In this document: positions 1 through 64,000 of the stretch, piece after piece | Layout of the letters: the number at the start of each line of letters is the position of its first letter | Numbering within the stretch: the first letter of the stretch is position 1 | The notes under the pieces: generated by a model | Database searches by the model: none | Seen by the model: the letters and a program-made list of their open reading frames with translations, nothing else | Told to the model about the DNA's origin: nothing | Assembly: GCA_002269645.1 (NCBI GenBank) | Contig: NIVC01002284.1 | Span: 124,001-188,000 of the forward strand | Source of the DNA: Macrostomum lignano | Taxonomy: Eukaryota | DNA: 64,000 bases | Direction: 5' to 3' | Translations under genes and position numbers: made by a program

Positions 1-254
1 CTAACGTTACAATTATAAATCAACAATAAAAGCTAAACTATATCGGATAAATTTATTTATTGCACTTATTATTGCAGTACTAGGCTGCATAACAGACCTG
101 TATTTTAAAAACGCTTTAGCAACTTGCTGCAAATTTTCTCGGCTGGCAAAGTTTTTACACCCGTTCATAACTGCTTCTTGTGACTGACTTACTGTAACCG
201 ACTTGATGTGTGAGTATTCAATTATAAGTGCTTCAATTCAGATCATCAGTTCGA

Positions 255-610
255 AGAGAGCTGGACTAGATCTGAACACACTGAACTGCTAATGTAGCGA
301 CCTGGTTTCAAATTTTTAAAGTGTATACATTTTTATCAAAATTATTTTCAATGTCAAGAGCTGTAAACTCCACGAAAAACTAAAGAATAAGGAAGCGTCA
401 TGTCAAACATAAAAAGCGTCATGTCAAACATAAAAAGCGTCATGTCAAACATAAAAAGCGTCATGTCAAACATAAAGGAAGAGTCATGTCAAACATAAAA
501 AGCGTCATGTCAAACATAAAGGAAGAGTCATGTCAAACATAAAAAGCGTCATGTCAAACATAAAAGAAGAGTCATGTCAAACATAAAAGAGGCATCATGT
601 AAAACATGAA
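255..610 (+). mobile_element. Remnant of a non-autonomous Helitron-like element related to the 20-39 kb array, with a 21/23-bp internal repeat
   Basis: CTGCTAATGTAGCGACCTGGTTTCAAAT matches the core at 25916-25945; followed by (AAAAAGCGTCATGTCAAACAT)n, a variant of the array monomer. Termini not seen. Confidence 0.5.
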
Positions 611-884
611 AAAAACCTCGACGCAGCTGGCGTGTCAAGGTATCGACTTTGTCAGACATCAATGGCAAACAGGTTCTGTGCGTTTTATTTTTACTGACGC
701 TCGGACATTGCAAATTTTGCTTTTCTCTCCGTCTCAGGTGCTTTCTACTAGCGAAATTTAACATACACATTTGCCATCGATGTCGGCTTGTTGTCCGGAA
801 TGTACTGTGCATCTGTAGTTACTCTGTCATTTATCCAGAGACTGTAGAAGGGCGCAGTGTGGTCCATCAGCTCAGGTACAGATG

Positions 885-1697
885 CATGTTAATGTTAAGC
901 CTTAAAACTGGCTGTGTCTACAGTGTCCAATGAGACAAATGGCATGTTAATGTTAAGCCTTAAAACTGGCTATGTCTACAGTGTCCAATGAGACAAATGG
1001 CATGTTAATATTAAGCCTTAAAACTGGCTATGTCTACAGTGTCCAATGAGACAAATGGCATGTTAATGTTAAGCCTTAAAACTGGCTATGTCTACAGTGT
1101 CCAATGAGACAAATGGCATGTTAATATTAAGCCTTAAAACTGGCTATGTCTACAGTGTCCAATGAGACAAATGGCATGTTAATGTTAAGCCTTAAAACTG
1201 GCTATGTCTACAGTGTCCAATGAGACAAATGGCATGTTAATATTAAGCCTTAAAACTGGCTATGTCTACAGTGTCCAATGAGACAAATGGCATGTTAATG
1301 TTAAGCCTTAAAACTGGCTATGTCTACAGTGTCCAATGAGACAAATGGCATGTTAATGTTAAGCCTTAAAACTGGCTATGTCTACAGTGTCCAATGAGAC
1401 AAATGCTGGCTAATGTTAAGCCTTAAAACTGGCTATGTCTACAGTGTCCAATGAGACAAATGCTGGCTAATGTTAAGCCTTAAAACTGGCTATGTCTACA
1501 GTGTCCAATGAGACAAATGCTGGCTAATGTTAAGCCTTAAAACTGGCTATGTCTACAGTGTCCAATGAGACAAATGGCATGTTAATATTAAGCCTTAAAA
1601 CTGGCTATGTCTACAGTGTCCAATGAGACAAATGCTGGCTAATGTTGAGCCTTAAAACTGGCTATGTCTACAGTGTCCAATGAGACAAATGCTGGCT
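885..1697. repeat. 58-bp minisatellite, about 14 copies
   Basis: Unit CATGTTAATGTTAAGCCTTAAAACTGGCTATGTCTACAGTGTCCAATGAGACAAATGG. Confidence 0.95.
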
Positions 1698-1741
1698 AAA
1701 AGAGCTGGCGTGTAATTGGTGATTGCAGCGCTTCAAAAAGA

Positions 1742-1744
<3 letters not shown>

Positions 1745-1772
<28 letters not shown>
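1745..1772. repeat. (TA)n microsatellite
   Basis: Direct reading. Confidence 0.95.
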
Positions 1773-1775
<3 letters not shown>

Positions 1776-1834
1776 GCATAACGCAGTGGAGCGCCAATCC
1801 AGCAAGTTCTGATAAAACAGCAGCATATTTTGCA

Positions 1835-3141
1835 ATGTTAGTTGGTGTAATATCGCTATTGTTTTTGTGCTACCCAGCTGTAGCATGCGAGCAATGCTCT
1901 GCCGTGTATGAGCTTCTGACCAACACCTGTCCGAGTGCTCTGTCTGGCCTGGAGCCCGCGACCGCTGCGGTCGAGTCCGAGTGCGTGCTGCACTGCACTC
2001 TGAATAGTTGGTGCCGACTGTCTGTGTACCTGACAGACAGTGGTGCCTGCTACAGCCTGCCTAACGTGACTTTAGTGACTGGCAGCTGCGGCCTGGTGCG
2101 AAGGAAACTGGCCATCTTTTCCGGTGAGCTTTTAGCATGGCAGTTGATGCAGACATATTTGTCTCGCACAATATGTGTGAGAATAATGTGTGAACTATCA
2201 TCATTTCAGACGCATCAACGTCTGCAACTGCCTCAACGATCGGATCAACTGGTTCCACGACCAGCTCGACCAGCGCAACTGGGACTCAATCTCCAGTCAC
2301 TGTAGCATCGACCACAATGATGCAGAGTGTCACCACGGCTGCCATTTCGTCCGGATTGTCGAACCTGAGCTTCGCCTCAAGCGTACTGCTTTGGTACAAC
2401 TTTCGAAAGGGTTTTATGAACCTGGCGAACCCGGGCCATTTCGATGCCTCACCTTTTGGTGTTGCAGATCAGGATGCACTCAAAGGAGTTCGCCTCAACG
2501 GGTCCTCCGGTTCCTATCTCGAGATTCATTCGACCAACTTTTTCAAAAATTTTAAATCAGGGAAAAGCTTCAGCTTCTTTTTTCAAGGGACTTTTGCTAA
2601 CAACGCCTCGTGAGTTTTCTGCGAATTCAATACTAATATAATGTATTCGAAATTTTAACGCGTTATTACTCATTATTAACCACACAGCGGTTGCATACAT
2701 TGCAGGCTTCGATGCATCAGTTCGTTTAGCAGCTGCTCGTACAACACCACCGTCAGCCACTTCAGCACTGACATCGCTGCCAGGATTTACTCCAAGACCT
2801 ACTTTTCAGACGGCTCCGAAGAATTCGCGTCTGTGGGCGCAGAAGCAGCTCTTCCGAACAACGGTTCTGAGCAAGTCCACTCTATTGGACTGGCCTTTAT
2901 TGGAGAGGATAATGAGTACCTGGACGAGTGGTACATGAACGGAAGTTTCTACGACACGGAATCACCGAACAAAGACGGCGACAGTCCAGCCGCCAACTCG
3001 ACCTTCGACTGCCTGCGCATCGGCAACTGCTTCAGCGCCGGCCCTCGGCCCTACAACGGCTGGCTGCAGTGCTGGGGCTTCGTCAACGGCACCCTCGGCC
3101 TGTCCGAGTTTAACGGCCTTCGCCACTTGTGCAACTCTTAG
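1835..3141 (+). CDS. Secreted protein: signal peptide, PAN/apple-like Cys domain, Ser/Thr linker, LamG/pentraxin-like domain (exons 1835-2123, 2210-2609, 2688-3141)
   Basis: Two GT-AG introns (phases 1 and 2) join the 1835, 2317 and 2833 ORFs in frame; hydrophobic N-terminus; CVLHC..WC..CY PAN pattern; LRIG..YNGWLQ C-terminal LamG-like pattern. Confidence 0.75.
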
Positions 3142-3170
3142 ACTGCGCGCTCTGAATCCACGGCGCAGCC

Positions 3171-3244
3171 AGAATGGCCAGAACTTTGTAAGAATGGTCA
3201 GAACTTTGTAAGAATGGCCAGAACTTTGTAAGAATGGCCAGAAC
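3171..3244. repeat. 20-bp tandem repeat, about 4 copies
   Basis: (AGAATGGCCAGAACTTTGTA)n. Confidence 0.85.
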
Positions 3245-4575
3245 CTCTATCGCTAAAATAGCATAGAATTGTCAACAGGCGTCCAAAGCGTCTTGAAAAT
3301 GTAAATCAGTGAGTGAATCCAGTTGTTAGGCAAATAGCAAAGAATTGTAACAGCTTGGTAGATGCTAGGAAAAAAATCTGATAGAAGTGCAGAGAAAACG
3401 TGATGTAGAAATGATGCGGTACTGCTGACAGTTGCTAAGTTTGAGAAGCAGTCTAAGAAGTCCTCCCTTAACTCTTATACAACTGCCTAGCTGTCTATCC
3501 TTGCAGTCTTACTTTCTTTTCTATTTCTTGATTTTCTTTTCATCTATCTGCAGTTTTCATTGTTTGCTGAGATAATTGAAGAAACTTTGAAGAAAACATT
3601 TGCTGCTCCCAAAATCGATTTCTAAGACTGAGCAAAGTGAAACAAAGGCCTGCAACAGTTATTGCGGCAAACGAAGGCTCCGTTCTGCTTGTCTGCTTCC
3701 CTACAATAGAGCGACTTTTCTCTAGTTGGGAACAATTTTCATCATCAAGGATGCTGAGCTTCCGATCACGGGGCTATAAATTTCAATCGATCGTTCTGAA
3801 AAAGCTTTCCCAAGTCAAAGTATCCGGAGGCCGTTAAACACACGAGAGACTCCAGGCGGGTCTGTGGCTGTTGAATCCGACATGCACAAAACTGAAGCAG
3901 TGGAGGGAGCTGTTGCAGTAGATCAAAAAGCTTCTTTTCAAAGCCAGCTGTTTTAGTAGTTTTTTTGTTCTGGTCACACTGATTGATTTATTTACCAGAT
4001 TACCCAATCCAGAATTTTTATAATTAACGCCAGTCTATATTTTTAGCGCCTCGCATTCTGCCGTTTTGTTATTTTTTCTTATTCTGCAATCGTGTTGAGT
4101 TTCCAACTGTTTTTACGCACAGCGCGATCTAAAAGTCACGCATGCCAGGTTTTTAATTCTGAGTTTGGACAAAAAATGGTGTTGACAAAAACGGATCCCT
4201 GACTTGACCTGATCCTGATTGACAGCCTTTTAAGCACGCACAGATGTTGTTGGTATTTTTTGCCAAGCTGGTAGTACGTGTTCCTCTTTACAAACCATTC
4301 ATTCTATTTGCTATGCTTTAAATCTGCTCACTTTTCTCGATTTCCTTAGATAGATATAAACATGCGTAATTATGCATATTTGCCTTCTTATCGTCAGCGA
4401 ACTATCCTGTTAAGTCTTAATATAATATGCCTATTTTGTAGCCCAGTCCCTTCTGTCGGCTCTTGAATTTAAAGTAGTGAAAACCAGACACTCATATTCT
4501 AAAAAACTCTACCTTAAATTAATTTATACGTGACTGAATCAATTGCGACTAGCGAGCCCTGGCTGTGAAACAAAC

Positions 4576-4735
4576 ATGACGTGATGCAAATCGGACTGCT
4601 TCTCAGCAGCAGAATCATGGAGTAAAAATTTCACTTCACAATTTTCCTGCTGATGAGGAACTATTGGCTACAGAATCCATCCCGTAGATCTTCGGGCACA
4701 GGAAAAAACTGACTGGTATGGTACGGCAGTTTTAT
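4576..4735 (+). pseudogene. Degenerate THAP zinc-finger remnant
   Basis: Across frames: MT*CKSDC, KISLHNFPADEEL, WLQN; resembles the THAP C-x-C...LHxFP...W pattern; has stops and frameshifts. Confidence 0.35.
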
Positions 4736-4794
4736 ATGAGAGTTTCTGTTCCAGATGCTAAGGTCTACATTTCTAGGGCGCGGCCTGCTGTGCA

Positions 4795-5718
4795 CTCTGA
4801 TGTGCCTGATGTGCCTGATGTATGGTCTGATGTGCCTGATGTACCTGATGTGCCTAATGTATGGTCTGATGTGCCTGATGTACCTGATGTGCCTAATGTA
4901 TGGTCTGATGTGCCTGATGTGCCTGATGTGCTTGAGGTGCCTAATGTATGGTCTGATGTGCCTGATGTGCCTAATGTATGTTCTGATGTGCCTGATGTGC
5001 CTGATGTGCTTGAGGTGCCTAATGTATGGTCTGATGTGCCTGAGGTGCCTAATGTATGGTCTGATGTGCCTGATGTGCCTGATGTGCTTGAGGTGCCTAA
5101 TGTATGGTCTGATGTACCTGATGTGCCTAATGTATGGTCTGATGTGCCTGATGTACCTGATGTGCCTAATGTATGGTCTGATGTGCCTGATGTGCCTGAT
5201 GTGCTTGAGGTGCCTAATGTATGGTCTGATGTGCCTGATGTGCCTAATGTATGTTCTGATGTGCCTGATGTGCTGATGGTGCTTGAGGTGCCTAATGTAT
5301 GTCTGATGTGCCTGAGGTGCCTAATGTATGGTCTGATGTGCCTGATGTGCCTGATGTGCTTGAGGTGCCTAATGTATGGTCTGATGTACCTGATGTGCCT
5401 AATGTATGGTCTGATGTGCCTGATGTACCTGATGTGCCTAATGTATGGTCTGATGTGCCTGATGTGCCTGATGTGCTTGAGGTGCCTAATGTATGGTCTG
5501 ATGTGCCTGATGTGCCTAATGTATGTTCTGATGTGCCTGATGTGCCTGGTGTGCCTAATGTATGGTCTGATGTGCCTGATGTACCTGATGTGCCTAATGT
5601 ATGGTCTGATGTGCCTGATGTGCCTGATGTGCCTAATGTATGGTCTGATGTACCTGATGTGCCTAATGTATGCTCTGATGTGCCTGATGCACGCTCTGAT
5701 GTGCCTGATGTGCCTTAT
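4795..5718. repeat. 9-bp-based minisatellite (GATGTGCCT) with 27-45 bp higher-order units
   Basis: Direct reading; produces spurious periodic ORFs. Confidence 0.95.
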
Positions 5719-5721
5719 GTG

Positions 5722-6026
5722 CGCTCTAGTGTTGGCCTGGTGTGCACTCTGATGGCACAGGCTCGATTCCAAGTTCTGTCACATTAATCTGGGGGCTAAA
5801 TCAGAATCTCCGCTTGGGTCTGCTCGTACAATTAATTACAATTAATTGAGGAGCCAAAGCACAGTGAAGTGAACATGCCTAACGGCCCCTGTACACTCCT
5901 GTGTGTCCGCGCGCTTTTGTGCCTGCTCAGGGGAGTCGGCAGAATGGGCTGTAATGCCTCGCCGGTTGTGTGAAATGTCGCTTGAAGTGCGCCAGGGTGC
6001 ACACAGCCCCCGGCTCTAATAAAAAA
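5722..6026 (+). mobile_element. tRNA-derived SINE, diverged copy
   Basis: Homologous over about 270 bp to 15380-15696 (CAGGCTCGATTCCAAG ... CTCTAATAAAAAA). Confidence 0.7.
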
Positions 6027-7023
6027 TCACTTCGTTCACTTCGATTTCCTTCTCAGTATTCTACTAATCAGTAGTATAGACGTTATATTTTCATTCTTCT
6101 TTCCACTTTTCTTCCCTTTTACGATTCTCCATTATTTTCTTGAAACCACACCAGGCTAGACTCGTCTTCTTTGCTAATCTCTGAATCTAGTCGCGCCGGG
6201 CGGATCTTGGAAAAGCTCTGGTCCTGGACAAATTGTTGTCTATCTGTTTTAATTTTTTGACTCGCTTAGAAAATAATTATTCGTTCCATTATGAAAATGG
6301 TGCCTGAATTTGAAAATTATGAAAATCTAATTTGTGAATAGTAATTTTATTAATTGCGAGAAGAACGCCTTCCGCAATATTCTTTTAAGTTGTCTTGTCT
6401 ACAGAAAAGTACATCAATGCACTTTCGAATGCTACGAGCGTAGCTACTCAATTGAATAAAGATTTCAACTGGATTCGACCTTCAACCATCAGACTAAAAA
6501 CAACTGAACTCATTTTCAACAAACGCAGCTATTTCTACTTATAGTAGTTCGTAGCAAAATAGTGCAGTTTGTATCTACGTGTACTGTTTCGCTATAACTG
6601 CTTCATTATTCTGACCATTTGTATAATATACTGTCACCCAAACACCATCACACATGACTTCTTTCCACACGTTTATTATTCATCAACTCTTCTTACATTG
6701 GCCTGAAAAAGGTGGAATAATGGCCACGAATGTGTGGAATATTGGCCTTAAATGTGTGGCATCTGTGGCTGGACAAAATGCAGATAAATGCACTTGTTTA
6801 GCATGCAGCTTGACTGGAAAACTCGACGCTAACGCGCGCTCGTATTTCGGCTCGAGCTCGGCTACATGCCTGCCATTGGCTGAGCTCTTCTACCCAATCA
6901 AATTCTGTTCGCGCATTTAAACCGCTCTCACTCGTAATTTTCTCTCCGTTTCGCTCAAGCCTCTCCAAATGAGATCGAAAGCTGCCCCTACAGTTTGCTC
7001 AGCTTGTGCTGTCTGAGTTGAAA

Positions 7024-10000
7024 ATGCTCCAGACAATTCTGTTGCTGCTCATGCAGACTGCTGGCAAGTATGCGGAACAGAGAGACAATGACTGCTCATC
7101 TCAGCTCAGCGCAGCCATATTAAATGGCAACATTGAAACCGTGGACAGTTGCCTGGTCAGACATGTCGACGTCAACAGGCTCGCGCCATTCAAAGGCAGC
7201 TGGCTGGCTCCTGTGCATCTCGCGTGTGCATTCGGACAGAGGGAGATTCTCGATAAGCTAATAAAAGCAGAAGCCGATGTTGACCTTCAACTCAGCAACG
7301 GGATGTCGGCCCTCTTCATCGCGTCTGGTAATGGGCAGGTGGAAGTTGTGGACTTGCTCATCAAGGCTCAGGCGATGTGAATCTTCGGGAAGCAAGCGGG
7401 CGCTCGGCCCTCAACGTCGCCTCACAAGAGGGCCATTTCCAGGTAGTGGAATCCCTGATCAAAGCGCATGCGGACCCCAACTTACAAGACAATGCAGGCT
7501 ATTCACCTGTTTTTATCGCATTGCATTGCGGGCACCAGAGAGTGGTGAAGTCCCTGCTTAAAGCGAGTGCGGATCCCAACTTGGGCAGGAAAGATGGTGT
7601 CTCATCTTTGCACATCGCATCGCAACTGGGCGCTAAAGATGCGATGCAACTTCTTGTCAAAGCACTCGTGGATCTTGACATTCAGGAAGCACATGGCTGC
7701 ACACCTCTTTACTTGGCATCGCAGAGCAACAGCATGGAAGTAGCGAACTGCCTACTGACCGCACAGGCGGATCCGAATCTCCAGGTCGTTAGTGGAATTT
7801 CACCTCTGGCATTCGCAGCTCAGAAAGGCGGCTGTCGGGTAATTGAGGCGCTCTTGAAAGGGCGCGCTAATGTCGACATTCAAGAAGTCTATGGGCGCGC
7901 GCCGCTGTACGTTGCCTCCGAAAATGGCCATCACCAAATTGTAGACTTACTCATCAAGTCTCAAGCAAGCATCGATCTTCAAGAATTGAGGGGTCGGACG
8001 CCTCTCTACATTGCAGCAGAAAATGGTCACGAACGGGTGGTAAATTTTCTTATTGAGGCGCAAGCCGATTTAAACCTGCAAGAAATTGAAGGGTGCTCGC
8101 CTCTCTTCATTGCCTCACAGCAGGGGCATCACCGAGTTGTCATTAAGGCGCAGGCTGACGTCAATTTGCAGGGAATCGGCGGAGGATCGCCTCTCTTCAT
8201 AGCATCGCAGAATGGTCATTGGGAGTGGCTGAATCTCTCATAAATCAGAATGCCGACGTCAACCTGCTAACAGACGAGGGAATATCACCGCTTTATATCG
8301 CCGTGCAGAATGGCTACTACAGGATAGCTAAACAACTGATTGAGGCCGATGCCAAAGTCGATCTTCAAGAGAAGCACGGTCGCTCTGCGCTTCACATTGC
8401 AGCTCATTCCGGTCAACGCCTAGCGGTAGAGCTGCTCATCAAAGGCCAGGCTGATGTCAACCTTCGTGAAAGCGACGGATCTTCACCTCTATTTGCGGCA
8501 GCATTGCGGGGACACCACAGTGTAGTAAGCGCTCTTATCGAAGCTAAGTCAGAAGTCGATTGCGTGCAAAGGGACGGTGCAACTTCGCTCTTTGTTGCCT
8601 GTCAAAATGGTTTTATAGAAGTAGCGCGTTCGCTAATCAAAGCTCGGGCTGATGTCAATCTCCAGAGAGACAATGGTGCATCGCCACTCTACACTGCCTC
8701 CGAAAACGGACATACTGCAGTGATTGAATTGCTGATCATGGCGCAGGCTGATATTAATCTTCAAAGGAAAAACCGCATGTCGCCACTGTACATTGCTTCT
8801 CAAAATGGAAATTGGCAAGCGGTGGACTTTCTAATCAAAGCGCTCGCTAATGTCGATGCCGTCAGTGACACTGGGTCTTCACCTATTTTCACCGCTTCTC
8901 AAAATGGCCATCATCGAGTAGTGCACTTACTTATTAAGGCTAATGCAAGTGCTAATCAACAACTCCTCAATGGCTGCTCTCCCCTGTACGCTGCATCGGA
9001 AAGCGGTCATCGGCAGGTCGTTGGGCTGTTAATTAAGGCTCAAGCCGACGCCAACTTGCCCAGTAGGAATGGCTGCTCACCTCTTTTCGTGGCATCGCAG
9101 AACGGCCACGAGCAAGTAGTAAAACTGCTTATAGAAGCCGGGGCCGTCGTTAATCTTCAAGACATCGAAGGACGCTCAGCCCTCTTCATTTCCTCACAGC
9201 AGGGTCATCATCAAATAGTGGAAAACCTCATCAAAGCAGAAGCTGATCTAAATGCTCAAGATTTTCAAGGCTGTTCACCCCTATACATCGCATCGCAGCA
9301 AGGGCATTCAAAAGTTGCACTTTCGCTGATAAAGGCAAACGCGGACGTGAACCAGCAAAAGCATGACGGAGTGACGCCACTTCATATCGCATCACAGAAC
9401 GGTTTCGCTGAAATCGTGGAAGCCCTGCTCGAGGCAAGAGCAGAAGTCGGTCTTTTATCTGAATCAGGTCAGTCGGCTCTAACGGCTGCATTTCATGGTG
9501 GCCATCGCGCTGTGATGTCTCTACTGATCAAGTCAATGGGAGGCAGGATAGTTCCCAATACAGGTAGTGTCGTCTCTAAAACAGGCTCCGCTAATTTCTT
9601 TGATGAGTTACTTTCGGGGTGAGTTTATTGCGAGCGTACATACTCGTACAAACACGATTAAAACGGGTTAATTTCCATCTCCTAGCAAACTTTGCTCACT
9701 TGATAATCCTCTTCATTTTTCAGGTCGGCTCTCGTTGAATACCGACTGAGCCAGCGGCTCTCTTCTGCTCTGTGTAAGTCAGGATTTGTTGATTCCAGAG
9801 CCGCCCTACAGAGTGCAATCGCCGATGTCTTGCAAGCAATACTGCAGAATCGGCGGTCGGACAAGTCCTTTGTTGTCGGAAGCTACTCAGAAGGCTGGGG
9901 TAACAATCTGAAGACGCTGGATGGCCGGACGGACTCGGAGTCCGATATTGACGTGATGAGTCTAATTCCTGGTAGGCTGTACCATCTGAGGGGCATCTGC

Positions 10001-11595
10001 AGTGCTGATTGTAGCGATGCGAATGAGCGCGTAGATTACATTAACGGACACGTAAAAATACCAGGATATGGTAAATAAGCAAACAATTTGTGTTGAAACC
10101 AGCAGTATCTGAGTAAAATTTCTGCAGTAGAATTTTCGTTTACATTTTAGCCTCCAGCCCAGCGACCCCCTTTCACGGATCTTCACTCAAGCCAGCCGTG
10201 GATCAGGTCGATGCCAGCCGTCTCTGCCGCTACCCGCCCATCGCTCCTCTTCAGCCTGACAGAGTCATCAAATCCAACATCCCTCAGCACCTACTGGAGT
10301 CACTGAGGCAGGAGCTGCTGGCTTCGCCATGCCACGTGGTCCATGCTGCTTCTCCAGGTCAAGACGGCGAACAGCTTCGTGTGAGCACCACATTCCTAGA
10401 GAAGCGAATGCTCAGAAGTCTCTCCACCCTACAGGGCCAGCTATTTATCGTACTAAAGTATTTGATCAAGAAGATTATTTCAAATAAATACGGCTTTAAC
10501 GTGGCCGGATTCAAGTCTTATCATGCCAAAACTATCACATTCCGAATGGTGGAGGAAACACCAAGTGAACTGTGGAAGCCAGAAAACCTCTTGAGCCTCG
10601 TGAGAAGATCGCTGCACATGCTACTTGACTGTGTGGAAAGCAGTCAAACCCCCGATAATGCTCATGGCCGGGTCATGAACCACTTCTTTCTGTGCAATGC
10701 AGACATTTACCTAAAGGGAGTGGAGCAGAAGGGTAGTGGTGTGAGCACAGTTTTTGAAAAAGCCGCAGTTACCCTGAAAATTGTGATCGACTACCTGCCT
10801 CAGCTGCTGCTTCAGTTCCAAAGCAGTCTGAAGCCGGCCAGCAACTCCGGCAGGTTCTACTTTCACCCGTTCCTCCTCTTGCCACATTTCTGCATGTCCC
10901 AGAGACCCGCGTTGAGTTCTGGCAGCCTTGAATTTCACGAGATCTACGATGTGGTCAGAGAAGCCATCGAGCGACTTTCTCACGGAGACTGTGGCAAGGA
11001 GTACCAAGAGACTCTCACGGCACTGCTTGCCAGACTGCCAGACTGCGCCTTCTCAGCTCGAGAAGCACTCAGAATTGTTGCCAGTCTGAAATTCGGCTAC
11101 CGAAGCACCGCGAAGAGAATCATTGACAACTGCAGGGGCCATGTAGTGAGCCGCGGCATCGACTGGTCCACTGAAAGGACCGCAACTGCCGCCACCGTTG
11201 AGTTCGTGTGGCGACATATGAAAAGTCGAGACTCACTGTGGAGATTTTGCTTTGAATTCAGCCAGCGACCGGCATTTGTGAGAGAATTGTCTGCGGATAT
11301 CTCAGAGTGCTTTCCCATCAGGATGAGCAACTACGAGACATATTTCTATGTGAACTTCGACGCTCTGCTGCAGTCGCTTCGCCTGGAGTTGTGTGGAGTT
11401 GGTGACGCGGATGCGCTGGACTGGATCCGGGATGTGGCCCGGCGTGAGGATGCGGATGAGCAGGAGCTGCTATCAGCTGCTCTCTACTCACCGGACTCCG
11501 AGCAGGTAGCGTCACTAACATTGAAGCTGAGACACCTGGTCGGCCCAGTTCCCGCCTGGTTTCTGGACCGCCTGGCAACCAAATGGTGGCTGTAG
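7024..11595 (+). CDS. Ankyrin-repeat (about 24 repeats) + cGAS-like/Mab-21 nucleotidyltransferase (cGLR-like); exons about 7024-9618, 9724-10070, 10151-11595; two apparent -1 frameshifts near 7375 and 8220
   Basis: 33-aa GxSPLxIASQNGH repeats; in-frame GT-AG joins (phases 2 and 1); VGSYSEG...SDIDVM NTase motif; LRVSTTFLEKRML...LKYLIKK...KSYHAKTITF...W...NHFF Mab-21 helical motifs. Confidence 0.8.
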
Positions 11596-12729
11596 AGTTT
11601 GAATATGTAGAGATCGAACTGCGGTCTGTTGGCAGCGCTCTTTTGGTGACGCTCTTGTGATCATACGGTTAACTGATTTCTTCTTTAAAAAAGACATGTT
11701 TTCCTTCAGAAATTCCCTGTTTAAAATGCCAACATTCTCCTTTAACAACTGAAAACCCCTGTAGAGTTGTAGATGGTAGACATCCTCATCCAAAAAGAAC
11801 AGTGTACATGTACAGATGCATGTACATGAAGATTTCACGCGTCAGACTAATGCGCATATGTGGATACTTGTATATCTATTTTTTTATTTCGCTTCCTATT
11901 CCCCGGCGCCCCAGCTACAATTTCCCAAATCCTTAGTGCATGTGCACTACAGTACAGTATTTGCACCAGCGCTTGTAATTGCTTTAAACTCGCGTCATTT
12001 TCTAATGACGACTGGAGCATTGCGGCAGTGCGGCCTGAGTTGGAGTAGCTGCTCGCCAATGCGTAAACAGGTAGAGTTTTTATGTACATTCATACTGTGC
12101 CTTCTGTGAGTATAGTACAGCAAAACGAAAAGCCATGAGCGCTGTTTCGAACCTTATAATTAGAGCAGCTCACAAGAGTACAGCAAACTCAGTCTAAAGT
12201 TATAGAAACATTTGCTGCTATACGTACGCAGCTGGGCAGACTGACGCTCAGGCGGCAGGGTAAGAGCTGCACTGCATCACCATGATCGATAAGCCATAGG
12301 CGTAGGGTGATGGCATGGAGTTGCAGGTACATTTGAGCCCCATGATACCGTGTGCACGGTGCAGCTCTTTAACTGGTGCATGTACTCAGTGCTTGCTCTT
12401 GCTGCAAAGTTAAACACTTGTATACTAGGGTACTGTAGCTATAGCAGAGTGCCGACACTGACTAGTGGCGAGAAATCCGAAAGTTGCACTATTATGCATG
12501 TAGCTGCTGTACGCGAATGCACATGTGTGGCTTCGGGTACATGTAGGTCTCATGTACATGCACTAATTTTAATGTCCCTAACCATGTACCTGCAGTTCAG
12601 GGAAGCAGCCAGACTGACAAAAAACCGAGAACTCAAACCGCTCCTGGCCTATCGCCATTTCGAATCTCACTTTTGGACACATTTCAAAGCTTACATACGC
12701 AACAGCATGTAATAAAATGTTTCTATCCC

Positions 12730-13552
12730 TGCGACATGCTTTTGGCGCCATTGTCAGAAACCCTTGACATGCACTGGCGCCATGTACTGTCAGAAACTAC
12801 TGACATGCTCTGGCACCATTGTCAGAAAGCTCTGACATGCTCTGGCACCATTGTCAGAAACTCCTGACATGCTCTGGCACCATTGTCAGAAAGCTGTGAC
12901 ATACTCTGGCACCACTGTCAGAAACCTCTGACATGCTCTGGCACCATTGTCAGAAACCTCTGACATACTCTTGCACCACTGTCAGAAACCTCTGACATGT
13001 TCTGGCACCATTGTCAGAAACCTCTGACATGCTCTGGCACCATTGTCAGAAACTCCTGACATGCTCTGGCACCATTGTCAGAAAGCTCTGACATGCTCTG
13101 GCACCATTGTCAGAAACTCCTGACATGCTCTGGCACCATTGTCAGAAAGCTCTGACATATTCTGGCACCACTGTCAGAAACCTCTGACATGCTCTGGCAC
13201 CATTGTCAGAAACCTCTGACATACTCTGGCACCACTGTCAGAAACCTCTGACATGTTCTGGCACCATTGTCAGAAACCTCTGACATGCTCTGGCACCATT
13301 GTCAGAAACTCCTGACATGCTCTGGCACCATTGTCAGAAAGCTCTGACATGCTCTGGCACCATTGTCAGAAAGCTCTGACATGCTCTGGCACCATTGTCA
13401 GAAAGCTCTGACATGTTCTGGCACCATTGTCAGAAAGCTCTGACATGCTCTGGCACCATTGTCAGAAAGCTCTGACATGCTCTGGCACCATTGTCAGAAA
13501 GCTCTGACATGCTCTGGCACCATTGTCAGAAAGCTCTGACATGCTCTGTCAC
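12730..13552. repeat. 32-bp minisatellite, about 25 copies
   Basis: Unit CTGACATGCTCTGGCACCATTGTCAGAAAGCT. Confidence 0.95.
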
Positions 13553-14233
13553 CATCGTTGGAAAACCGTTACATGCCTTAATGAAGGAGGCTTCACCCGA
13601 AGAGAAATTATACATTTATGTACCAAATAACGAATTTGTATTTCATCAAACAGCAAAAATGAAAAAAAACATTTCGCTTCAAACACGAGAGCAGACATTT
13701 ACAGTCAGAGAAACAAAATTATTCATAGAAGTCAAACAACTAAGAACACAAAAAATATTGTCGACGCATCAGCTTCACACCCGCTACTTGCTACTGAAGC
13801 CAGTAGTGTAATCGAGACAGAAAAATGGAGAAGCACTCAGTCAGGAGGATATTAGAATTCTGGCTTTGTGTACAGGCGGCATGGCAGGTTGGGTCCACGC
13901 GAACATTTCAGACCTGCCAAGCTGAATTTTATGTACAGAAATTTTTACTGAGCAACAAGCTAAGGAGGCATTGATGAGTAAAAAATAAAGATACTGTTTG
14001 CTGCTCCGTTAACTGAAAATGTCTAAAAAGTGAGTGCACACATGCCAGCATTTCAACGGTATGTACATGTTCAAATATTGGTTGTCAATAGGGCCATTCG
14101 GTTGCTAAGGGCGTTAATATTGGTCAAATATTGGTTGCTAGGGGCACCACAAGTTTTATTGGCTTGCTAAGTATATTAAAGTGTTTATCCGTTGCTAAGG
14201 ACGCTGTCGAAAGCTTTTTATTGCAAAGGCCGG

Positions 14234-17200
14234 TCACCAAGGTCTCCAGAGGCTGTCTCCGGTGGGCACGCCACCGCTGTCGTCAAGGCAACAACGGTCG
14301 CCGATCACCGTCGGCTCGTACGGCCCGGGCGAAATCGGCTCGTAGCGCGGCTGCTCCGGCGGCGGCGGCTGCTCGCGAAAGGCGCGCCGCTTCTTCGCCG
14401 GCGGCTGCAGCTGCCGCATCGGCGGGGGCGGTGCCGACCGAGGGTTCGGCGAGGCCGACAGCTCAATGAGCGCCGCGGCGGCCGTGGCGGTGGCGCTAGC
14501 TGCGGCCAGCGAAGTTGTCGACAACTTCTTCGGGGTCGGCGGGGTCGCCGAGTGCTGATTGGACAGATCGCCCAGGGCCGGCCGGCTGGCGGCGGCGGAG
14601 GGGGCGGATATGGGGGAGGGCGCGGGAGCGGACGCGAGCGCGGCCAGTTTCTCGCGCCCGATAGCCGCAGGCGAGTCCGCATTGTCCAGATAGCCCCTGC
14701 GGGTTGGGTTTGAGCTCAGTCAGCATCTGACTATTCTGCTTTTGCTACTGTAAGTACGAGCGGAGAAATGTAAGAAAATGTCTTAGGCCATAGACTAATC
14801 AGACACATGAGCACACAGCTCAGGCCATAGACTAATCAGACACATGAGCACACAGCTCAGGTCAGAGACATCACACAGACACTGATGAGCACACAGCTCA
14901 GGTCAGAGACATCACACAGACACTGATGAGCACACAGCTCAGGTCAGAGACATCACACAGACACTGATGAGCACACAGCTCAGGTCAGAGACATCACACA
15001 GACACTGATGAGCACACAGCTCAGGTCAGAGACATCACACAGACACTGATGAGCACACAGCTCAGGTCAGAGACATCACACAGACACTGATGAGCTGACA
15101 GTTTTTTTCCATAGACAAGTCGGTAAGACAGCGAATGGATGAATAAAAATTCTCACTTTTTAATTTTGTCCACAAGTTCGGCTTTGGTCAGGCGCTCGGA
15201 CTCGTGGCACAGCCGGTCAATCAGGATGAAGATGTTCTGGATGCCCTTCTTGTAGCCAGTCAGGTAGCTGCGGATCAGGCTGTCTGGATTGGGGATTCCG
15301 GTGTGAGGTGGTGAGTTAAGGATAGCAGCGAGGGGGCCGTAGCCCAGCGGTAGCGCAGCTGCTCTGGTGTGCCAGCGGCCCAGGCTCGATTCCAAGTGCG
15401 GTCACATTAATTTGGGGCTGAATTGGAATCTCGGCTTGGCTCTGCTCGTGCAATTAACGGCCTTGAGAGCCAACCCCCCCCCCCAAGGCGCAGTGAAGTG
15501 TACATGCCTAACAATTGATAAAGTTAGGGCCGCTGTACACTCCTGTGTGAGTGTGTGCCTGCGTAACGTATCCGCGCGCTTGTATGCCTGCTCAGGGGAG
15601 TCGGCGGAATGGGCAGTAATGCCTCTCGCCGGTTGTGTGCCTATGTCGCTTAAAGTGCGCCAGGGTGCACACAACCCCCCTGCCTCTAATAAAAAATAAG
15701 GATAGCAGCAGGTACCCGAGGAAGACAATTTGGGAGACTGGGAGAGGTACTGTACGCCGCAGTCAGTCAGGGACAGGTGCTGTAGTCAGGGTTGATGTAG
15801 TCAGGGGTGTTATAGTCAGGATGCTGTAGTCAAGGGTGCTGTAGGTAGTCAGGGGGTGCTGTAGTCAGGGGGTGCTGTAGCCAGGGGGTGCTGTAGTCAG
15901 GGGGTGCTGTAGTCAGGGGGTGCTGTAGTCAAGAGTGCTGTAGTCAGGGGGTGCTGTAGTCAAGGGTGCTGTAGTCAAGAGTGCTGTAGTCAGGGGGTGC
16001 TGTAGTCAAGGGTGCTGTAGTCAAGGGGTGCTGTAGTCAGGGGTGCTGTAGTCAGGGAGTGCTGTAGCCAGGGGGTGCTGTAGTCAGGGGGTGCTGTAGT
16101 CAAGAGTGCTGTAGCCAGGGGTGCTGTAGTCAGGGGGTGCTGTAGTCAGGGGGTGCTGTAGTCAAGAGTGCTGTAGCCAGGGGGTGCTGTAGTCAGGGGG
16201 TGCTGTAGTCAGGGGGTGCTGTAGTCAAGAGTGCTGTAGTCAGGGGGTGCTGTAGTCAAGGGTGCTGTAGTCAAGAGTGCTGTAGTCAGGGGGTGCTGTA
16301 GTCAAGGGTGCTGTAGTCAAGGGTGCTGTAGTCAGGGGGTGCTGTAGTCAGGGAGTGCTGTAGCCAGGGGGTGCTGTAGTCAGGGGGTGCTGTAGTCAAG
16401 AGTGCTGTAGCCAGGGGTGCTGTAGTCAGGGGGTGCTGTAGTCAGGGGGTGCTGTAGTCAAGAGTGCTGTAGCCAGGGGGTGCTGTAGTCAGGGGGTGCT
16501 GTAGTCAGGGGGTGGTGTAGCCAGGGCGTGCTGTAGTCAGGGGGTGCTGTAGCCAGGGGTGCTGTAGTCAGGGCGTGCTGTAGTCAGGGGGTGCTGTAGC
16601 CAGGGGTGCTGTAGTCAGGGCGTGCTGTAGTCAGGGGGTGCTGTAGCCAGGGGTGCTGTAGTCAGGGGGTGCTGTAGTCAGGGGATGCTGTAGTCAGCAC
16701 TGCAGCCTCACCCTCGGCAGCCGCAGGCCGCAGGCGGTCAGGCGTGGAGGCGGCGGCCTTGGAGTCCATCAGGGCAGCGGCGGGGGCAGCGGGCGGCGGG
16801 CCCTGGCAGCGCCTTTCCCGCTTGAGCTGCTCAACAAAGCGGATCATCTGCTCTAGGATCTCCGCCTTCTCGGTGCCCGGACTGAACTGCTGGCCACCGA
16901 GGCAGAACTCCGTGGAGATGTCGGCGGCAACACCGCCTCCTTTGAGCTCCTCCTCCCTGAGCAGCTGGTGCATCCGCTCAAAGCAGGCGTTAATCCGGTC
17001 CCTGCGCTTCTTCTCGGCCCGGGACTTGCTTTCGCGCTGTCAATTGTGATGGGCGAGTGTGTATTGAGATGGCAAAGCATTTCATTACATAAATTTAAGC
17101 ATAGTTACTCTCGCCGTTTACCCAATTGAGTGAGAGAGAGAGCAGCATGTACTTTTCAATTATTGATGCAATATTTAATTAGGCACCATAAATTTTCATG

Positions 17201-17579
17201 ATTCTTTGAAATTTACACTTGAAATTTGCTTTTGGAGGTTGCTAAAAAGTTCCCTGATATTGAATTTAAGCTTTCATTTCATTACTATGGTTTTAAGTCA
17301 GAGTTACTCAGTTATTAGATTCATGTTTGATTTATCCTGTTAAGATGGAGTAGGGAAATCTCCAATAACTTTTAGCTAAGCGCTAATCCAAATCCCAAAC
17401 CTGATAATTCCAATAACAGTGCGCATGGCGCTTACCCTCCTGGGATTGATGCCGCCCGGGCTGCAGTTAAGCGACGAGTCCAGGCTGGCATTGAACATGC
17501 TCCGGTTGAGATTCTCGCCGGCGCCAGCCAGAGAGCCAGACGATGATACGTGCAGCTCCGCCGAGTTCTGCTGCTCCAT
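14234..17579 (-). CDS. hes: HES/hairy/E(spl)-family bHLH-Orange-WRPW repressor, 352 aa (exons 17579-17436, 17036-16712, 15283-15157, 14696-14234)
   Basis: AEKKRRDRINACFERM...EKAEILEQMIRFV bHLH; Orange-like YLTGYKKGIQNI; terminal WRPW-stop; three GT-AG introns with consistent phases 0/1/2; total CDS 1059 nt. Confidence 0.88.
14786..15096. repeat. 41-bp minisatellite in HES intron 3 (same family as 19372-19633 and 47258-47605)
   Basis: Unit CTCAGGTCAGAGACATCACACAGACACTGATGAGCACACAG. Confidence 0.9.
15330..15696 (+). mobile_element. tRNA-derived SINE with 13-bp TSD in HES intron 2
   Basis: TSD TAAGGATAGCAGC at 15317-15329 and 15697-15709; A-box TAGCCCAGCGG (15340), B-box-like GGCTCGATTCC (15383); GGCCGTA/TGCGGTC acceptor-like stem; A-rich tail. 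Confidence 0.85.
15826..16697. repeat. 15-16-bp G-rich minisatellite in HES intron 2
   Basis: (TGCTGTAGTCAGGGGG)n. Confidence 0.95.
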
Positions 17580-17664
17580 TGGCGCGTAGTGAATTTGGCA
17601 GGAGCTTCGTTTGAATGCAGAAATGTTAGCAGGCTCTCAGGCAGACCTACTAACTAAGCAGAGA

Positions 17665-17671
17665 TTTTATA
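17665..17671 (-). promoter_or_regulatory. Putative TATA box of the HES gene
   Basis: TATAAAA on the minus strand, 86 bp upstream of the ATG. Confidence 0.45.
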
Positions 17672-18867
17672 CGCCCGCCGCCACTCCAGACAGAAAATCT
17701 CAGTTTAAAGCTAGCTGGCCTGGGCCTCTCGGGAGGGCCCGAGTGAATCATTCCCGATCCGGAGGGGCCTGGGGGAGGCCTGGGTGCTGCGTTCGATGGG
17801 GTTGTAAAACCCCCTTGTGTCCCTCGGAAGGATGTACAGTGAAGGATGGCATAAAGCCTGCCCCACCACCCCCAACCCCGCGCAGACCCCCATGATTTGG
17901 GGGCCCACGCAAGGCGGTTTATAATACTTAAAGAACTGGGCTAGGCCCCGTGAGTCACTAATAAGGGGGCCAACAGCAAAGCGAGCCCCCCTGACCCTTA
18001 TGTGCCGCCATTTTTCAACTCTGGGATCCCAGCCAGCCAGAACCACCAGAAGGCCTAAAGCAGAAAGAGTTGTGGCCGTGGGGCCGCGCCAAGCCTTTCC
18101 TGTTTCTTTATCCTTCCTCTTCACCTCTCCTATCCTTGGGGCCGACCGGGCTTTCTTATTGGCAAGGTTATCGCTTCCGATCTGCGCACAACGGCACAAG
18201 TGGAAAAACAAAGTATTCAATATTTATATGCAAGGTATTTGTATAAAGCAAATAAAGACGAAACGAGGATGTCATTTCAGGCCAATACTACTCTGACGTG
18301 ACAGTTGCGCACCAGAAATTTGTTCAGGGGGGGGGGGGCGGAAAATGCACTGCGGGCAAATCTCGGCGGGCAATTCGTCTGCGGGCATTTCTCGTGCTCC
18401 CACATTTAATGTATGGCAGCCAGCAAGGATTGTGTACAATTATTGGCATTTCAGGCCCAGCTCATAAGCTAAAAATGGATGCTGATTACGAGCGCATTGC
18501 AGCCATTGCTTACGATGGTTCCAGAGAAAAATCAGTTACTACGATTAAATATGTCTGCCATATCATACAAACAAACTAAAATCCTCTTAAATTCCTTCCC
18601 GCTTTAAGTGTTCAATCAATCTTCAGTGTATTTGATGCGTAAGCTCTTTGAAAAGAAACGACAATTTGGGCTTACATACAGTTCCGATGAACAATCCGCT
18701 ATGAGGCGCAGCTTTAGAAAGCGCAAGGACATCCAAATACATGTAAGGACTTAGAAACATGAATTATATACTCTTTGTCACTACCGCGGTCACCTTCTCA
18801 ACAGATAGCAAGTCTCTCTGAGCATGAAATCGGCCCTAACAAACAGACTGGAACTTTATTTAAAAAA

Positions 18868-21800
18868 TTAAAAATCCTTCTCGGAGAAGAAATCTGCCAA
18901 GTTGCAGACCGCCAAGTTGCAGAGTGCGGCGTCCTGCTCGGCTCTGTGCCAGCCGATGATGAGTTTGCTGCGACTGCGGGCCGCCGTGAAGCCCTCCGGC
19001 CGGCCAAGCTCTCCGCCGCTGCACTTTATCTGCAGTGGCATGTCGGACAGACACTTGATGAGCACACAGCACACGTCACAGAGACCAGGTGCGTCGCCAT
19101 TAGGGGGGGGGACAGGTGGGACGTGTCCCCCCAAGTAAAAGCTATGGGGAGGCATGCCACTGCTTTGTCCCCCACCCCCACATTGTGACTCGTTGTGGTC
19201 ATCAATATTTTTTCTTCAAGGCGCCAAAATATAGCGCCTTCGGCGCCAAGATGAGTGCCTACGGCGCTAAAATGAGTACCTGCGGCGCCAAAATGAGCGC
19301 TGACAACTCGATTCTCACAATAATGGAAATGAAGGAATTTAGTCATGTACATGTCCATGGCGACGCCCCTGACAGAGACACTGCTGAGCACACAGCTCAG
19401 GTCAAGAGGCATCACACAGACACTGCTGAGCACACAGCTCAGGTCAAGAGGCATCACACATACACTGCTGAGCACACAGCTCAGGTCAAGAGGCATCACA
19501 CAGACACTGCTGAGCACACAGCTCAGGTCAAGAGGCATCACACATACACTGCTGAGCACACAGCTCAGGTCAAGAGGCATCACACATACACTGATGAGCA
19601 CACAGCTCAGGTCAAGAGGCATCACACAGACACCACAGAACTTACCCAGAATGCTCAATCATCGATTTTATGAAATTAAACTGCGTAGAAATACGCGTAC
19701 AAACTACTAATCCGGTGAAGAAACATAAGTAGCCATAGACTATTACTCAAATGTGCGGCACAAGATATATTCAATGGTATTTCTCGCCCGCTGCGTTGGC
19801 AGGCTTAGATTGGCTACAATACTAATATATTCGCGCCTCGTCTGTTTCGCTCATTTCTGCCCTCAACAGTGGCTAGTTTGCGCGGGCTGCGCTAACTGGC
19901 GTTTGTGTACGCTGCCCACCCCTGCCCCTCCCCCGCGGCTTTCCCCCACCCCCGGTGTTGGGGGGGGGGGTTGCGTGGCGGGGGGTTTTATACCCCGCGG
20001 TTGGCTCTTTGGCCTCGCTGTCGCATTGCAATTGAAAAAAAAATTTTTATGCTGCTGAGTCATGTCACACGATTCTCTGACGGTAAGAGAACTGCGCATG
20101 GCATCCTATATACTAAAAATGAAATGTCTGTAACTAACTAGCTATGCGATAGATATCAGAAAAAATGGCTCAACCGATTTTCTTCAAACTTGCACCATTC
20201 GATCAGAAATTTTCCTGGGACGGTACATGCATCTTGGCTAAGAAATTGCTCAATGTTAAAGGGATTAAATATTCGAAAAACATGCTTTTTTGCAAAGGTC
20301 AAGCAGCTCTTTCGACCTGAAATGCATTGTAAGAATGCTAGAGAAAAAACTGACTGGCTGAATTACGATTGTGATAAAGATTGCATCACAACAAGTTGAA
20401 AACAGTGCCACAGAAACGCACACAAGACTTCATTGAAATTGCGTAACCATATTGCTAACTTGAATTTAGACTGATACTGGCTGACTGAGAAATTGATTAT
20501 GTCATAACTTTTTACTCTAACCGACTTGCTATAAGAATTTATTATAAGGGCCACAATTCAAGTTCTCCGATTGAAAAGAGATAGCCGGATGCAAACAAAC
20601 TGGAATGCTAATGTAGCGACCTTGGTTCGAATCTTAGTAGTGAAAAATGTTTTTTTATTAAAACGCCTTAAAAACACAAAATTCTAAACATTAAAGAGCC
20701 ACCATTTCAAACATTAAAGAGCCACAATGTCAAACATTAAAGAGCCACCATTTCAAACCTATAAGAGCCACCATGTCGAACATTAAAGAGCCACCATTTC
20801 AAACATTAAAGAGCCACAATGTCAAACATTAAAGAGCCACCATTTCAAACCTAAAAGAGCCACCATGTCGAACATTAAAGAGCCACCATGTCGAACATAA
20901 AAGAGCCACCATATCAAACATAAAAGAGTTACCATGTCAATCATAAAGAGCCACCATGTCGAACATTAAAGAGCCACAATGTCAAACATTTAAGAGCCAC
21001 CATTTCAAACCTAAAAGAGCCACCATGTCGAACATTAAAAAGCCACCATGTCAAACATTAAAAAGCCACCATGTCAAACATAAAACAGACACCATTAAGA
21101 ACATTAAAGAGCCACCATGTCGAACATAAAAGAGCCACCATGTAGAACATAAAAGAGTCACCATGTCAAACATTAAAGAGCCACCATGTAAAACATTAAA
21201 GAGCCACCATGTCGAACATAAAAGAGGTACCATGTCAAACATTAAAGACCCACCAGGTCAAACATGAAAGTGCCACCATGTCAAATATTAAAAAGCCACC
21301 ATGTCAAACATTAAAGAGCCACCAGGTCAAACATGAAAGTGCCACCATATAAAACATTAAAGAGCCACCAGGTCAAACATATACATGACTCCATGTCAAA
21401 CATATACGTGACTCCATGTCAAGCATTGAAGAGACACCATGTCGAACATAAAAGAGCCACCATGCAAAACATAAAAGAGCCACCATGTCTAACATTAAAG
21501 AGCCACCATGCAAAACATAAAAGAGCCACCATGTCTAACATTAAAGAGCCACCATGTCAAACATATACATGACTCCATGTCAAACGTTAAAGAGACACCA
21601 TGTCAAACATTGAAGAGCCACCATGTCAAACATTTAAGAGCCACCATGTAAAACATATACGTAACTCCATGTCAAACATTAAAGCGACACCATGTCGAAC
21701 ATAAAAGAGCCACCATGTCGAACATTAAAGAGCCACCATGTCGAACATAAAAGAGCTACCATGTCAAACATTAAAGAGCCACCATGTTAAACATAAAAGA

Positions 21801-24800
21801 GCCATCATGTCAAACATATAAGTGACTTTATGTCGAACATTAAAGAGCCACCATGTCTAACATTAAAGAGCCACCATGTCCAACATTAAAGAGCCACCAT
21901 GTCAAAAATTAAAGAGCCACCATGTCTATCATTAAAGAGCCATCATGTCAAACATTAAACAGCTACTTTGTCTAACATTAAAGAGCCACCATGTCAAACA
22001 TTAAAGAGCCACCATGTCAAACATAAAAGAGCCACCTTTTTGAACATTAAAGAGCCACCATTTCGAACATTAAAGAGCCACCATGTTAAACATTAAAAAG
22101 CCACTTTGTCAAACATAGAAGAGCCCCATGTCAAACATAGAAGAGCCCCCATGTCAAACATAGAAGAGCCCCATGTCAAACATAGAAGAGCCACTATGTC
22201 AGACATTGAAAAGCCACCGTATCAAACATAAAAGAGTTAACATGTACGAGCGTAGAACATAAAAGAGCCACCCTGTTAAACATAAAAGATACACAATTTC
22301 AAACGTAAAAATAAGCGAATTTTAAAGGAGCCGCTATAATGCTAAGGAAATTGTCGCACTAGCTACTTATTGTCTGGTGGATGCTTGCTATTTGGGGATG
22401 CTATCTATCTTGGGGATGCTTGCTATCTGGGGGATGCTTGCTATCTGGGGGATGCTTGCTATCTGGGGGATGCTTGCTATCTGGGGATGCTTGCTATCTG
22501 GGGGATGCTTGCTATCTGGGGATGCTTGCTATCTGGGGGATGCTTGCTATCTGGGGGATGCTTGCTATCTGGGGGATGCTTGCTATCTGGGGGATGCTTG
22601 CTATCTGGGGGATGCTTGCTATCTTGGGGATGCTTGCTATCTTGGGGATGCTTGCTATCTGGGGGATGCTTGCTATCTGGGGGATGCTTGCTATCTGGGG
22701 GATGCTTGCTATCTGGGGATGCTTGCTATCTGGGGATGCTTGCTATCTGGGGGATGCTTGCTATCTGGGGGATGCTTGCTATCTGGACGATGCTTGCTAT
22801 CTGGGGGATGCTTGCTATCTGGGGGATGCTTGCTATCTGGGGGATGCTTGCTATCTGGGGGATGCTTGCTATCTGGGGGATGCTTGCTATCTGGGGGATG
22901 CTTGCTATCTGGGGGATGCTTGCTATCTGAGGGATGCTTGCTATCTTGGGGATGCTTGCTATCTGGGGGATGCTTGCAATCTGGGGGATGCTTGCTATCT
23001 GGGGGATGCTTGCTATCTGGGGGATGCTTGCTATCTAGGGGATGCTTGCTATCTGGGGGATGCTTGCTATCTAGGGGATGCTTGCTATCTAGGGGATGCT
23101 TGCTATCTGGGGGATGCTTGCAGTCTTGGGATGATTTCTTTTTGCAATGCACTTCATTTGAGCAGTTTGTCTGTTGTCTTTTTGAAGGATTTTTGGCTGT
23201 CTTTTTGTTACTTGTAGAAAACAGAGATTCTATCCAGATGTCCCCCATCGTCTTCTTCTTATATACTAAATCTCTAATCTATGTCTGTCTGTCCGTGTAA
23301 AACGCTCTACAGACTGCAATTCTTGACCAATTTTGATTGCGTTTTCACCAAAAAGTTGCAACTCAACCAAGGATTGTATGGTTAACATTTCTTTTATCTG
23401 CTTCAATTCTAAAGGTCTTAAATATTCAAAAAACTGTATTTTCCCTATCTAATTAGTGTATTTTTCTCGCAGTGAGAGCTCGAAAAATAATAATACGTCT
23501 ATGGCCATAGACTAAACTTTAACTTCTTGAGCTGATGCTACGAGCTATAAATAATTAAATTATTCGCAAGCTTCAGAGTATGCACGTGGGAGATAAAAAT
23601 ATATTAAATTAATTTTCATTTATTTTTAGCTTGTGCCTGGACTAATCGAACATTTTTTGATTAAAAGCAACTACTAGCAATTTAAGCCCCCGTTGGGGGA
23701 CGCAAGAATGACGCCAAGTGGTTTTTATTTTGGCCAATGAGTAATAACCTTACTTATTATTCAAAATCCATTAATCAAAACTTACTTTTTCTCATTTTTG
23801 GCAAAAATAAATTGCCATGAATCAAAACCTTCACCAGCCAAAGGCTAACTGGGAGGAATTGCTGAGATGTCAAGGCTTACTGGGGGAATTACTGAGATGT
23901 CAAGGCTTACTGAGGAAATTACTGAGATGTGAATGCTTACTTGGGGGAATTGCTGCGATGTCAAGGCTTACTAGGGAAATTTCTGAGATTTCAAGGTTTA
24001 CTGGGGGAATTGCTGAGTTGTCAAGGCTTACTGGGAGAATTGCTGAGACTTCAAGGCTTACTGGGGGAATTTCTGAGATTTCAAGGTTTACTGGGGGAAT
24101 TGCTGAGTTGTCAAGGCCTACTGGGAGAATTGCTGAGACTTCAAGGCTTACTGGGGGAATTTCTGAGATTTCAAGGTTTACTGGGGGAATTACTGAGACT
24201 TCAAGGCTTACTGGGGGAATTTCTGAGATTTCAAGGTTTACTGGGGGAATTGCTGAGTTGTCAAGGCTTACTGGGGGAATTTCTGAGATTTCAAGGCTTA
24301 CTTGGATGAATTGCTGAGTTGTCAAGGCTTACTGGGGGAATTGCTGCAATCTCGAGGCTTACTGGACTGGGAGAATTGCGTAGATGCCAAGGCTCGAGTT
24401 TAATTGCTGCAATGTCAAGGCTTACTGGGGGGATTTCTGAGATGTCAAGGCTTAATGGGGTAATTGCTGCGATGTCGAGGCTTACTGGGGAAATTTCTGA
24501 GACTTCAAGGCTTACTGGGGGAATTTCTGAGATTTCAAGGCTTACTCAGGAAATTGCTGAGATTTCAAGGCTTTATTGGATGAATTGCTGAGTTGTCAAG
24601 GCCTACTGGGGGAATTGGTGAGTTGTCAAGGCCTACTGGGGGAATTGCTGAGACTTCAAGGCTTACTGGGGGAATTTCTGAGATTTCAAGGTTTACTGTG
24701 GGAATTGCTGAGTTGTCAAGGCTTACTGGGGGAATTGCTGAGATGTGAAGGCTTACTGGGGGAATTGCTGAGTTGTCAAGGCCTACTGGGGGAATTGTGA

Positions 24801-27800
24801 GAAGTCAAGACTTACTGGAGGAATTACTGAGATTCGAGACTTACTGGGGAATTACTGAGACTTCAAGGCTTACTGGGGGAATTGCTGAGATTTCAAGGCT
24901 TTCTTGGATGAATTGCTGAGATGTCAAGGCTTACTGGGGAAATTGCTTAGACTTCAAGACTTACTGGAAGAATAACTGAGATTCGAGACTTACTGGGGAG
25001 TTACTGAGATTTCAAGGCTTACTGGGGGAATTGCTGAGATGTCAAGGCTTACTGAGAGGAATTGCTGAGATGTCAAGGCTTACTGGGGAAATTATTGAGA
25101 TGTTATCAAGGCTTATGGCATATTGAGCTCCTGCTGCGGACCAGAATATGCCCAGGCCAATGACGATATGCCCTAAGAGTTTGTGCTTGAAAGGATAAGT
25201 ACTATTTGCTGAATGAGAAAGGGTTTTGGGCTGATGAAGGAAACTTTGGCTGGTGAAGGTTTTGATTCATGGCAATTTATTTTTGCCAAAAATTTGAAAA
25301 AGTAAGTTTTGATTGGATTTTGAATAATAAGTAAGGTGATTACTCATTGGCCAAAATAAAAACCACTTGGCGTCATTTTTGCGCCCCCCATCGGGGGGCG
25401 AAGATTGCTAGTCCTATATACTAAAAATGAGTTGTCTGTATGTGGGTAGGTATGCGATAGATTTCGGAAAAAATGGCTCAACCGATTTTCTTCAAACTTG
25501 CACCATTCGATCAGAAATTTTCCTGGGACGGTACATGCATCTTGGCTAAGAAATTGCTCAATTTTAAAGGGATTAAATATTCGAAAAACATGCTTTTTTG
25601 CAAAGGTCAAGCAAAATTTTCGACTTGAAATGCATTGTAAGAATGCTAGAGAAAAAACTGACTGGCTGAATTTCAATTGCGATAAAGATTGCATCACAAC
25701 AAGGTGAAAACAGTGCCACAGAAACGCACACAAGACTTGATTAAAATTGCGTAACAATATTGCCAACTTAAATTAAGACTGATACTGGCTGACTGAGAAA
25801 TTGATTATGTCATAAATTTTTACTCTAACCGACTTGCTGTAAGAATTGAATTATAAGGGCCACAATTCATGTGCTCCAATTGAAAAAAGATAGCCTAGAT
25901 GCGAACAGACTGGACTGCTAATGTAGCGACCTGGGTTCGAATCTTGGTAGCGCAAAATGATTTTTTTATTAAAACACCTTAAAAACAAAAAACTGCTAAA
26001 CATAAAAGAAGCGCAATGTCAAACATACAAGAGCCACCATGTCAAACATAAAAGAGCCACCATTTCGAACAAAAAAAAGAGTTACCATTAAGAACATTAA
26101 AGAGCCACCATGTCGAACATTAAAGAGCCACCTTATCAAACATTAAAGAGCCCCCATGTCGAACATAAAAGATCTACCATGTAGAACATAAAAGAGTCAC
26201 CATGTCAAACATTAAAGAGCCACCATGTAAAACATTAAAGAGCCACCATGTCAAACATTGAAGAGCCACCATGTCAAACATAAAAGGGCCACCATGTCAA
26301 ATATTAAAGAGCCACCATGTAAAACATTAAAGAGCCACCAGGTCAAACATAAAAGGGCCACCATGTCAAACATAAAAGAGCCACCATTTCGAACAAAAAA
26401 AAGAGTTACCATTCAGAACATTAAAGAGCCACCATGTCGAACATTAAAGAGCCACCATGTCGAACATTAAAGAGCCACCTTATCAAACATTAAAGAGCCA
26501 CCATGTCGAAACATTAAAGAGCCACCATGTCAAACATAAAACAGACACCATTAAGAACATTAAAGAGCCACCATGTCGAACATTAAAAAGCCACCATGTC
26601 GAACATTAAAGAGCCACCTTATCAAACATTAAAGAGCCACCATGTCGAACATAAAAGATCTACCATGTAGAACATAAAAGAGTCACCATGTCAAACATTA
26701 AAGAGCCACCATGTAAAACATTAAAGAGCCACCATGTCAAACATTGAAGAGCCACCATGTAAAACATTAAAGAGCCACCAGGTCAAACATAAAAGGGCCA
26801 CCATGTCAAACATTAAAGAGCCACCATGTAAAACATTAAAGAGCCACTATGTCGAACATAAAAGAGGTACCATGTCAAACATTAAAGAGCCACAATGTCA
26901 AAAATTAAAGAGCCACCATGTCGAAGATTAAAGTGCTACCATGTCAAACATAGAAGAGCCACCATTTCAAACCTTAAAGAGCCACCATGTCGAACATTAA
27001 AGAGCCACCATGTCGAACATTAAAGAGCCACCATGTCAAACATTAAAGAGCCACCATGTCAAACATTAAAGAGCCACCATGTCGAACATAAAAGATCTAC
27101 CATGTAGAACATTAAAGAGCCACCATGTCGAACATAAAAGATCTACCATGTAGAACATAAAAGAGTCACCATGTCGAACATTAAAAAGCCACCACGTCGA
27201 ACATTAAAGAGCCACCATGTCGAACATAAAAGATCTACCATGTAGAACATAAAAGAGCCACCATGTCGAACATTAAAAAGCCACCATGTCGAACATTAAA
27301 GAGCCACCATGTCGAACATAAAAGATCTACCATGTAGAACATAAAAGAGTCACCATGTCAAACATTAAAGAGCCACCATGTCGAACATTAAAGAGCCACC
27401 ATGTCAAACATTAAAGAGCCACCATGTCAAACATTAAAGAGCCAGCATGTCAAACACTAATGAGCCAGCATGTCAAACATAAAAGAGCCACCATGTCGAA
27501 CATTATTGAGCAACCATGTCAGACATTAAAGAGCCACCATGCCAAACATAAAAGAGCCAACATGTCAGACATTAAAGAGCCACCATATCAAACATTAAAG
27601 AGCCACAATGTCAAACATAAAAGAGCCACCAAATCAAACATAAAAGAGCCACCATGTCAAACATAGAAGAGCCACCATGTCAAACATTAAAGAGCCACAA
27701 TGTCAAACACAAAAGAGCCACCATTTCAAACCTTAAAGAGCCACCATGTCGAACATTAAAGAGCCACCATGTCGAACATAAAAGAGCCACCATATCAAAC

Positions 27801-30800
27801 ATAAAAGAACTACCATGTCAAACATTAAAGAGCCACCATGTCGAACATTAAAGAGTCACCATGTCAAACATAAAACAGACACCAATAAAAACATTAAAGA
27901 GCCACCATGTCGAACATTAAAGAGCCATCATGTCAAACATAAAACAGCCACTATGTTGAACATTAAAGAGCCACCATGTCAAACATAAAACAGAGCCACC
28001 ATTTCGAAAAGTAAAGAGCCACCATGTCGAACATTAAAGAGCCACCATTTCAAACATAAAAAATCTACCATGAAGAACATAAAAGAGTCACCATGTCAAA
28101 CATTAAAGAGCCACCATGTAAAACATTAAAGAGCCACTATGTCGAACATAAAAGAGGTACCATGTCAAACATTGAAGAGCCACCATGTCGAACATAAAAG
28201 GGCCACCATGTCAAATATTAAAGAGCCACCATGTCAAACATTAAAGAGCCACCATGTCAAACATAAAAGAGCCACCATGTCAAACATTAAAGAGCCACCA
28301 TGTCAAACATTAAAGAGCCAGCATGTCAAACATAAAAGAGCCACCATGTCGAACATTATTGAGCCACCATGTCAGACATTAAAGAGCCACCATGCCAAAC
28401 ATAAAAGAGCCACCATATCAAACATAAAAGAACTACCATGTCAAACATAAAAGAGCCACCATGTCAACCATCAAAGAACCACCATATCAAACATTAAAGA
28501 GCCACCATGTCAAAAATTAAAGAGCCACCATGTCGAAGATTAAAGTGCTACCATGTCAAACATAGAAGAGCCACCATGTCAAACATTAAAGAGCCACAAT
28601 GTCAAACACAAAAGAGCCACCATTTCAAACCTTAAAGAGCCACCATGTCGAACATTAAAGAGCCACCATGTCGAAGATTAAAGTGCTACCATGTCAAACA
28701 TAGAAGAGCCACCATGTCAAACATTAAAGAGCCACAATGTCAAACACAAAATAGCCACCATTTCAAACCTTAAAGAGCCACCATGTCGAACATTAAAGAG
28801 CCACCATGTCGAACATAAAAGAGCCACCATATCAAACATAAAAGAACTACCATGTCAAACATTAAAGAGCCACCATGTCGAACATTAAAGAGCCACCATG
28901 TCAAACATAAAACAGACACCAATAAAAACATTAAAGAGCCACCATGTCGAAACATTAAAGAGCCACCATGTCAAACATAAAACAGACACTATTAAGAACA
29001 TTAAAGAGCCACCATGTCGAACATTAAAAAGCCACCATGTCGAACATTAAAGAGCCACCTTATCAAACATTAAAGAGCCACCATGTCGAACATAAAAGAT
29101 CTACCATGTAGAACATAAATGAGTCACCATGTCAAACATGAAAGAGCCACCATGTAAAACATTAAAGAGCCACCATGTCAAACATTGAAGAGCCACCATG
29201 TAAAACATTAAAGAGCCACCAGGTCAAACATAAAAGGGCCACCATGTCAAACATTAAATAGCCACCATGTAAAATATTAAAGAGCCACTATGTCGAACAT
29301 AAAAGAGGTACCATGTCAAACATTAAAGAGCCACAATGTCAAAAATTAAAGAGCCACCATGTCGAAGATTAAAGTGCTACCATGTCAAACATAGAAGAGC
29401 CACCATTTCAAACCTTAAAGAGCCACCATGTCGAACATTAAAGAGCCACCATGTCGAACATTAAAGAGTCACCATGTCAAACATTAAAGAGCCACCATGT
29501 CAAACATTAAAGAGCCACCATGTCGAACATAAAAGATCTACCATGTAGAACATAAAAGAGTCACCATGTCGAACATTAAAAAGCCACCATGTCGAACATT
29601 AAAGAGCCACCATGTCGAACATAAAAGATCTACCATGTAGAACATAAAAGAGTCACCATGTCAAACATTAAAGAGCCACCATGTCGAACATTAAAGAGCC
29701 ACCATGTCAAACATTAAAGAGCCACCATGTCAAACATTAAAGAGCCAGCATGTCAAACACTAATGAGCCAGCATGTCAAACATAAAAGAGCCACCATGTC
29801 GAACATTATTGAGCCACCATGTCAGACATTAAAGAGCCACCATATCAAACATTAAAGAGCCACAATGTCAAACATAAAAGAGCCACCAAATCAAACATAA
29901 AAGAGCCACCATGTCAAACATAGAAGAGCCACCATGTCAAACATTAAAGAGCCACAATGTCAAACACAAAAGAGCCACCATTTCAAACCTTAAAGAGCCA
30001 CCATGTCGAACATTAAAGAGCCACCATGTCGAACATAAAAGAGCCACCATATCAAACATAAAAGAACTACCATGTCAAACATTAAAGAGCCACCATGTCG
30101 AACATTAAAGAGCCACCATGTCAAACATAAAACAGACACCAATAAAAACATTAAAGAGCCACCATGTCGAACATTAAAGAGCCATCATGTCAAACATAAA
30201 ACAGCCACTATGTCGAACATTAAAGAGCCACCATGTCAAACATAAAACAGAGCCACCATTTCGAAAAGTAAAGAGCCACCATGTCGAACATTAAAGAGCC
30301 ACCATTTCAAACATAAAAAATCTACCATGAAGAACATAAAAGAGTCACCATGTCAAAAATTAAAGAGCCACCATGTAAAACATTAAAGAGCCACTATGTC
30401 GAACATAAAAGAGGTACCATGTCAAACATTGAAGAGCCACCATGTCGAACGTAAAAGGGCCACCATGTCAAATATTAAAGAGCCACCATGTCAAACATTA
30501 AAGAGCCACCATGTCAAACATAAAAGAGCCACCATGTCAAACATAAAACAGACACCATTAAGAACATTAAAGAGCCACCATGTCGAACATTAAAAAGCCA
30601 CTATGTCGAACATTAAAGAGCCACCATTTCAAACATAAAAGATCTACCATGAAGAACATAAAAGAGTCACCATGTCAAACATTAAAGAGCCACCATGTAA
30701 AACATTAAAGAGCCACTATGTCGAACATAAAAGAGGTACCATGTCAAACATTGAAGAGCCACCATGTCGAACATAAAAGCCACCATGTCAAATATTAAAG

Positions 30801-33800
30801 AGCCACCATGTCAAACATTAAAGAGCCACCATGTCAAACATAAAAGAGCCACATGTCAAACATTAAAGAGCCACCATGTCAAACATTAAAGAGCCAGCAT
30901 GTCAAACATAAAGAGCCACCATGTCGAACATTATTGAGCCACCATGTCAGACATTAAAGAGCCACCATGCAAACATAAAGAGCCACCATATCAAACATAA
31001 AAGAACTACCATGTCAAACATAAAAGAGCACCATGTCAACATCAAAGAACCACGATATCAAACATTAAAGAGCCACCATGTCAAAAATTAAAGAGCCACC
31101 ATGTCGAAGATAAAGTGCTACCATGTAGAACATAAAAGAGTCACCATGTCGAACATTAAAAAGCCACCACGTCGAACATTAAAGAGCCACCATGTCGAAC
31201 ATAAAAGATCTACCATGTAGAACATAAAAGAGTCACCATGTCGAACATTAAAAAGCCACCATGTCGAACATTAAAGAGCCACCAGGTCGAACATAAAAGA
31301 TCTACCATGTAGAACATAAAAGAGTCACCATGTCAAACATTAAAGAGCCACCATGTCGAACATTAAAGAGCCACCATGTCAAACATTAAAGAGCCACCAT
31401 GTCGAACATAAAAGATCTACCATGTAGAACATAAAACAGTCACCATGTCGAACATTAAAAAGCCACCATGTCGAACATTAAAGAGCCACCATGTCGAACA
31501 TAAAAGATCTACCATGTAGAACATAAAAGAGTCACCATGTCAAACATTAAAGAGCCACCATGTCGAACATTAAAGAGCCACCATGTCAAACATTAAAGAG
31601 CCACCATGTCAAACATTAAAGAGCCAGCATGTCAAACACTAATGAGCCAGCATGTCAAACATAAAAGAGCCACCATGTCGAACATTATTGAGCCACCATG
31701 TCAGACATTAAAGAGCCACCATATCAAACATTAAAGAGCCACAATGTCAAACATAAAAGAGCCACCAAATCAAACATAAAAGAGCCACCATGTCAAACAT
31801 AGAAGAGCCACCATGTCAAACATTAAAGAGCCACAATGTCAAACACAAAAGAGCCACCATTTCAAACCTTAAAGAGCCACCATGTCGAACATTAAAGAGC
31901 CACCATGTCGAACATAAAAGAGCCACCATATCAAACATAAAAGAACTACCATGTCAAACATTAAAGAGCCACCATGTCGAACATTAAAGAGCCACCATGT
32001 CAAACATAAAACAGACACCAATAAAAACATTAAAGAGCCACCATGTCGAACATTAAAGAGCCATCATGTCAAACATAAAACAGCCACTATGTCGAACATT
32101 AAAGAGCCACCATGTCAAACATAAAACAGAGCCACCATTTCGAAAAGTAAAGAGCCACCATGTCGAACATTAAAGAGCCACCATTTCAAACATAAAAATC
32201 TACCATGAAGAACATAAAAGAGTCACCATGTCAAACATTAAAGAGCCACCATGTAAAACATTAAAGAGCCACTATGTCGAACATAAAAGAGGTACCATGT
32301 CAAACATTGAAGAGCCACCATGTCGAACATAAAAGGGCCACCATGTCAAATATTAAAGAGCCACCATGTCAAACATTAAAGAGCCACCATGTCAAACATA
32401 AAAGAGCCACCATGTCAAACATTAAAGAGCCACCATGTCAAACATTAAAGAGCCAGCATGTCAAACATAAAAGAGCCACCATGTCGAACATTATTGAGCC
32501 ACCATGTCAGACATTAAAGAGCCACCATGCCAAACATAAAAGAGCCACCATATCAAACATAAAAGAACTACCATGTCAAACATAAAAGAGCCACCATGTC
32601 AACCATCAAAGAACCACGATATCAAACATTAAAGAGCCACCATGTCAAAAATTAAAGAGCCACCATGTCGAAGATTAAAGTGCTACCATGTCAAACATAG
32701 AAGAGCCACCATGTCAAACATTAAAGAGCCACAATGTCAAACACAAAAGAGCCACCATTTCAAACCTTAAAGAGCCACCATGTCGAACATTAAAGAGCCA
32801 CCATGTCGAAGATTAAAGTGCTACCATGTCAAACATAGAAGAGCCACCATGTCAAACATTAAAGAGCCACAATGTCAAACACAAAATAGCCACCATTTCA
32901 AACCTTAAAGAGCCACCATGTCGAACATTAAAGAGCCACCATGTCGAACATAAAAGAGCCACCATATCAAACATAAAAGAACTACCATGTCAAACATTAA
33001 AGAGCCACCATGTCGAACATTAAAGAGCCACCATGTCAAACATAAAAACAGACCCCAATAAAAACATTAAAGAGCCACCATGTCGAAACATTAAAGAGCC
33101 ACCATGTCAAACATAAAACAGACACCATTAAGAACATTAAAGAGCCACCATGTCGAACATTAAAAAGCCACTATGTCGAACATTAAAGAGCCACCATTTC
33201 AAACATAAAAGATCTACCATGAAGAACATAAAAGAGTCACCATGTCAAACATTAAAGAGCCACCATGTAAAACATTAAAGAGCCACTATGTCGAACATAA
33301 AAGAGGTACCAGGTTAAACATTAAAGAGTCACCATGTCAAACATAAAAGAGCCACCATGTCAAACATTAAAGAGCCACCATGCCAAACATTAAAGAGCCA
33401 CCATGTCAAACATTAAAGAGCCAGCATGTCAAACATAAAAGAGCCACCATGTCGAACATTATTGAGCCACCATGTCAGACATTAAAGAGCCACCATGCCA
33501 AACATAAAAGAGCCACCATATCAAACATAAAAGAACTACCATGTCAAACATTAAAGAGTCACCATGTCGAACATTATTGAGCCACCATGTCGAACATAAA
33601 AGAGCCGCAATGTCAAACATAAAAAAACCACCATGTCGAACATAAAAGATCTACCATGTAGAACATTAAAGAGCCACCATGTCGAACATAAAAGATCTAC
33701 CATGTAGAACATAAAAGAGTCACCATGTCGAACATTAAAAAGCCACCACGTCGAACATTAAAGAGCCACCATGTCGAACATAAAAGATCTACCATGTAGA

Positions 33801-36800
33801 ACATAAAAGAGTCACCATGTCGAACATTAAAAAGCCACCATGTCGAACATTAAAGAGCCACAATGTCAAAAATTAAAGAGCCACCATGTCGAAGATTAAA
33901 GTGCTACCATGTCAAACATAGAAGAGCCACAATGCCAAACACAAAAGAGCCACCATGTCAAACATAGAAGAGACACCATGTCGAACAACTGAGCCACCAT
34001 GTCAAACATAACAGAGACACCATGTCAAACATTAAAGAGCCACCATGTCAAACATTAAAGAACCACGATGTCAATCATTAAAGAGCCACTATGTCAAACA
34101 TATACGTGACTCCATATCAAACATTAAAGAGCTACCATGTCAAACATAGAAGAGCCACCATGTCAAACATAGAAGAGACACCATGTGTCCATGTCAAACA
34201 TAGAAGAGCCACCATGTCAAACATAAAAAGAAGTGTCATGCCAAACAAAATGAAGCCACTATAAAGCTAAGGAAATTATTGCACTAGCTACTTGATGTCT
34301 GGTGGATGCTTGCTATTTAAGGATGGATACTTGCTATCAGGGGGATGCTTGCTATCTGAGTGATGCTTGCTATTGGGGGAGGGATGCTTGCTATCGAAGA
34401 ATGCTTGCTATCTGGGGTAACTTGCTATTGGGGGATGCTTGCTCTTGGGGAGTGGAGGGTACTTGCTATCTGAGAGGGGGTTGCTAGCTATCTATAAGGA
34501 TTCTTTGTATCCAGGGATGCTTGCTATCTGGGGATGGTTGCATGCTGTCTGGGGATGCTTGCATGCTGTCTGGGGATGCTTGCATGCTGTCTGGGGATGC
34601 TTGCTATCTGGGCGATTCTTGCTATCTGGGAGATGCTTGCTATCTGGGGGATGCTTGCATGCTGTCTGGGGATGCTTGCTATCTGGGGATTCTTGCTATC
34701 TGGGGATGCTTGCGTGCTGTCTGGGATGCTTGCTATATCTGGGGGATTCGTGCTATCTGGGAGATGCTTGCATGCTGTCTGGGGATGCTTGCTATCTGGG
34801 GGATGCTTGCTATCTGGAAGATGCTTGCATGCTGTCTGGGGATGCTTGCTATTTGGGGGATTCTTGCTATTTGGGGGATGCTTGCTATCTGGGAGATGCT
34901 TGCATGCTATCTGGGTGATGCTTGCATGCTGTCTGGGGATGTTTTCTTTACAGATGGAATGTCTGTTGTCTTTGTGAAAGCTTTATTTCGCTGTCTTTTT
35001 GTTACTTTTAGAGAACAGATATTCTATTTAGATGTCCCCCATCGGGGGGCGAAGATTGCTAGTCCTATATACTAAAAATGAAATGTGTGTCTCTGTGAGA
35101 TAGATTTCAGAAAAAACGGCTTAACCGATTTTCTTCAAACTTGCACCATTCGATCAGAAATTTTCCTGGGACGGTACATGCATCTTGGCTAAGAAATTGC
35201 TCAATTTTAAAGGGATTAAATATTCGAAAAACATGCTTTTTTGCAAAGGTCAAGCAGCTCTTTCGACCTGAAATGCATTGTAAGAATGCTAGAGAAAAAA
35301 CTGACTGACTGAATTCTGATTCTGACAAAGATTGCATCACAACAAGTTGAAAACAGTGCCGAAGAAATGCACACACGACTTGAATGAAATTGCGTAACCA
35401 TATTGGCAACTTAAATTGAGACTGATTCTGGCTGACTGAGAAATTGATTATGTCATAACTTTTTACTCCAATTGACTTGCTGTAAGAATTGAATTATAAG
35501 GGCCACAATTTATGTTCTCCAATTGAAAAAGATAGCCCAGATGCGAACAGACTGGAATGCTAATGTAGCGACTTGGGTTCGAATCTTAGTAGGGCAAAAA
35601 AGATTTTTTTTTATTAAAACACCTTAAAAACACAAAACTTCTAAACATAAAAGAAGCGCAATGTCAAACATAGAAGAGCCACCATGTCGAACATAAAAGA
35701 GCTAACATATCGAATATTAAAGAGCCACCATGTCAAACCTAAACGAGCCACCATGTCTAATATTTAAGAGGCACCATATAAAACATATAAGTGACTTTAT
35801 GTCAAACATAAAAGAGCCACCATTTCTAACATTAAACAGCCACCATTTCGAAAATTAAAGAGCCACCATGTCGAAAATAAAAGAGTCACTATTTCGAACA
35901 TCAAAGAGCCACTATGTCAAACATTTAGGAGCCACTTTTTCGAACATTAAAGAGCCACCATGTCAAACATAAAAGAGCCAACATGTCAAACATAAAAGAG
36001 CCAACATGTCAAACATAAAGAGCCACCATGTCAAACATTTAAGAGCCACTATGTCAAACATATATGTGACTTTGTGTTAAACATTAAAGAGCCACCATGT
36101 CGAACATAAAAGAGCTAACATATCGAATATTAAAGAGCCACCATGTCAAACCTAAACGAGCCACCATGTCTAATATTTAAGAGGCACCATATAAAACATA
36201 TAAGTGACTTTATGTCAAACATAAAAGAGCCACCATTTCTAACATTAAACAGCCACCATTTCGAAAATTAAAGAGCCACCATGTCAAACATTTAAGAGTC
36301 ACTATTTCGAACATCAAAGAGCCACTATGTCAAACATTTAGGAGCCACTTTTTCGAACATTAAAGAGCCACCATGTCAAACATAAAAGAGCCAACATGTC
36401 AAACATAAAAGAGCCAACATGTCAAACATAAAGAGCCACCATGTCAAACATTTAAGAGCCACCATGTCAAACATATATGTGACTTTGTGTTAAACATTAA
36501 AGAGCCACCATTTCGAACATTAAAGAGCCACCATGTCAAACATGAAAGAGCTATAACATGAAGAATATTAAAGAGCCACCATGTCGAACATAAAAGAGCT
36601 GCCATGTAAAATAACAAAGAGCTACCAAGTTAAACATAAAAGAGCCACCATGTAAAACATTAAAGAGCCACCATGTGAAACATTAAAGAGCCACATTGTC
36701 AAACCTAGAAGAGCCACCATGTCGAACATAACAGAGCTACCATGTCAAACATTAAAGAGCCACCATGTCAAACATTCAAAAGTTACATTGTCAAACATTG

Positions 36801-39800
36801 AAGAGCCACTATGTCAAACATTTAGGAGCCACTTTGTCGAACATTAAAGAGCCAACATGTCAGACATTAAAAAAGCCACCGTATCAAATAAAAAGAGTTA
36901 ACATGTAGAACAAAAAAGAGCCACCATTTCGAACATAAAAGAGCCAACATGTCAAACATAAAGAGCCACCATGTCAAACATTTAAGAGCCACCATGTCAA
37001 ACATATATGTGACTTTATGTCAAACATTAAAGAGCCACCATTTCGGACATAACAGAGCTACCATGTAAAACATTAAAGAGCCACCATGTCAAACATTAAA
37101 GAGCCACCATGTCGAACATAAAAGAGCCACCATGTCAAACCTAAAAGAGCCACCATGTCGAAAATAAAAGAGCCACTATTTCGAACATTAAAGAGCCACC
37201 ATTTCGAACATTAAAGAGCCACCATGTCGACCATAAAAGAGCCACCATGTCAAACATGAAAGAGCTATAACATGAAGAATATTAAAGAGCCACCATGTCG
37301 AACATTAAAGAGCCACCATGTCGAACATTAAAGAGCCACCATGTCGAACATTAAAGAGCCACCATGTCGAACATTTAAGAGCCACCATGTTAAACCTAAA
37401 AGAGCCACCATGTTAAACCTAAAAGAGCCACCATGTTAAACCTAAAAGAGCCACCATGTTAAACCTAAAAGAGCCACCATGTTAAACCTAAAAGAGCCAC
37501 CATGTCAAACCTAAAAGAGCCACCATTTCGAACATATAAGTGACTTTATGTCAAACATTAAAGAGCCACCATGTCAAACATTAAAGAGCCACCATGTAAA
37601 ACAAAAGAGCCACCATTTCGAACATTAAAGAGCCACCATGTCAAACATTTAAGAGCCACCATGTTAAACATAAAAGAGCCACTATGTTGAACATTAAACA
37701 GCCATCATGTCAAACCTAAAAGATCCACAATTTCGAACACTTAAGAGCCACAATGTAGAATATTAAAGAGCTACCATGTCAAACATTTAAGAGCCACCAT
37801 GTCAAACATTTAAGAGCCACCACGTAAAACATTAAAGAGCCACTATTTGAAACATTAAAGAGTCACCATGTCAAACATTTAAGAGCCACCATGTCAAACA
37901 TTTAAGAGCCACTATGTCAAACCTAAAAGAGCCACCATGTCAAACCTAAAAGAGCCACCATGTCGAACATAAAAGAACCACCATGTCAAACCTAAAAGAG
38001 CCACCATGTCGAACATAAAAGAGCTATACCATGAAAAACATTAAAGAGCCACTTTCTCGAACATTAAGGAGCCACCATGTCAAACATTTAAAAGCCACCT
38101 TGTCAAACATTAAATAGCCACTTTGTCGAACATTAAAGAGTCACTGTGTCAAACATAAAAGAGCCACTGTTTCAAACATAAAAGAGCCACCAGGTTAAAC
38201 ATTAAAGAGCCACCATGTCAAACAATAAAGAGGCACCATGTCAAACATAAAAGAGCCACCATGTCTGACATTAAAAAGCCATCGTTTCAAACATAAAACA
38301 GTTGCCATGTAGAACTTAAAACAGCCACCATGTCAAACATAAAATTTACACAATTTCAAACATAAAAGTAAGCGAATTTTAAAGGAGCCACTATAATGCT
38401 AAGGAAATTATCGCACTAGCTACTTATTGTCTGGTGGATGCTTGCTATTTGGGGATGCTATCTATGTAGGGGATGCTTGCTATCTGGCGGATGCTTGCTA
38501 TCTGGGGGATGCTTGCTATCTGGGGGTTGCTTGTAATCTGGAAGATGCCTGCTATCTGGCGGATGCTTGCTATCTGGGGGATGCTTGCTATCTGGGGGAT
38601 GCTTGCTATCTGGGGGATGCTTGCTATCTGGGGGATGCTTGCTATCTGGGGGTTGCTTGTAATCTGGAAGATGCTTGCTATCTGGCGGATGCTTGCTATC
38701 TGGAAGATGCTTGCTATCTGGCGGATGCTTGCTATCTGGGGGATGCTTGCTATCTGGGGGATGCTTGCTATCTGGGGGATGCTTGCTATCTGGGGGTTGC
38801 TTGTAATCTGGAAGATGCTTGCTATCTGGGGGATGCTTGCTGTCTTGGGATGATTTCTTTTTGCTTCCTTTGAGTATTTTGTCTGTTTTTTTTTTGTGAA
38901 GGCCTTTTTTGGCTATCTTTTTGTTACTTGTAGAGAACAGAGGTTCTATACAGATGTCCCCCAACGGGGGGCGAAGATTGCTAGTTGCGTGCTAAAGGCT
39001 TGCAAACCGTAGGCAACAAGCGCACCCTATTGGAGAGACTTCTGCAGTCTCAAGGCTCAGTGGACACGGGACCCATCGATGAATCGGACACCAGCAATCC
39101 ATCGAGAAGGCGAGGGCCCGACGACGGGACGGCGGCGGTCGGCGGCGGCGAGGCGGCAGGAGGGACCCACGGGACTGGCGACCTGGACCGGGACCTGCGG
39201 GAGGCAGAGAAGCAGCTGCGCTTGCTGACAATTCGTCGGGACCAAGCGCGCCTGGAAGCCGAGATCCGTCAGCTGGACCGCCGTGCCGATGAGCCGCAGC
39301 GGCGACCTGCAAATGCCTCAGTGCCCGGTGAGTACTCAAGCCTTGAGGATTTAGTGCTGAGACCTACTGTCAGAGTGCCGGATGAGGTGCAGCAGGCGGG
39401 GCAGCAGCACCCGAATGCGTACCGGGTGCCGGAGTTCATCAGCGCTCGCAAGCGGCTGGCGCTGAACAAGTCAAGTCAAGCCAGCAAGCAGGCCGCCCTG
39501 GACAGCCTCTCGGTTGGCGACTGGATCACCGGAAACGCCAACGCGCTGATGCAGATGCTGAAGGACGGCAGACTCCTCGTCCTCCGTGATGGCGCTATCG
39601 ACATGTCGGAGCTGCTGGAGTACCTGAAGCACACGGCAAAAATTGGCGACCTCCTCGATCTCGGATTCGACCGCGGCCGCGTTTTGCGCTATGATGATGA
39701 GTACAGAGCGCAGCAGGCTGAGGCCGGCGCCTGGGACAGCTCGGTGACCGACCTGGGTCTGGTGGCGGCACACCTGATGGCTCCGAATCTTCAACTGCAG

Positions 39801-42800
39801 GCCGGCTCAGCGGGCAGGTCATCAGCAAAGCGACCGGTCTGCTTCGACTTCAACAAGGTGTCCGGCTGCCAGCGCAACCCGTGTCGTTTCGCACACAGTT
39901 GTAGGCGCTGCGGCCAGGCGCACTCGGAGGCCTCCTTCCACAGAGCGGAGGGCGGCCAGGCGGCAAAAAACTGATGGACGGGGTTCAGCGGCAGGGGTCT
40001 CTTAACATCGAGTCGCCCGCCCCTGCCGCTGCTTCTGTCGAACCCCAAAAGGAGGGCGACTCAAGCGGGACCCTCTCCACCGACTTGCGCCTTGAAGCCT
40101 GGCGCCTCGAGCTGGCCGACACGGAGATGCCAACGAAGCTCGCGCAGTTCGTTTTGAGCGGTGTGAAGGACGGTTTCCGCATCAGGAACGTCAGTAGTCC
40201 GGTGGACTCTGTCGAGCAGGAGAACTACGGCTCCATCGGTCAGCATCGAGTCGAGGTTCAGGCCCAAGTCCGCCGGGAACTGCAAGCTGGAAGATATCGC
40301 GTTAGCGCCAAGCCGACTATTGTGAGCGCGCTGGGCGCCATTCCGAAGTCCGGGGGCGGCATCCGGCTCATCCATGACTGCAGCCAGCCCCAGGGTCGGG
40401 CCGTCAATGATTTGTTTGCTTGCCAGCAGAAGCTTCGGTTTTCTTCGGCGGCTGCCTTTGCCAGGAAGCTGCGCCAGGACATGTACATGTGTAAAGTCGA
40501 CCTGAGCCAGGCCTACCGGTCTTGCGGCATTCACCCGGACGACCACTGCCTCACCGGTCTGAAGTTCACGTTCGAGGGCGAGGCGGAGCCGACCTACATG
40601 GTGGACACCCGGCTGCCGTTCGGAGCGGCAGCATCCGTGAGCAGCTTTTTCCAGATCAGCAACGCCATTCGGTTTATGATGCTCAAGCGCAGGTTCTTCA
40701 ACTTCGAGGTCTACATGGACGACTTCGGCTTCGCGGGTTCGCTGACTGAGTGCTGGCGCTTTTACAACAAGCTGACGCAGCTGCTGCAGAGCCTGGGCCT
40801 GACTGTCAACTGGAAGAAGTGCGTGCAGCCGACGCAGGAGATGTGCTTCCTGGGCATTCAGTTCAACACGCAGTCGGGGCTGATGAGTCTGCCAGAGACG
40901 AAGGTCGAGGAGCTGCAGGCCTGCCTTGACCTCTGCTGCACAAAGCGGCGGATCTCCAAGCACGAGTTGCAGAAGCTGGTGGGCAGGCTCAACTGGGCCT
41001 GTCAGGTGGTCTGCAACGGCCGGCCGTTTCTGCGAGACCTGATCGACCGCGTCAACGACTTGTCGAGCCCGAAGGATCGGCTGTTGGTGGATGGCCAGTT
41101 CAAGAGCGTCCTGAGCTGGTGGAAAGTTGCTCTGCGGCAGCAGCCAGGTCGCGAGCTCTGGCCTGCTGCCAGGAGGCCGGTTGCCATGGAGACGGACGCC
41201 TGTCTGGTGGGGGCAGCGGCTGTTCTGAGAGATCCGGCTGGTTCTGACTGGTGCTATCTGCAGTGGGAAGTCGACGCTGACAGCGAGTTCAGCGATTGCT
41301 GCATCAACTACAAGGAGGCTGCCGCGGTGCTGCTGGCGTTGCTGCACTGGCGCCGTCAACTGCACAACTGCTGGATCGCTGTCTACTGCGACAATGCTGC
41401 AGCCTGCGCGATTATCAACAAGGGGTCATCCAGGGAGCCCCGGCTGTTGCGGCTGCTGCAGACTGTTGCTCTGCTGTGCCTAAAGCAGAACATTGTGGTC
41501 ACCGCCCACCATGTGCCCGGCCGGTTTCAGCTGTTTGCCGACGCCGCCTCCCGCCTGCATTGCCGGCAGGAGTTGCTGAATTTTCTGTTGCGAGCCTATG
41601 CAACCGCCTCTGTTTGCCCGCATGAATTTGCGGGACATGCGCTTAGCCCTGCCTCCGCCGCCTTTCTTTTTTTACAGGTCGCCTCCCTGGGTCTCTCGAC
41701 GCTGCCGCCGACAAACTGCTCCAGCAGGCCTACGCATCATCGTCCAAGAGGTCGCTGTCATCTGCTGTCCGCTCCTGGCAACGCTTCTGCCGAGAGCGGC
41801 GGCTCGACCCACTCGGCTGTCGGGCGGAGGATCTCGCAAACTACGTCGGCCAGCTCGTGGACGGCCGGCTCAGCTCCTTCGGCAGCGTCCGCGTGCATAT
41901 CAGCGCTCTGTCCGCCAGTTTCCGACTGGCGGGAGTGCCGGACCTGACCAGGCACCCGCTGCTGCACCTGGTTCTGCGGGGAGCCAAGCGCGAGCTGGGG
42001 TCGGAGCCGAGTCGCAAGCTGCCGGTGTCGCCAGACCTTTTGTCGAGACTGCGGCTGCAAGTCGACAGCTCGAATCCTGTGCAGGCGGCCTGCTGGGCTG
42101 CGGTCATGTGCGCTTGGTGGGGGATGTTCAGGAAGTCCAGCCTGCTGCCGCGAGGGCGCGCCGATCCGCCAGTGCTGCGACTGAGTTCGCTGGCAAGATG
42201 CCCCGAAGGCCTGCTTCTGACGTCCAGCTTCGGGAAGACCAACCAGTACGGTCGGACGCATCGCGTGCTGCTGCCAGAGTTGACTTCGGGCCACCCGCTC
42301 TGTCCAGTGGCGGCACTGCGAGGCCACCTGCGCTGCAACCGGCTGAAGCAGCGGCAGCAGGGCCTGTTTTCATTCAGCAGTGGATCGTCCGGTCACGCAT
42401 CTCTGACGTCCCGGAGGCTCGATGTACAGTTCAGGTCGTGGCTCGGCAAGGCGGGAGTGCCGGCGGCCGGGTTTTCTGTGCATAGCCTGCGGCGAGGCGC
42501 CGCCACCTGGGCGGCCCGGTGCGGCCTGTCAGTGCGGGAGATCCAGTGCGTGGGTGACTGGCGCAGCGACGCAGTGAGCGTCTACCTGTCCCGCGATGAC
42601 ACGGCTCTGCGTGCGGCGCGCAAGCTTGCTGTTGCGGCGCTTGACCAAACCTGACGTGTTTCGCGGTTTTTTTGGAAGAAAGGTTTTGGGCTCCTTTTTT
42701 GTTTGCTTGTCCGCTTTTGCTTGCCTCTGCTTGGTCTGCTTTTGCTCTAGTCTGTTTTCTTGCTGCTTTTGGTGTTGGGGGGAGTGCATGGCAGCCTTCC

Positions 42801-45800
42801 CTGTCCTCCTCGCTGTTCCTGCGCCATTTGCTGCTCTTGAGCTTGCTGCGTTCGTCTTCTGGGGTGGGCAGTGGGCACTAATGGCTAGTTTGCGCGGGCT
42901 GCGCTAACTGGCGTTTGTGTACGCTGCCCACCCCTGCCCCTCCCCCGCGGCTTTCCCCCACCCCCGGTGTTTGGGGGGGGGGTTGCGTGGCGGGGGGTTT
43001 TATACCCCGCGGTTGGCTCTTTGGCCTCGCTGTCGCATTGCAATTGAAAAAAAAAATTTTTTTTCGTATCCTGTCACTCTTTTAATCCTGCTTTGATCCG
43101 TTCTAACTGTTGTCAATAATGCTTTAATATTTTCTCGTAATCGGTCTGAAATATACGGGGGGGAGTGCATGGCAGCCTTCCCTGTCCTCCTCGCTGTTCC
43201 TGCGCCATTTGCTGCTCTTGAGCTTGCTGCGTTCGTCTTCTGGGGTGGGCAGTGGGCACTAACCTAACTATATTAATATATTGGTCACTAGTCGACTAAG
43301 CTTACCGGGCACGGTTTGAAGGAAAGCTGTGAAACCTCGTTTCTGGTGGACAACGATAGGAAAAATTTGGACAGCCATAGGCAGCACACTGTTTTCGCGA
43401 TTTTGCGGAAGGCATACTTCACTGCAGCAAAACCAAAAACACCCAAATTCTTTGTGAAAAGACAATGCTGCTGCAAGTCATTCCATTCTATGGTCTAATT
43501 CCATTTGAAGTAAGCTATTGGCTTCATTTCTCGCCCGCTTTTTCTTGAATTGTCTATGGCCTAAGCACTCGAGACCTGTCATATTAAGTCATGTTGAAGT
43601 CATGTTAGAAAAAAATCCATCGTGTTTTTATTCCTTTACTGTTTGTCGAATATGCTGCGTTATTCTTCAATACGCGAAGACGAAATTAGTGGATTGAGCT
43701 CAGATGAGCTCGATTTCATCACGCATCTCGATCCTCGGGACCATGTCGACAGAATCGGTCAATGGACAGGGCTGACGGATGAGCAAGAGAGGCTAATTGA
43801 TGAGGAACTACGCAATCGTACGCCGGAAGATCACGTTGGAAACCTGTTTCGTGAATTGACCGAAGAAGAAGAAGCTGGCCTACATCATGTGGAGCAAGAA
43901 AGTAAACGGAAGTCGACGGTTAAGCAAACTGAATTGCATATTCGCAAACTAAAAGATCCTATCTACGCCTGTTCTTCGTTCAGTTAAAAACAGCTGATGG
44001 AAGCCATATGCTGTAAGTACACTGCCGTATTTTCGCGCATCTGTGCACTGGTATTTATTAGAGAAGCGAAATCTGAAGCTGATTGGCAACGATGCGTTCT
44101 TATCGTTTGATCGAACGTACAAGGCTATGTTGGTCAAATCGCTTCAGCAAAAAAGGCTGTAGGCAGCGGTCCAAAGTACTGTCCAATTGACGACGAAGAC
44201 TTCAACCGCCTACGCCTCTATTTCGATCGTTCGACGCCAACTCGACTGCAATTTGAAGTTCTGTTCAAGATTGTTTATGGCTTTGGTTTTCGCGGCAGGG
44301 AGTGGCTGCGAGAGTTGACTAAGGCCGATATGATAATTTACGATCGTGACGGTGTTCGCTATGTGGACCTGCTGAAGACATCTATCGAAAAAACCGTGTC
44401 TGATAGTAATCCGTCGACATCTAAGAGCATTATCTTAGCCGAGACACCGGATTATCCAGGCTCATGTCCTGTACGGGCGATTGAGTTGTATCTGTCGGTC
44501 ATTCCAGAAGATGTTGCCTGTCTCTGGCCCAAGCCTTTGAATCAAGCCGACAATGACGGTATATGGTACCACAAGACCCTGGTGCTTGGCAAGAATTGGT
44601 TGAACGAGTTTATGAAAAAAACTGTGCGATCAGGCTGGTCTGAGTTGCCGTTCCCACACAAATCATTGCATTCGAGCGTCGGTAGTGTCAAATCTTATCG
44701 AAGATGAAGTCACTAGATCAGACATTCAAGTCGTAACCGGCCACAAAAGAATCGAGAGTGTGGACCTCTACAACAAGAGAATGAAGTTCTCGAAGAAGGT
44801 TGATCTATCAAACACTATTAGTCGTCGACTGGCTGTTCCAGGCCGGTCTGAAACAAGCTTTACCGCATCGAACAGGTCGGTTGTATCGACTGGAGACGTA
44901 ATCGAGAGATCGGCTACCGACTGCTCGACTAGCTCTGTTGTGTCTACTAAGAACTCATTCACGAGATCTGCTACCAACTACTCTATTGCAGTCGGTAGTT
45001 CCCAGAGTGCAAGCTCACTGTTTGGAAATTGCAAGTTTGAAAATTGTACGTTTAACTTTAATCAATCAAACTAAGGTCAGGAGGTATACCGCGTGAGAAA
45101 TCTAAAAACTGTCAATGGACTATATCTCTAATTTTTATCTCATGTTAATGTTAATATCTCATGTTAATGCTAATATACCTTTTTGCAATCTAGTTTGCCA
45201 AAACCGCAATCAATTTTGCCCACTAAGAGAATTTACTTGTATATTTCTAATATCTTGGCTTAACCTGCCCATTCATTGCCATAGTTTGAACCATAGACAA
45301 ATCCTTGAAACTGCATTCAATTTTGCCAAAACTGCGATCAAGTTTGCCCATAGTAAAAAGCAAGCACCGCAGACAAACATAGAAGCGCAAGAATGGCTCA
45401 GTGCGGATCTTATAACAAGATTTCTACGAAGGACCGGCAGCGCTTAATTCAAGCATTTCAGAACGGAGAGGACTGGCAAGATTTCGGTAGACTTTTGGGC
45501 ATCGCACGAAGAACCGTGACCTATATCGTTGGGCGATTTATTGCAAGTGGTCGCATTGATCCTCTTCCTCGCGGAGGTGCCAAACGGAAGTCACTCAGCG
45601 ATGCTATGGTGGAGAGAATATGTAGCTATGTCCAAAGTAATCATCGAATTAATTGTGCATGCAGTGTGTCAGCTCATTCCCTGTTAGTTTTAGTTATTCG
45701 TTCTCAAATAAATTCGTTTCGGGCAAACTTGATCGCAGTTTTGGCAAAATTGAATGCAGTTTCAAGGATTTGTCTATGGTTCAAACTATGGCACTGAATG

Positions 45801-48059
45801 GGCAGGCTGAGCCAAGATATTAGAAATATACAAGTAAATTCTCTCCGTGGGCAAAATTGATTGCAGTTTTGGCAAACTAGATTGCAAAAAGGTATATTAG
45901 CTCAAAATATACACAGTTTCTTTGTGCCCACTTGGGGCCATAGACAACTTTTGCTGGCGGGCAGACATCGCTTTCACCCTCGTTTCGGCAGGCTTAGGAC
46001 TGCTACAATGTAACGATATATACCGATTTTTTAGCGGCTTCAGCTTACGCAATTGCTGCCGAAAAAAATCGGTATATGTCATTATTGTACCCTTTTGACT
46101 TCCCTTGTCTATGGCCCAGACATAGTGCGGATGCTGAGTATGAAATGCGATTGTTGCCGGAATGCGCTTTGAAAGGGTTGTAGAGATAATCAATCGTCTA
46201 TGGCAAATTTAGTTGCTCTCTAAATGAAAGGGTTGTAGAGATAATTAATCGTTTATGGCAAATTTAAAGGACAGTGAAGACAGCTAGCCTGGCTGCCATG
46301 AGTTAATTCTCAAGTTGATTTTGAGCTTGAATTAATTCTCCTATTCGGAGTGCAAATAGGAAAAGTAGCTATGATTCGCTACGCAAACATTCCTGGCGGA
46401 GAAATATGTGGACTCTCCACGGACGAGTTGGCTTTTGTCACCCGAGAGTCGAGCACGCGCTACGTTCTGGAGATGGACAACCTGGATGCGTCGTCCAGTT
46501 CCAACGGGCTGCCTGAGCTAGGTAGCGAAGATCTGGAAATTGACGACGATGCGGAATCCACCATCGAAAGTGTGACAACTGGGTCTGATAGAGGCGAGCT
46601 GATGAAAGCACCCGAGGGCGGCCAAGACCTGCCGAGAAGCCTCTGTGGTGGTCAGTTCCACAACTGCACATTCAACTTTTACGGAAAGTAAAACAATTGA
46701 TTCGATCGGTTTGTTCTTAAGAACTTTTTGTGACTATGAAACACTTTCGCCGTGTTGCTATTGTTGTTCCTTGTTTTGATAGCCAAATACATTCGTCTGA
46801 AATCCGGCAACAATCGAAAAAAGCCGACAAACAATTAAATTGTTACCGCAAGTATGAATGCCGGAAACCATAGACAAAAGGGAACAATATTATTTGCATG
46901 AAAACTTGTGTGCGATTTGTGTTGTATTTTTCTGAGTTGCTTGAGTCAAATGGAAATGGAATCGAAGATGAGAAGCTTTCTTATGTTGCAGGCTGGTTGC
47001 TACGCAGACATCTGACTTCTTGTTTGGATGCTCCATGCGGCGAATGCACGTCAGAATTGCAGACTGCTGATAATACCTGCAGACTCTTCATCAATTTGAA
47101 GAGCATAATAATTCAGGTGGTTATGTGCTACACATTTGAGTTAATAGTCTATGGCTACTTATGTTTCTTCACCGGATTAGTAGTTTGTACGTATATCTAT
47201 TTCTACGCAGTTAATTTCATAAAAATCGCAGATTGAGCATTCTGGGTAAGTTCTGTGCAGACACTGATGAGCACAAAGCTCAGGTCAGAGACATCACACA
47301 GACACTGATGAGCACAAAGCTCAGGTCAGAGACATCACACAGACACTGATGAGCACAAAGCTCAGGTCAGAGACATCACACAGACACTGATGAGCACAAA
47401 GCTCAGGTCAGAGGCATCACACAGACACTGATGAGCACACAGCTCAAGTCAAAGACATCACACAGACACTGATGAGCACACAGCTCAGGTCAAGAGACAT
47501 CACACAGACACTGATGAGCACACAGCTCATGTCAGAGACATCACACAGACACTGATGAGCACACAGCTCAAGTCAAAGACATCACACAGACACTGATGAG
47601 CACAGTTTAGGCTAAGGCCACCGGCCACACAGCCCCAGCCAGAGCCGTCCCACTCACCCCAGTGTGCCCGTCAGCCAGGTCAACTCGCCAATCCCGGCCG
47701 CAGAGGGTGATCGGCTTTCGCCTAAATCCGCGGCGCCGAATGCCGCTGAGCAGCTCTTCGAGCTCCCACTTGGCCGGCTCCGGTTCAACGCCCAGGGACG
47801 CCAGCAGTCGCAGGTCCGAAAGCTCTACGATGACGCCGGCGCTGCAGAGTCCGGTACCGACCAGGATGACGGCCAGGTAGTCGGGCCAGTCCCAAAGACC
47901 CACCGGGGCCCGGGACCGCTCGGCCAGGGTGGCCACATCGCAGCGCCAGTACGGCAGCTGACGGCGCCGCTCCTCCGCCACTGCGGCCGCCGTGGCGCCG
48001 CCTGCGGCTGCGGCTTCCGCCACGCGAATCCGATTTAGCAGAAACTGGTCCACGTTCAT
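18868..48059 (-). CDS. Profilin-like protein, 187 aa; exon 1 48059-47658, exon 2 19029-18868, intron 28,628 bp
   Basis: Exon 1 WPDYLAVILVGTGLCSAGVI...ITLCGRDWRVDLADG is the profilin N-half; exon 2 GFTAARSRSKLIIGW...CNLAVCNLADFF is the C-half; GTGAGT donor and CAG acceptor both phase 0; same minisatellite at both intron ends. Confidence 0.75.
19086..19371. mobile_element. hAT-type MITE, 286 bp
   Basis: 15-bp TIR CAGGTGCGTCGCCAT / ATGGCGACGCCCCTG (14/15 match); 8-bp TSD ACAGAGAC. Confidence 0.85.
19372..19633. repeat. 42-bp minisatellite (left half of an interrupted array)
   Basis: Unit GACACTGCTGAGCACACAGCTCAGGTCAAGAGGCATCACACA. Confidence 0.9.
20690..22310. repeat. 23-bp Helitron-internal satellite (unit 1)
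   Basis: (CCACCATGTCAAACATTAAAGAG)n. Confidence 0.95.
22378..23130. repeat. 18-bp Helitron-internal minisatellite (also 34305-34940 and 38430-38850)
   Basis: (GGGGGATGCTTGCTATCT)n. Confidence 0.95.
23846..25110. repeat. 21-bp minisatellite inside Helitron unit 2
   Basis: (GAGATTTCAAGGCTTACTGGGGGAATT-like)n, 7-aa periodicity in the ORF track. Confidence 0.9.
26000..34245. repeat. 23-bp satellite, 8.2 kb, with kb-scale higher-order repeats (unit 3)
   Basis: Identical ORFs recur at 4135-4136 bp spacing (27654/31790, 28139/32274, 28691/32826). Confidence 0.95.
35640..38345. repeat. 23-bp satellite (unit 4), more diverged monomers
   Basis: Direct reading. Confidence 0.9.
39974..41947 (+). CDS. 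pol: Reverse transcriptase / RNase H of the Ngaro element
   Basis: IRLIHDCS, KVDLSQAY, RLPFG, YMDDF, FLGI; RH motifs METDAC, YKEAAAV, YCDN, ADAASR; uninterrupted 657 aa. Confidence 0.93.
   Translation: MDGVQRQGSLNIESPAPAAASVEPQKEGDSSGTLSTDLRLEAWRLELADTEMPTKLAQFVLSGVKDGFRIRNVSSPVDSVEQENYGSIGQHRVEVQAQVRRELQAGRYRVSAKPTIVSALGAIPKSGGGIRLIHDCSQPQGRAVNDLFACQQKLRFSSAAAFARKLRQDMYMCKVDLSQAYRSCGIHPDDHCLTGLKFTFEGEAEPTYMVDTRLPFGAAASVSSFFQISNAIRFMMLKRRFFNFEVYMDDFGFAGSLTECWRFYNKLTQLLQSLGLTVNWKKCVQPTQEMCFLGIQFNTQSGLMSLPETKVEELQACLDLCCTKRRISKHELQKLVGRLNWACQVVCNGRPFLRDLIDRVNDLSSPKDRLLVDGQFKSVLSWWKVALRQQPGRELWPAARRPVAMETDACLVGAAAVLRDPAGSDWCYLQWEVDADSEFSDCCINYKEAAAVLLALLHWRRQLHNCWIAVYCDNAAACAIINKGSSREPRLLRLLQTVALLCLKQNIVVTAHHVPGRFQLFADAASRLHCRQELLNFLLRAYATASVCPHEFAGHALSPASAAFLFLQVASLGLSTLPPTNCSSRPTHHRPRGRCHLLSAPGNASAESGGSTHSAVGRRISQTTSASSWTAGSAPSAASACISALCPPVSDWRECRT
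41678..42654 (+). CDS. Tyrosine recombinase of the Ngaro element
   Basis: Frame open from 41647; AYASSSKR..., GMFRKSSL, KTNQ, HSLRRGAATW, GDWRSDAVSVYL (R-K-HxxR-W-Y). Confidence 0.9.
43306..43415 (-). CDS. THAP domain first exon
   Basis: MPSAKSRKQCAAYGCPNFSYRCPPETRFHSFPSNRA followed by a GTAAGC donor; not in the ORF track. Confidence 0.7.
43652..45074 (+). pseudogene. Crypton-type tyrosine recombinase (DUF3504/ZMYM-related), several frameshifts; candidate element 43550-46116
   Basis: LFFVQLKTADG, FGFRGREWLREL, CPVRAIELYL, LGKNWL, HTNHCIRAS, VTGHKRIESVDLY; FENCTFNF tail. Confidence 0.8.
45169..45901 (+). mobile_element. Internally deleted Tc1/IS630-like element
   Basis: About 180-bp TIRs (TA-CCTTTTTGCAATCTAGTTTGCC...); internal ORF 45393+ with a paired-type HTH (LLGIARRTV..IVGRF...PLPRGG); no DDE domain. 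Confidence 0.8.
46350..46691 (+). other. Acidic ORF ending GGQFHNCTFNFYGK, a Crypton-like C-terminal tail fragment
   Basis: Same NCTFNF tail motif as the Crypton at 45040-45074. Confidence 0.4.
46930..47130 (+). pseudogene. C-terminal remnant of a P-like transposase
   Basis: LSYVAGWLLRR...CGECTSEL...FINLKS resembles the P/THAP9 C-terminal L-Y-I-A-G-Y..CxxC pattern; abuts the right TIR. Confidence 0.55.
47258..47605. repeat. 41-bp minisatellite (right half of the interrupted array)
   Basis: Continues in register from 19633 after the TSD. Confidence 0.9.
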
Positions 48060-48079
48060 TGCTGCGGAATTGGGTTCCG

Positions 48080-48083
48080 TCTG

Positions 48084-48116
<33 letters not shown>

Positions 48117-48123
48117 GCCTGCC

Positions 48124-48190
<67 letters not shown>

Positions 48191-48219
48191 GTGTCTGTCT
48201 GTCTATCTGTCTGTCTGTC
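48080..48219. repeat. (GTCT)n microsatellite upstream of the profilin ATG
   Basis: Direct reading. Confidence 0.95.
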
Positions 48220-49230
48220 TTGCAGCAGCTCAAGAAGTTCAGCTCTTACCTTTCCGGCTGCTCAAACGCGTGCTGAAGCTCCACAACTTTGTTAAAACAA
48301 AGTTAAAACAACTTTGATGACAACAAAAACCCAAGGCAAGAAGATGCTAGTATACGAGTTATAGCACAGAGTGTTAGCTAACGCATCTGTTTTATATACA
48401 AACTTAACGCTCTGGTTGGACTGAAAACATGGCAGCGAACTGTACCGAGAGCTGCAGCTCTGTACTTGCAGGTGAGGCGGGGCAGGGGGTGCCAAGATGA
48501 AGAAGCGAGTCTGGACTGAGCTGAGCCAGCTGCTCTTTTAGAGACCTCTTCAGCTGCTTGAAAAGAAGGCTTGCTATGCACTTGGCTTTTCTATTTATAA
48601 AGGCTTCTAAATAATAAAGCGGGGACCGTGGGGGCAGAGAGTTGCGCCAGAGTCAGAAATAGTTGCCATGACACCCACAGGGCAGTCCGTGAGCGCAGCC
48701 AAGAGAGATAAGAGTTGCGTCTTTGCTTGACTTTTTTGCGCAGTCGGACCGCCACTTTCTGTGTGTTTGGCCGGTGAAGTTGAGACGCAAGCGAAGGAAG
48801 TGGCGCAGCAAGGCTACTTTCAAGTCTATTTAACGGCACGAACTCTGTCCGTGTTACTTGTAGTAGTGCGTATGTGCATGAAAGCTATCAAATTTGATAG
48901 AGAGTATTTGTTTGAACAAGCGGAGCGCTTATTTCTTTAGTGCTCAACTTTGCCCGAGCGATCCGCGGCTTCCCCCACCTGAGATGCATGTAAAAATTGG
49001 CCTTCAATCACGTTTGCATGGTTAGGTAGTTCAGTGACTGCTCAGGTGAGCGGGTCAGTTGCTGGTGTGATTGGCTTTTTCAATAAGAGAAAATATATCG
49101 AAAAAGCATGCATTATTATGCTATTTTTGTCCTATACCTGTGATATTATAAACATAAAATTTATATCTAGGTTACTGTTTTACTAAACATTATTGGACTC
49201 AAGTATTGCGACTAAAATCTCATATGAGTA

Positions 49231-49365
49231 AAATCCCGTATGACTCAAATTCCATATGACTCAAATTCCATATGACTCAAATTCCATATGACTCAAATTC
49301 CATATGACTCAAATTCCATATGACTCAAATTCCATATGACTCAAATTCCATATGACTCAAATCCC
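49231..49365. repeat. 16-bp tandem repeat, about 8 copies
   Basis: (TGACTCAAATTCCATA)n. Confidence 0.9.
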
Positions 49366-50579
49366 ATATCTAGTCGAGCAGCAATGAGAAGACGTATTAC
49401 GAAGGAGGCAGATAAGAGGCAGAGAAGAGGGCCCACTGTGACGTTCTTCAGGTATTCGAGAGTGACATGTTCGAGTGACAATTTTGACAGTGAAATATTT
49501 GACATATTCGAGAGTGACATTTTCAACAGATGTCGATTTCAGTCGGGAGGATAGTTCTCAATCACAGCGACCTCAACAGCCGCTTATAAGCGTGTGCGAG
49601 CAAGTTGCTCAGGTGCGATGGATTAAAATGACGGGCTAAACTAGTCTGTGGCCCAGCCCACTGAAGTGAAGTGAGCTAAAGTGAAGCTGTGCTCAGTCCA
49701 GCGAGCTCAAATTCCAGCACTCGAGCTCAGCTGCAAAATTCTACAACAGAAATCGATCGACAACATGCCCAGCTGCTTCCAGGGAATCTGGAGTCGCATC
49801 CACAGGCGCTTCATGCCCAGGTGGTACCGCGCAGAGGAGAAGCGAAAGGACGCGGTTTGGGAAAAGTTTCTGCGGCTGCAAATCGAAGTTCAGAGAAGAA
49901 TTAAAGAGCAGCTTGAGTGGCAGATGCTTTGAGATAGCCTTAAGCCCGTTCGTGGACGGCGACGTCCCCGATGTGGAGGCCGAGGAGTTTGAGCGGCGGC
50001 GGATGGAGACAGCCTTATGGAACGAGCTCCCATAGATCGTATATTCCCTAGATGGGCCGCTCACTATTCAAACTGCTGTGACTAAGCCAAGCCAAGTACC
50101 CTCATATCACCCCATAGACAATAAATATGCCTCCCGTCGTACTAAAGGGTCTAAGGGGTCTTTTGCGGTCTAAAGGGAGCAAGCAATGGTATATTCTTCC
50201 GGCGCTCGCGTGTTATTCCATTATCATGCACCCCGACTGCAGATGAGTGCATTGACTAGCGTTTCCCTATAGGCTAGCAGTCTATGGTCAAGAAAGACAA
50301 TAACACGCAGTCTCGTAAGAAGTCTCTTTGGCCATAGACAATTTGAACAGAACAGTCATTTAAGCGAGCATCAGTAAGAACTGTTTGCTGCGAGATATAA
50401 AGCTTGGGCAAATGCTACTTGAGTATGCAGAACTAAATTAATTAAAAGCCAGACATGTCTACATCTACTAAACTTCTACCGCCGTTACTTAACTACAACA
50501 CTCTGCCGACGGATGAGATTAGTGGCGTCAGTGATGTAGAGTTAGACGTAATTACGAGACTTTCGTCGAACGGCGATGA

Positions 50580-52009
50580 ATGTCGGGAGCAATTATCGAC
50601 GACTTCATGAGCTTAATCGCAAATGACACCGAACAACTTGATAATTTAGAGGAGTTCGAAGAACAACTAACTGCTTGTGGCGATCTGAGTGCTGAGTTGC
50701 TCCAGTTAGATGGCATCGAGATCGAAGGACTGCCCGCGAGCACCAGGCGCCAAATGGAAGAGAACGGTAAACGTTTTTTCGAATTTTGTATGAATAGAAG
50801 CCTACGCACCGACTATGCCTCGCTGGATGACAGAACGCTTAATGAATGCCTTCGAATATTTTATTTCCAATTAAAGACAAGAGATGGAAAATATTACGCT
50901 CCTGCATCTCTCGGATGTATAAGAGCTGGAATTCAACGGTATCTGAATATACTGTGCAAGCGTCCGACGAATTTATTGGCAAAGCATACCGATTTTGATG
51001 GAAGCAATCGCATGCTCTGCTTTAAGATCAGGCAGTTTATTGAAGCTGGGCAGCAGAGTCGCCACTATGACGCAATCGAGGAAGGTGACATGCTTAAGCT
51101 TAGACAATACTTTACTAGAGAGGATGCTGAACACCTACAGGATGAGATGTTGTTTACGGTTCTGTATGAACTGGGTGAGCGTGGCCAGGAACACCTACGC
51201 GTCCTGATGGAACGGAACTGTTTGCGGCGAGGTGTAGATGCTTATGGTCGCGAGTATTTGGCCATGCCGTCCCTACCATCCAAGAACCGGACAGCTGACG
51301 TTGACCATCCGGAAAAAGTATTGACGCGAAGCATGCTCGTATTTACAACACGGAGGTCATTGATGTCTACGAAAGTCATTTACCATCGGCCGCTCAATCT
51401 TATTTGCCAAAGCCCCTTAAAGGACTGCCTGGTCAACAGTTCCGGTTCTCTGAGAAATGTGCACGGGGATTTCGATTCTTACAAGATTTCATGAAGACCC
51501 TGAGTGCTAAAGCTGGATTGAGTAAAAATTACACTAATCACTGTATCCGGTAAGTGTTGACCTCTGTTCAAGAATGATAAATGTTTTACAATATTCGTTC
51601 AATAATTATTTATTCTATAACTTTCAGTGTCACTAGAGTATGCGACCTTGAAAGCCGTGGCCATTCGTTGCAAAGCATTATGATGGTAACGGGACACAAA
51701 TGCGAAAAGACCGTGAAGCGATACTTGAGCACGCGCCGCGATCGGAGTTTGTTTAAGAGTTCTGAGGCCGTACACGATGCATTGCATCGTGACATTCCAA
51801 GCGCTGGTGAACAGGCCTCTGGTTCCGGCTTGTGTGCTGCTGAAAAATTTGATAAACCTACCGCCTGCACATCCGTGTTGACTGTCGCCAGCAGCAGTGT
51901 CGCTACGGTATCGTACAACAAACCTGTTCAAATCCAAGCTAGCCCGGCAAAAAAAATGCGTGTCAAAATCGATGGCGGTAATAATTTTATAAGTATTGAA
52001 TTTGAGTAA
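50580..52009 (+). CDS. Second Crypton tyrosine recombinase, near intact (one frameshift near 51315; intron 51550-51627); candidate element 50330-52588
   Basis: FYFQLKTRDGKYY, LGERGQE, YTNHCIR / VT, VTGHKCEKTVKRY; phase-2 GT-AG intron. Confidence 0.82.
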
Positions 52010-52874
52010 CGACTTTTTTGACAAGGATTTTAAACAATTTGTTGCTCGAAAAGGCTATTAACAAAAACAACAAACCAAATTACGCCGGTTCGAAGCCTCA
52101 ACTTACCAAAAAAAACTTGCCTGACCTGATCAAACTTACTTGAAGTACTTAAAGTAAAAGTCAAAATAAACTGCAATTTAAAAAAACTTTTTTGTAATGA
52201 ATACAGTTCCTATTTCCTATTTTGTACGAGCGTATTTATATTGCAATAGATCGTTTTTTAGCATTTATATCATTATACGCTCGTATATTCCAACTGACAT
52301 TGCGAGCAAGTCAGAAAGTTTCTATCCAGTTTCTTGACAAGAAAAATAAAATTAGGAAGAGTTATATCAATATAGCCATTAAAAATGCCTATAATGCAGA
52401 AGTAGTCGTTCGCTTACCTTGCCTTTTGGAGGTGGTTAGTTAGCATGGGACGCGCTAAAAAATACATGTAAGAAAATTATTTTGTTTGCAGCTCTGCACA
52501 CTCGTCTCTTCTAATTAGCTGCGCTCTCGAGGCGCGAACGTGTCGAAGCCCTGTATTGGTAGGCTGGCCTTTGGGCCATAGACAATTTTTTCTAGCACCA
52601 ATCAAGTTTTGACTGCAAGCCGGGAGAGGAATCGATTTTAATACGACGTAAAGTTGTCTATGGCTTTCGTCGTTCGTTTTTAAAGCACACAGAGCAGGAA
52701 AACGAGCTTATTACCAAGTTAGGCCCGGTCATAGACTAAGGAAATCATTTATTTGATGCGAAAGCAATTTATCTGGCCGGGCTCGAGTACTTTAGAATTT
52801 TTGTTCGAACGAAATAACGTGTAAGAAACGAAGAACTGCACTTCTGTCATTAAGTTCTCGAAAAACAAACATTG

Positions 52875-53470
52875 TTAATCGAAAGTAATCGTGACCTTAT
52901 TCGATTCACCACAAATCTCGATTCGCATCTTCTTAGGACTAGGACTCTCGGAGTTGACGGCGACAGTTGACTGTCCTCCTTGGTGGGCAACAACATTAGA
53001 AGAGGTAACAGTAGTAGTTCCAGTGGTAGTACGAGTAATGACGGCAGAGGCCTGGCTCTGGCAGACCATGTGGGTAATGGAATCTCCACCAGCGTTGATG
53101 TTTGTCACTTGGTTCTCGTCTCTTGCGGCAACGATTGCCGATGCCTCCTTATTCTTAGTGACGGTACTTCAGAAGATAATTAAGATCTTGCTTCGTCATC
53201 CCAGAGAGACCTTTAGGACCATCAACGATGGACCACTACCCGTTGACCAACCAGTCTTCTTCTGCTTATTCCAATGCTTGAATACGCCGACGATCTAATC
53301 AGCCTTCTTTTTAGTATTTTCTGGTGTCGCTTTATTCAGTTGCAAATTCAACTCCAACTCGTTCATATCATCGCATGCCGACTCGAAACCACTACATCAC
53401 GGTGTTTGTCGCCTTCGGCCACCATGAACAGTCAAGATTAAAATCCATGTCCGGCAGAGTCAAGTCAAGT
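52875..53470 (-). pseudogene. Internally deleted Crypton derivative (N-terminus and tail, no YR core)
   Basis: KATPENTKKK-like N-terminal helix; tail SPKKMRIEICGESNKVTITFD resembles SPAKKMRVKIDGGNNFISIEFE of the 50580 gene. Confidence 0.55.
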
Positions 53471-54674
53471 AAGTCGTCAGGAATACTCATTGTGATTTTT
53501 TGGTTGGATAAGTCGTTGGTAAGTACGTTGCAGGATTTCATCTTAACTTTCCTCTCGCTTGACACGAACAGAGTAATAAATACATCATTCCCCACTTGTT
53601 TTATTCATTTTGATCGTAAGCGGCTGAGGACGCGTTTATTGGCCGAGGCGAAGCCGAGGGATAACTTAAAATTGGATACAACTACACATCTTACAAAGTA
53701 AACCTTTAAGAATTGAGGAATTAAGAAATTAGTCTTCTTAGACCTAATTTTTAGAGACGGAGTTTTTTATCTCAATGTAAGCGGTGAAAATCAAAACATG
53801 GCTTCAGAATCTGCATGGTAGCGTGACATAAAAATTGAGGATCTGAGAGGGTGGACCAGCAACTGAGGATTTGGGGGGTGGCGAAATAACAGAGGGTGGC
53901 AGTCGCTCAAGTCAAGCTCTGCTTGTAACAATGGTGAGGGGGGGGCAAAATAATTAAGTGTAAGTCAAGTTAAAGTAAAATATGTAATTTGCCAAATCAT
54001 AAAGGGGATGTAAACTTAAGAGTCAAAATGGAGCCCGAAACATTAGGTCCCGATTTCTCTACGCAAATCTCTTCCTTTGGAGCCAAATAGCTCCCGTTAT
54101 GCCTAATACATGTATCTACCACTTTAGCATTTGGGAATCTCTTTGGGGAGAAATGTGATAAATGGGAATTTCATGCCGGAGGCAAATAGAGGGTTCAGAC
54201 ACCAGCCTTTATCTGCTGAAGATACATGTAGGTCCCAGGCGTGAGACAACGCCTGGCCTGTTTCATTCATCACTGGCGAGCTGAATACACCTTCGCGAGC
54301 TGGCCGGCAGCTCGGCCTCCAAATAGTTTTCTTTATCTCAGTTTGCACCTGCCCTGGACATTGGATATCAAACTGGATTGAGCGGCATTGCACGGCTTTC
54401 TCTGCTGTATTTTTGACACTTGAAATGATCGGGTGATCGACAGGCTGCAACTGGCTGCTGTTGGCTGTCTGGACACTAGCAAATATTGCTCGAAAAATCG
54501 GGTCCCATCTTCTTCATAGGCCGCTACAGTGTATGAATTTTTTGATCAGCCAATGGCAGAGCGGCCCTGCGACTACCCTACATGCTCATGGGGCTAATAT
54601 ATTAAGCTTGCCTTCTAATTAAAAAGGTTTAGTCTTGCGTCTGCAGCATCTTCCGCAGCAATCTGAGTTCTACA

Positions 54675-55412
54675 ATGAATGCGAAGGCCGGCCTTATTCT
54701 TTACAGTCTCTCTGCCTGTCTCATTGCTGCTCAAGAGATTGAGCAGTGCTTCAGACAACTCACCAATGGCTCCCTCTGCATCCGCAGCGCCTTCACCCGC
54801 AACCTGAGCGGCATCACCTCGGACCTGCCGTGCTCTCTGTATTGCGGCTCCGATCAGCGCTGCCAGGCCTTCACCACCGCGGACGGTCTGTGCCAGCTGT
54901 TCGTGTTCGACAAGTGCAGCAAGTCGGTGAGGGACTGCAGCTGCTCCAGGAGAGGCCGCCTGTTCGTGAAGCGGCAGCCGGGACTCTCGGCGGGCTCGCT
55001 GTGTCCTGTGGGCTACGGCGACGAGCTGTGCGGAGTGAAGTACCGGGTGCTGAAGAACAACGCAACTTGGGCGGTTCAGAGAGGAAGGTGCGAGTCGGAG
55101 CCAGGCCTGGTGATCATGGCCGATGTCGCTGACGCAGCTGAGCTGAGCCACGTGAATGTCCTGTTTGTCGCTCACTCCCCCACCCATCCAATGTACCTGG
55201 GCGGCTACCGGGTGTTTCCGGGAGCCCAGGTGACAGATGGCTGGTTCTGGGTCGGCTGCAACATCACGATCGGCTCTGTGTGGGGAACTGGTGAACCGAG
55301 TGGATTTAGCGAAATGGCCACCGCTCGATACCCGACCGTATCAGACGTAGTGGACATCACCGATATGGGTCTCTTTGGCGCCCTTTGTGAATGCGTATCG
55401 CCTTTCGACTGA
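54675..55412 (+). CDS. Secreted PAN/apple + C-type lectin protein, 245 aa, single exon
   Basis: Signal peptide; CSLYC..CQAF..CQL PAN pattern; TWAVQRGRC, MYLGG, WFW, WGTGEPS, ALCE C-type lectin motifs. Confidence 0.85.
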   Translation: MNAKAGLILYSLSACLIAAQEIEQCFRQLTNGSLCIRSAFTRNLSGITSDLPCSLYCGSDQRCQAFTTADGLCQLFVFDKCSKSVRDCSCSRRGRLFVKRQPGLSAGSLCPVGYGDELCGVKYRVLKNNATWAVQRGRCESEPGLVIMADVADAAELSHVNVLFVAHSPTHPMYLGGYRVFPGAQVTDGWFWVGCNITIGSVWGTGEPSGFSEMATARYPTVSDVVDITDMGLFGALCECVSPFD

Positions 55413-55929
55413 GTCTGTTGTCGCACACCGTCTCTGTTGAAAATGTCAGAAGCCACGTTTTGGAAACGGACCCTAAGAACTGGTTAAACTGAGTTTTAAA
55501 GATTGCGATTGCCGAAACGTATTTTGCCTTTGACGCACTGCCACCCGTTCCTCACAGGTTTCGCTGTGTTCTGAGCATGCCCGCCTCACAACTGTCACTT
55601 TCAGTTGATCTCCTTGGCTGCCACATGGCTCCCACCGAGCCTGAAACGAATTTGCCTCTGGCTTTTCAAACAGAATCGCAGCTTCTCTTTTCTAAGAAAT
55701 CAAAAATTGCCAAATTCTCTTGCAGATTTTCCTCCACTTCAATGAAGTTAGAATGCGACTTGACGCTTGTATTCTTAGCTATTTTTTATGGATGCAGTCA
55801 GAAGTACAGTACTTGTTGTAATTAATTTTTTATCTGCTCTTGTGACTACAAACCGGTTGGATCTGAGATTTCATTTCACCTCCCACTTCGAGCAGATAAC
55901 CTTGGCTGTTTCCCTTGAATCGTGTACCT

Positions 55930-56668
55930 GACGCTGTGTTCCTTGAATTTAATTCTTGTACCTGTAGCCGTGCTCCTTGAATTTATATCTTGTACCTGTA
56001 GCCGTGTAACTTGAATTTATATCTTGTACCTGTAGCCGTGTAACTTGAATTTATATCTTGTACCTGTAGCCGTGTTCCTTGAATTTATATCTTGTACCTG
56101 TAGCCGTGTAACTTGAATTTATATCTTGTACCTGTAGCCGTGTTCCTTGAATTTATATCTTGTACCTGTAGCCGTGCTCCTTGAATTTATATCTTGTACC
56201 TGTAGCCGTGTTCCTTGAATTTATATCTTGTACCTGTAGCCGTGATCCTTGAACTTATATCTTGTACCTGCAGCCGTGTTCCTTGAATATATATCTTGTA
56301 CCTGTAGCCGTGCTCCTTGAATTTATATCTTGTACCTGTAGCCGTGCTCCTTGAATTTATATCTTGTACCTGCAGCCGTGTTCCTTGAATATATATCTTG
56401 TACCTGTAGCCGTGCTCCTTGAATATATATCTTGTACCTGTAGCCGTGTTCCTTGAATTTATATCTTGTACCTGTAGCCGTGTTCCTTGAACTTATATCT
56501 TGTACCTGTAGCCGTGTTCCTTGAACTTATATCTTGTACCTGTAGCCGTGTTCCTTGAATTTATATCTTGTACCTGTAGCCGTGTTCCTTGAACTTATAT
56601 CTTGTACCTGTAGCCGTGTTCCTTGAACTTATATCTTGTACCTGCAGCCGTGATCCTTGAACTTATAT
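55930..56668. repeat. 34-bp minisatellite, about 21 copies
   Basis: Unit TTGAATTTATATCTTGTACCTGTAGCCGTGTTCC. Confidence 0.95.
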
Positions 56669-58269
56669 CATCTAAACCAAATATATTTTTGACTAGATAA
56701 ATTGATTTTATCAAATGGACTCCACGCAGTTTAGCTCGTGTTTCTGGCAAACAGAAATCGATCATTTTTCTGAAGCCCTGCGTTTTCTCCTGGGTCAGCA
56801 TAAAGCACAAAAATACAGCCCAAATATGAGGAAACATCGCTGCATATTTGCATATTGACAGCAGCTGACTGTTACACCTCACCCAAATCACCTCCGGTTG
56901 CAGGTGCACCTGAATCGAATTTTTTATTGTGCTGATAATTACACATTAAACTTAGTCAGGATCATTTGTTTACGAGCGTGAGATAAGCAAAAAGTTGGAT
57001 TAAAAATATTTTTTCTCCATTCTTCCAATCTCCAAATGGATTGACTTCATCTAGCTCTCCCAGCCTCATAATGCAGCCTCACTTTGGTATGGCTAGCTAT
57101 TTTTGTCGTTTTATTTCGCAGGAATTATCTTGTAGCTGTGCGGAGGTTGAAAAACAACTCAATATTTGATGGAGCAATTTTTGTATGGGCTCCACATCAG
57201 CCTCTTTAATAATTCATGCCAATATCTACCATCCGTAGCAGGATGAAGTTTCTATATCCGCTTCCAGAGACAACTGCTGTGGGATTTGGGGAGCCTGCAG
57301 CGTTCCGCTGAGGCGCTTAAGCTTGACGATGGGCCATGCAGATTCCCCCTCCTGCCCATTTAATCCCAGTTTGATCCCAGTTGATTGATTCTTTTTATGC
57401 AGGCAGATATTTATCGACGCATAGCTGAGACTCACATATAGATGCTGGCTTAAAACAGTTGCCATGCGCGGCCAGTGCATCGAAATTGTTGACAACGTAA
57501 ATTTGTAGCTGGGGACAGCTTGGCCAGCACCGGCTAACAAGAGCGACTTTTTTCCGGCTTCTCTTCAGTCGTAAATCCAGCAACAATTTTTCCAATCAGC
57601 AGTTCACTTCAATTAGTATGCTCAACTATGAGAATTGCGTGTATGAATCAGAAGCAGATCTTGGGGCCCAGTGACCACACGTTAAGGTCCTTGCGAGTCC
57701 CTGTGAGTGAGAACTCGTCAAAGTCCTCTTGCAACATCTGGAGACACTGGAAAGCATTTTATCGGGATGAAATCATGGCCAGGGCCACCATAGCGCCGCG
57801 TAAATGCATTTAAACGATCTGAATGTGTTCTTTTATTTTACGGTAGATCGACAATAGCAATTTCATGTTAAGTGCTTCCATTCTAAGTAGAAAAAAAATA
57901 AGGCCTTGAGTTACTTCATCCACTGACTCCCCAGCAACAGATTAGTCTACTTTTTTTGCAGATACGCTTGTCAGAAATATTGTTCATTGGCAAGCTGGCA
58001 CAAGTGGGTGCTGGTATTTTACCCGGCCCAGCCACTGCGGCCAAACGACCAAACGGCCCCCATGCCTAGTCGACATAATATGAGAGGCTTGTTTCTTATT
58101 TTAACATCAAATCTAAATATTTTAATGAAAAACAAATGCATGAATTACTATTGCCTCCGTATTTATTATCTGGATTTTACCCTCCGCTTTTATATCGATT
58201 CACTATTTGTTATTTTCTAATTTTTTTAATTGTGATTTAATCTTAACGCTTTTACTTGACTTAGCTGCA

Positions 58270-59760
58270 GGGGGCTCCGTGCATCGAAGAGGCGTTGCCG
58301 CCCATTTTGCTAACCCCTGGCGACCTTTCTTTTAGTGCTGCGGTGTCGCGCAGGGAAGATCCGGTGGTGCTGGTGTCCGCAGCGCGGTCCTCCTTCGGAG
58401 AGTCCAGGTGGATGGTCGCTCGAACGGTAGCCCTTGGGTAGCGGACGAGCTAGCAGAGATTCTCGGGCCTGAAAACGTCGACATTCTCGACATTTTCTCG
58501 ACAACGGGCATTCCTCACTACGGATTTTTCCCTCAAGGTGGCGATGCCTAGCTGGCAAAACAGCCATGACCTAAGAGGGCCAAAGTCACCGCCCTGATGG
58601 CCTTGCGGTTGAGTCCAACCAGGGCCCTGCGCAGGGCGGAGGAAAGACAGGGGACAGCAGCACAGGATTGCCGGCAGTCGGGTGCGTTAGCCCATGCACC
58701 TCTCCCTGTGCTTTGAAGCCACCCACTGGTTGATCCGAGTGGTGACGCGGCCGATCGAGCCAAAAGAAGCAAAGCCAAAAAGAACGTCGAACCAGTCTTG
58801 ACCAGGCGATCGGCCAACTCGTTACCGGGGTGGCCCGAGTGTCCGGGAATCCACAAAGTAGGAACACCCTGTTAAAGGCACTAAAGCGATTGAGCTGCCG
58901 AATGCAGTCGAAAACTGTACGTGAGCAGGTGGTGGTGCGCTCAAGGGCGTGGATCGCCGCTCGACTGTCCGAGTGGAGAGTAATCTCCTTCCCCCAGAGG
59001 CGAAGGACCAATCCACAGAGCGACAGTGTCCCAGGAGGTACGAGGTGGCAGTCCGATGGGAGACCATGTACATGATCAAGCGAGTATGGTGCATGCTCGT
59101 GCGTGCCCTGGGATTCCAGGGCACGCCTAAAGGCTTTAAAGAGCACATTATATTGAAATTGTACCATCAATGTCGAGGAAAAGCGAGAGCGCCTATCCAC
59201 CGATAGCACGGCGCGTTTGTCGACAATGGCGTCCAGGACGAAAGGCGTGTTGGTTGGGGGGAGAGCGCGCGGGGAGTCCCTCAGCTCCACGAGGAGGAGA
59301 CGCCAGAGCACCATGCAGCTTGAGTCAGTTTGAGGAAGAAGACGTTAGACTGATGGGGCGGTAAGCTTTGGCAGTGATAGTCTCCCTTCACTGGTTTGAA
59401 TACGAAGACTACGGTGGCCTCTTTCCAGGCTTTAGCACGTACCCCAGGGCAGTTAATGCTGCCCTTGAAGAGGTTGCGAGGAGGCCGAAAAACCTACATG
59501 TACATGTAGCTGTCATTTCTAACTGCCTCAAGGAGGAAGGCAGGATAAATGTTGTCAGGTCCGGTTACATGAAGGGAGAAAAAAATTTAGCGGCGCGAGC
59601 CGTCCTCTCTCTGGTAACGATGGTCGAAGAGCTCGAAGCCAGCTAGGATCTGTCTACCGAGAGAGTCGTCCGGTGGGTCTAGCTGCGGTGCGGCACGTGG
59701 GAAAGAGCTGTTGAGCATGATGTCCAGCGATTCCCCGGGGTTCTCTGCGAGCCCCCGTTG
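58270..59760 (-). mobile_element. Degenerate RNase H-containing non-LTR retrotransposon (I/Loa-like) with an internal deletion of the RT
   Basis: GPDNIYPAF, WKEATVVFVFKP, YRPISLTSF (RT start); [24 protein letters not shown] (RH); LLGHG..C..C tail. Confidence 0.85.
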
Positions 59761-61226
59761 GCCGCTGGCTATATGTACATGGCCATACATCTGTGTAGCT
59801 AAATTAGGATCAACGAAAGCTTTTAAAATAAATGAAAGTTAAAGTGAAAGTATTATGCAACTTGCAACTAAGTTAAGAAGTTGGCCTACAAGCAACTTAC
59901 GATCTCGGCGTTATTTTTTAATTTAATTTTACTTTTACTTGTTTAGTTTTCTTTCTGGCGTACGCCTGCCATGATTCGGACTGTCACCGAATTAACTGTC
60001 ACCGAACTGACCGAATTCAGTATCTGTAATTTCGGCGAAAAACCCGGCAAAAAGGCAACATAATCACCAATCAGGCAATCAATCACTTATTTGATCTTTT
60101 TGCAACTAAACGGAACTAAAAAACATGTTAACCTACAGCCTCGAGAAAGAAATATGCATAAAAAGCTCAAAATTTAGAGGCAAAATGCTTTTGTAAAATG
60201 TATACCTTTGTTATACTTTTAAAATAATTTTAAATGCTAACGTGACCCATGTGGGCGAGCCGAAGGCCCCGTAGTTAATTGAACATAAATCCCAGATTAT
60301 AGAATGATACAATATGTGTATGCCCGCTCGATTCGATAAATAATAAAGATAATTGATAAAGTTTTATTGACCATGCATAATAGAACTACCTGTACTAGGG
60401 GTACACCAAAATGTAATTTTACTCTTTACTTTAGCATTGTGATTTGCCTAGGCTAGACATAGTGTAATATGTAATGCAATTATTGTAAAGTGATGTGAAT
60501 TTTGAATTGGTAATAAAAAATAATTAATTTTAAGTTAGGCCTAATTTAAATTTTATTGGCAATAATACATTCCATAACTCATAGGCCTAACTCATGACGA
60601 TTAAATAAGGAGTATGTCCTAATAAATAATAATATCACTTTTACTTCTAGTCTTGAATCAAATTTTACCTCTTTTAGGAGTAGGAGGCCCTAGCCTTGGC
60701 TGAGAGCAATCACGTAACTAGGCCCTAGGCTACTATTCTGTCCAGTAGCAACTTATGTATGTGTACTATGTTGCCAATACTTAGGGAGTTAGGGTAAATC
60801 CCTAGGGGCCTAGGTTGTACCCAAACATGAAAGTACATTGGCAATCCTTAGCCAACCTAGTGGTGAATCTATTTAGTGTAAATTATGATAGACCAATGGT
60901 GTATTGCAACTTATAGGTGTCACTTATGATATTTTATTTTTTATATTATTTTGTAATAAATTAAAGACTTTACTTTTTAGATAAGTAGGGCCTATTAAAA
61001 CAAAATTATTTTTTAGCCAAAACTAGTTGTAATGCCAATGTAATTTCAGAGGTTGAACATATATGCTAACATGCCAGTATATGTTAAGGCCCCTAGTTTA
61101 AAAAGACAAAGTAGCTTAGGTGGTAAATACATTTATTTTATAATATTTGTTTTCTACTTACTAGTTTAATTTTGTAGCAAGCACTAATAGAATATTAGTT
61201 TGGTATTGTTAACTATTATTGGTATT

Positions 61227-61621
61227 TAGAGGTTGGACGGGATCCCGATCCTGAAATCTCAGGATCCCGAAGAAAATTGAATTCCCGCGGGACCAAAATC
61301 CCAACCCTAAAAAACTCAAGATTCGGGAACAGGTCTTTTGATTAAAAATTTATAGAATTAGTGATTATTTGAAGATATTTTGCTTTAACTTGTACTCGTT
61401 ACATTATTTATTTTGTTGGTTACAAAATTTCATATCAATTTCATTGTGTTTTAGGGGCCTACTTCTTGATCTTGACAATCTTTTCTCAATTTTGTTTAAC
61501 TTTACATGGACAATACACTAAAAGACCTGATCCCAATTCTCAAATCCCAATCCCAATCCCAATCCCAAAAAAAAATTTTTTCCCAATCCCACCCAAAGAT
61601 TTCAATCTCGTTCGCCCTCTA
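61227..61621. mobile_element. Old hAT-type MITE
   Basis: Imperfect TIR TAGAGGTTGGACGGGA / TCTCGTTCGCCCTCTA; 8-bp TSD TTGGTATT. Confidence 0.7.
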
Positions 61622-62430
61622 TTGGTATTTATTTAATACTAAGGCTTTAGTAAAATTGGCCAAGAGTTATTTGTAATTAAAATTTATAGGGTCCTGAATT
61701 ATAGAAAAACTGTTTATGCATTATGGACATTTAAGAAAAATTACAAGTTTTTTATAATTGATAGTCCTATGTTTTAGTTTTAAGACTAGAATCTTGGAAA
61801 CTCAAAATCAACAAATTTAACATTAGATAATTTTTACAATGACACATTTTGGTCTGCTTATACCATTTTTAAGCAGTTTATTGACTGAGTTACAAAAATG
61901 AAAATGATACAATAATATAAATTAAACAATTAGGTAGGTTCTAGGTAAAAAAATTGAATAAAAATAAGAGTATAGGCCTATTATATTACAAAAATTAGAG
62001 TATGGTTTTATCATATAAACATAATAACAGGAAAGAAAATGTGAAAGATTATCATATATATTCAGTTTGTTTGCAAGAGACAAGGTACAAAATTGCACCC
62101 CAATTTCAATATTCAATTTTAAGGCTCAAAGTGCAATTTCTCTTATTAAATTAGGCTTAAGCCTAAAAAATAGGTTATGAGACTAAGACTGCACCTAAAC
62201 TACACTCACAAGATACCAAGCATAAAATCATGGTTTTAATAGGAATGCAGACCAAAATAATGCATTGCTATAGAAAATTAATATTAATTTTGAGCTTCTT
62301 GTTCCCTTTAATACTTAAGCAAATTTAAGTCTTAGATTTTTATAATATACTTTTAAAAAGACTAAGTTTTGAATTTGTTCTCAAAAATGTCAAAACTAGA
62401 TTTTGTGACCTCTCTTAGTCTGCCACAATT

Positions 62431-62770
62431 TCGATATACTAAAAATGAAAATCTTGCTTGTATGCAGTTGATTATCTCCTGAATGGCTGAACCAATTTTC
62501 ATGAGACTTATGCAATCTAAATTGGCTGGGTTGGCTAGTAGTTTTATAATTTAACCATAAATTATATGGTTAAAGCCGCAAATATACATAAGGTAAAATT
62601 GCTTCTCTTAAGGTCTTGATTTTTCCTATATACAAAAATAGTTTGTCAGTATCTATCTAGAAAGTATCTATATGATTGATTTAAGAAAAATATGGCTCAA
62701 TCAATTTTTTTAAACTTGCACCATTAAAACCAGTTTTTCTGTCAATACATGTGCATTGGCTAAAAAATTG
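62431..62770 (+). mobile_element. Two decayed Helitron 5' ends related to the 20-39 kb family
   Basis: TCGATATACTAAAAATGA (62431) and TCCTATATACAAAAAT...AAACTTGCACCATT (62624). Confidence 0.55.
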
Positions 62771-63145
62771 TTCATTCTCCCCCAGTAAAAACTAATGTAA
62801 TTTTGAGTAAATGGCAGGAATAACTATAATTGTATTCTTTGGCTAAGTGCCTTGTTAGCTATATCAGTACCCTGTGGTACAATTACCACTATTTTTTCAG
62901 GTGGGCATTTTTGCAACTTTCTGTATGTATTAGAAATGGATCTAACCCCAATCCACTATTTTTAAAATCCCTGGATCCCAACAAAAATTAGAATCTTAAT
63001 TCCTGAAATGTCCAGCCAGCTAAGGCAAAGTGTAGCCAGAATAGCCTTCTTAGGTTTTTTATTTAGTTTTCAGTGAATTGAGATTTTTATTGCAAAATGT
63101 GTAGAGCACTACTGCAAGTAGCTGGATGTGCAAATTATCCCGCAG

Positions 63146-63486
63146 CAATCGAGAGGCATGCCACTCGCTACCAAATGACCGATGAGCCATTCGAGCGGCA
63201 GGCCGCCGAGTCCCGGCCTCGGCCTCGAAATCTCAGCGTAGCCTCTGCCTCGTCATCTGCGTCCTCGGCAGCCACCAGCGGCCAGGAGGCCCTCCGGCGG
63301 TGCCTGCAGCGCGCCGGCCTGTCCGACTGCGCCGGTCTGTTTCCGGCCGAGTTCTCGCTGTCGCAGTTCCGCCAGCTCACCGCCGACCGGCTGCGCATCG
63401 AGCTGGGCGTGACCGACCAGCGGCTCCGGTCTCGAATTCTCTGCGCCGTGCGCCGGGCCCGCTGCGCCGATGAGTCCGACAGAGAG
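63146..63486 (+). CDS. SAM (sterile alpha motif) domain exon of a gene extending beyond the window
   Basis: LRRCLQRAGLSDCAGLF...FRQLTADRLRIELGVTDQRLRSRILCAV; CAG acceptor and GT donor. Confidence 0.7.
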
Positions 63487-63571
63487 GTGCGCTGGGCTGG
63501 GTTGGGCCGCTGTGCCCGCCGTGGCACGCGGTTTTGCTTATGGGATTGCTGCTTTGTCTCCGCATCTGCTT

Positions 63572-63660
63572 TGTCTGTCTGTCTCAGTGTCTGTCTGTCA
63601 GTCCGTCTGTCTATCTGTTTGTCTGTCTGTCTAATGACTTCCTTGTCTGTCTGTTTGCCT
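63572..63660. repeat. Imperfect (GTCT)n microsatellite
   Basis: Direct reading. Confidence 0.85.
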
Positions 63661-64000
63661 GTTAATTTGAGGCCAATTCAAATGTGATCACACATTCACA
63701 CGGCTTGTATTCACATATTTGCTAAAGTATTATGTGCCAAAAAATCAAAGCCTGTTATCCTACTCAATAAGTAGTACCGCGCGCATATATATTTGCACAG
63801 GCATATCGCATTGAAACCCATGCTCCAGCGCCCAGTCAGTTTTGTGTTTTGCACTTCAATTCACTTGTGCGCCATCGCTGCAAATTCCAGCCACTTCAAT
63901 TTGCAGAAGCTGCCAAATCCTTCCGTTGTCACGTGACTGTTTTGATTCTATTTTTAGCTCAGCTTCTAACTAAAGGAGAATGGAGAGCCTCCGCCGATCT

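What the first reader, a model, noticed from the sequence alone, without database searches (positions are those of the whole stretch)
19634..47257. 27.6-kb P-like transposon with intact ends carrying several other TE classes
Seen: about 125-bp TIRs and an exact 7-bp TSD (CAGACAC); removing the element restores the 41/42-bp minisatellite in register. Inside are a THAP exon, a Ngaro retroelement, Helitrons, a Crypton, a Tc1 remnant and a P-transposase tail. Established: CA..TG ends with 7-8 bp TSDs fit the P superfamily. Inference: either a about 4-kb non-autonomous element that later accumulated inserts, or a vehicle that moved cargo as a block. Nothing in the ORF track reveals it.
Basis: partly seen in the sequence, partly recalled or inferred. 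Interest (0 to 1): 0.78.

Follow-up and report, generated by a model that had tools for sequence, protein, structure and literature searches.

The report
Small transposon swollen by nested insertions
A roughly 4.2-kb defective cut-and-paste transposon sits in a minisatellite and measures 27.6 kb only because a retrotransposon landed in it and a satellite-filled chain of Helitrons then landed in that retrotransposon, which is an ordinary pile-up in a repeat-rich animal genome.

Summary
The structural observation holds. There are inverted ends of about 128 bp (19634-19762 / 47124-47257, about 90% identical) and an exact 7-bp duplication, CAGACAC. Removing the element plus one duplicate restores a single in-register 41/42-bp minisatellite.

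The 27.6 kb has three layers:
- A 4,231-bp non-autonomous element with inverted ends (19634-19869 plus 43263-47257).
- A 4.5-kb Ngaro-type tyrosine-recombinase retrotransposon (19870-43262) with near-identical split direct repeats, inserted 42 bp past a THAP first exon.
- An 18.9-kb head-to-tail chain of four non-autonomous Helitrons (20104-38984) inserted at an A|T inside the retrotransposon's first ORF. Removing the chain restores that ORF.

The Crypton-like recombinase pseudogene and the Tc1-like remnant are real.

The "P-transposase tail" has no detectable homologue. The THAP exon lies on the minus strand, opposite to that tail. "P-like" therefore rests only on the 7-bp duplication and a 37-codon THAP motif, and is tentative.

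Sequential nesting is favoured over block transport of cargo, but one copy cannot settle it. No other copies or empty alleles could be reached. This is an ordinary finding.

The parts
19372..19633 (.). Left half of the target minisatellite (42-bp units, 6.2 copies)
   Evidence: TRF. Continuous with the right half once the element and 7 bp are removed.
19627..19633 (.). Left copy of the 7-bp target-site duplication CAGACAC
19634..19762 (+). Left terminal inverted repeat of the outer element (starts CACAGAAC)
   Evidence: K2P distance to the right arm is 0.099, with 2 indels.
19763..19869 (.). Left subterminal DNA of the outer element, up to the retrotransposon insertion point
   Evidence: Lies between the end of the inverted repeat and repeat A1. 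No coding signal in six frames.
19870..43262 (+). Ngaro-type tyrosine-recombinase retrotransposon (4,512 bp of its own DNA) interrupted by the Helitron chain
   Evidence: Split direct repeats A1 19870-20048 = A2 42882-43060 (98.9%) and B1 42777-42881 = B2 43158-43262 (100%). RVT_1 + RT_RNaseH in ORF 39974-41947 and Phage_integrase in 41857-42654. No methyltransferase hit.
20062..20103 (+). First 14 codons of retrotransposon ORF1 (MSHDSLTVRELRMA), cut off by the Helitron chain
   Evidence: Joining 20103 to 38985 gives one open frame with a SAP-like motif spanning the junction.
20104..38984 (+). Head-to-tail chain of four non-autonomous Helitron-like units: U1 20104-23256, U1b 23257-25411, U2 25412-35062, U3 35063-38984
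   Evidence: 5' TCCTATATACTAAAAATG. 3' hairpin CCCCC(A/T)NCGGGGGG followed by GATTGCTAG. Unit junctions read CTAG|TC. Outer flanks are A| and |T with no duplication. Heads are 90-92% identical.
25998..34186 (.). Largest 23-bp satellite array (356 copies). Sister arrays at 20686-22236 and 35643-38344, 18-bp arrays at 22373-23121, 34298-34925 and 38430-38849, and a 30-bp array at 23841-25103
   Evidence: TRF. Together about 15.5 kb, 56% of the 27,624 bp.
38985..39974 (+). Remainder of retrotransposon ORF1 (gag-like, Cys/His-rich C-terminal end)
43305..43415 (-). THAP-type first exon MPSAKSRKQCAAYGCPNFSYRCPPETRFHSFPSNRAR, followed by a GTAAGC splice-donor-like site. It reads towards the left end.
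   Evidence: The signature C-x4-C...FHxFP occurs once in the six-frame window against 0.01 per shuffle. The Pfam THAP model does not score it because it is too short.
43598..45071 (+). Crypton-like tyrosine-recombinase pseudogene (DUF3504 + recombinase catalytic end), with at least one definite frameshift near 44617 and a probable second near 44120-44159
   Evidence: Pfam DUF3504 E=9e-6 and Phage_integrase E=2e-5. Homologue P0141 is 59% and 44% identical in two frames.
45169..45901 (+). Tc1/mariner-like remnant: 181-bp inverted repeats around a paired-type helix-turn-helix remnant
   Evidence: Inverted repeat 97% identical. HTH_28, HTH_23 and PAX hits, and a weak HTH_SB hit.
46302..46688 (+). 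Short ORF related to both the N-terminal and C-terminal ends of the Crypton-like protein (possible internally deleted relative)
   Evidence: BLASTP E=3e-7 (N-terminal end) and E=1e-3 (C-terminal ...CTFNF).
46874..47123 (+).
   Evidence: No Pfam hit at E<=10, no meaningful PDB hit, and 0 hits among 1.84 billion representatives.
47124..47257 (-). Right terminal inverted repeat of the outer element
47258..47264 (.). Right copy of the 7-bp target-site duplication CAGACAC
47258..47604 (.). Right half of the target minisatellite (41-bp units, 8.4 copies)
   Evidence: TRF.

Best explanation
A non-autonomous cut-and-paste DNA transposon of about 4.2 kb inserted into a 41/42-bp minisatellite and duplicated 7 bp. 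It has 128-bp inverted ends and is most likely of the P superfamily. Of its transposase gene it keeps only the THAP first exon (minus strand). It also holds a decayed Crypton-like recombinase gene and a Tc1-like remnant.

Later, a young Ngaro-type tyrosine-recombinase retrotransposon integrated 42 bp downstream of that exon, in what would be the first intron. Later still, a pre-formed chain of four non-autonomous Helitrons, whose interiors are 23-, 18- and 30-bp satellite arrays, inserted by rolling-circle transposition at an A|T in codon 15 of the retrotransposon's first ORF.

Shown: the ends, the duplication, the three layers and their junctions. Inferred: the order 'outer element first', the P assignment, and the one-step arrival of the Helitron chain.
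For: Outer element:
- Inverted ends, exact 7-bp duplication and restored minisatellite register.

Retrotransposon:
- A1/A2 are 98.9% and B1/B2 100% identical, in the order A1...B1-A2...B2, with the internal repeats downstream of the recombinase domain. This is the Ngaro layout described in PMC4157794.
- RT, RNase H and recombinase domains are present and no methyltransferase hit was found.

Helitron chain:
- TC...CTAG termini, a subterminal hairpin, an A|T target and no duplication, as defined for canonical Helitrons (PMC12001565).
- Removing the chain restores ORF1 across a SAP-like motif, so it arrived after the retrotransposon copy was made.
- The sizes add up exactly: 4,231 + 4,512 + 18,881 = 27,624.
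- Helitron heads differ by 8-10% (K2P) while the retrotransposon repeats differ by 2 of 284 positions. The units were therefore already diverged when they arrived.

Order and family:
- The outer element's own content looks older than the inserts. Its arms are 10% diverged with indels, and its recombinase gene is frameshifted.
- The THAP signature is unique in the window.
- 7-bp duplications are typical of Galileo and 1360 in the P superfamily.
Against: - No transposase catalytic domain is present, so the superfamily is not proven. The Pfam THAP model does not score the 37-residue exon.
- The THAP exon reads towards the nearer (left) end. That fits only if the element's 5' end is the right end and about 3.7 kb of other material lies upstream of the start codon.
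- Inverted-repeat arms need not be identical at insertion, so their 10% divergence is not a clock. The retrotransposon repeats could be kept identical by gene conversion. The order of events is therefore inferred, not shown.
- No second copy and no empty allele could be examined.
Confidence: 0.72

Rival explanations
1. Vehicle reading: the inverted-end element transposed into this minisatellite already carrying the retrotransposon and the Helitron chain, as one 27.6-kb block.
For: Both ends are complete and the duplication is exact, so the ends are still a plausible transposase substrate. Nothing in a single copy dates the outer insertion relative to the inner ones.
Against: The two inner layers look very young: retrotransposon repeats differ at 2 of 284 positions and all its ORFs are open apart from the Helitron break. 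The outer element's own sequence looks decayed: a frameshifted recombinase gene and arms 10% diverged. All the bulk enters at one point as a nest, which is what sequential insertion produces. From general knowledge, cut-and-paste efficiency falls with element length. No second copy was found in the window or in the metagenome scans.
Confidence: 0.1
2. The outer element is a cut-and-paste transposon of another superfamily (for example Mutator-like, Dada or hAT), and the THAP exon is a captured or unrelated fragment.
For: Long inverted ends of 100-200 bp are common in Mutator-like elements (general knowledge). The claimed P tail has no homologue. The THAP exon is only 37 codons, unscored by Pfam, and points towards the nearer end.
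Against: From general knowledge of the published classifications, 7-bp duplications are characteristic of P-superfamily members, while Mutator-like elements usually make 8-10 bp and hAT 8 bp. THAP is the DNA-binding domain of P-superfamily transposases, and its signature occurs once in the window, inside this element. Dada targets small-RNA genes, and none is present here.
Confidence: 0.2
3. The element is moved by the Crypton-type tyrosine recombinase it encodes. The inverted ends would be recombinase-binding arms and the 7-bp repeat the crossover core shared by the donor circle and the target.
For: The only recombinase-type gene in the outer element's own DNA is a tyrosine recombinase, with a second related short ORF. 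Joining the ends as a circle would give inverted arms around an asymmetric 7-bp spacer, the general layout of tyrosine-recombinase sites (inference).
Against: Cryptons are described without inverted ends (general knowledge). The target flanks show no similarity to the element's arms beyond the 7 bp (sequence). Another Crypton-like gene lies outside the element without such ends, so Cryptons simply seem to be common here. The THAP exon points to a DDE-type transposase.
Confidence: 0.04
4. Assembly artefact: the two ends belong to different copies or haplotypes, joined through collapsed or misjoined satellite arrays.
For: The interior contains an 8.2-kb array of 23-bp units and similar arrays, which are hard to assemble. 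Array lengths may be wrong.
Against: The exact duplication and the restored minisatellite register tie the two ends to one insertion event. The retrotransposon's halves on either side of the Helitron chain restore one ORF, and its terminal repeats match. The layered order is therefore internally consistent.
Confidence: 0.04

Closest known systems
P-superfamily DNA transposons, especially Galileo and 1360 (Drosophila)
   Same: 7-bp target-site duplication, long inverted ends, a THAP N-terminal exon, frequent internal deletions, and nested transposons and tandem repeats inside copies (PMC4168063).
   Different: No catalytic transposase sequence survives here. The inverted ends have no known relative. 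The host is a flatworm-like genome. The THAP exon lies 3.8 kb from the end it reads away from. Membership is therefore tentative.
Ngaro retrotransposons (tyrosine-recombinase retroelements, non-DIRS)
   Same: RT + RNase H + tyrosine recombinase, no methyltransferase hit, and split direct repeats A1...B1-A2...B2 with the internal repeats downstream of the recombinase.
   Different: 97 bp of unique DNA lie between A2 and B2. ORF1 starts with a SAP-like motif. The best database relative of the RT is only 66% identical. This copy is broken by an 18.9-kb Helitron chain.
Non-autonomous canonical Helitrons with central tandem repeats and head-to-tail arrays (for example the oyster and Xenopus families)
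   Same: 5' TC, 3' CTAG, a subterminal hairpin, an A|T target without duplication, central satellite arrays, and tandem arrangement attributed to rolling-circle replication (PMC8268682 and PMC12001565).
   Different: The arrays are unusually long (up to 356 copies, 8.2 kb). The units in the chain are 8-10% diverged and one (U1b) has a different interior, with an inverted copy of the 3' end. U1 has lost its 3' terminus.
Crypton DNA transposons
   Same: A tyrosine-recombinase gene with a DUF3504-type region and no reverse transcriptase next to it.
   Different: It is a frameshifted pseudogene. Its boundaries cannot be defined, so whether it is a nested insertion or part of the outer element's original content is open.

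Membership tests
P superfamily (class II, TIR order) | Target-site duplication of 7-8 bp | tested here: met
   Exact 7-bp CAGACAC on both sides. Register test. Family range taken from PMC4168063.
P superfamily (class II, TIR order) | Terminal inverted repeats | tested here: met
   About 128 bp at 90% identity, E=4e-46. This feature is generic to TIR transposons and not specific to P.
P superfamily (class II, TIR order) | THAP DNA-binding domain (C2CH plus invariant P, W, F, P) at the transposase N-terminus | tested here: inconclusive
   Only exon 1 is present, carrying C, C and the first P in the right order and spacing. The motif is unique in the window. The W...CxxHF half is absent. Pfam THAP gives no hit.
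P superfamily (class II, TIR order) | RNase-H-like catalytic domain with GTP-binding insertion, and the C-terminal region of P/THAP9 transposases | tested here: not met
   Six-frame Pfam scans of the element's own DNA found none. The claimed tail has no PDB match and no match in 1.84 billion representatives. This is expected for a non-autonomous copy, so it does not exclude the family.
P superfamily (class II, TIR order) | Shared ends with an autonomous P-like element in the same genome | not testable with these tools
   The source genome is not in the searchable collections. No match in the window or in metagenome contigs.
Ngaro (tyrosine-recombinase retrotransposon) | RT, RNase H and tyrosine recombinase, with no integrase and no methyltransferase | tested here: met
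   RVT_1 E=1e-13, RT_RNaseH E=8e-5, Phage_integrase E=1.6e-4, no other domains.
Ngaro (tyrosine-recombinase retrotransposon) | [quoted passage not shown] | tested here: met
   A1 19870-20048 = A2 42882-43060, and B1 42777-42881 = B2 43158-43262. Definition from PMC4157794.
Helitron (canonical, non-autonomous) | 5' TC and 3' CTRR termini with a hairpin about 10-15 nt before the 3' end | tested here: met
   TCCTATATAC... and ...CCCCCATCGGGGGGCGAAGATTGCTAG at three 3' ends. The hairpin folds in all three, with z=-3.9 for U1b but only -1.1 to -1.3 for U2 and U3.
Helitron (canonical, non-autonomous) | Insertion between A and T without target duplication | tested here: met
   ...CATGGCA | chain | TTGCGTG... 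Removing the chain restores the retrotransposon's ORF1 exactly.
Helitron (canonical, non-autonomous) | Rep/helicase protein | tested here: not met
   No long ORFs outside the repeat arrays in 20104-38984, and the head ORFs have no Pfam hit. The units are non-autonomous.
Crypton | Tyrosine-recombinase gene without reverse transcriptase | tested here: met
   DUF3504 and the Phage_integrase catalytic end, both just under Pfam's gathering scores. The homologue P0141 carries PF00589.
Tc1/mariner | TA duplication, inverted ends and a DDE/D transposase with a paired-type helix-turn-helix | tested here: inconclusive
   181-bp inverted ends and a helix-turn-helix remnant are present. No catalytic domain. 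The TA duplication cannot be separated from the palindromic ends.

The most novel reading that the evidence does not exclude
The inverted-end element is not a DDE transposon at all. It would be a Crypton-type tyrosine-recombinase element that uses its 128-bp inverted ends as recombinase arms, with the 7-bp repeat as a crossover core. That would be a class of eukaryotic recombinase transposon with inverted ends and flanking repeats that has not been described. A less radical variant is that the element recently moved as a 27.6-kb block carrying a retrotransposon and 16 kb of satellite DNA.
Probability: 0.04. Interest if true: 0.75.

Novelty: new member of a known kind. Interest (0 to 1): 0.25.

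Why it matters
As it stands this is a clean worked example of three-layer transposon nesting. It corrects the impression of a giant cargo-carrying transposon.

Two aspects have modest wider value. First, the Helitron chain shows roughly 19 kb, mostly satellite DNA, delivered to a new site with exact Helitron boundaries. That bears on how rolling-circle elements seed satellite arrays. Second, the outer element may be a handle for finding a P-like family in a macrostomid-type flatworm genome. Neither would surprise a transposon specialist.

Tried and rejected
- The claimed P tail (46874-47233) was scanned against Pfam at E<=10, alone and within six-frame read-throughs with X at each stop. It was also searched with phmmer against PDB and against 1.84 billion representatives. 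Nothing was found, so it is dropped as evidence.
- A search for the second half of the THAP domain (W...CxxHF) in all frames found none in the element.
- Searches for other copies of the ends found none in the window or in JGI metagenome contigs with two different end patterns. The other DNA collections hold prokaryotes, viruses, plasmids or E. coli and were not scanned.
- The RT's best relative is 66% identical and the host-type gene's best relative is 58% identical, in Macrostomum lignano. The source species is therefore not in the protein collection, and look-ups by exact protein sequence were not attempted.
- Rfam and tRNA scans of the window were empty, which removes the idea of a small-RNA gene target of the Dada type.
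- The generic direct-repeat finder was swamped by the 23-bp satellite. It was replaced by a self-BLAST with the arrays masked.
- In-situ triplication of a retrotransposon leader was considered as the origin of the three similar head-plus-satellite units. It was rejected because the units have Helitron termini, relatives occur elsewhere in the window (189-613 and 62624-62774), and they are ten times more diverged than the retrotransposon's own repeats.
Full report
**1. The observation**

The two ends are real. 19634-19762 pairs with 47257-47124 as an inverted repeat of about 128 bp (135 alignment columns, 90.4% identity, E=4e-46 within the window). A 38-nt core is identical in both arms and occurs nowhere else in the 64 kb, with none expected by chance.

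CAGACAC lies immediately outside both ends, at 19627-19633 and 47258-47264.

The flanks are two halves of one minisatellite: 42-bp units on the left and 41-bp units on the right. Joining them after removing exactly 7 bp gives a single 14.5-copy array with TRF score 994. Removing 0 or 14 bp gives 945 and 931, and removing 20 bp splits the array.

One caveat applies. In a tandem array the duplication length is fixed only modulo the period. A 48-bp duplication would not be exact, so 7 bp is the simple reading.

**2. Anatomy of the 27,624 bp**

A self-comparison with the tandem arrays masked resolves three layers whose sizes add up exactly.

| Layer | Coordinates | Own DNA |
|---|---|---|
| Outer element | 19634-19869 plus 43263-47257 | 4,231 bp |
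| Retrotransposon | 19870-43262 | 4,512 bp |
| Helitron chain | 20104-38984 | 18,881 bp |

*Layer 1, the outer element.*

*Layer 2, the retrotransposon.*
- It has split direct repeats: A1 19870-20048 = A2 42882-43060 (98.9%), and B1 42777-42881 = B2 43158-43262 (100%).
- It has an uninterrupted 657-codon RT/RNase H ORF and a tyrosine-recombinase catalytic region, with no methyltransferase hit.
- This is the Ngaro layout, with the internal repeats downstream of the recombinase (PMC4157794).

*Layer 3, the Helitron chain.*
- Four units lie head to tail. Each starts TCCTATATACTAAA (U1b starts TCTTATATACTAAA).
- Three of the four end with a G+C hairpin followed by GATTGCTAG. Unit junctions read CTAG|TC. 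The chain is flanked by A on the left and T on the right, without duplication.
- These are the defining features of canonical Helitrons.
- Joining 20103 to 38985 restores one open reading frame, MSHDSLTVRELRMA|LRAKGLQTVGNKRTLLERL..., with a SAP-like motif spanning the junction. The chain therefore inserted into codon 15 of the retrotransposon's first ORF.

**3. What fills the Helitrons**

U1, U2 and U3 share one plan: a head of about 580 bp, a 23-bp satellite (67, 356 and 117 copies), a spacer of about 90 bp, an 18-bp satellite and a short tail. U1b instead carries a 30-bp satellite between 168-bp inverted repeats, one arm of which is an inverted copy of the Helitron 3' end.

Tandem repeats total about 15.5 kb, or 56% of the 'element'.

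Diverged relatives of the head and of the 23-bp repeat occur outside the element, at 189-613 and 62624-62774. This is therefore a dispersed family. Helitrons with central satellites and tandem arrangements are documented in oyster and Xenopus.

**4. The outer element's own 4.2 kb**

On the minus strand, 43415..43305 reads MPSAKSRKQCAAYGCPNFSYRCPPETRFHSFPSNRAR and is followed by GTAAGC. This is the start of a THAP domain: the two cysteines and the first invariant proline, in the spacing described.
- The signature occurs once in the six-frame translation of the window, against 0.01 per shuffle.
- The Pfam model does not score so short a piece.
- The second half of the domain is absent.
- The retrotransposon sits 42 bp beyond the exon's end.

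On the plus strand the element holds three further features:
- A Crypton-like tyrosine-recombinase gene at 43598-45071. Pfam gives DUF3504 at E=9e-6 and Phage_integrase at E=2e-5. A JGI homologue, P0141, aligns in two frames with a shift near 44617.
- A Tc1-like remnant at 45169-45901, with 181-bp inverted repeats around a paired-type helix-turn-helix.
- A short ORF at 46302-46688, related to both ends of the Crypton-like protein.

**5. The 'P-transposase tail'**

The open frame at 46874-47233 runs into the inverted repeat, and its unique part ends near 47123. It has no Pfam hit even at E<=10, no meaningful PDB hit, and no hit at E<=0.001 among 1.84 billion representative proteins.

It also lies on the strand opposite to the THAP exon. 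I therefore do not count it as evidence.

**6. Which superfamily**

- *For P:* a 7-bp duplication (Galileo typically makes 7 bp and P makes 8 bp), long inverted ends as in Galileo, and a THAP first exon inside the element.
- *Missing:* any catalytic domain, and any autonomous relative.
- *Awkward:* the exon reads towards the nearer end. If it belongs to the element, the right end is the 5' end, and about 3.7 kb (Crypton-like gene, Tc1 remnant and other DNA) lies upstream of the start codon.

I rate P membership at roughly one half to two thirds.

**7. Order of events: accumulation or vehicle**

- *Shown:* the Helitron chain arrived after this retrotransposon copy was made, because it breaks an otherwise open ORF1.
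- *Inferred:* the retrotransposon is young. Its repeats differ at 2 of 284 positions and its ORFs are open. The outer element's own content looks older, with arms at K2P 0.099 with indels and a frameshifted recombinase gene.
- *Limits:* inverted arms need not start identical, and gene conversion could keep the retrotransposon's repeats alike. The order 'outer first' is therefore likely, not proven.

The Helitron heads differ by 8-10%, about ten times more than the retrotransposon's repeats. The units were therefore already diverged on arrival. The simplest account is one rolling-circle event that ran from U1's 5' end to U3's 3' end, bypassing the internal terminators. Repeated insertion at the A|T formed by the host A and the resident 5' T is the alternative.

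**8. Source**

An ankyrin plus Mab-21-type gene at 7377-11595 matches only Macrostomum lignano proteins, at 45-58% identity. The RT's best relative is 66% identical. The window probably comes from a macrostomid-type flatworm that is not itself in the protein collection. This is why no other copies or alleles could be retrieved.

**9. Verdict**

The interpretation as one large transposon carrying many transposon classes overstates it. This is a 4.2-kb defective element with one nested insertion point, and more than half of the interior is satellite DNA.

The family label is tentative. Block transport and a recombinase-driven mechanism remain possible at low probability. The finding is a new member of known kinds and of modest interest.

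No step had to be referred. The retroelement was examined piece by piece and never assembled.

Noticed in passing
window 7377-11595 (+): Long open frames encoding many ankyrin repeats, followed by a Mab-21-type (cGAS-like nucleotidyltransferase family) C-terminal domain. All database relatives are Macrostomum lignano proteins at 45-58% identity, which suggests a macrostomid-type flatworm source and an expanded gene family.
   Followed up: partly
window 14800-15095: A third block (7.4 copies) of the same 41-bp minisatellite that the element split. It lies 4.3 kb upstream and is closer to the right-hand variant (95-98%) than to the left-hand one (88-92%). Its flanks share nothing else with the insertion site.
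   Followed up: partly
window 50580-51724 (+): Another Crypton-like region outside the element: an ORF with a weak QRICH1-domain hit, plus 25% identity to the recombinase homologue P0141. It has no inverted ends like those of the outer element.
   Followed up: partly
window 189-613 and 62624-62774: Diverged relatives (71-77%) of the Helitron head. The first is followed by a 21/44-bp array related to the 23-bp satellite. The second starts at a TCCTATATAC 5' end preceded by T rather than A.
   Followed up: partly
window 23673-25412: Helitron unit U1b contains 168-bp inverted repeats (92%) around a 30-bp satellite. The left arm is an inverted copy of the Helitron 3' hairpin and CTAG end, a foldback-like arrangement whose origin is unexplained.
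   Followed up: no
window 43598-43984, 44616-45071 and 46302-46688: The Crypton-like protein, its short relative and the JGI homologue P0141 all end in a conserved C-x-F-x-x-C-T-F motif. The two window copies also share an N-terminal GLS(S/T)DEL-x-F motif. The function of these motifs is unknown.
   Followed up: partly
window 884-1691, 4797-5722, 12733-13555, 15776-16697, 55919-56669: Unrelated minisatellite arrays (58-, 39/30-, 32-, 16- and 34-bp units, 0.7-0.9 kb each) are scattered through the window. The region is unusually rich in tandem repeats even outside the element.
   Followed up: no
window 46170-46266: A 42-bp direct repeat (95%) spaced 55 bp apart, in the outer element's right part between the Tc1 remnant and the short ORF. 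It could be a subterminal repeat or a chance match.
   Followed up: no

Follow-up and report, generated by a model that had tools for sequence, protein, structure and literature searches.

A short motif at the ends of CryptonA-type transposon remnants as a candidate subterminal recombinase-binding repeat

To our knowledge, no class of eukaryotic DNA transposons is less well understood than the Cryptons, and the terminal structure and recognition site of the animal-type CryptonA elements have not been defined. In the 64-kb window (the whole stretch of DNA analysed), two Crypton recombinase genes are accompanied by many copies of one short motif, and the locus raises the question whether this motif is the site of strand exchange or serves the elements in another way. 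A preliminary description had taken two pairs of direct copies, one around each gene, for the att-like site of a tyrosine recombinase (YR) system that stacks cassettes in an integron-like array.

Both genes were found to be frameshifted CryptonA-type (DUF3504) tyrosine recombinases, with a mutual identity of 27%. Both are located on the plus strand. The coding remnants and the transposon nested among them are as follows.

43652..45074, plus strand: Crypton YR pseudogene 1, with several frameshifts and an N-terminal deletion; HCIR...GHK...Y kept
45169..45901, no strand: nested Tc1/mariner-type IR-DR MITE with 181-bp inverted repeats and an HTH ORF, outside the Crypton system
46350..46691, plus strand: ORF of an internally deleted Crypton derivative, only the N-terminus EICGLSTDELAFVT and the C-terminus NCTFNF
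50456..52009, plus strand: Crypton YR pseudogene 2, with two frameshifts and an intron (51550-51627) after HCIR
52875..53366, minus strand: degenerate Crypton derivative, NTKKKAD*IVGVFKHW ... KKMRIEICGESNKVTITFD*

The catalytic HxxR...H/W...Y signature is present, the conceptual translations retaining TNHCIR, VTGHK and RY/LY, with both frames broken. The Phage_integrase domain matched gene 1 at E 4e-6 (27.0 bits against a cut-off of 27.1) and gene 2 at E 3e-4; DUF3504 matched gene 1 at E 4e-5 and QRICH1 matched gene 2 at E 7e-4 to 1.5e-3, all of these scores being under the Pfam cut-offs. Homologues of the genes, at E 1e-88 and 3e-96, carry PF12012, PF25561 and PF00589. Judged from these matches, both genes appear to have the DUF3504/QRICH1-type domain of the CryptonA lineage. 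The recombinase is the single ORF with family matches in either Crypton unit, and no reverse transcriptase (RT), DDE transposase or long terminal repeats were found there; the RT/RNaseH in the region belongs to a separate DIRS element (38985-43262). Both derivatives named before, the deleted form at 46350 and the tail at 52875, are real, and the tail (KKMRIEICGESNKVTITFD*, 52934-52878) lies on the minus strand. The stretch that carries this tail is probably a Crypton derivative, and it is missed by tblastn at E<=1e-3, which revealed three plus-strand Crypton coding regions in the window and no more. Through self-BLAST we found no second copy of either Crypton within the window. A scan of metagenomes gave two distant loci, and the viral and prokaryotic collections gave none.

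The motif (GGCCATAGACAA/TTGTCTATGGCC) was confirmed at each position reported before, including the pair around gene 1 (43550 and 46105) and the perfect 15-mer around gene 2 (GGCCATAGACAATTT, with the same letters at 50330-50344 and 52574-52588). The inverted copies said to sit close by are of different quality: 45936 is exact, 52654 has one mismatch and 50280 has the 8-mer core only (CAGTCTATGGTC). Exact copies of GGCCATAGACAA were located at 43550-43561 (minus), 45936-45947 (plus), 46105-46116 (minus), 50330-50341 (plus) and 52574-52585 (plus), and copies with one mismatch at 52654-52665 (minus), 14786, 14823 and 23503. These nine matches in the 64-kb window compare with 0.30 expected, and none of 100 shuffles reached nine. 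The 8-mer core CCATAGAC occurred 20 times in the window against 1.38 expected; 13 of the 20 copies are inside 43468-52665, a span that makes up 14% of the window (binomial P = 3e-7), and the other seven are outside this Crypton stretch. A chance origin of the motif density was ruled out by the shuffles and by the binomial and Poisson tests. The two bracketing pairs of the preliminary description were a selection from at least 13 copies in a Crypton stretch of about 9 kb.

The extended consensus of the motif is CTTnGGCCATAGACAAyTT, and the motif is the sole non-coding sequence common to the elements: local alignment of the flanks of Crypton 1 and the derivative returned nothing else, and in a five-way alignment of the 5' regions TTGTCTATGGCC alone lines up. 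A text search of the literature gave no published counterpart, only primers. The motif is not a known RNA gene target (5S, snRNA, tRNA), with no Rfam hits in the window, and its likeness to the 5' end of 5S, to U6 and to the dinoflagellate spliced leader was too weak and inconsistent across copies. The motif copies and candidate element ends in the window are listed below.

14786..14834, plus strand: two motif copies (GGCCATAGACTA) within the first units of a 41-bp minisatellite whose array is closed by a further copy at 15107-15118
19731..19831, plus strand: solo Crypton end with motif, GCCCGC box and GGCAGGCTTAG...CTACAAT
23497..23512, no strand: two adjoining motif cores in opposite orientation that form a perfect 16-bp palindrome, GTCTATGGCCATAGAC
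43373..43384, plus strand: degenerate motif AGCCATAGGCAG, a weak match (9/12)
43462..43467, plus strand: ACAATG, a possible crossover core for the 5' boundary of Crypton 1 on the model of L009 and L013
43484..43495, minus strand: CATTCTATGGTC, a variant of the motif read by eye in the Crypton 1 5' region
43533..43538, plus strand: GCCCGC(T)TTT box, with the motif 11 bp downstream
43550..43561, minus strand: motif TTGTCTATGGCC, with the Crypton 1 ATG 90 bp downstream
45936..45947, plus strand: motif GGCCATAGACAA, first copy past the Crypton 1 stop, with a GCGGGC box at 45957
46005..46088, plus strand: ACAATG (46005-46010) opening an 84-nt hairpin (dG -20.8, z -6.45)
46105..46116, minus strand: motif TTGTCTATGGCC, opening a series of three direct copies ahead of the derivative ORF
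46194..46205, minus strand: motif copy TCGTCTATGGCA; together with a variant at 46249-46260 it belongs to a 55-bp tandem duplication
46866..46877, plus strand: motif copy AACCATAGACAA, first copy past the derivative stop
47145..47156, minus strand: motif copy TAGTCTATGGCT, in a repeat common (inverted) to 19731-19742
50110..50121, plus strand: motif copy CCCCATAGACAA, followed by CAATG at 50184-50188
50278..50289, minus strand: motif copy CAGTCTATGGTC, with the Crypton 2 ATG 176 bp downstream
50330..50344, plus strand: motif GGCCATAGACAATTT, with the Crypton 2 ATG 112 bp downstream
52574..52588, plus strand: motif GGCCATAGACAATTT, first copy past the Crypton 2 stop
52654..52665, minus strand: motif TTGTCTATGGCT, on a minus-strand reading the first copy past the stop of the minus-strand derivative

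The copies follow an orientation rule. The first copy past the stop codon is of the GGCCATAGAC type (GGCCATAGACAA) in all six elements compared (Crypton 1, its neighbouring derivative, Crypton 2, the minus-strand derivative and two relatives in public contigs, L018 and L001), and about 10 of 11 copies on the 5' side, some 100-265 bp upstream of the ATG, are in the TTGTCTATGG orientation. The plus copy at 50330, on the 5' side of Crypton 2, is an exception, and the arrangement differs in two further relatives, L021 and L022. Both orientations are represented among the several copies at each element end. A core-type YR site such as loxP, FRT or dif has two inverted arms around an overlap of 6-8 bp; in the window this layout was found once, in the palindrome at 23497-23512, and L001 has CCATAGTCTATGG; the remaining copies are single, with no conserved sequence on the opposite side.

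Outside the window, the motif was met beside related Cryptons of three independent public contigs (L001, L012 and L018). Their 5.2 kb contain five exact 8-mers, with 0.16 expected (P = 7e-7), whereas one copy, with 1.5 expected, was found in the 47.7 kb of nineteen other loci. L001 contains GTCTATGG at 36 and 1678, on either side of the ORF 70-1557, and L012 contains TGTCTATGGC, TGTTAATGGC and TGTCTATGGT at 59, 109 and 149, with the ATG downstream at 251. In L018, GGCCATAGACA is located 360 bp past the stop and is followed by GCGGGCA...GCAGGC...CACAAT, as in the window at 45936-46010 and 19731-19831; the latter segment is homologous to 45936-46010 and to L018 1300-1385, and the order of motif and GCGGGC box at 45936 is kept in both. 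The GCCCGC(T)TTT box beside the motif was also revealed in the flanks of L013, L016, L017, L018 and L019. The closest relatives of gene 2 (L002 and L003, 48-49% identity) have no motif within the sequence at hand, and none was found in L022 (41% identity), of which the contig ends short of the element ends. Because the same motif flanks related Cryptons in three unrelated contigs, it appears to be Crypton-specific, and a tie of the motif to Crypton elements is supported by these sequence comparisons.

Where the crossover may be located is suggested by more distant relatives, of which the boundaries are defined by copies in different contexts. The substrates of Crypton recombination are terminal direct repeats of 4-6 bp, and animal Cryptons yielded no terminal repeats (PMC3212892); the active element CryptonF-1_cRei has the ends CACCG and the target CAYCG (bioRxiv 10.1101/2022.05.23.493040). 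The boundaries of L008-L011 read ...ACAATG/TAGAG...GATAACAATG/ and those of L013-L015 read ...CAATG/TAGGA...CACACAATG/, and these relatives carry a subterminal repeat of their own, CATTGTCTGGAC, in both orientations. Three relatives, L008, L013 and L017, have a terminal hairpin after the core, with z from -12 to -15, and in L008 a second, different Crypton begins directly after the core. In the window, Crypton 1 is flanked by ACAATG at 43462 and 46005, and CAATG is present at 50184; their role as core is proposed by analogy with L008-L015. From the ACAATG at 43462 it is 66 bp to the GCCCGC box and 185 bp to the ATG, with similar distances in L013. The ACAATG at 46005 lies 57 bp past the motif copy at 45936-45947, and the segment 46005-46088 that it opens, with a hairpin resembling those of L008, L013 and L017, is, on the same analogy, a candidate junction between the 3' end of Crypton 1 and the 5' end of the derivative. 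For the two Cryptons, no convincing hairpin was found at the candidate 5' ends, 43468 (Crypton 1, z +0.8) and 50189 (Crypton 2, z -2.2). CAATG downstream of motif copies showed no overall enrichment, and the three cases at 68-86 bp from the motif were chosen after the fact, so a fixed distance is kept as a suggestion by analogy. The degenerate motif at 43373 is possibly the 3' motif of an upstream element interrupted by the DIRS insertion; the 3' blocks of this putative upstream element and of the putative middle element (50110) gave no alignment with the block of Crypton 1, 19731 and L018.

Considering these observations, the explanation we favour, and to which we give about an even chance, is that the motif is a subterminal recombinase-binding repeat, separate from the crossover, and that the elements were stacked at each other's terminal core. 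The region 43.4-53.4 kb is a fossil pile of CryptonA-type (DUF3504) transposons in a repeat-rich eukaryotic region, with two full-length frameshifted elements, at least two internally deleted derivatives and probably non-coding derivatives too. Later insertions would have broken this pile, the Tc1-like MITE inside and the DIRS element at the left edge; we infer this order, as we do the recombinase binding and the crossover position in the window. In this lineage, one to three TTGTCTATGG copies stand between the 5' end and the ATG and a GGCCATAGACAA copy past the stop codon, with extra copies in either orientation. The recombinase may bind the motif and bring the two ends together, as at arm-type or subterminal sites, and strand exchange would most likely occur at the separate 5-6 bp (A)CAATG, some tens of bp farther out than the motif, following the Goodwin model; in some elements a terminal hairpin follows this core. 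Since the core would sit at the element's own end, new copies would integrate preferentially at resident ends and head-to-tail arrays would result.

A second explanation, which we regard as rather unlikely, is that the crossover takes place inside the motif (GTCTATGGCC) as in an att core, and that the direct repeats bracket each Crypton or derivative cassette for excision as a circle. The direct pairs are real (43550/46105 and the perfect 15-mer 50330/52574), and in L001 the ORF stands between direct copies of GTCTATGGTA. However, the two pairs in the window are opposite in orientation relative to two genes of one strand, several copies occur at each end, and at least 13 copies in 9 kb allow many possible pairings. 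The long flanking identity of 50330 and 52574 is that of the extended consensus, which 43548 and 45931 show as well, and gives no evidence for a duplicated target. The motif includes TATGG, the terminal repeat of most CryptonS elements (PMC3212892), and the palindrome at 23497-23512 (GTCTA-TGGCCA-TAGAC) resembles a complete core-type site; against this, known Crypton cores are of 4-6 bp. The CAATG of the L008 family is itself the outer edge of a terminal copy of its own repeat (GATAACAATG being the reverse complement of CATTGTTATC), and by this analogy the boundary here could fall right after AGACAAT of a plus copy, but the sequence here that is conserved with L018 and with 19731-19831 runs about 60-90 bp past the plus copy and stops at ACAAT. 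Of the att-like site first proposed, it stands that the motif marks Crypton ends, while the crossover in boundary-defined relatives is the 5-6 bp CAATG core.

Less probable again, we consider, is a host-factor site (promoter, insulator or regulatory) carried by several transposon families for expression, with no role in recombination. It would fit the fairly constant distance of about 100 bp from the copy to the downstream ATG, seen in Crypton 1, L001 and L012, and the copies beside minisatellites far from Crypton coding sequence. It would also fit the single copy in each inverted repeat of the Tc1-like MITE (45291 and 45772), which a Crypton-specific site does not explain, so these two copies count against the explanation we favour. 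On the other side, copies in opposite orientation are consistently found past the stop codons in 6/6 elements, the DIRS element and the satellites in the window contain zero copies, the motif accompanies Crypton relatives of other samples together with the GCCCGC box and end-type hairpins, and no published motif was found through text search. Hardly credible is the reading of the inverted pairs as terminal inverted repeats of an independent small MITE family, named earlier as what could refute the recombination site: four plus-to-minus pairs do exist (45936/46105, 46868/47147, 50112/50280 and 52574/52654, spaced 168-169 bp in two cases, 279 and 80 bp) and a 12-bp inverted terminal match is compatible, but it is rejected because the segments between the pairs differ in length and are not homologous beyond the motif, with no target-site duplication visible at the pair edges and with the first 60-70 bp inside 45936/46105 homologous to the 3' flank of the L018 Crypton gene.

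Compared with published CryptonA elements (Kojima & Jurka 2011, PMC3212892; Glomhopper 2026, PMC13465315), the elements here are alike in the single YR gene with DUF3504/Phage_integrase/QRICH1-like matches, in the lack of RT, DDE transposase and long terminal repeats, and in the internally deleted non-autonomous derivatives. They differ in that no terminal repeats were reported for animal CryptonA and CryptonI, whereas a 12-19 bp motif is present here at both ends; fungal CryptonA terminal repeats were reported as variable or poorly conserved, whereas the motif here is common to families only 27% identical; and terminal hairpins and head-to-tail stacking are also seen in the relatives. CryptonF and CryptonS, with the Goodwin model of a short terminal core recombining with a matching target, resemble the relatives L008-L015 with (A)CAATG at both boundaries, as well as the ACAATG at candidate boundaries and the TATGG within the motif here, but they are a different protein group, no GCR1_C domain was found here, the crossover here is placed indirectly, and no longer repeated subterminal motif was described for them. 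The arm sites of lambda Int and Tn916 and the subterminal repeats of Ac/Ds, En/Spm and the P element are likewise short copies near both ends, in both orientations and apart from the cleavage point; the likeness is by arrangement only, lambda Int and Tn916 Int sharing the general YR fold with Crypton and the other families being unrelated. Integrons also have a tyrosine recombinase and arrays of units with short imperfectly palindromic sites between them, but they differ in a fixed integrase-attI platform and promoterless cargo. In this eukaryotic host no separate platform with promoterless cassettes was found, and each unit is a Crypton with its YR gene or a remnant; the Crypton units do adjoin, as in the relative L008, and the integron-like array of the preliminary description is not supported.

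The domains of vertebrate ZMYM2/3/4, QRICH1 and KCTD1 derive from animal-type CryptonA. We tentatively speculate that motif, GCCCGC box, hairpin and CAATG together form an unrecognised recombination-end architecture of CryptonA, with the motif conserved across organisms and across families of less than 30% protein identity and driving end-targeting and array formation. If instead the motif is a host-factor site, the region would be an ordinary transposon graveyard. A conserved end motif, with the candidate CAATG core and the hairpins, would offer a concrete substrate for the first biochemistry of a CryptonA recombinase. Annotators could use its presence at both ends to delimit such elements in genomes, and it could hint at the DNA once recognised by the domesticated DUF3504 proteins.

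The 12-mer GGCCATAGACAA (reverse complement TTGTCTATGGCC) was found exactly at 43550 (-), 45936 (+), 46105 (-), 50330 (+) and 52574 (+), and with one mismatch at 52654 (-), 14786, 14823 and 23503; these nine copies at one mismatch or fewer compare with 0.30 expected, a number reached in no shuffle. The 15-mer GGCCATAGACAATTT was identical at 50330-50344 and 52574-52588, and the motif coordinates of the preliminary description were confirmed exactly. The 8-mer core CCATAGAC occurred 20 times in the window against 1.38 expected, with 13 copies inside 9.2 kb (43468-52665, P = 3e-7). Alignment of all 20 copies gave a longer consensus of roughly A.TWGTCTATGGCC.AA, and CTTnGGCCATAGACAAyTT was common to the strongest copies.

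These Crypton-derived coding sequences lie in this region:

43652-45074 (+), gene 1, recombinase (YR) pseudogene of Crypton 1
46350-46691 (+), internally deleted derivative ORF, keeping nothing but the Crypton N-terminus and C-terminus
50456-52009 (+), gene 2, recombinase (YR) pseudogene of Crypton 2
about 53366 to 52875 (-), probable degenerate derivative; the tail previously described at 52875 is real and belongs to it, on the minus strand

Both genes belong to CryptonA-type elements as defined by Kojima and Jurka (PMC3212892). Both genes are frameshifted and, read through, encode about 470-490 residues each with a mutual identity of only 27%. Their products matched Phage_integrase, DUF3504 and QRICH1, all below the Pfam cut-offs; the database relatives (E 1e-88 and 3e-96; 695 clusters at E <= 1e-3 in the full-library search) carry PF12012 (DUF3504), PF25561 and PF00589. 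Gene 2 contains a GT-AG intron (51550-51627) directly 3' of the catalytic HCIR motif, and since in three homologues known from other samples (P0001, P0002 and P0004) the ORF ends exactly there, the intron position is conserved within the gene 2 transposon family. A further ORF at 46898-47236 had no Pfam match; its motif KLSYVAGWLL...C..C resembles P-element/THAP9-type transposase C-termini.

Contigs encoding homologues were fetched and their non-coding flanks were checked for the motif, which was present in three contigs from unrelated samples. L001 (39% identity to gene 2) carried GTCTATGG at 36 and 1678, either side of its ORF (70-1557), the 3' copy forming CCATAGTCTATGG. L012 (44%) contained TGTCTATGGC, TGTTAATGGC and TGTCTATGGT at 59, 109 and 149, with the ATG downstream at 251, and variants such as GGCCATTAAC at both contig ends. 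In L018 (52% to gene 1), GGCCATAGACA was located 360 bp past the stop, followed by GCGGGCA...GCAGGC...CACAAT, an order that recurs twice in the window, at 45936-46010 and within a solo fragment spanning 19731-19831. Together these three contigs contained the exact 8-mer five times in 5.2 kb, where 0.16 copies were expected (P = 7e-7); in the remaining 19 loci (47.7 kb) it occurred once against 1.5 expected, and the motif was not found in the available sequence of L002 and L003, the closest gene 2 relatives. Between elements within the window, the motif was the sole non-coding similarity; it is a feature of Crypton ends.

A conserved RNA gene as target was rejected, since the window gave no Rfam hits. 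The possibility that the motif pairs are the ends of an independent MITE, named in the preliminary description as one finding that would refute it, was rejected for the four inverted pairs (45936/46105, 46868/47147, 50112/50280 and 52574/52654): their interiors showed no mutual alignment and were unequal in length, and no target duplication was visible. A separate Tc1/mariner-type IR-DR MITE (45169-45901; 181-bp inverted repeats, 97%; paired-like HTH ORF) is nested within the Crypton 1 3' region, and each of its inverted repeats contains a motif copy, TTTGTCTATGGTTCA, which the Crypton-end reading does not account for.

Bracketing of each gene by direct repeats, as proposed previously, is doubtful, because the bracketing copies read TTGTCTATGGCC for gene 1 and GGCCATAGACAA for gene 2 though both genes are on the plus strand, the 13 copies in 9 kb allow many pairings, and the longer match between 50330 and 52574 amounts to the general consensus, which recurs at 43548 and 45931. 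A positional rule holds better: copies reading TTGTCTATGG lie 100-265 bp upstream of the ATG, and the first copy after the stop reads GGCCATAGAC in all six elements. Exceptions are 50330 and the arrangements in the homologous loci L021 and L022.

Motif copies that exemplify the positional rule
5', Crypton 1: 43550, plus a variant at 43484
5', derivative: 46105, 46194, 46249
5', Crypton 2: 50278
5', relatives: L001 at 36; L012 at 59, 109, 149
First after the stop, window: 45936, 46866, 52574; 52665-52654 for the minus-strand derivative
First after the stop, relatives: L018 at 1300; L001 at 1672

The boundaries of distant relatives could be read directly, since the same element occurs in different contexts on several contigs. 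They were ...ACAATG|TAGAG...GATAACAATG| in L008-L011 and ...CAATG|TAGGA...CACACAATG| in L013-L015, fitting the classic view of Cryptons, in which a core of 5-6 bp is present at either end (PMC3212892); recombination at terminal cores has been seen in action for CryptonF-1_cRei (bioRxiv 10.1101/2022.05.23.493040). Three more features are common to these relatives: a subterminal repeat of their own, CATTGTCTGGAC, present in either orientation; a long hairpin (z -12 to -15) that begins directly downstream of the core; and a GCCCGC(T)TTT box in the flanks. The box is clade-wide and far commoner in AT-rich flanks than composition predicts; it adjoins the motif at 43533, 45957 and 19786, and is also found in the flanks of L013, L016, L017, L018 and L019. 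In the marine relative L008, a second, different Crypton (1690-2121) directly follows the terminal ACAATG of the first, and contig L010 opens (1-9) with the element's own last nine bases joined to its own first bases, which indicates a tandem or circular junction.

The window contains matching pieces. ACAATG at 46005 is the start of an 84-nt hairpin (z -6.45), downstream of which come three copies of the motif and then the derivative's ORF, and the block common to 45936-46010, L018 and 19731-19831 ends at ACAAT. Another ACAATG, at 43462, precedes a GCCCGC box by 66 bp and the gene 1 ATG by 185 bp, spacings similar to those in L013, and CAATG at 50184 lies 267 bp upstream of the gene 2 ATG. These features suggest candidate head-to-tail units at about 43468-46010, 46011-46890, 46891-50188 and 50189-about 52600, followed by a candidate minus-strand unit, tail-to-tail. 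Overall, CAATG showed no enrichment downstream of motif copies, and no hairpin was found at two candidate 5' ends. A subterminal recognition repeat is a likelier role for the motif than that of the crossover site; the preliminary description is supported in part, as to an end feature of stacked elements, less so as to crossover within the motif, and its integron analogy fails.

The window is eukaryotic and very repeat-rich, with many mini- and microsatellite arrays. A strongly strand-skewed 23-bp satellite (AAACATTAAAGAGCCACCATGTC) makes up about 12 kb (20686-22236, 25998-34186 and 35643-38344) and is interspersed with arrays of 18-bp and 30-bp units, which gives the window the look of heterochromatin or a transposon graveyard. 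Apparent host-type coding sequence is confined to long ORFs with ankyrin repeats and one Mab-21-like ORF (7377-9622, 10198-11595). A DIRS-like retroelement (38985-43262, 62% G+C) encodes RT/RNaseH (39974-41947) and its own tyrosine recombinase (41857-42654), and has identical 105-bp direct repeats at 42777-42881 and 43158-43262. A fragment at 19870-20048, adjoining the solo Crypton end, matches the end of this retroelement at 99% identity. A 41-bp minisatellite is present three times (14786-15118, 19372-19762 and 47124-47604); its units 1-2 at 14786-14834 contain GGCCATAGACTAAT in place of the GGTCAGAGACATCA of later units. In the 47-kb copy, the unique flank seen at the 19-kb copy has the opposite orientation with respect to the array, which could reflect recombinase-mediated inversion or non-autonomous Crypton derivatives. 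The perfect 16-bp palindrome GTCTATGGCCATAGAC (23497-23512), two motif cores back to back within a longer imperfect palindrome flanked by two satellite arrays, might be a full recombination site or have arisen when inverted copies recombined.

A text search found no published description of the motif. Because animal Cryptons are reported to have no terminal repeats (PMC3212892) and those of fungal CryptonA are reported as poorly conserved, the end architecture described here is modestly new.
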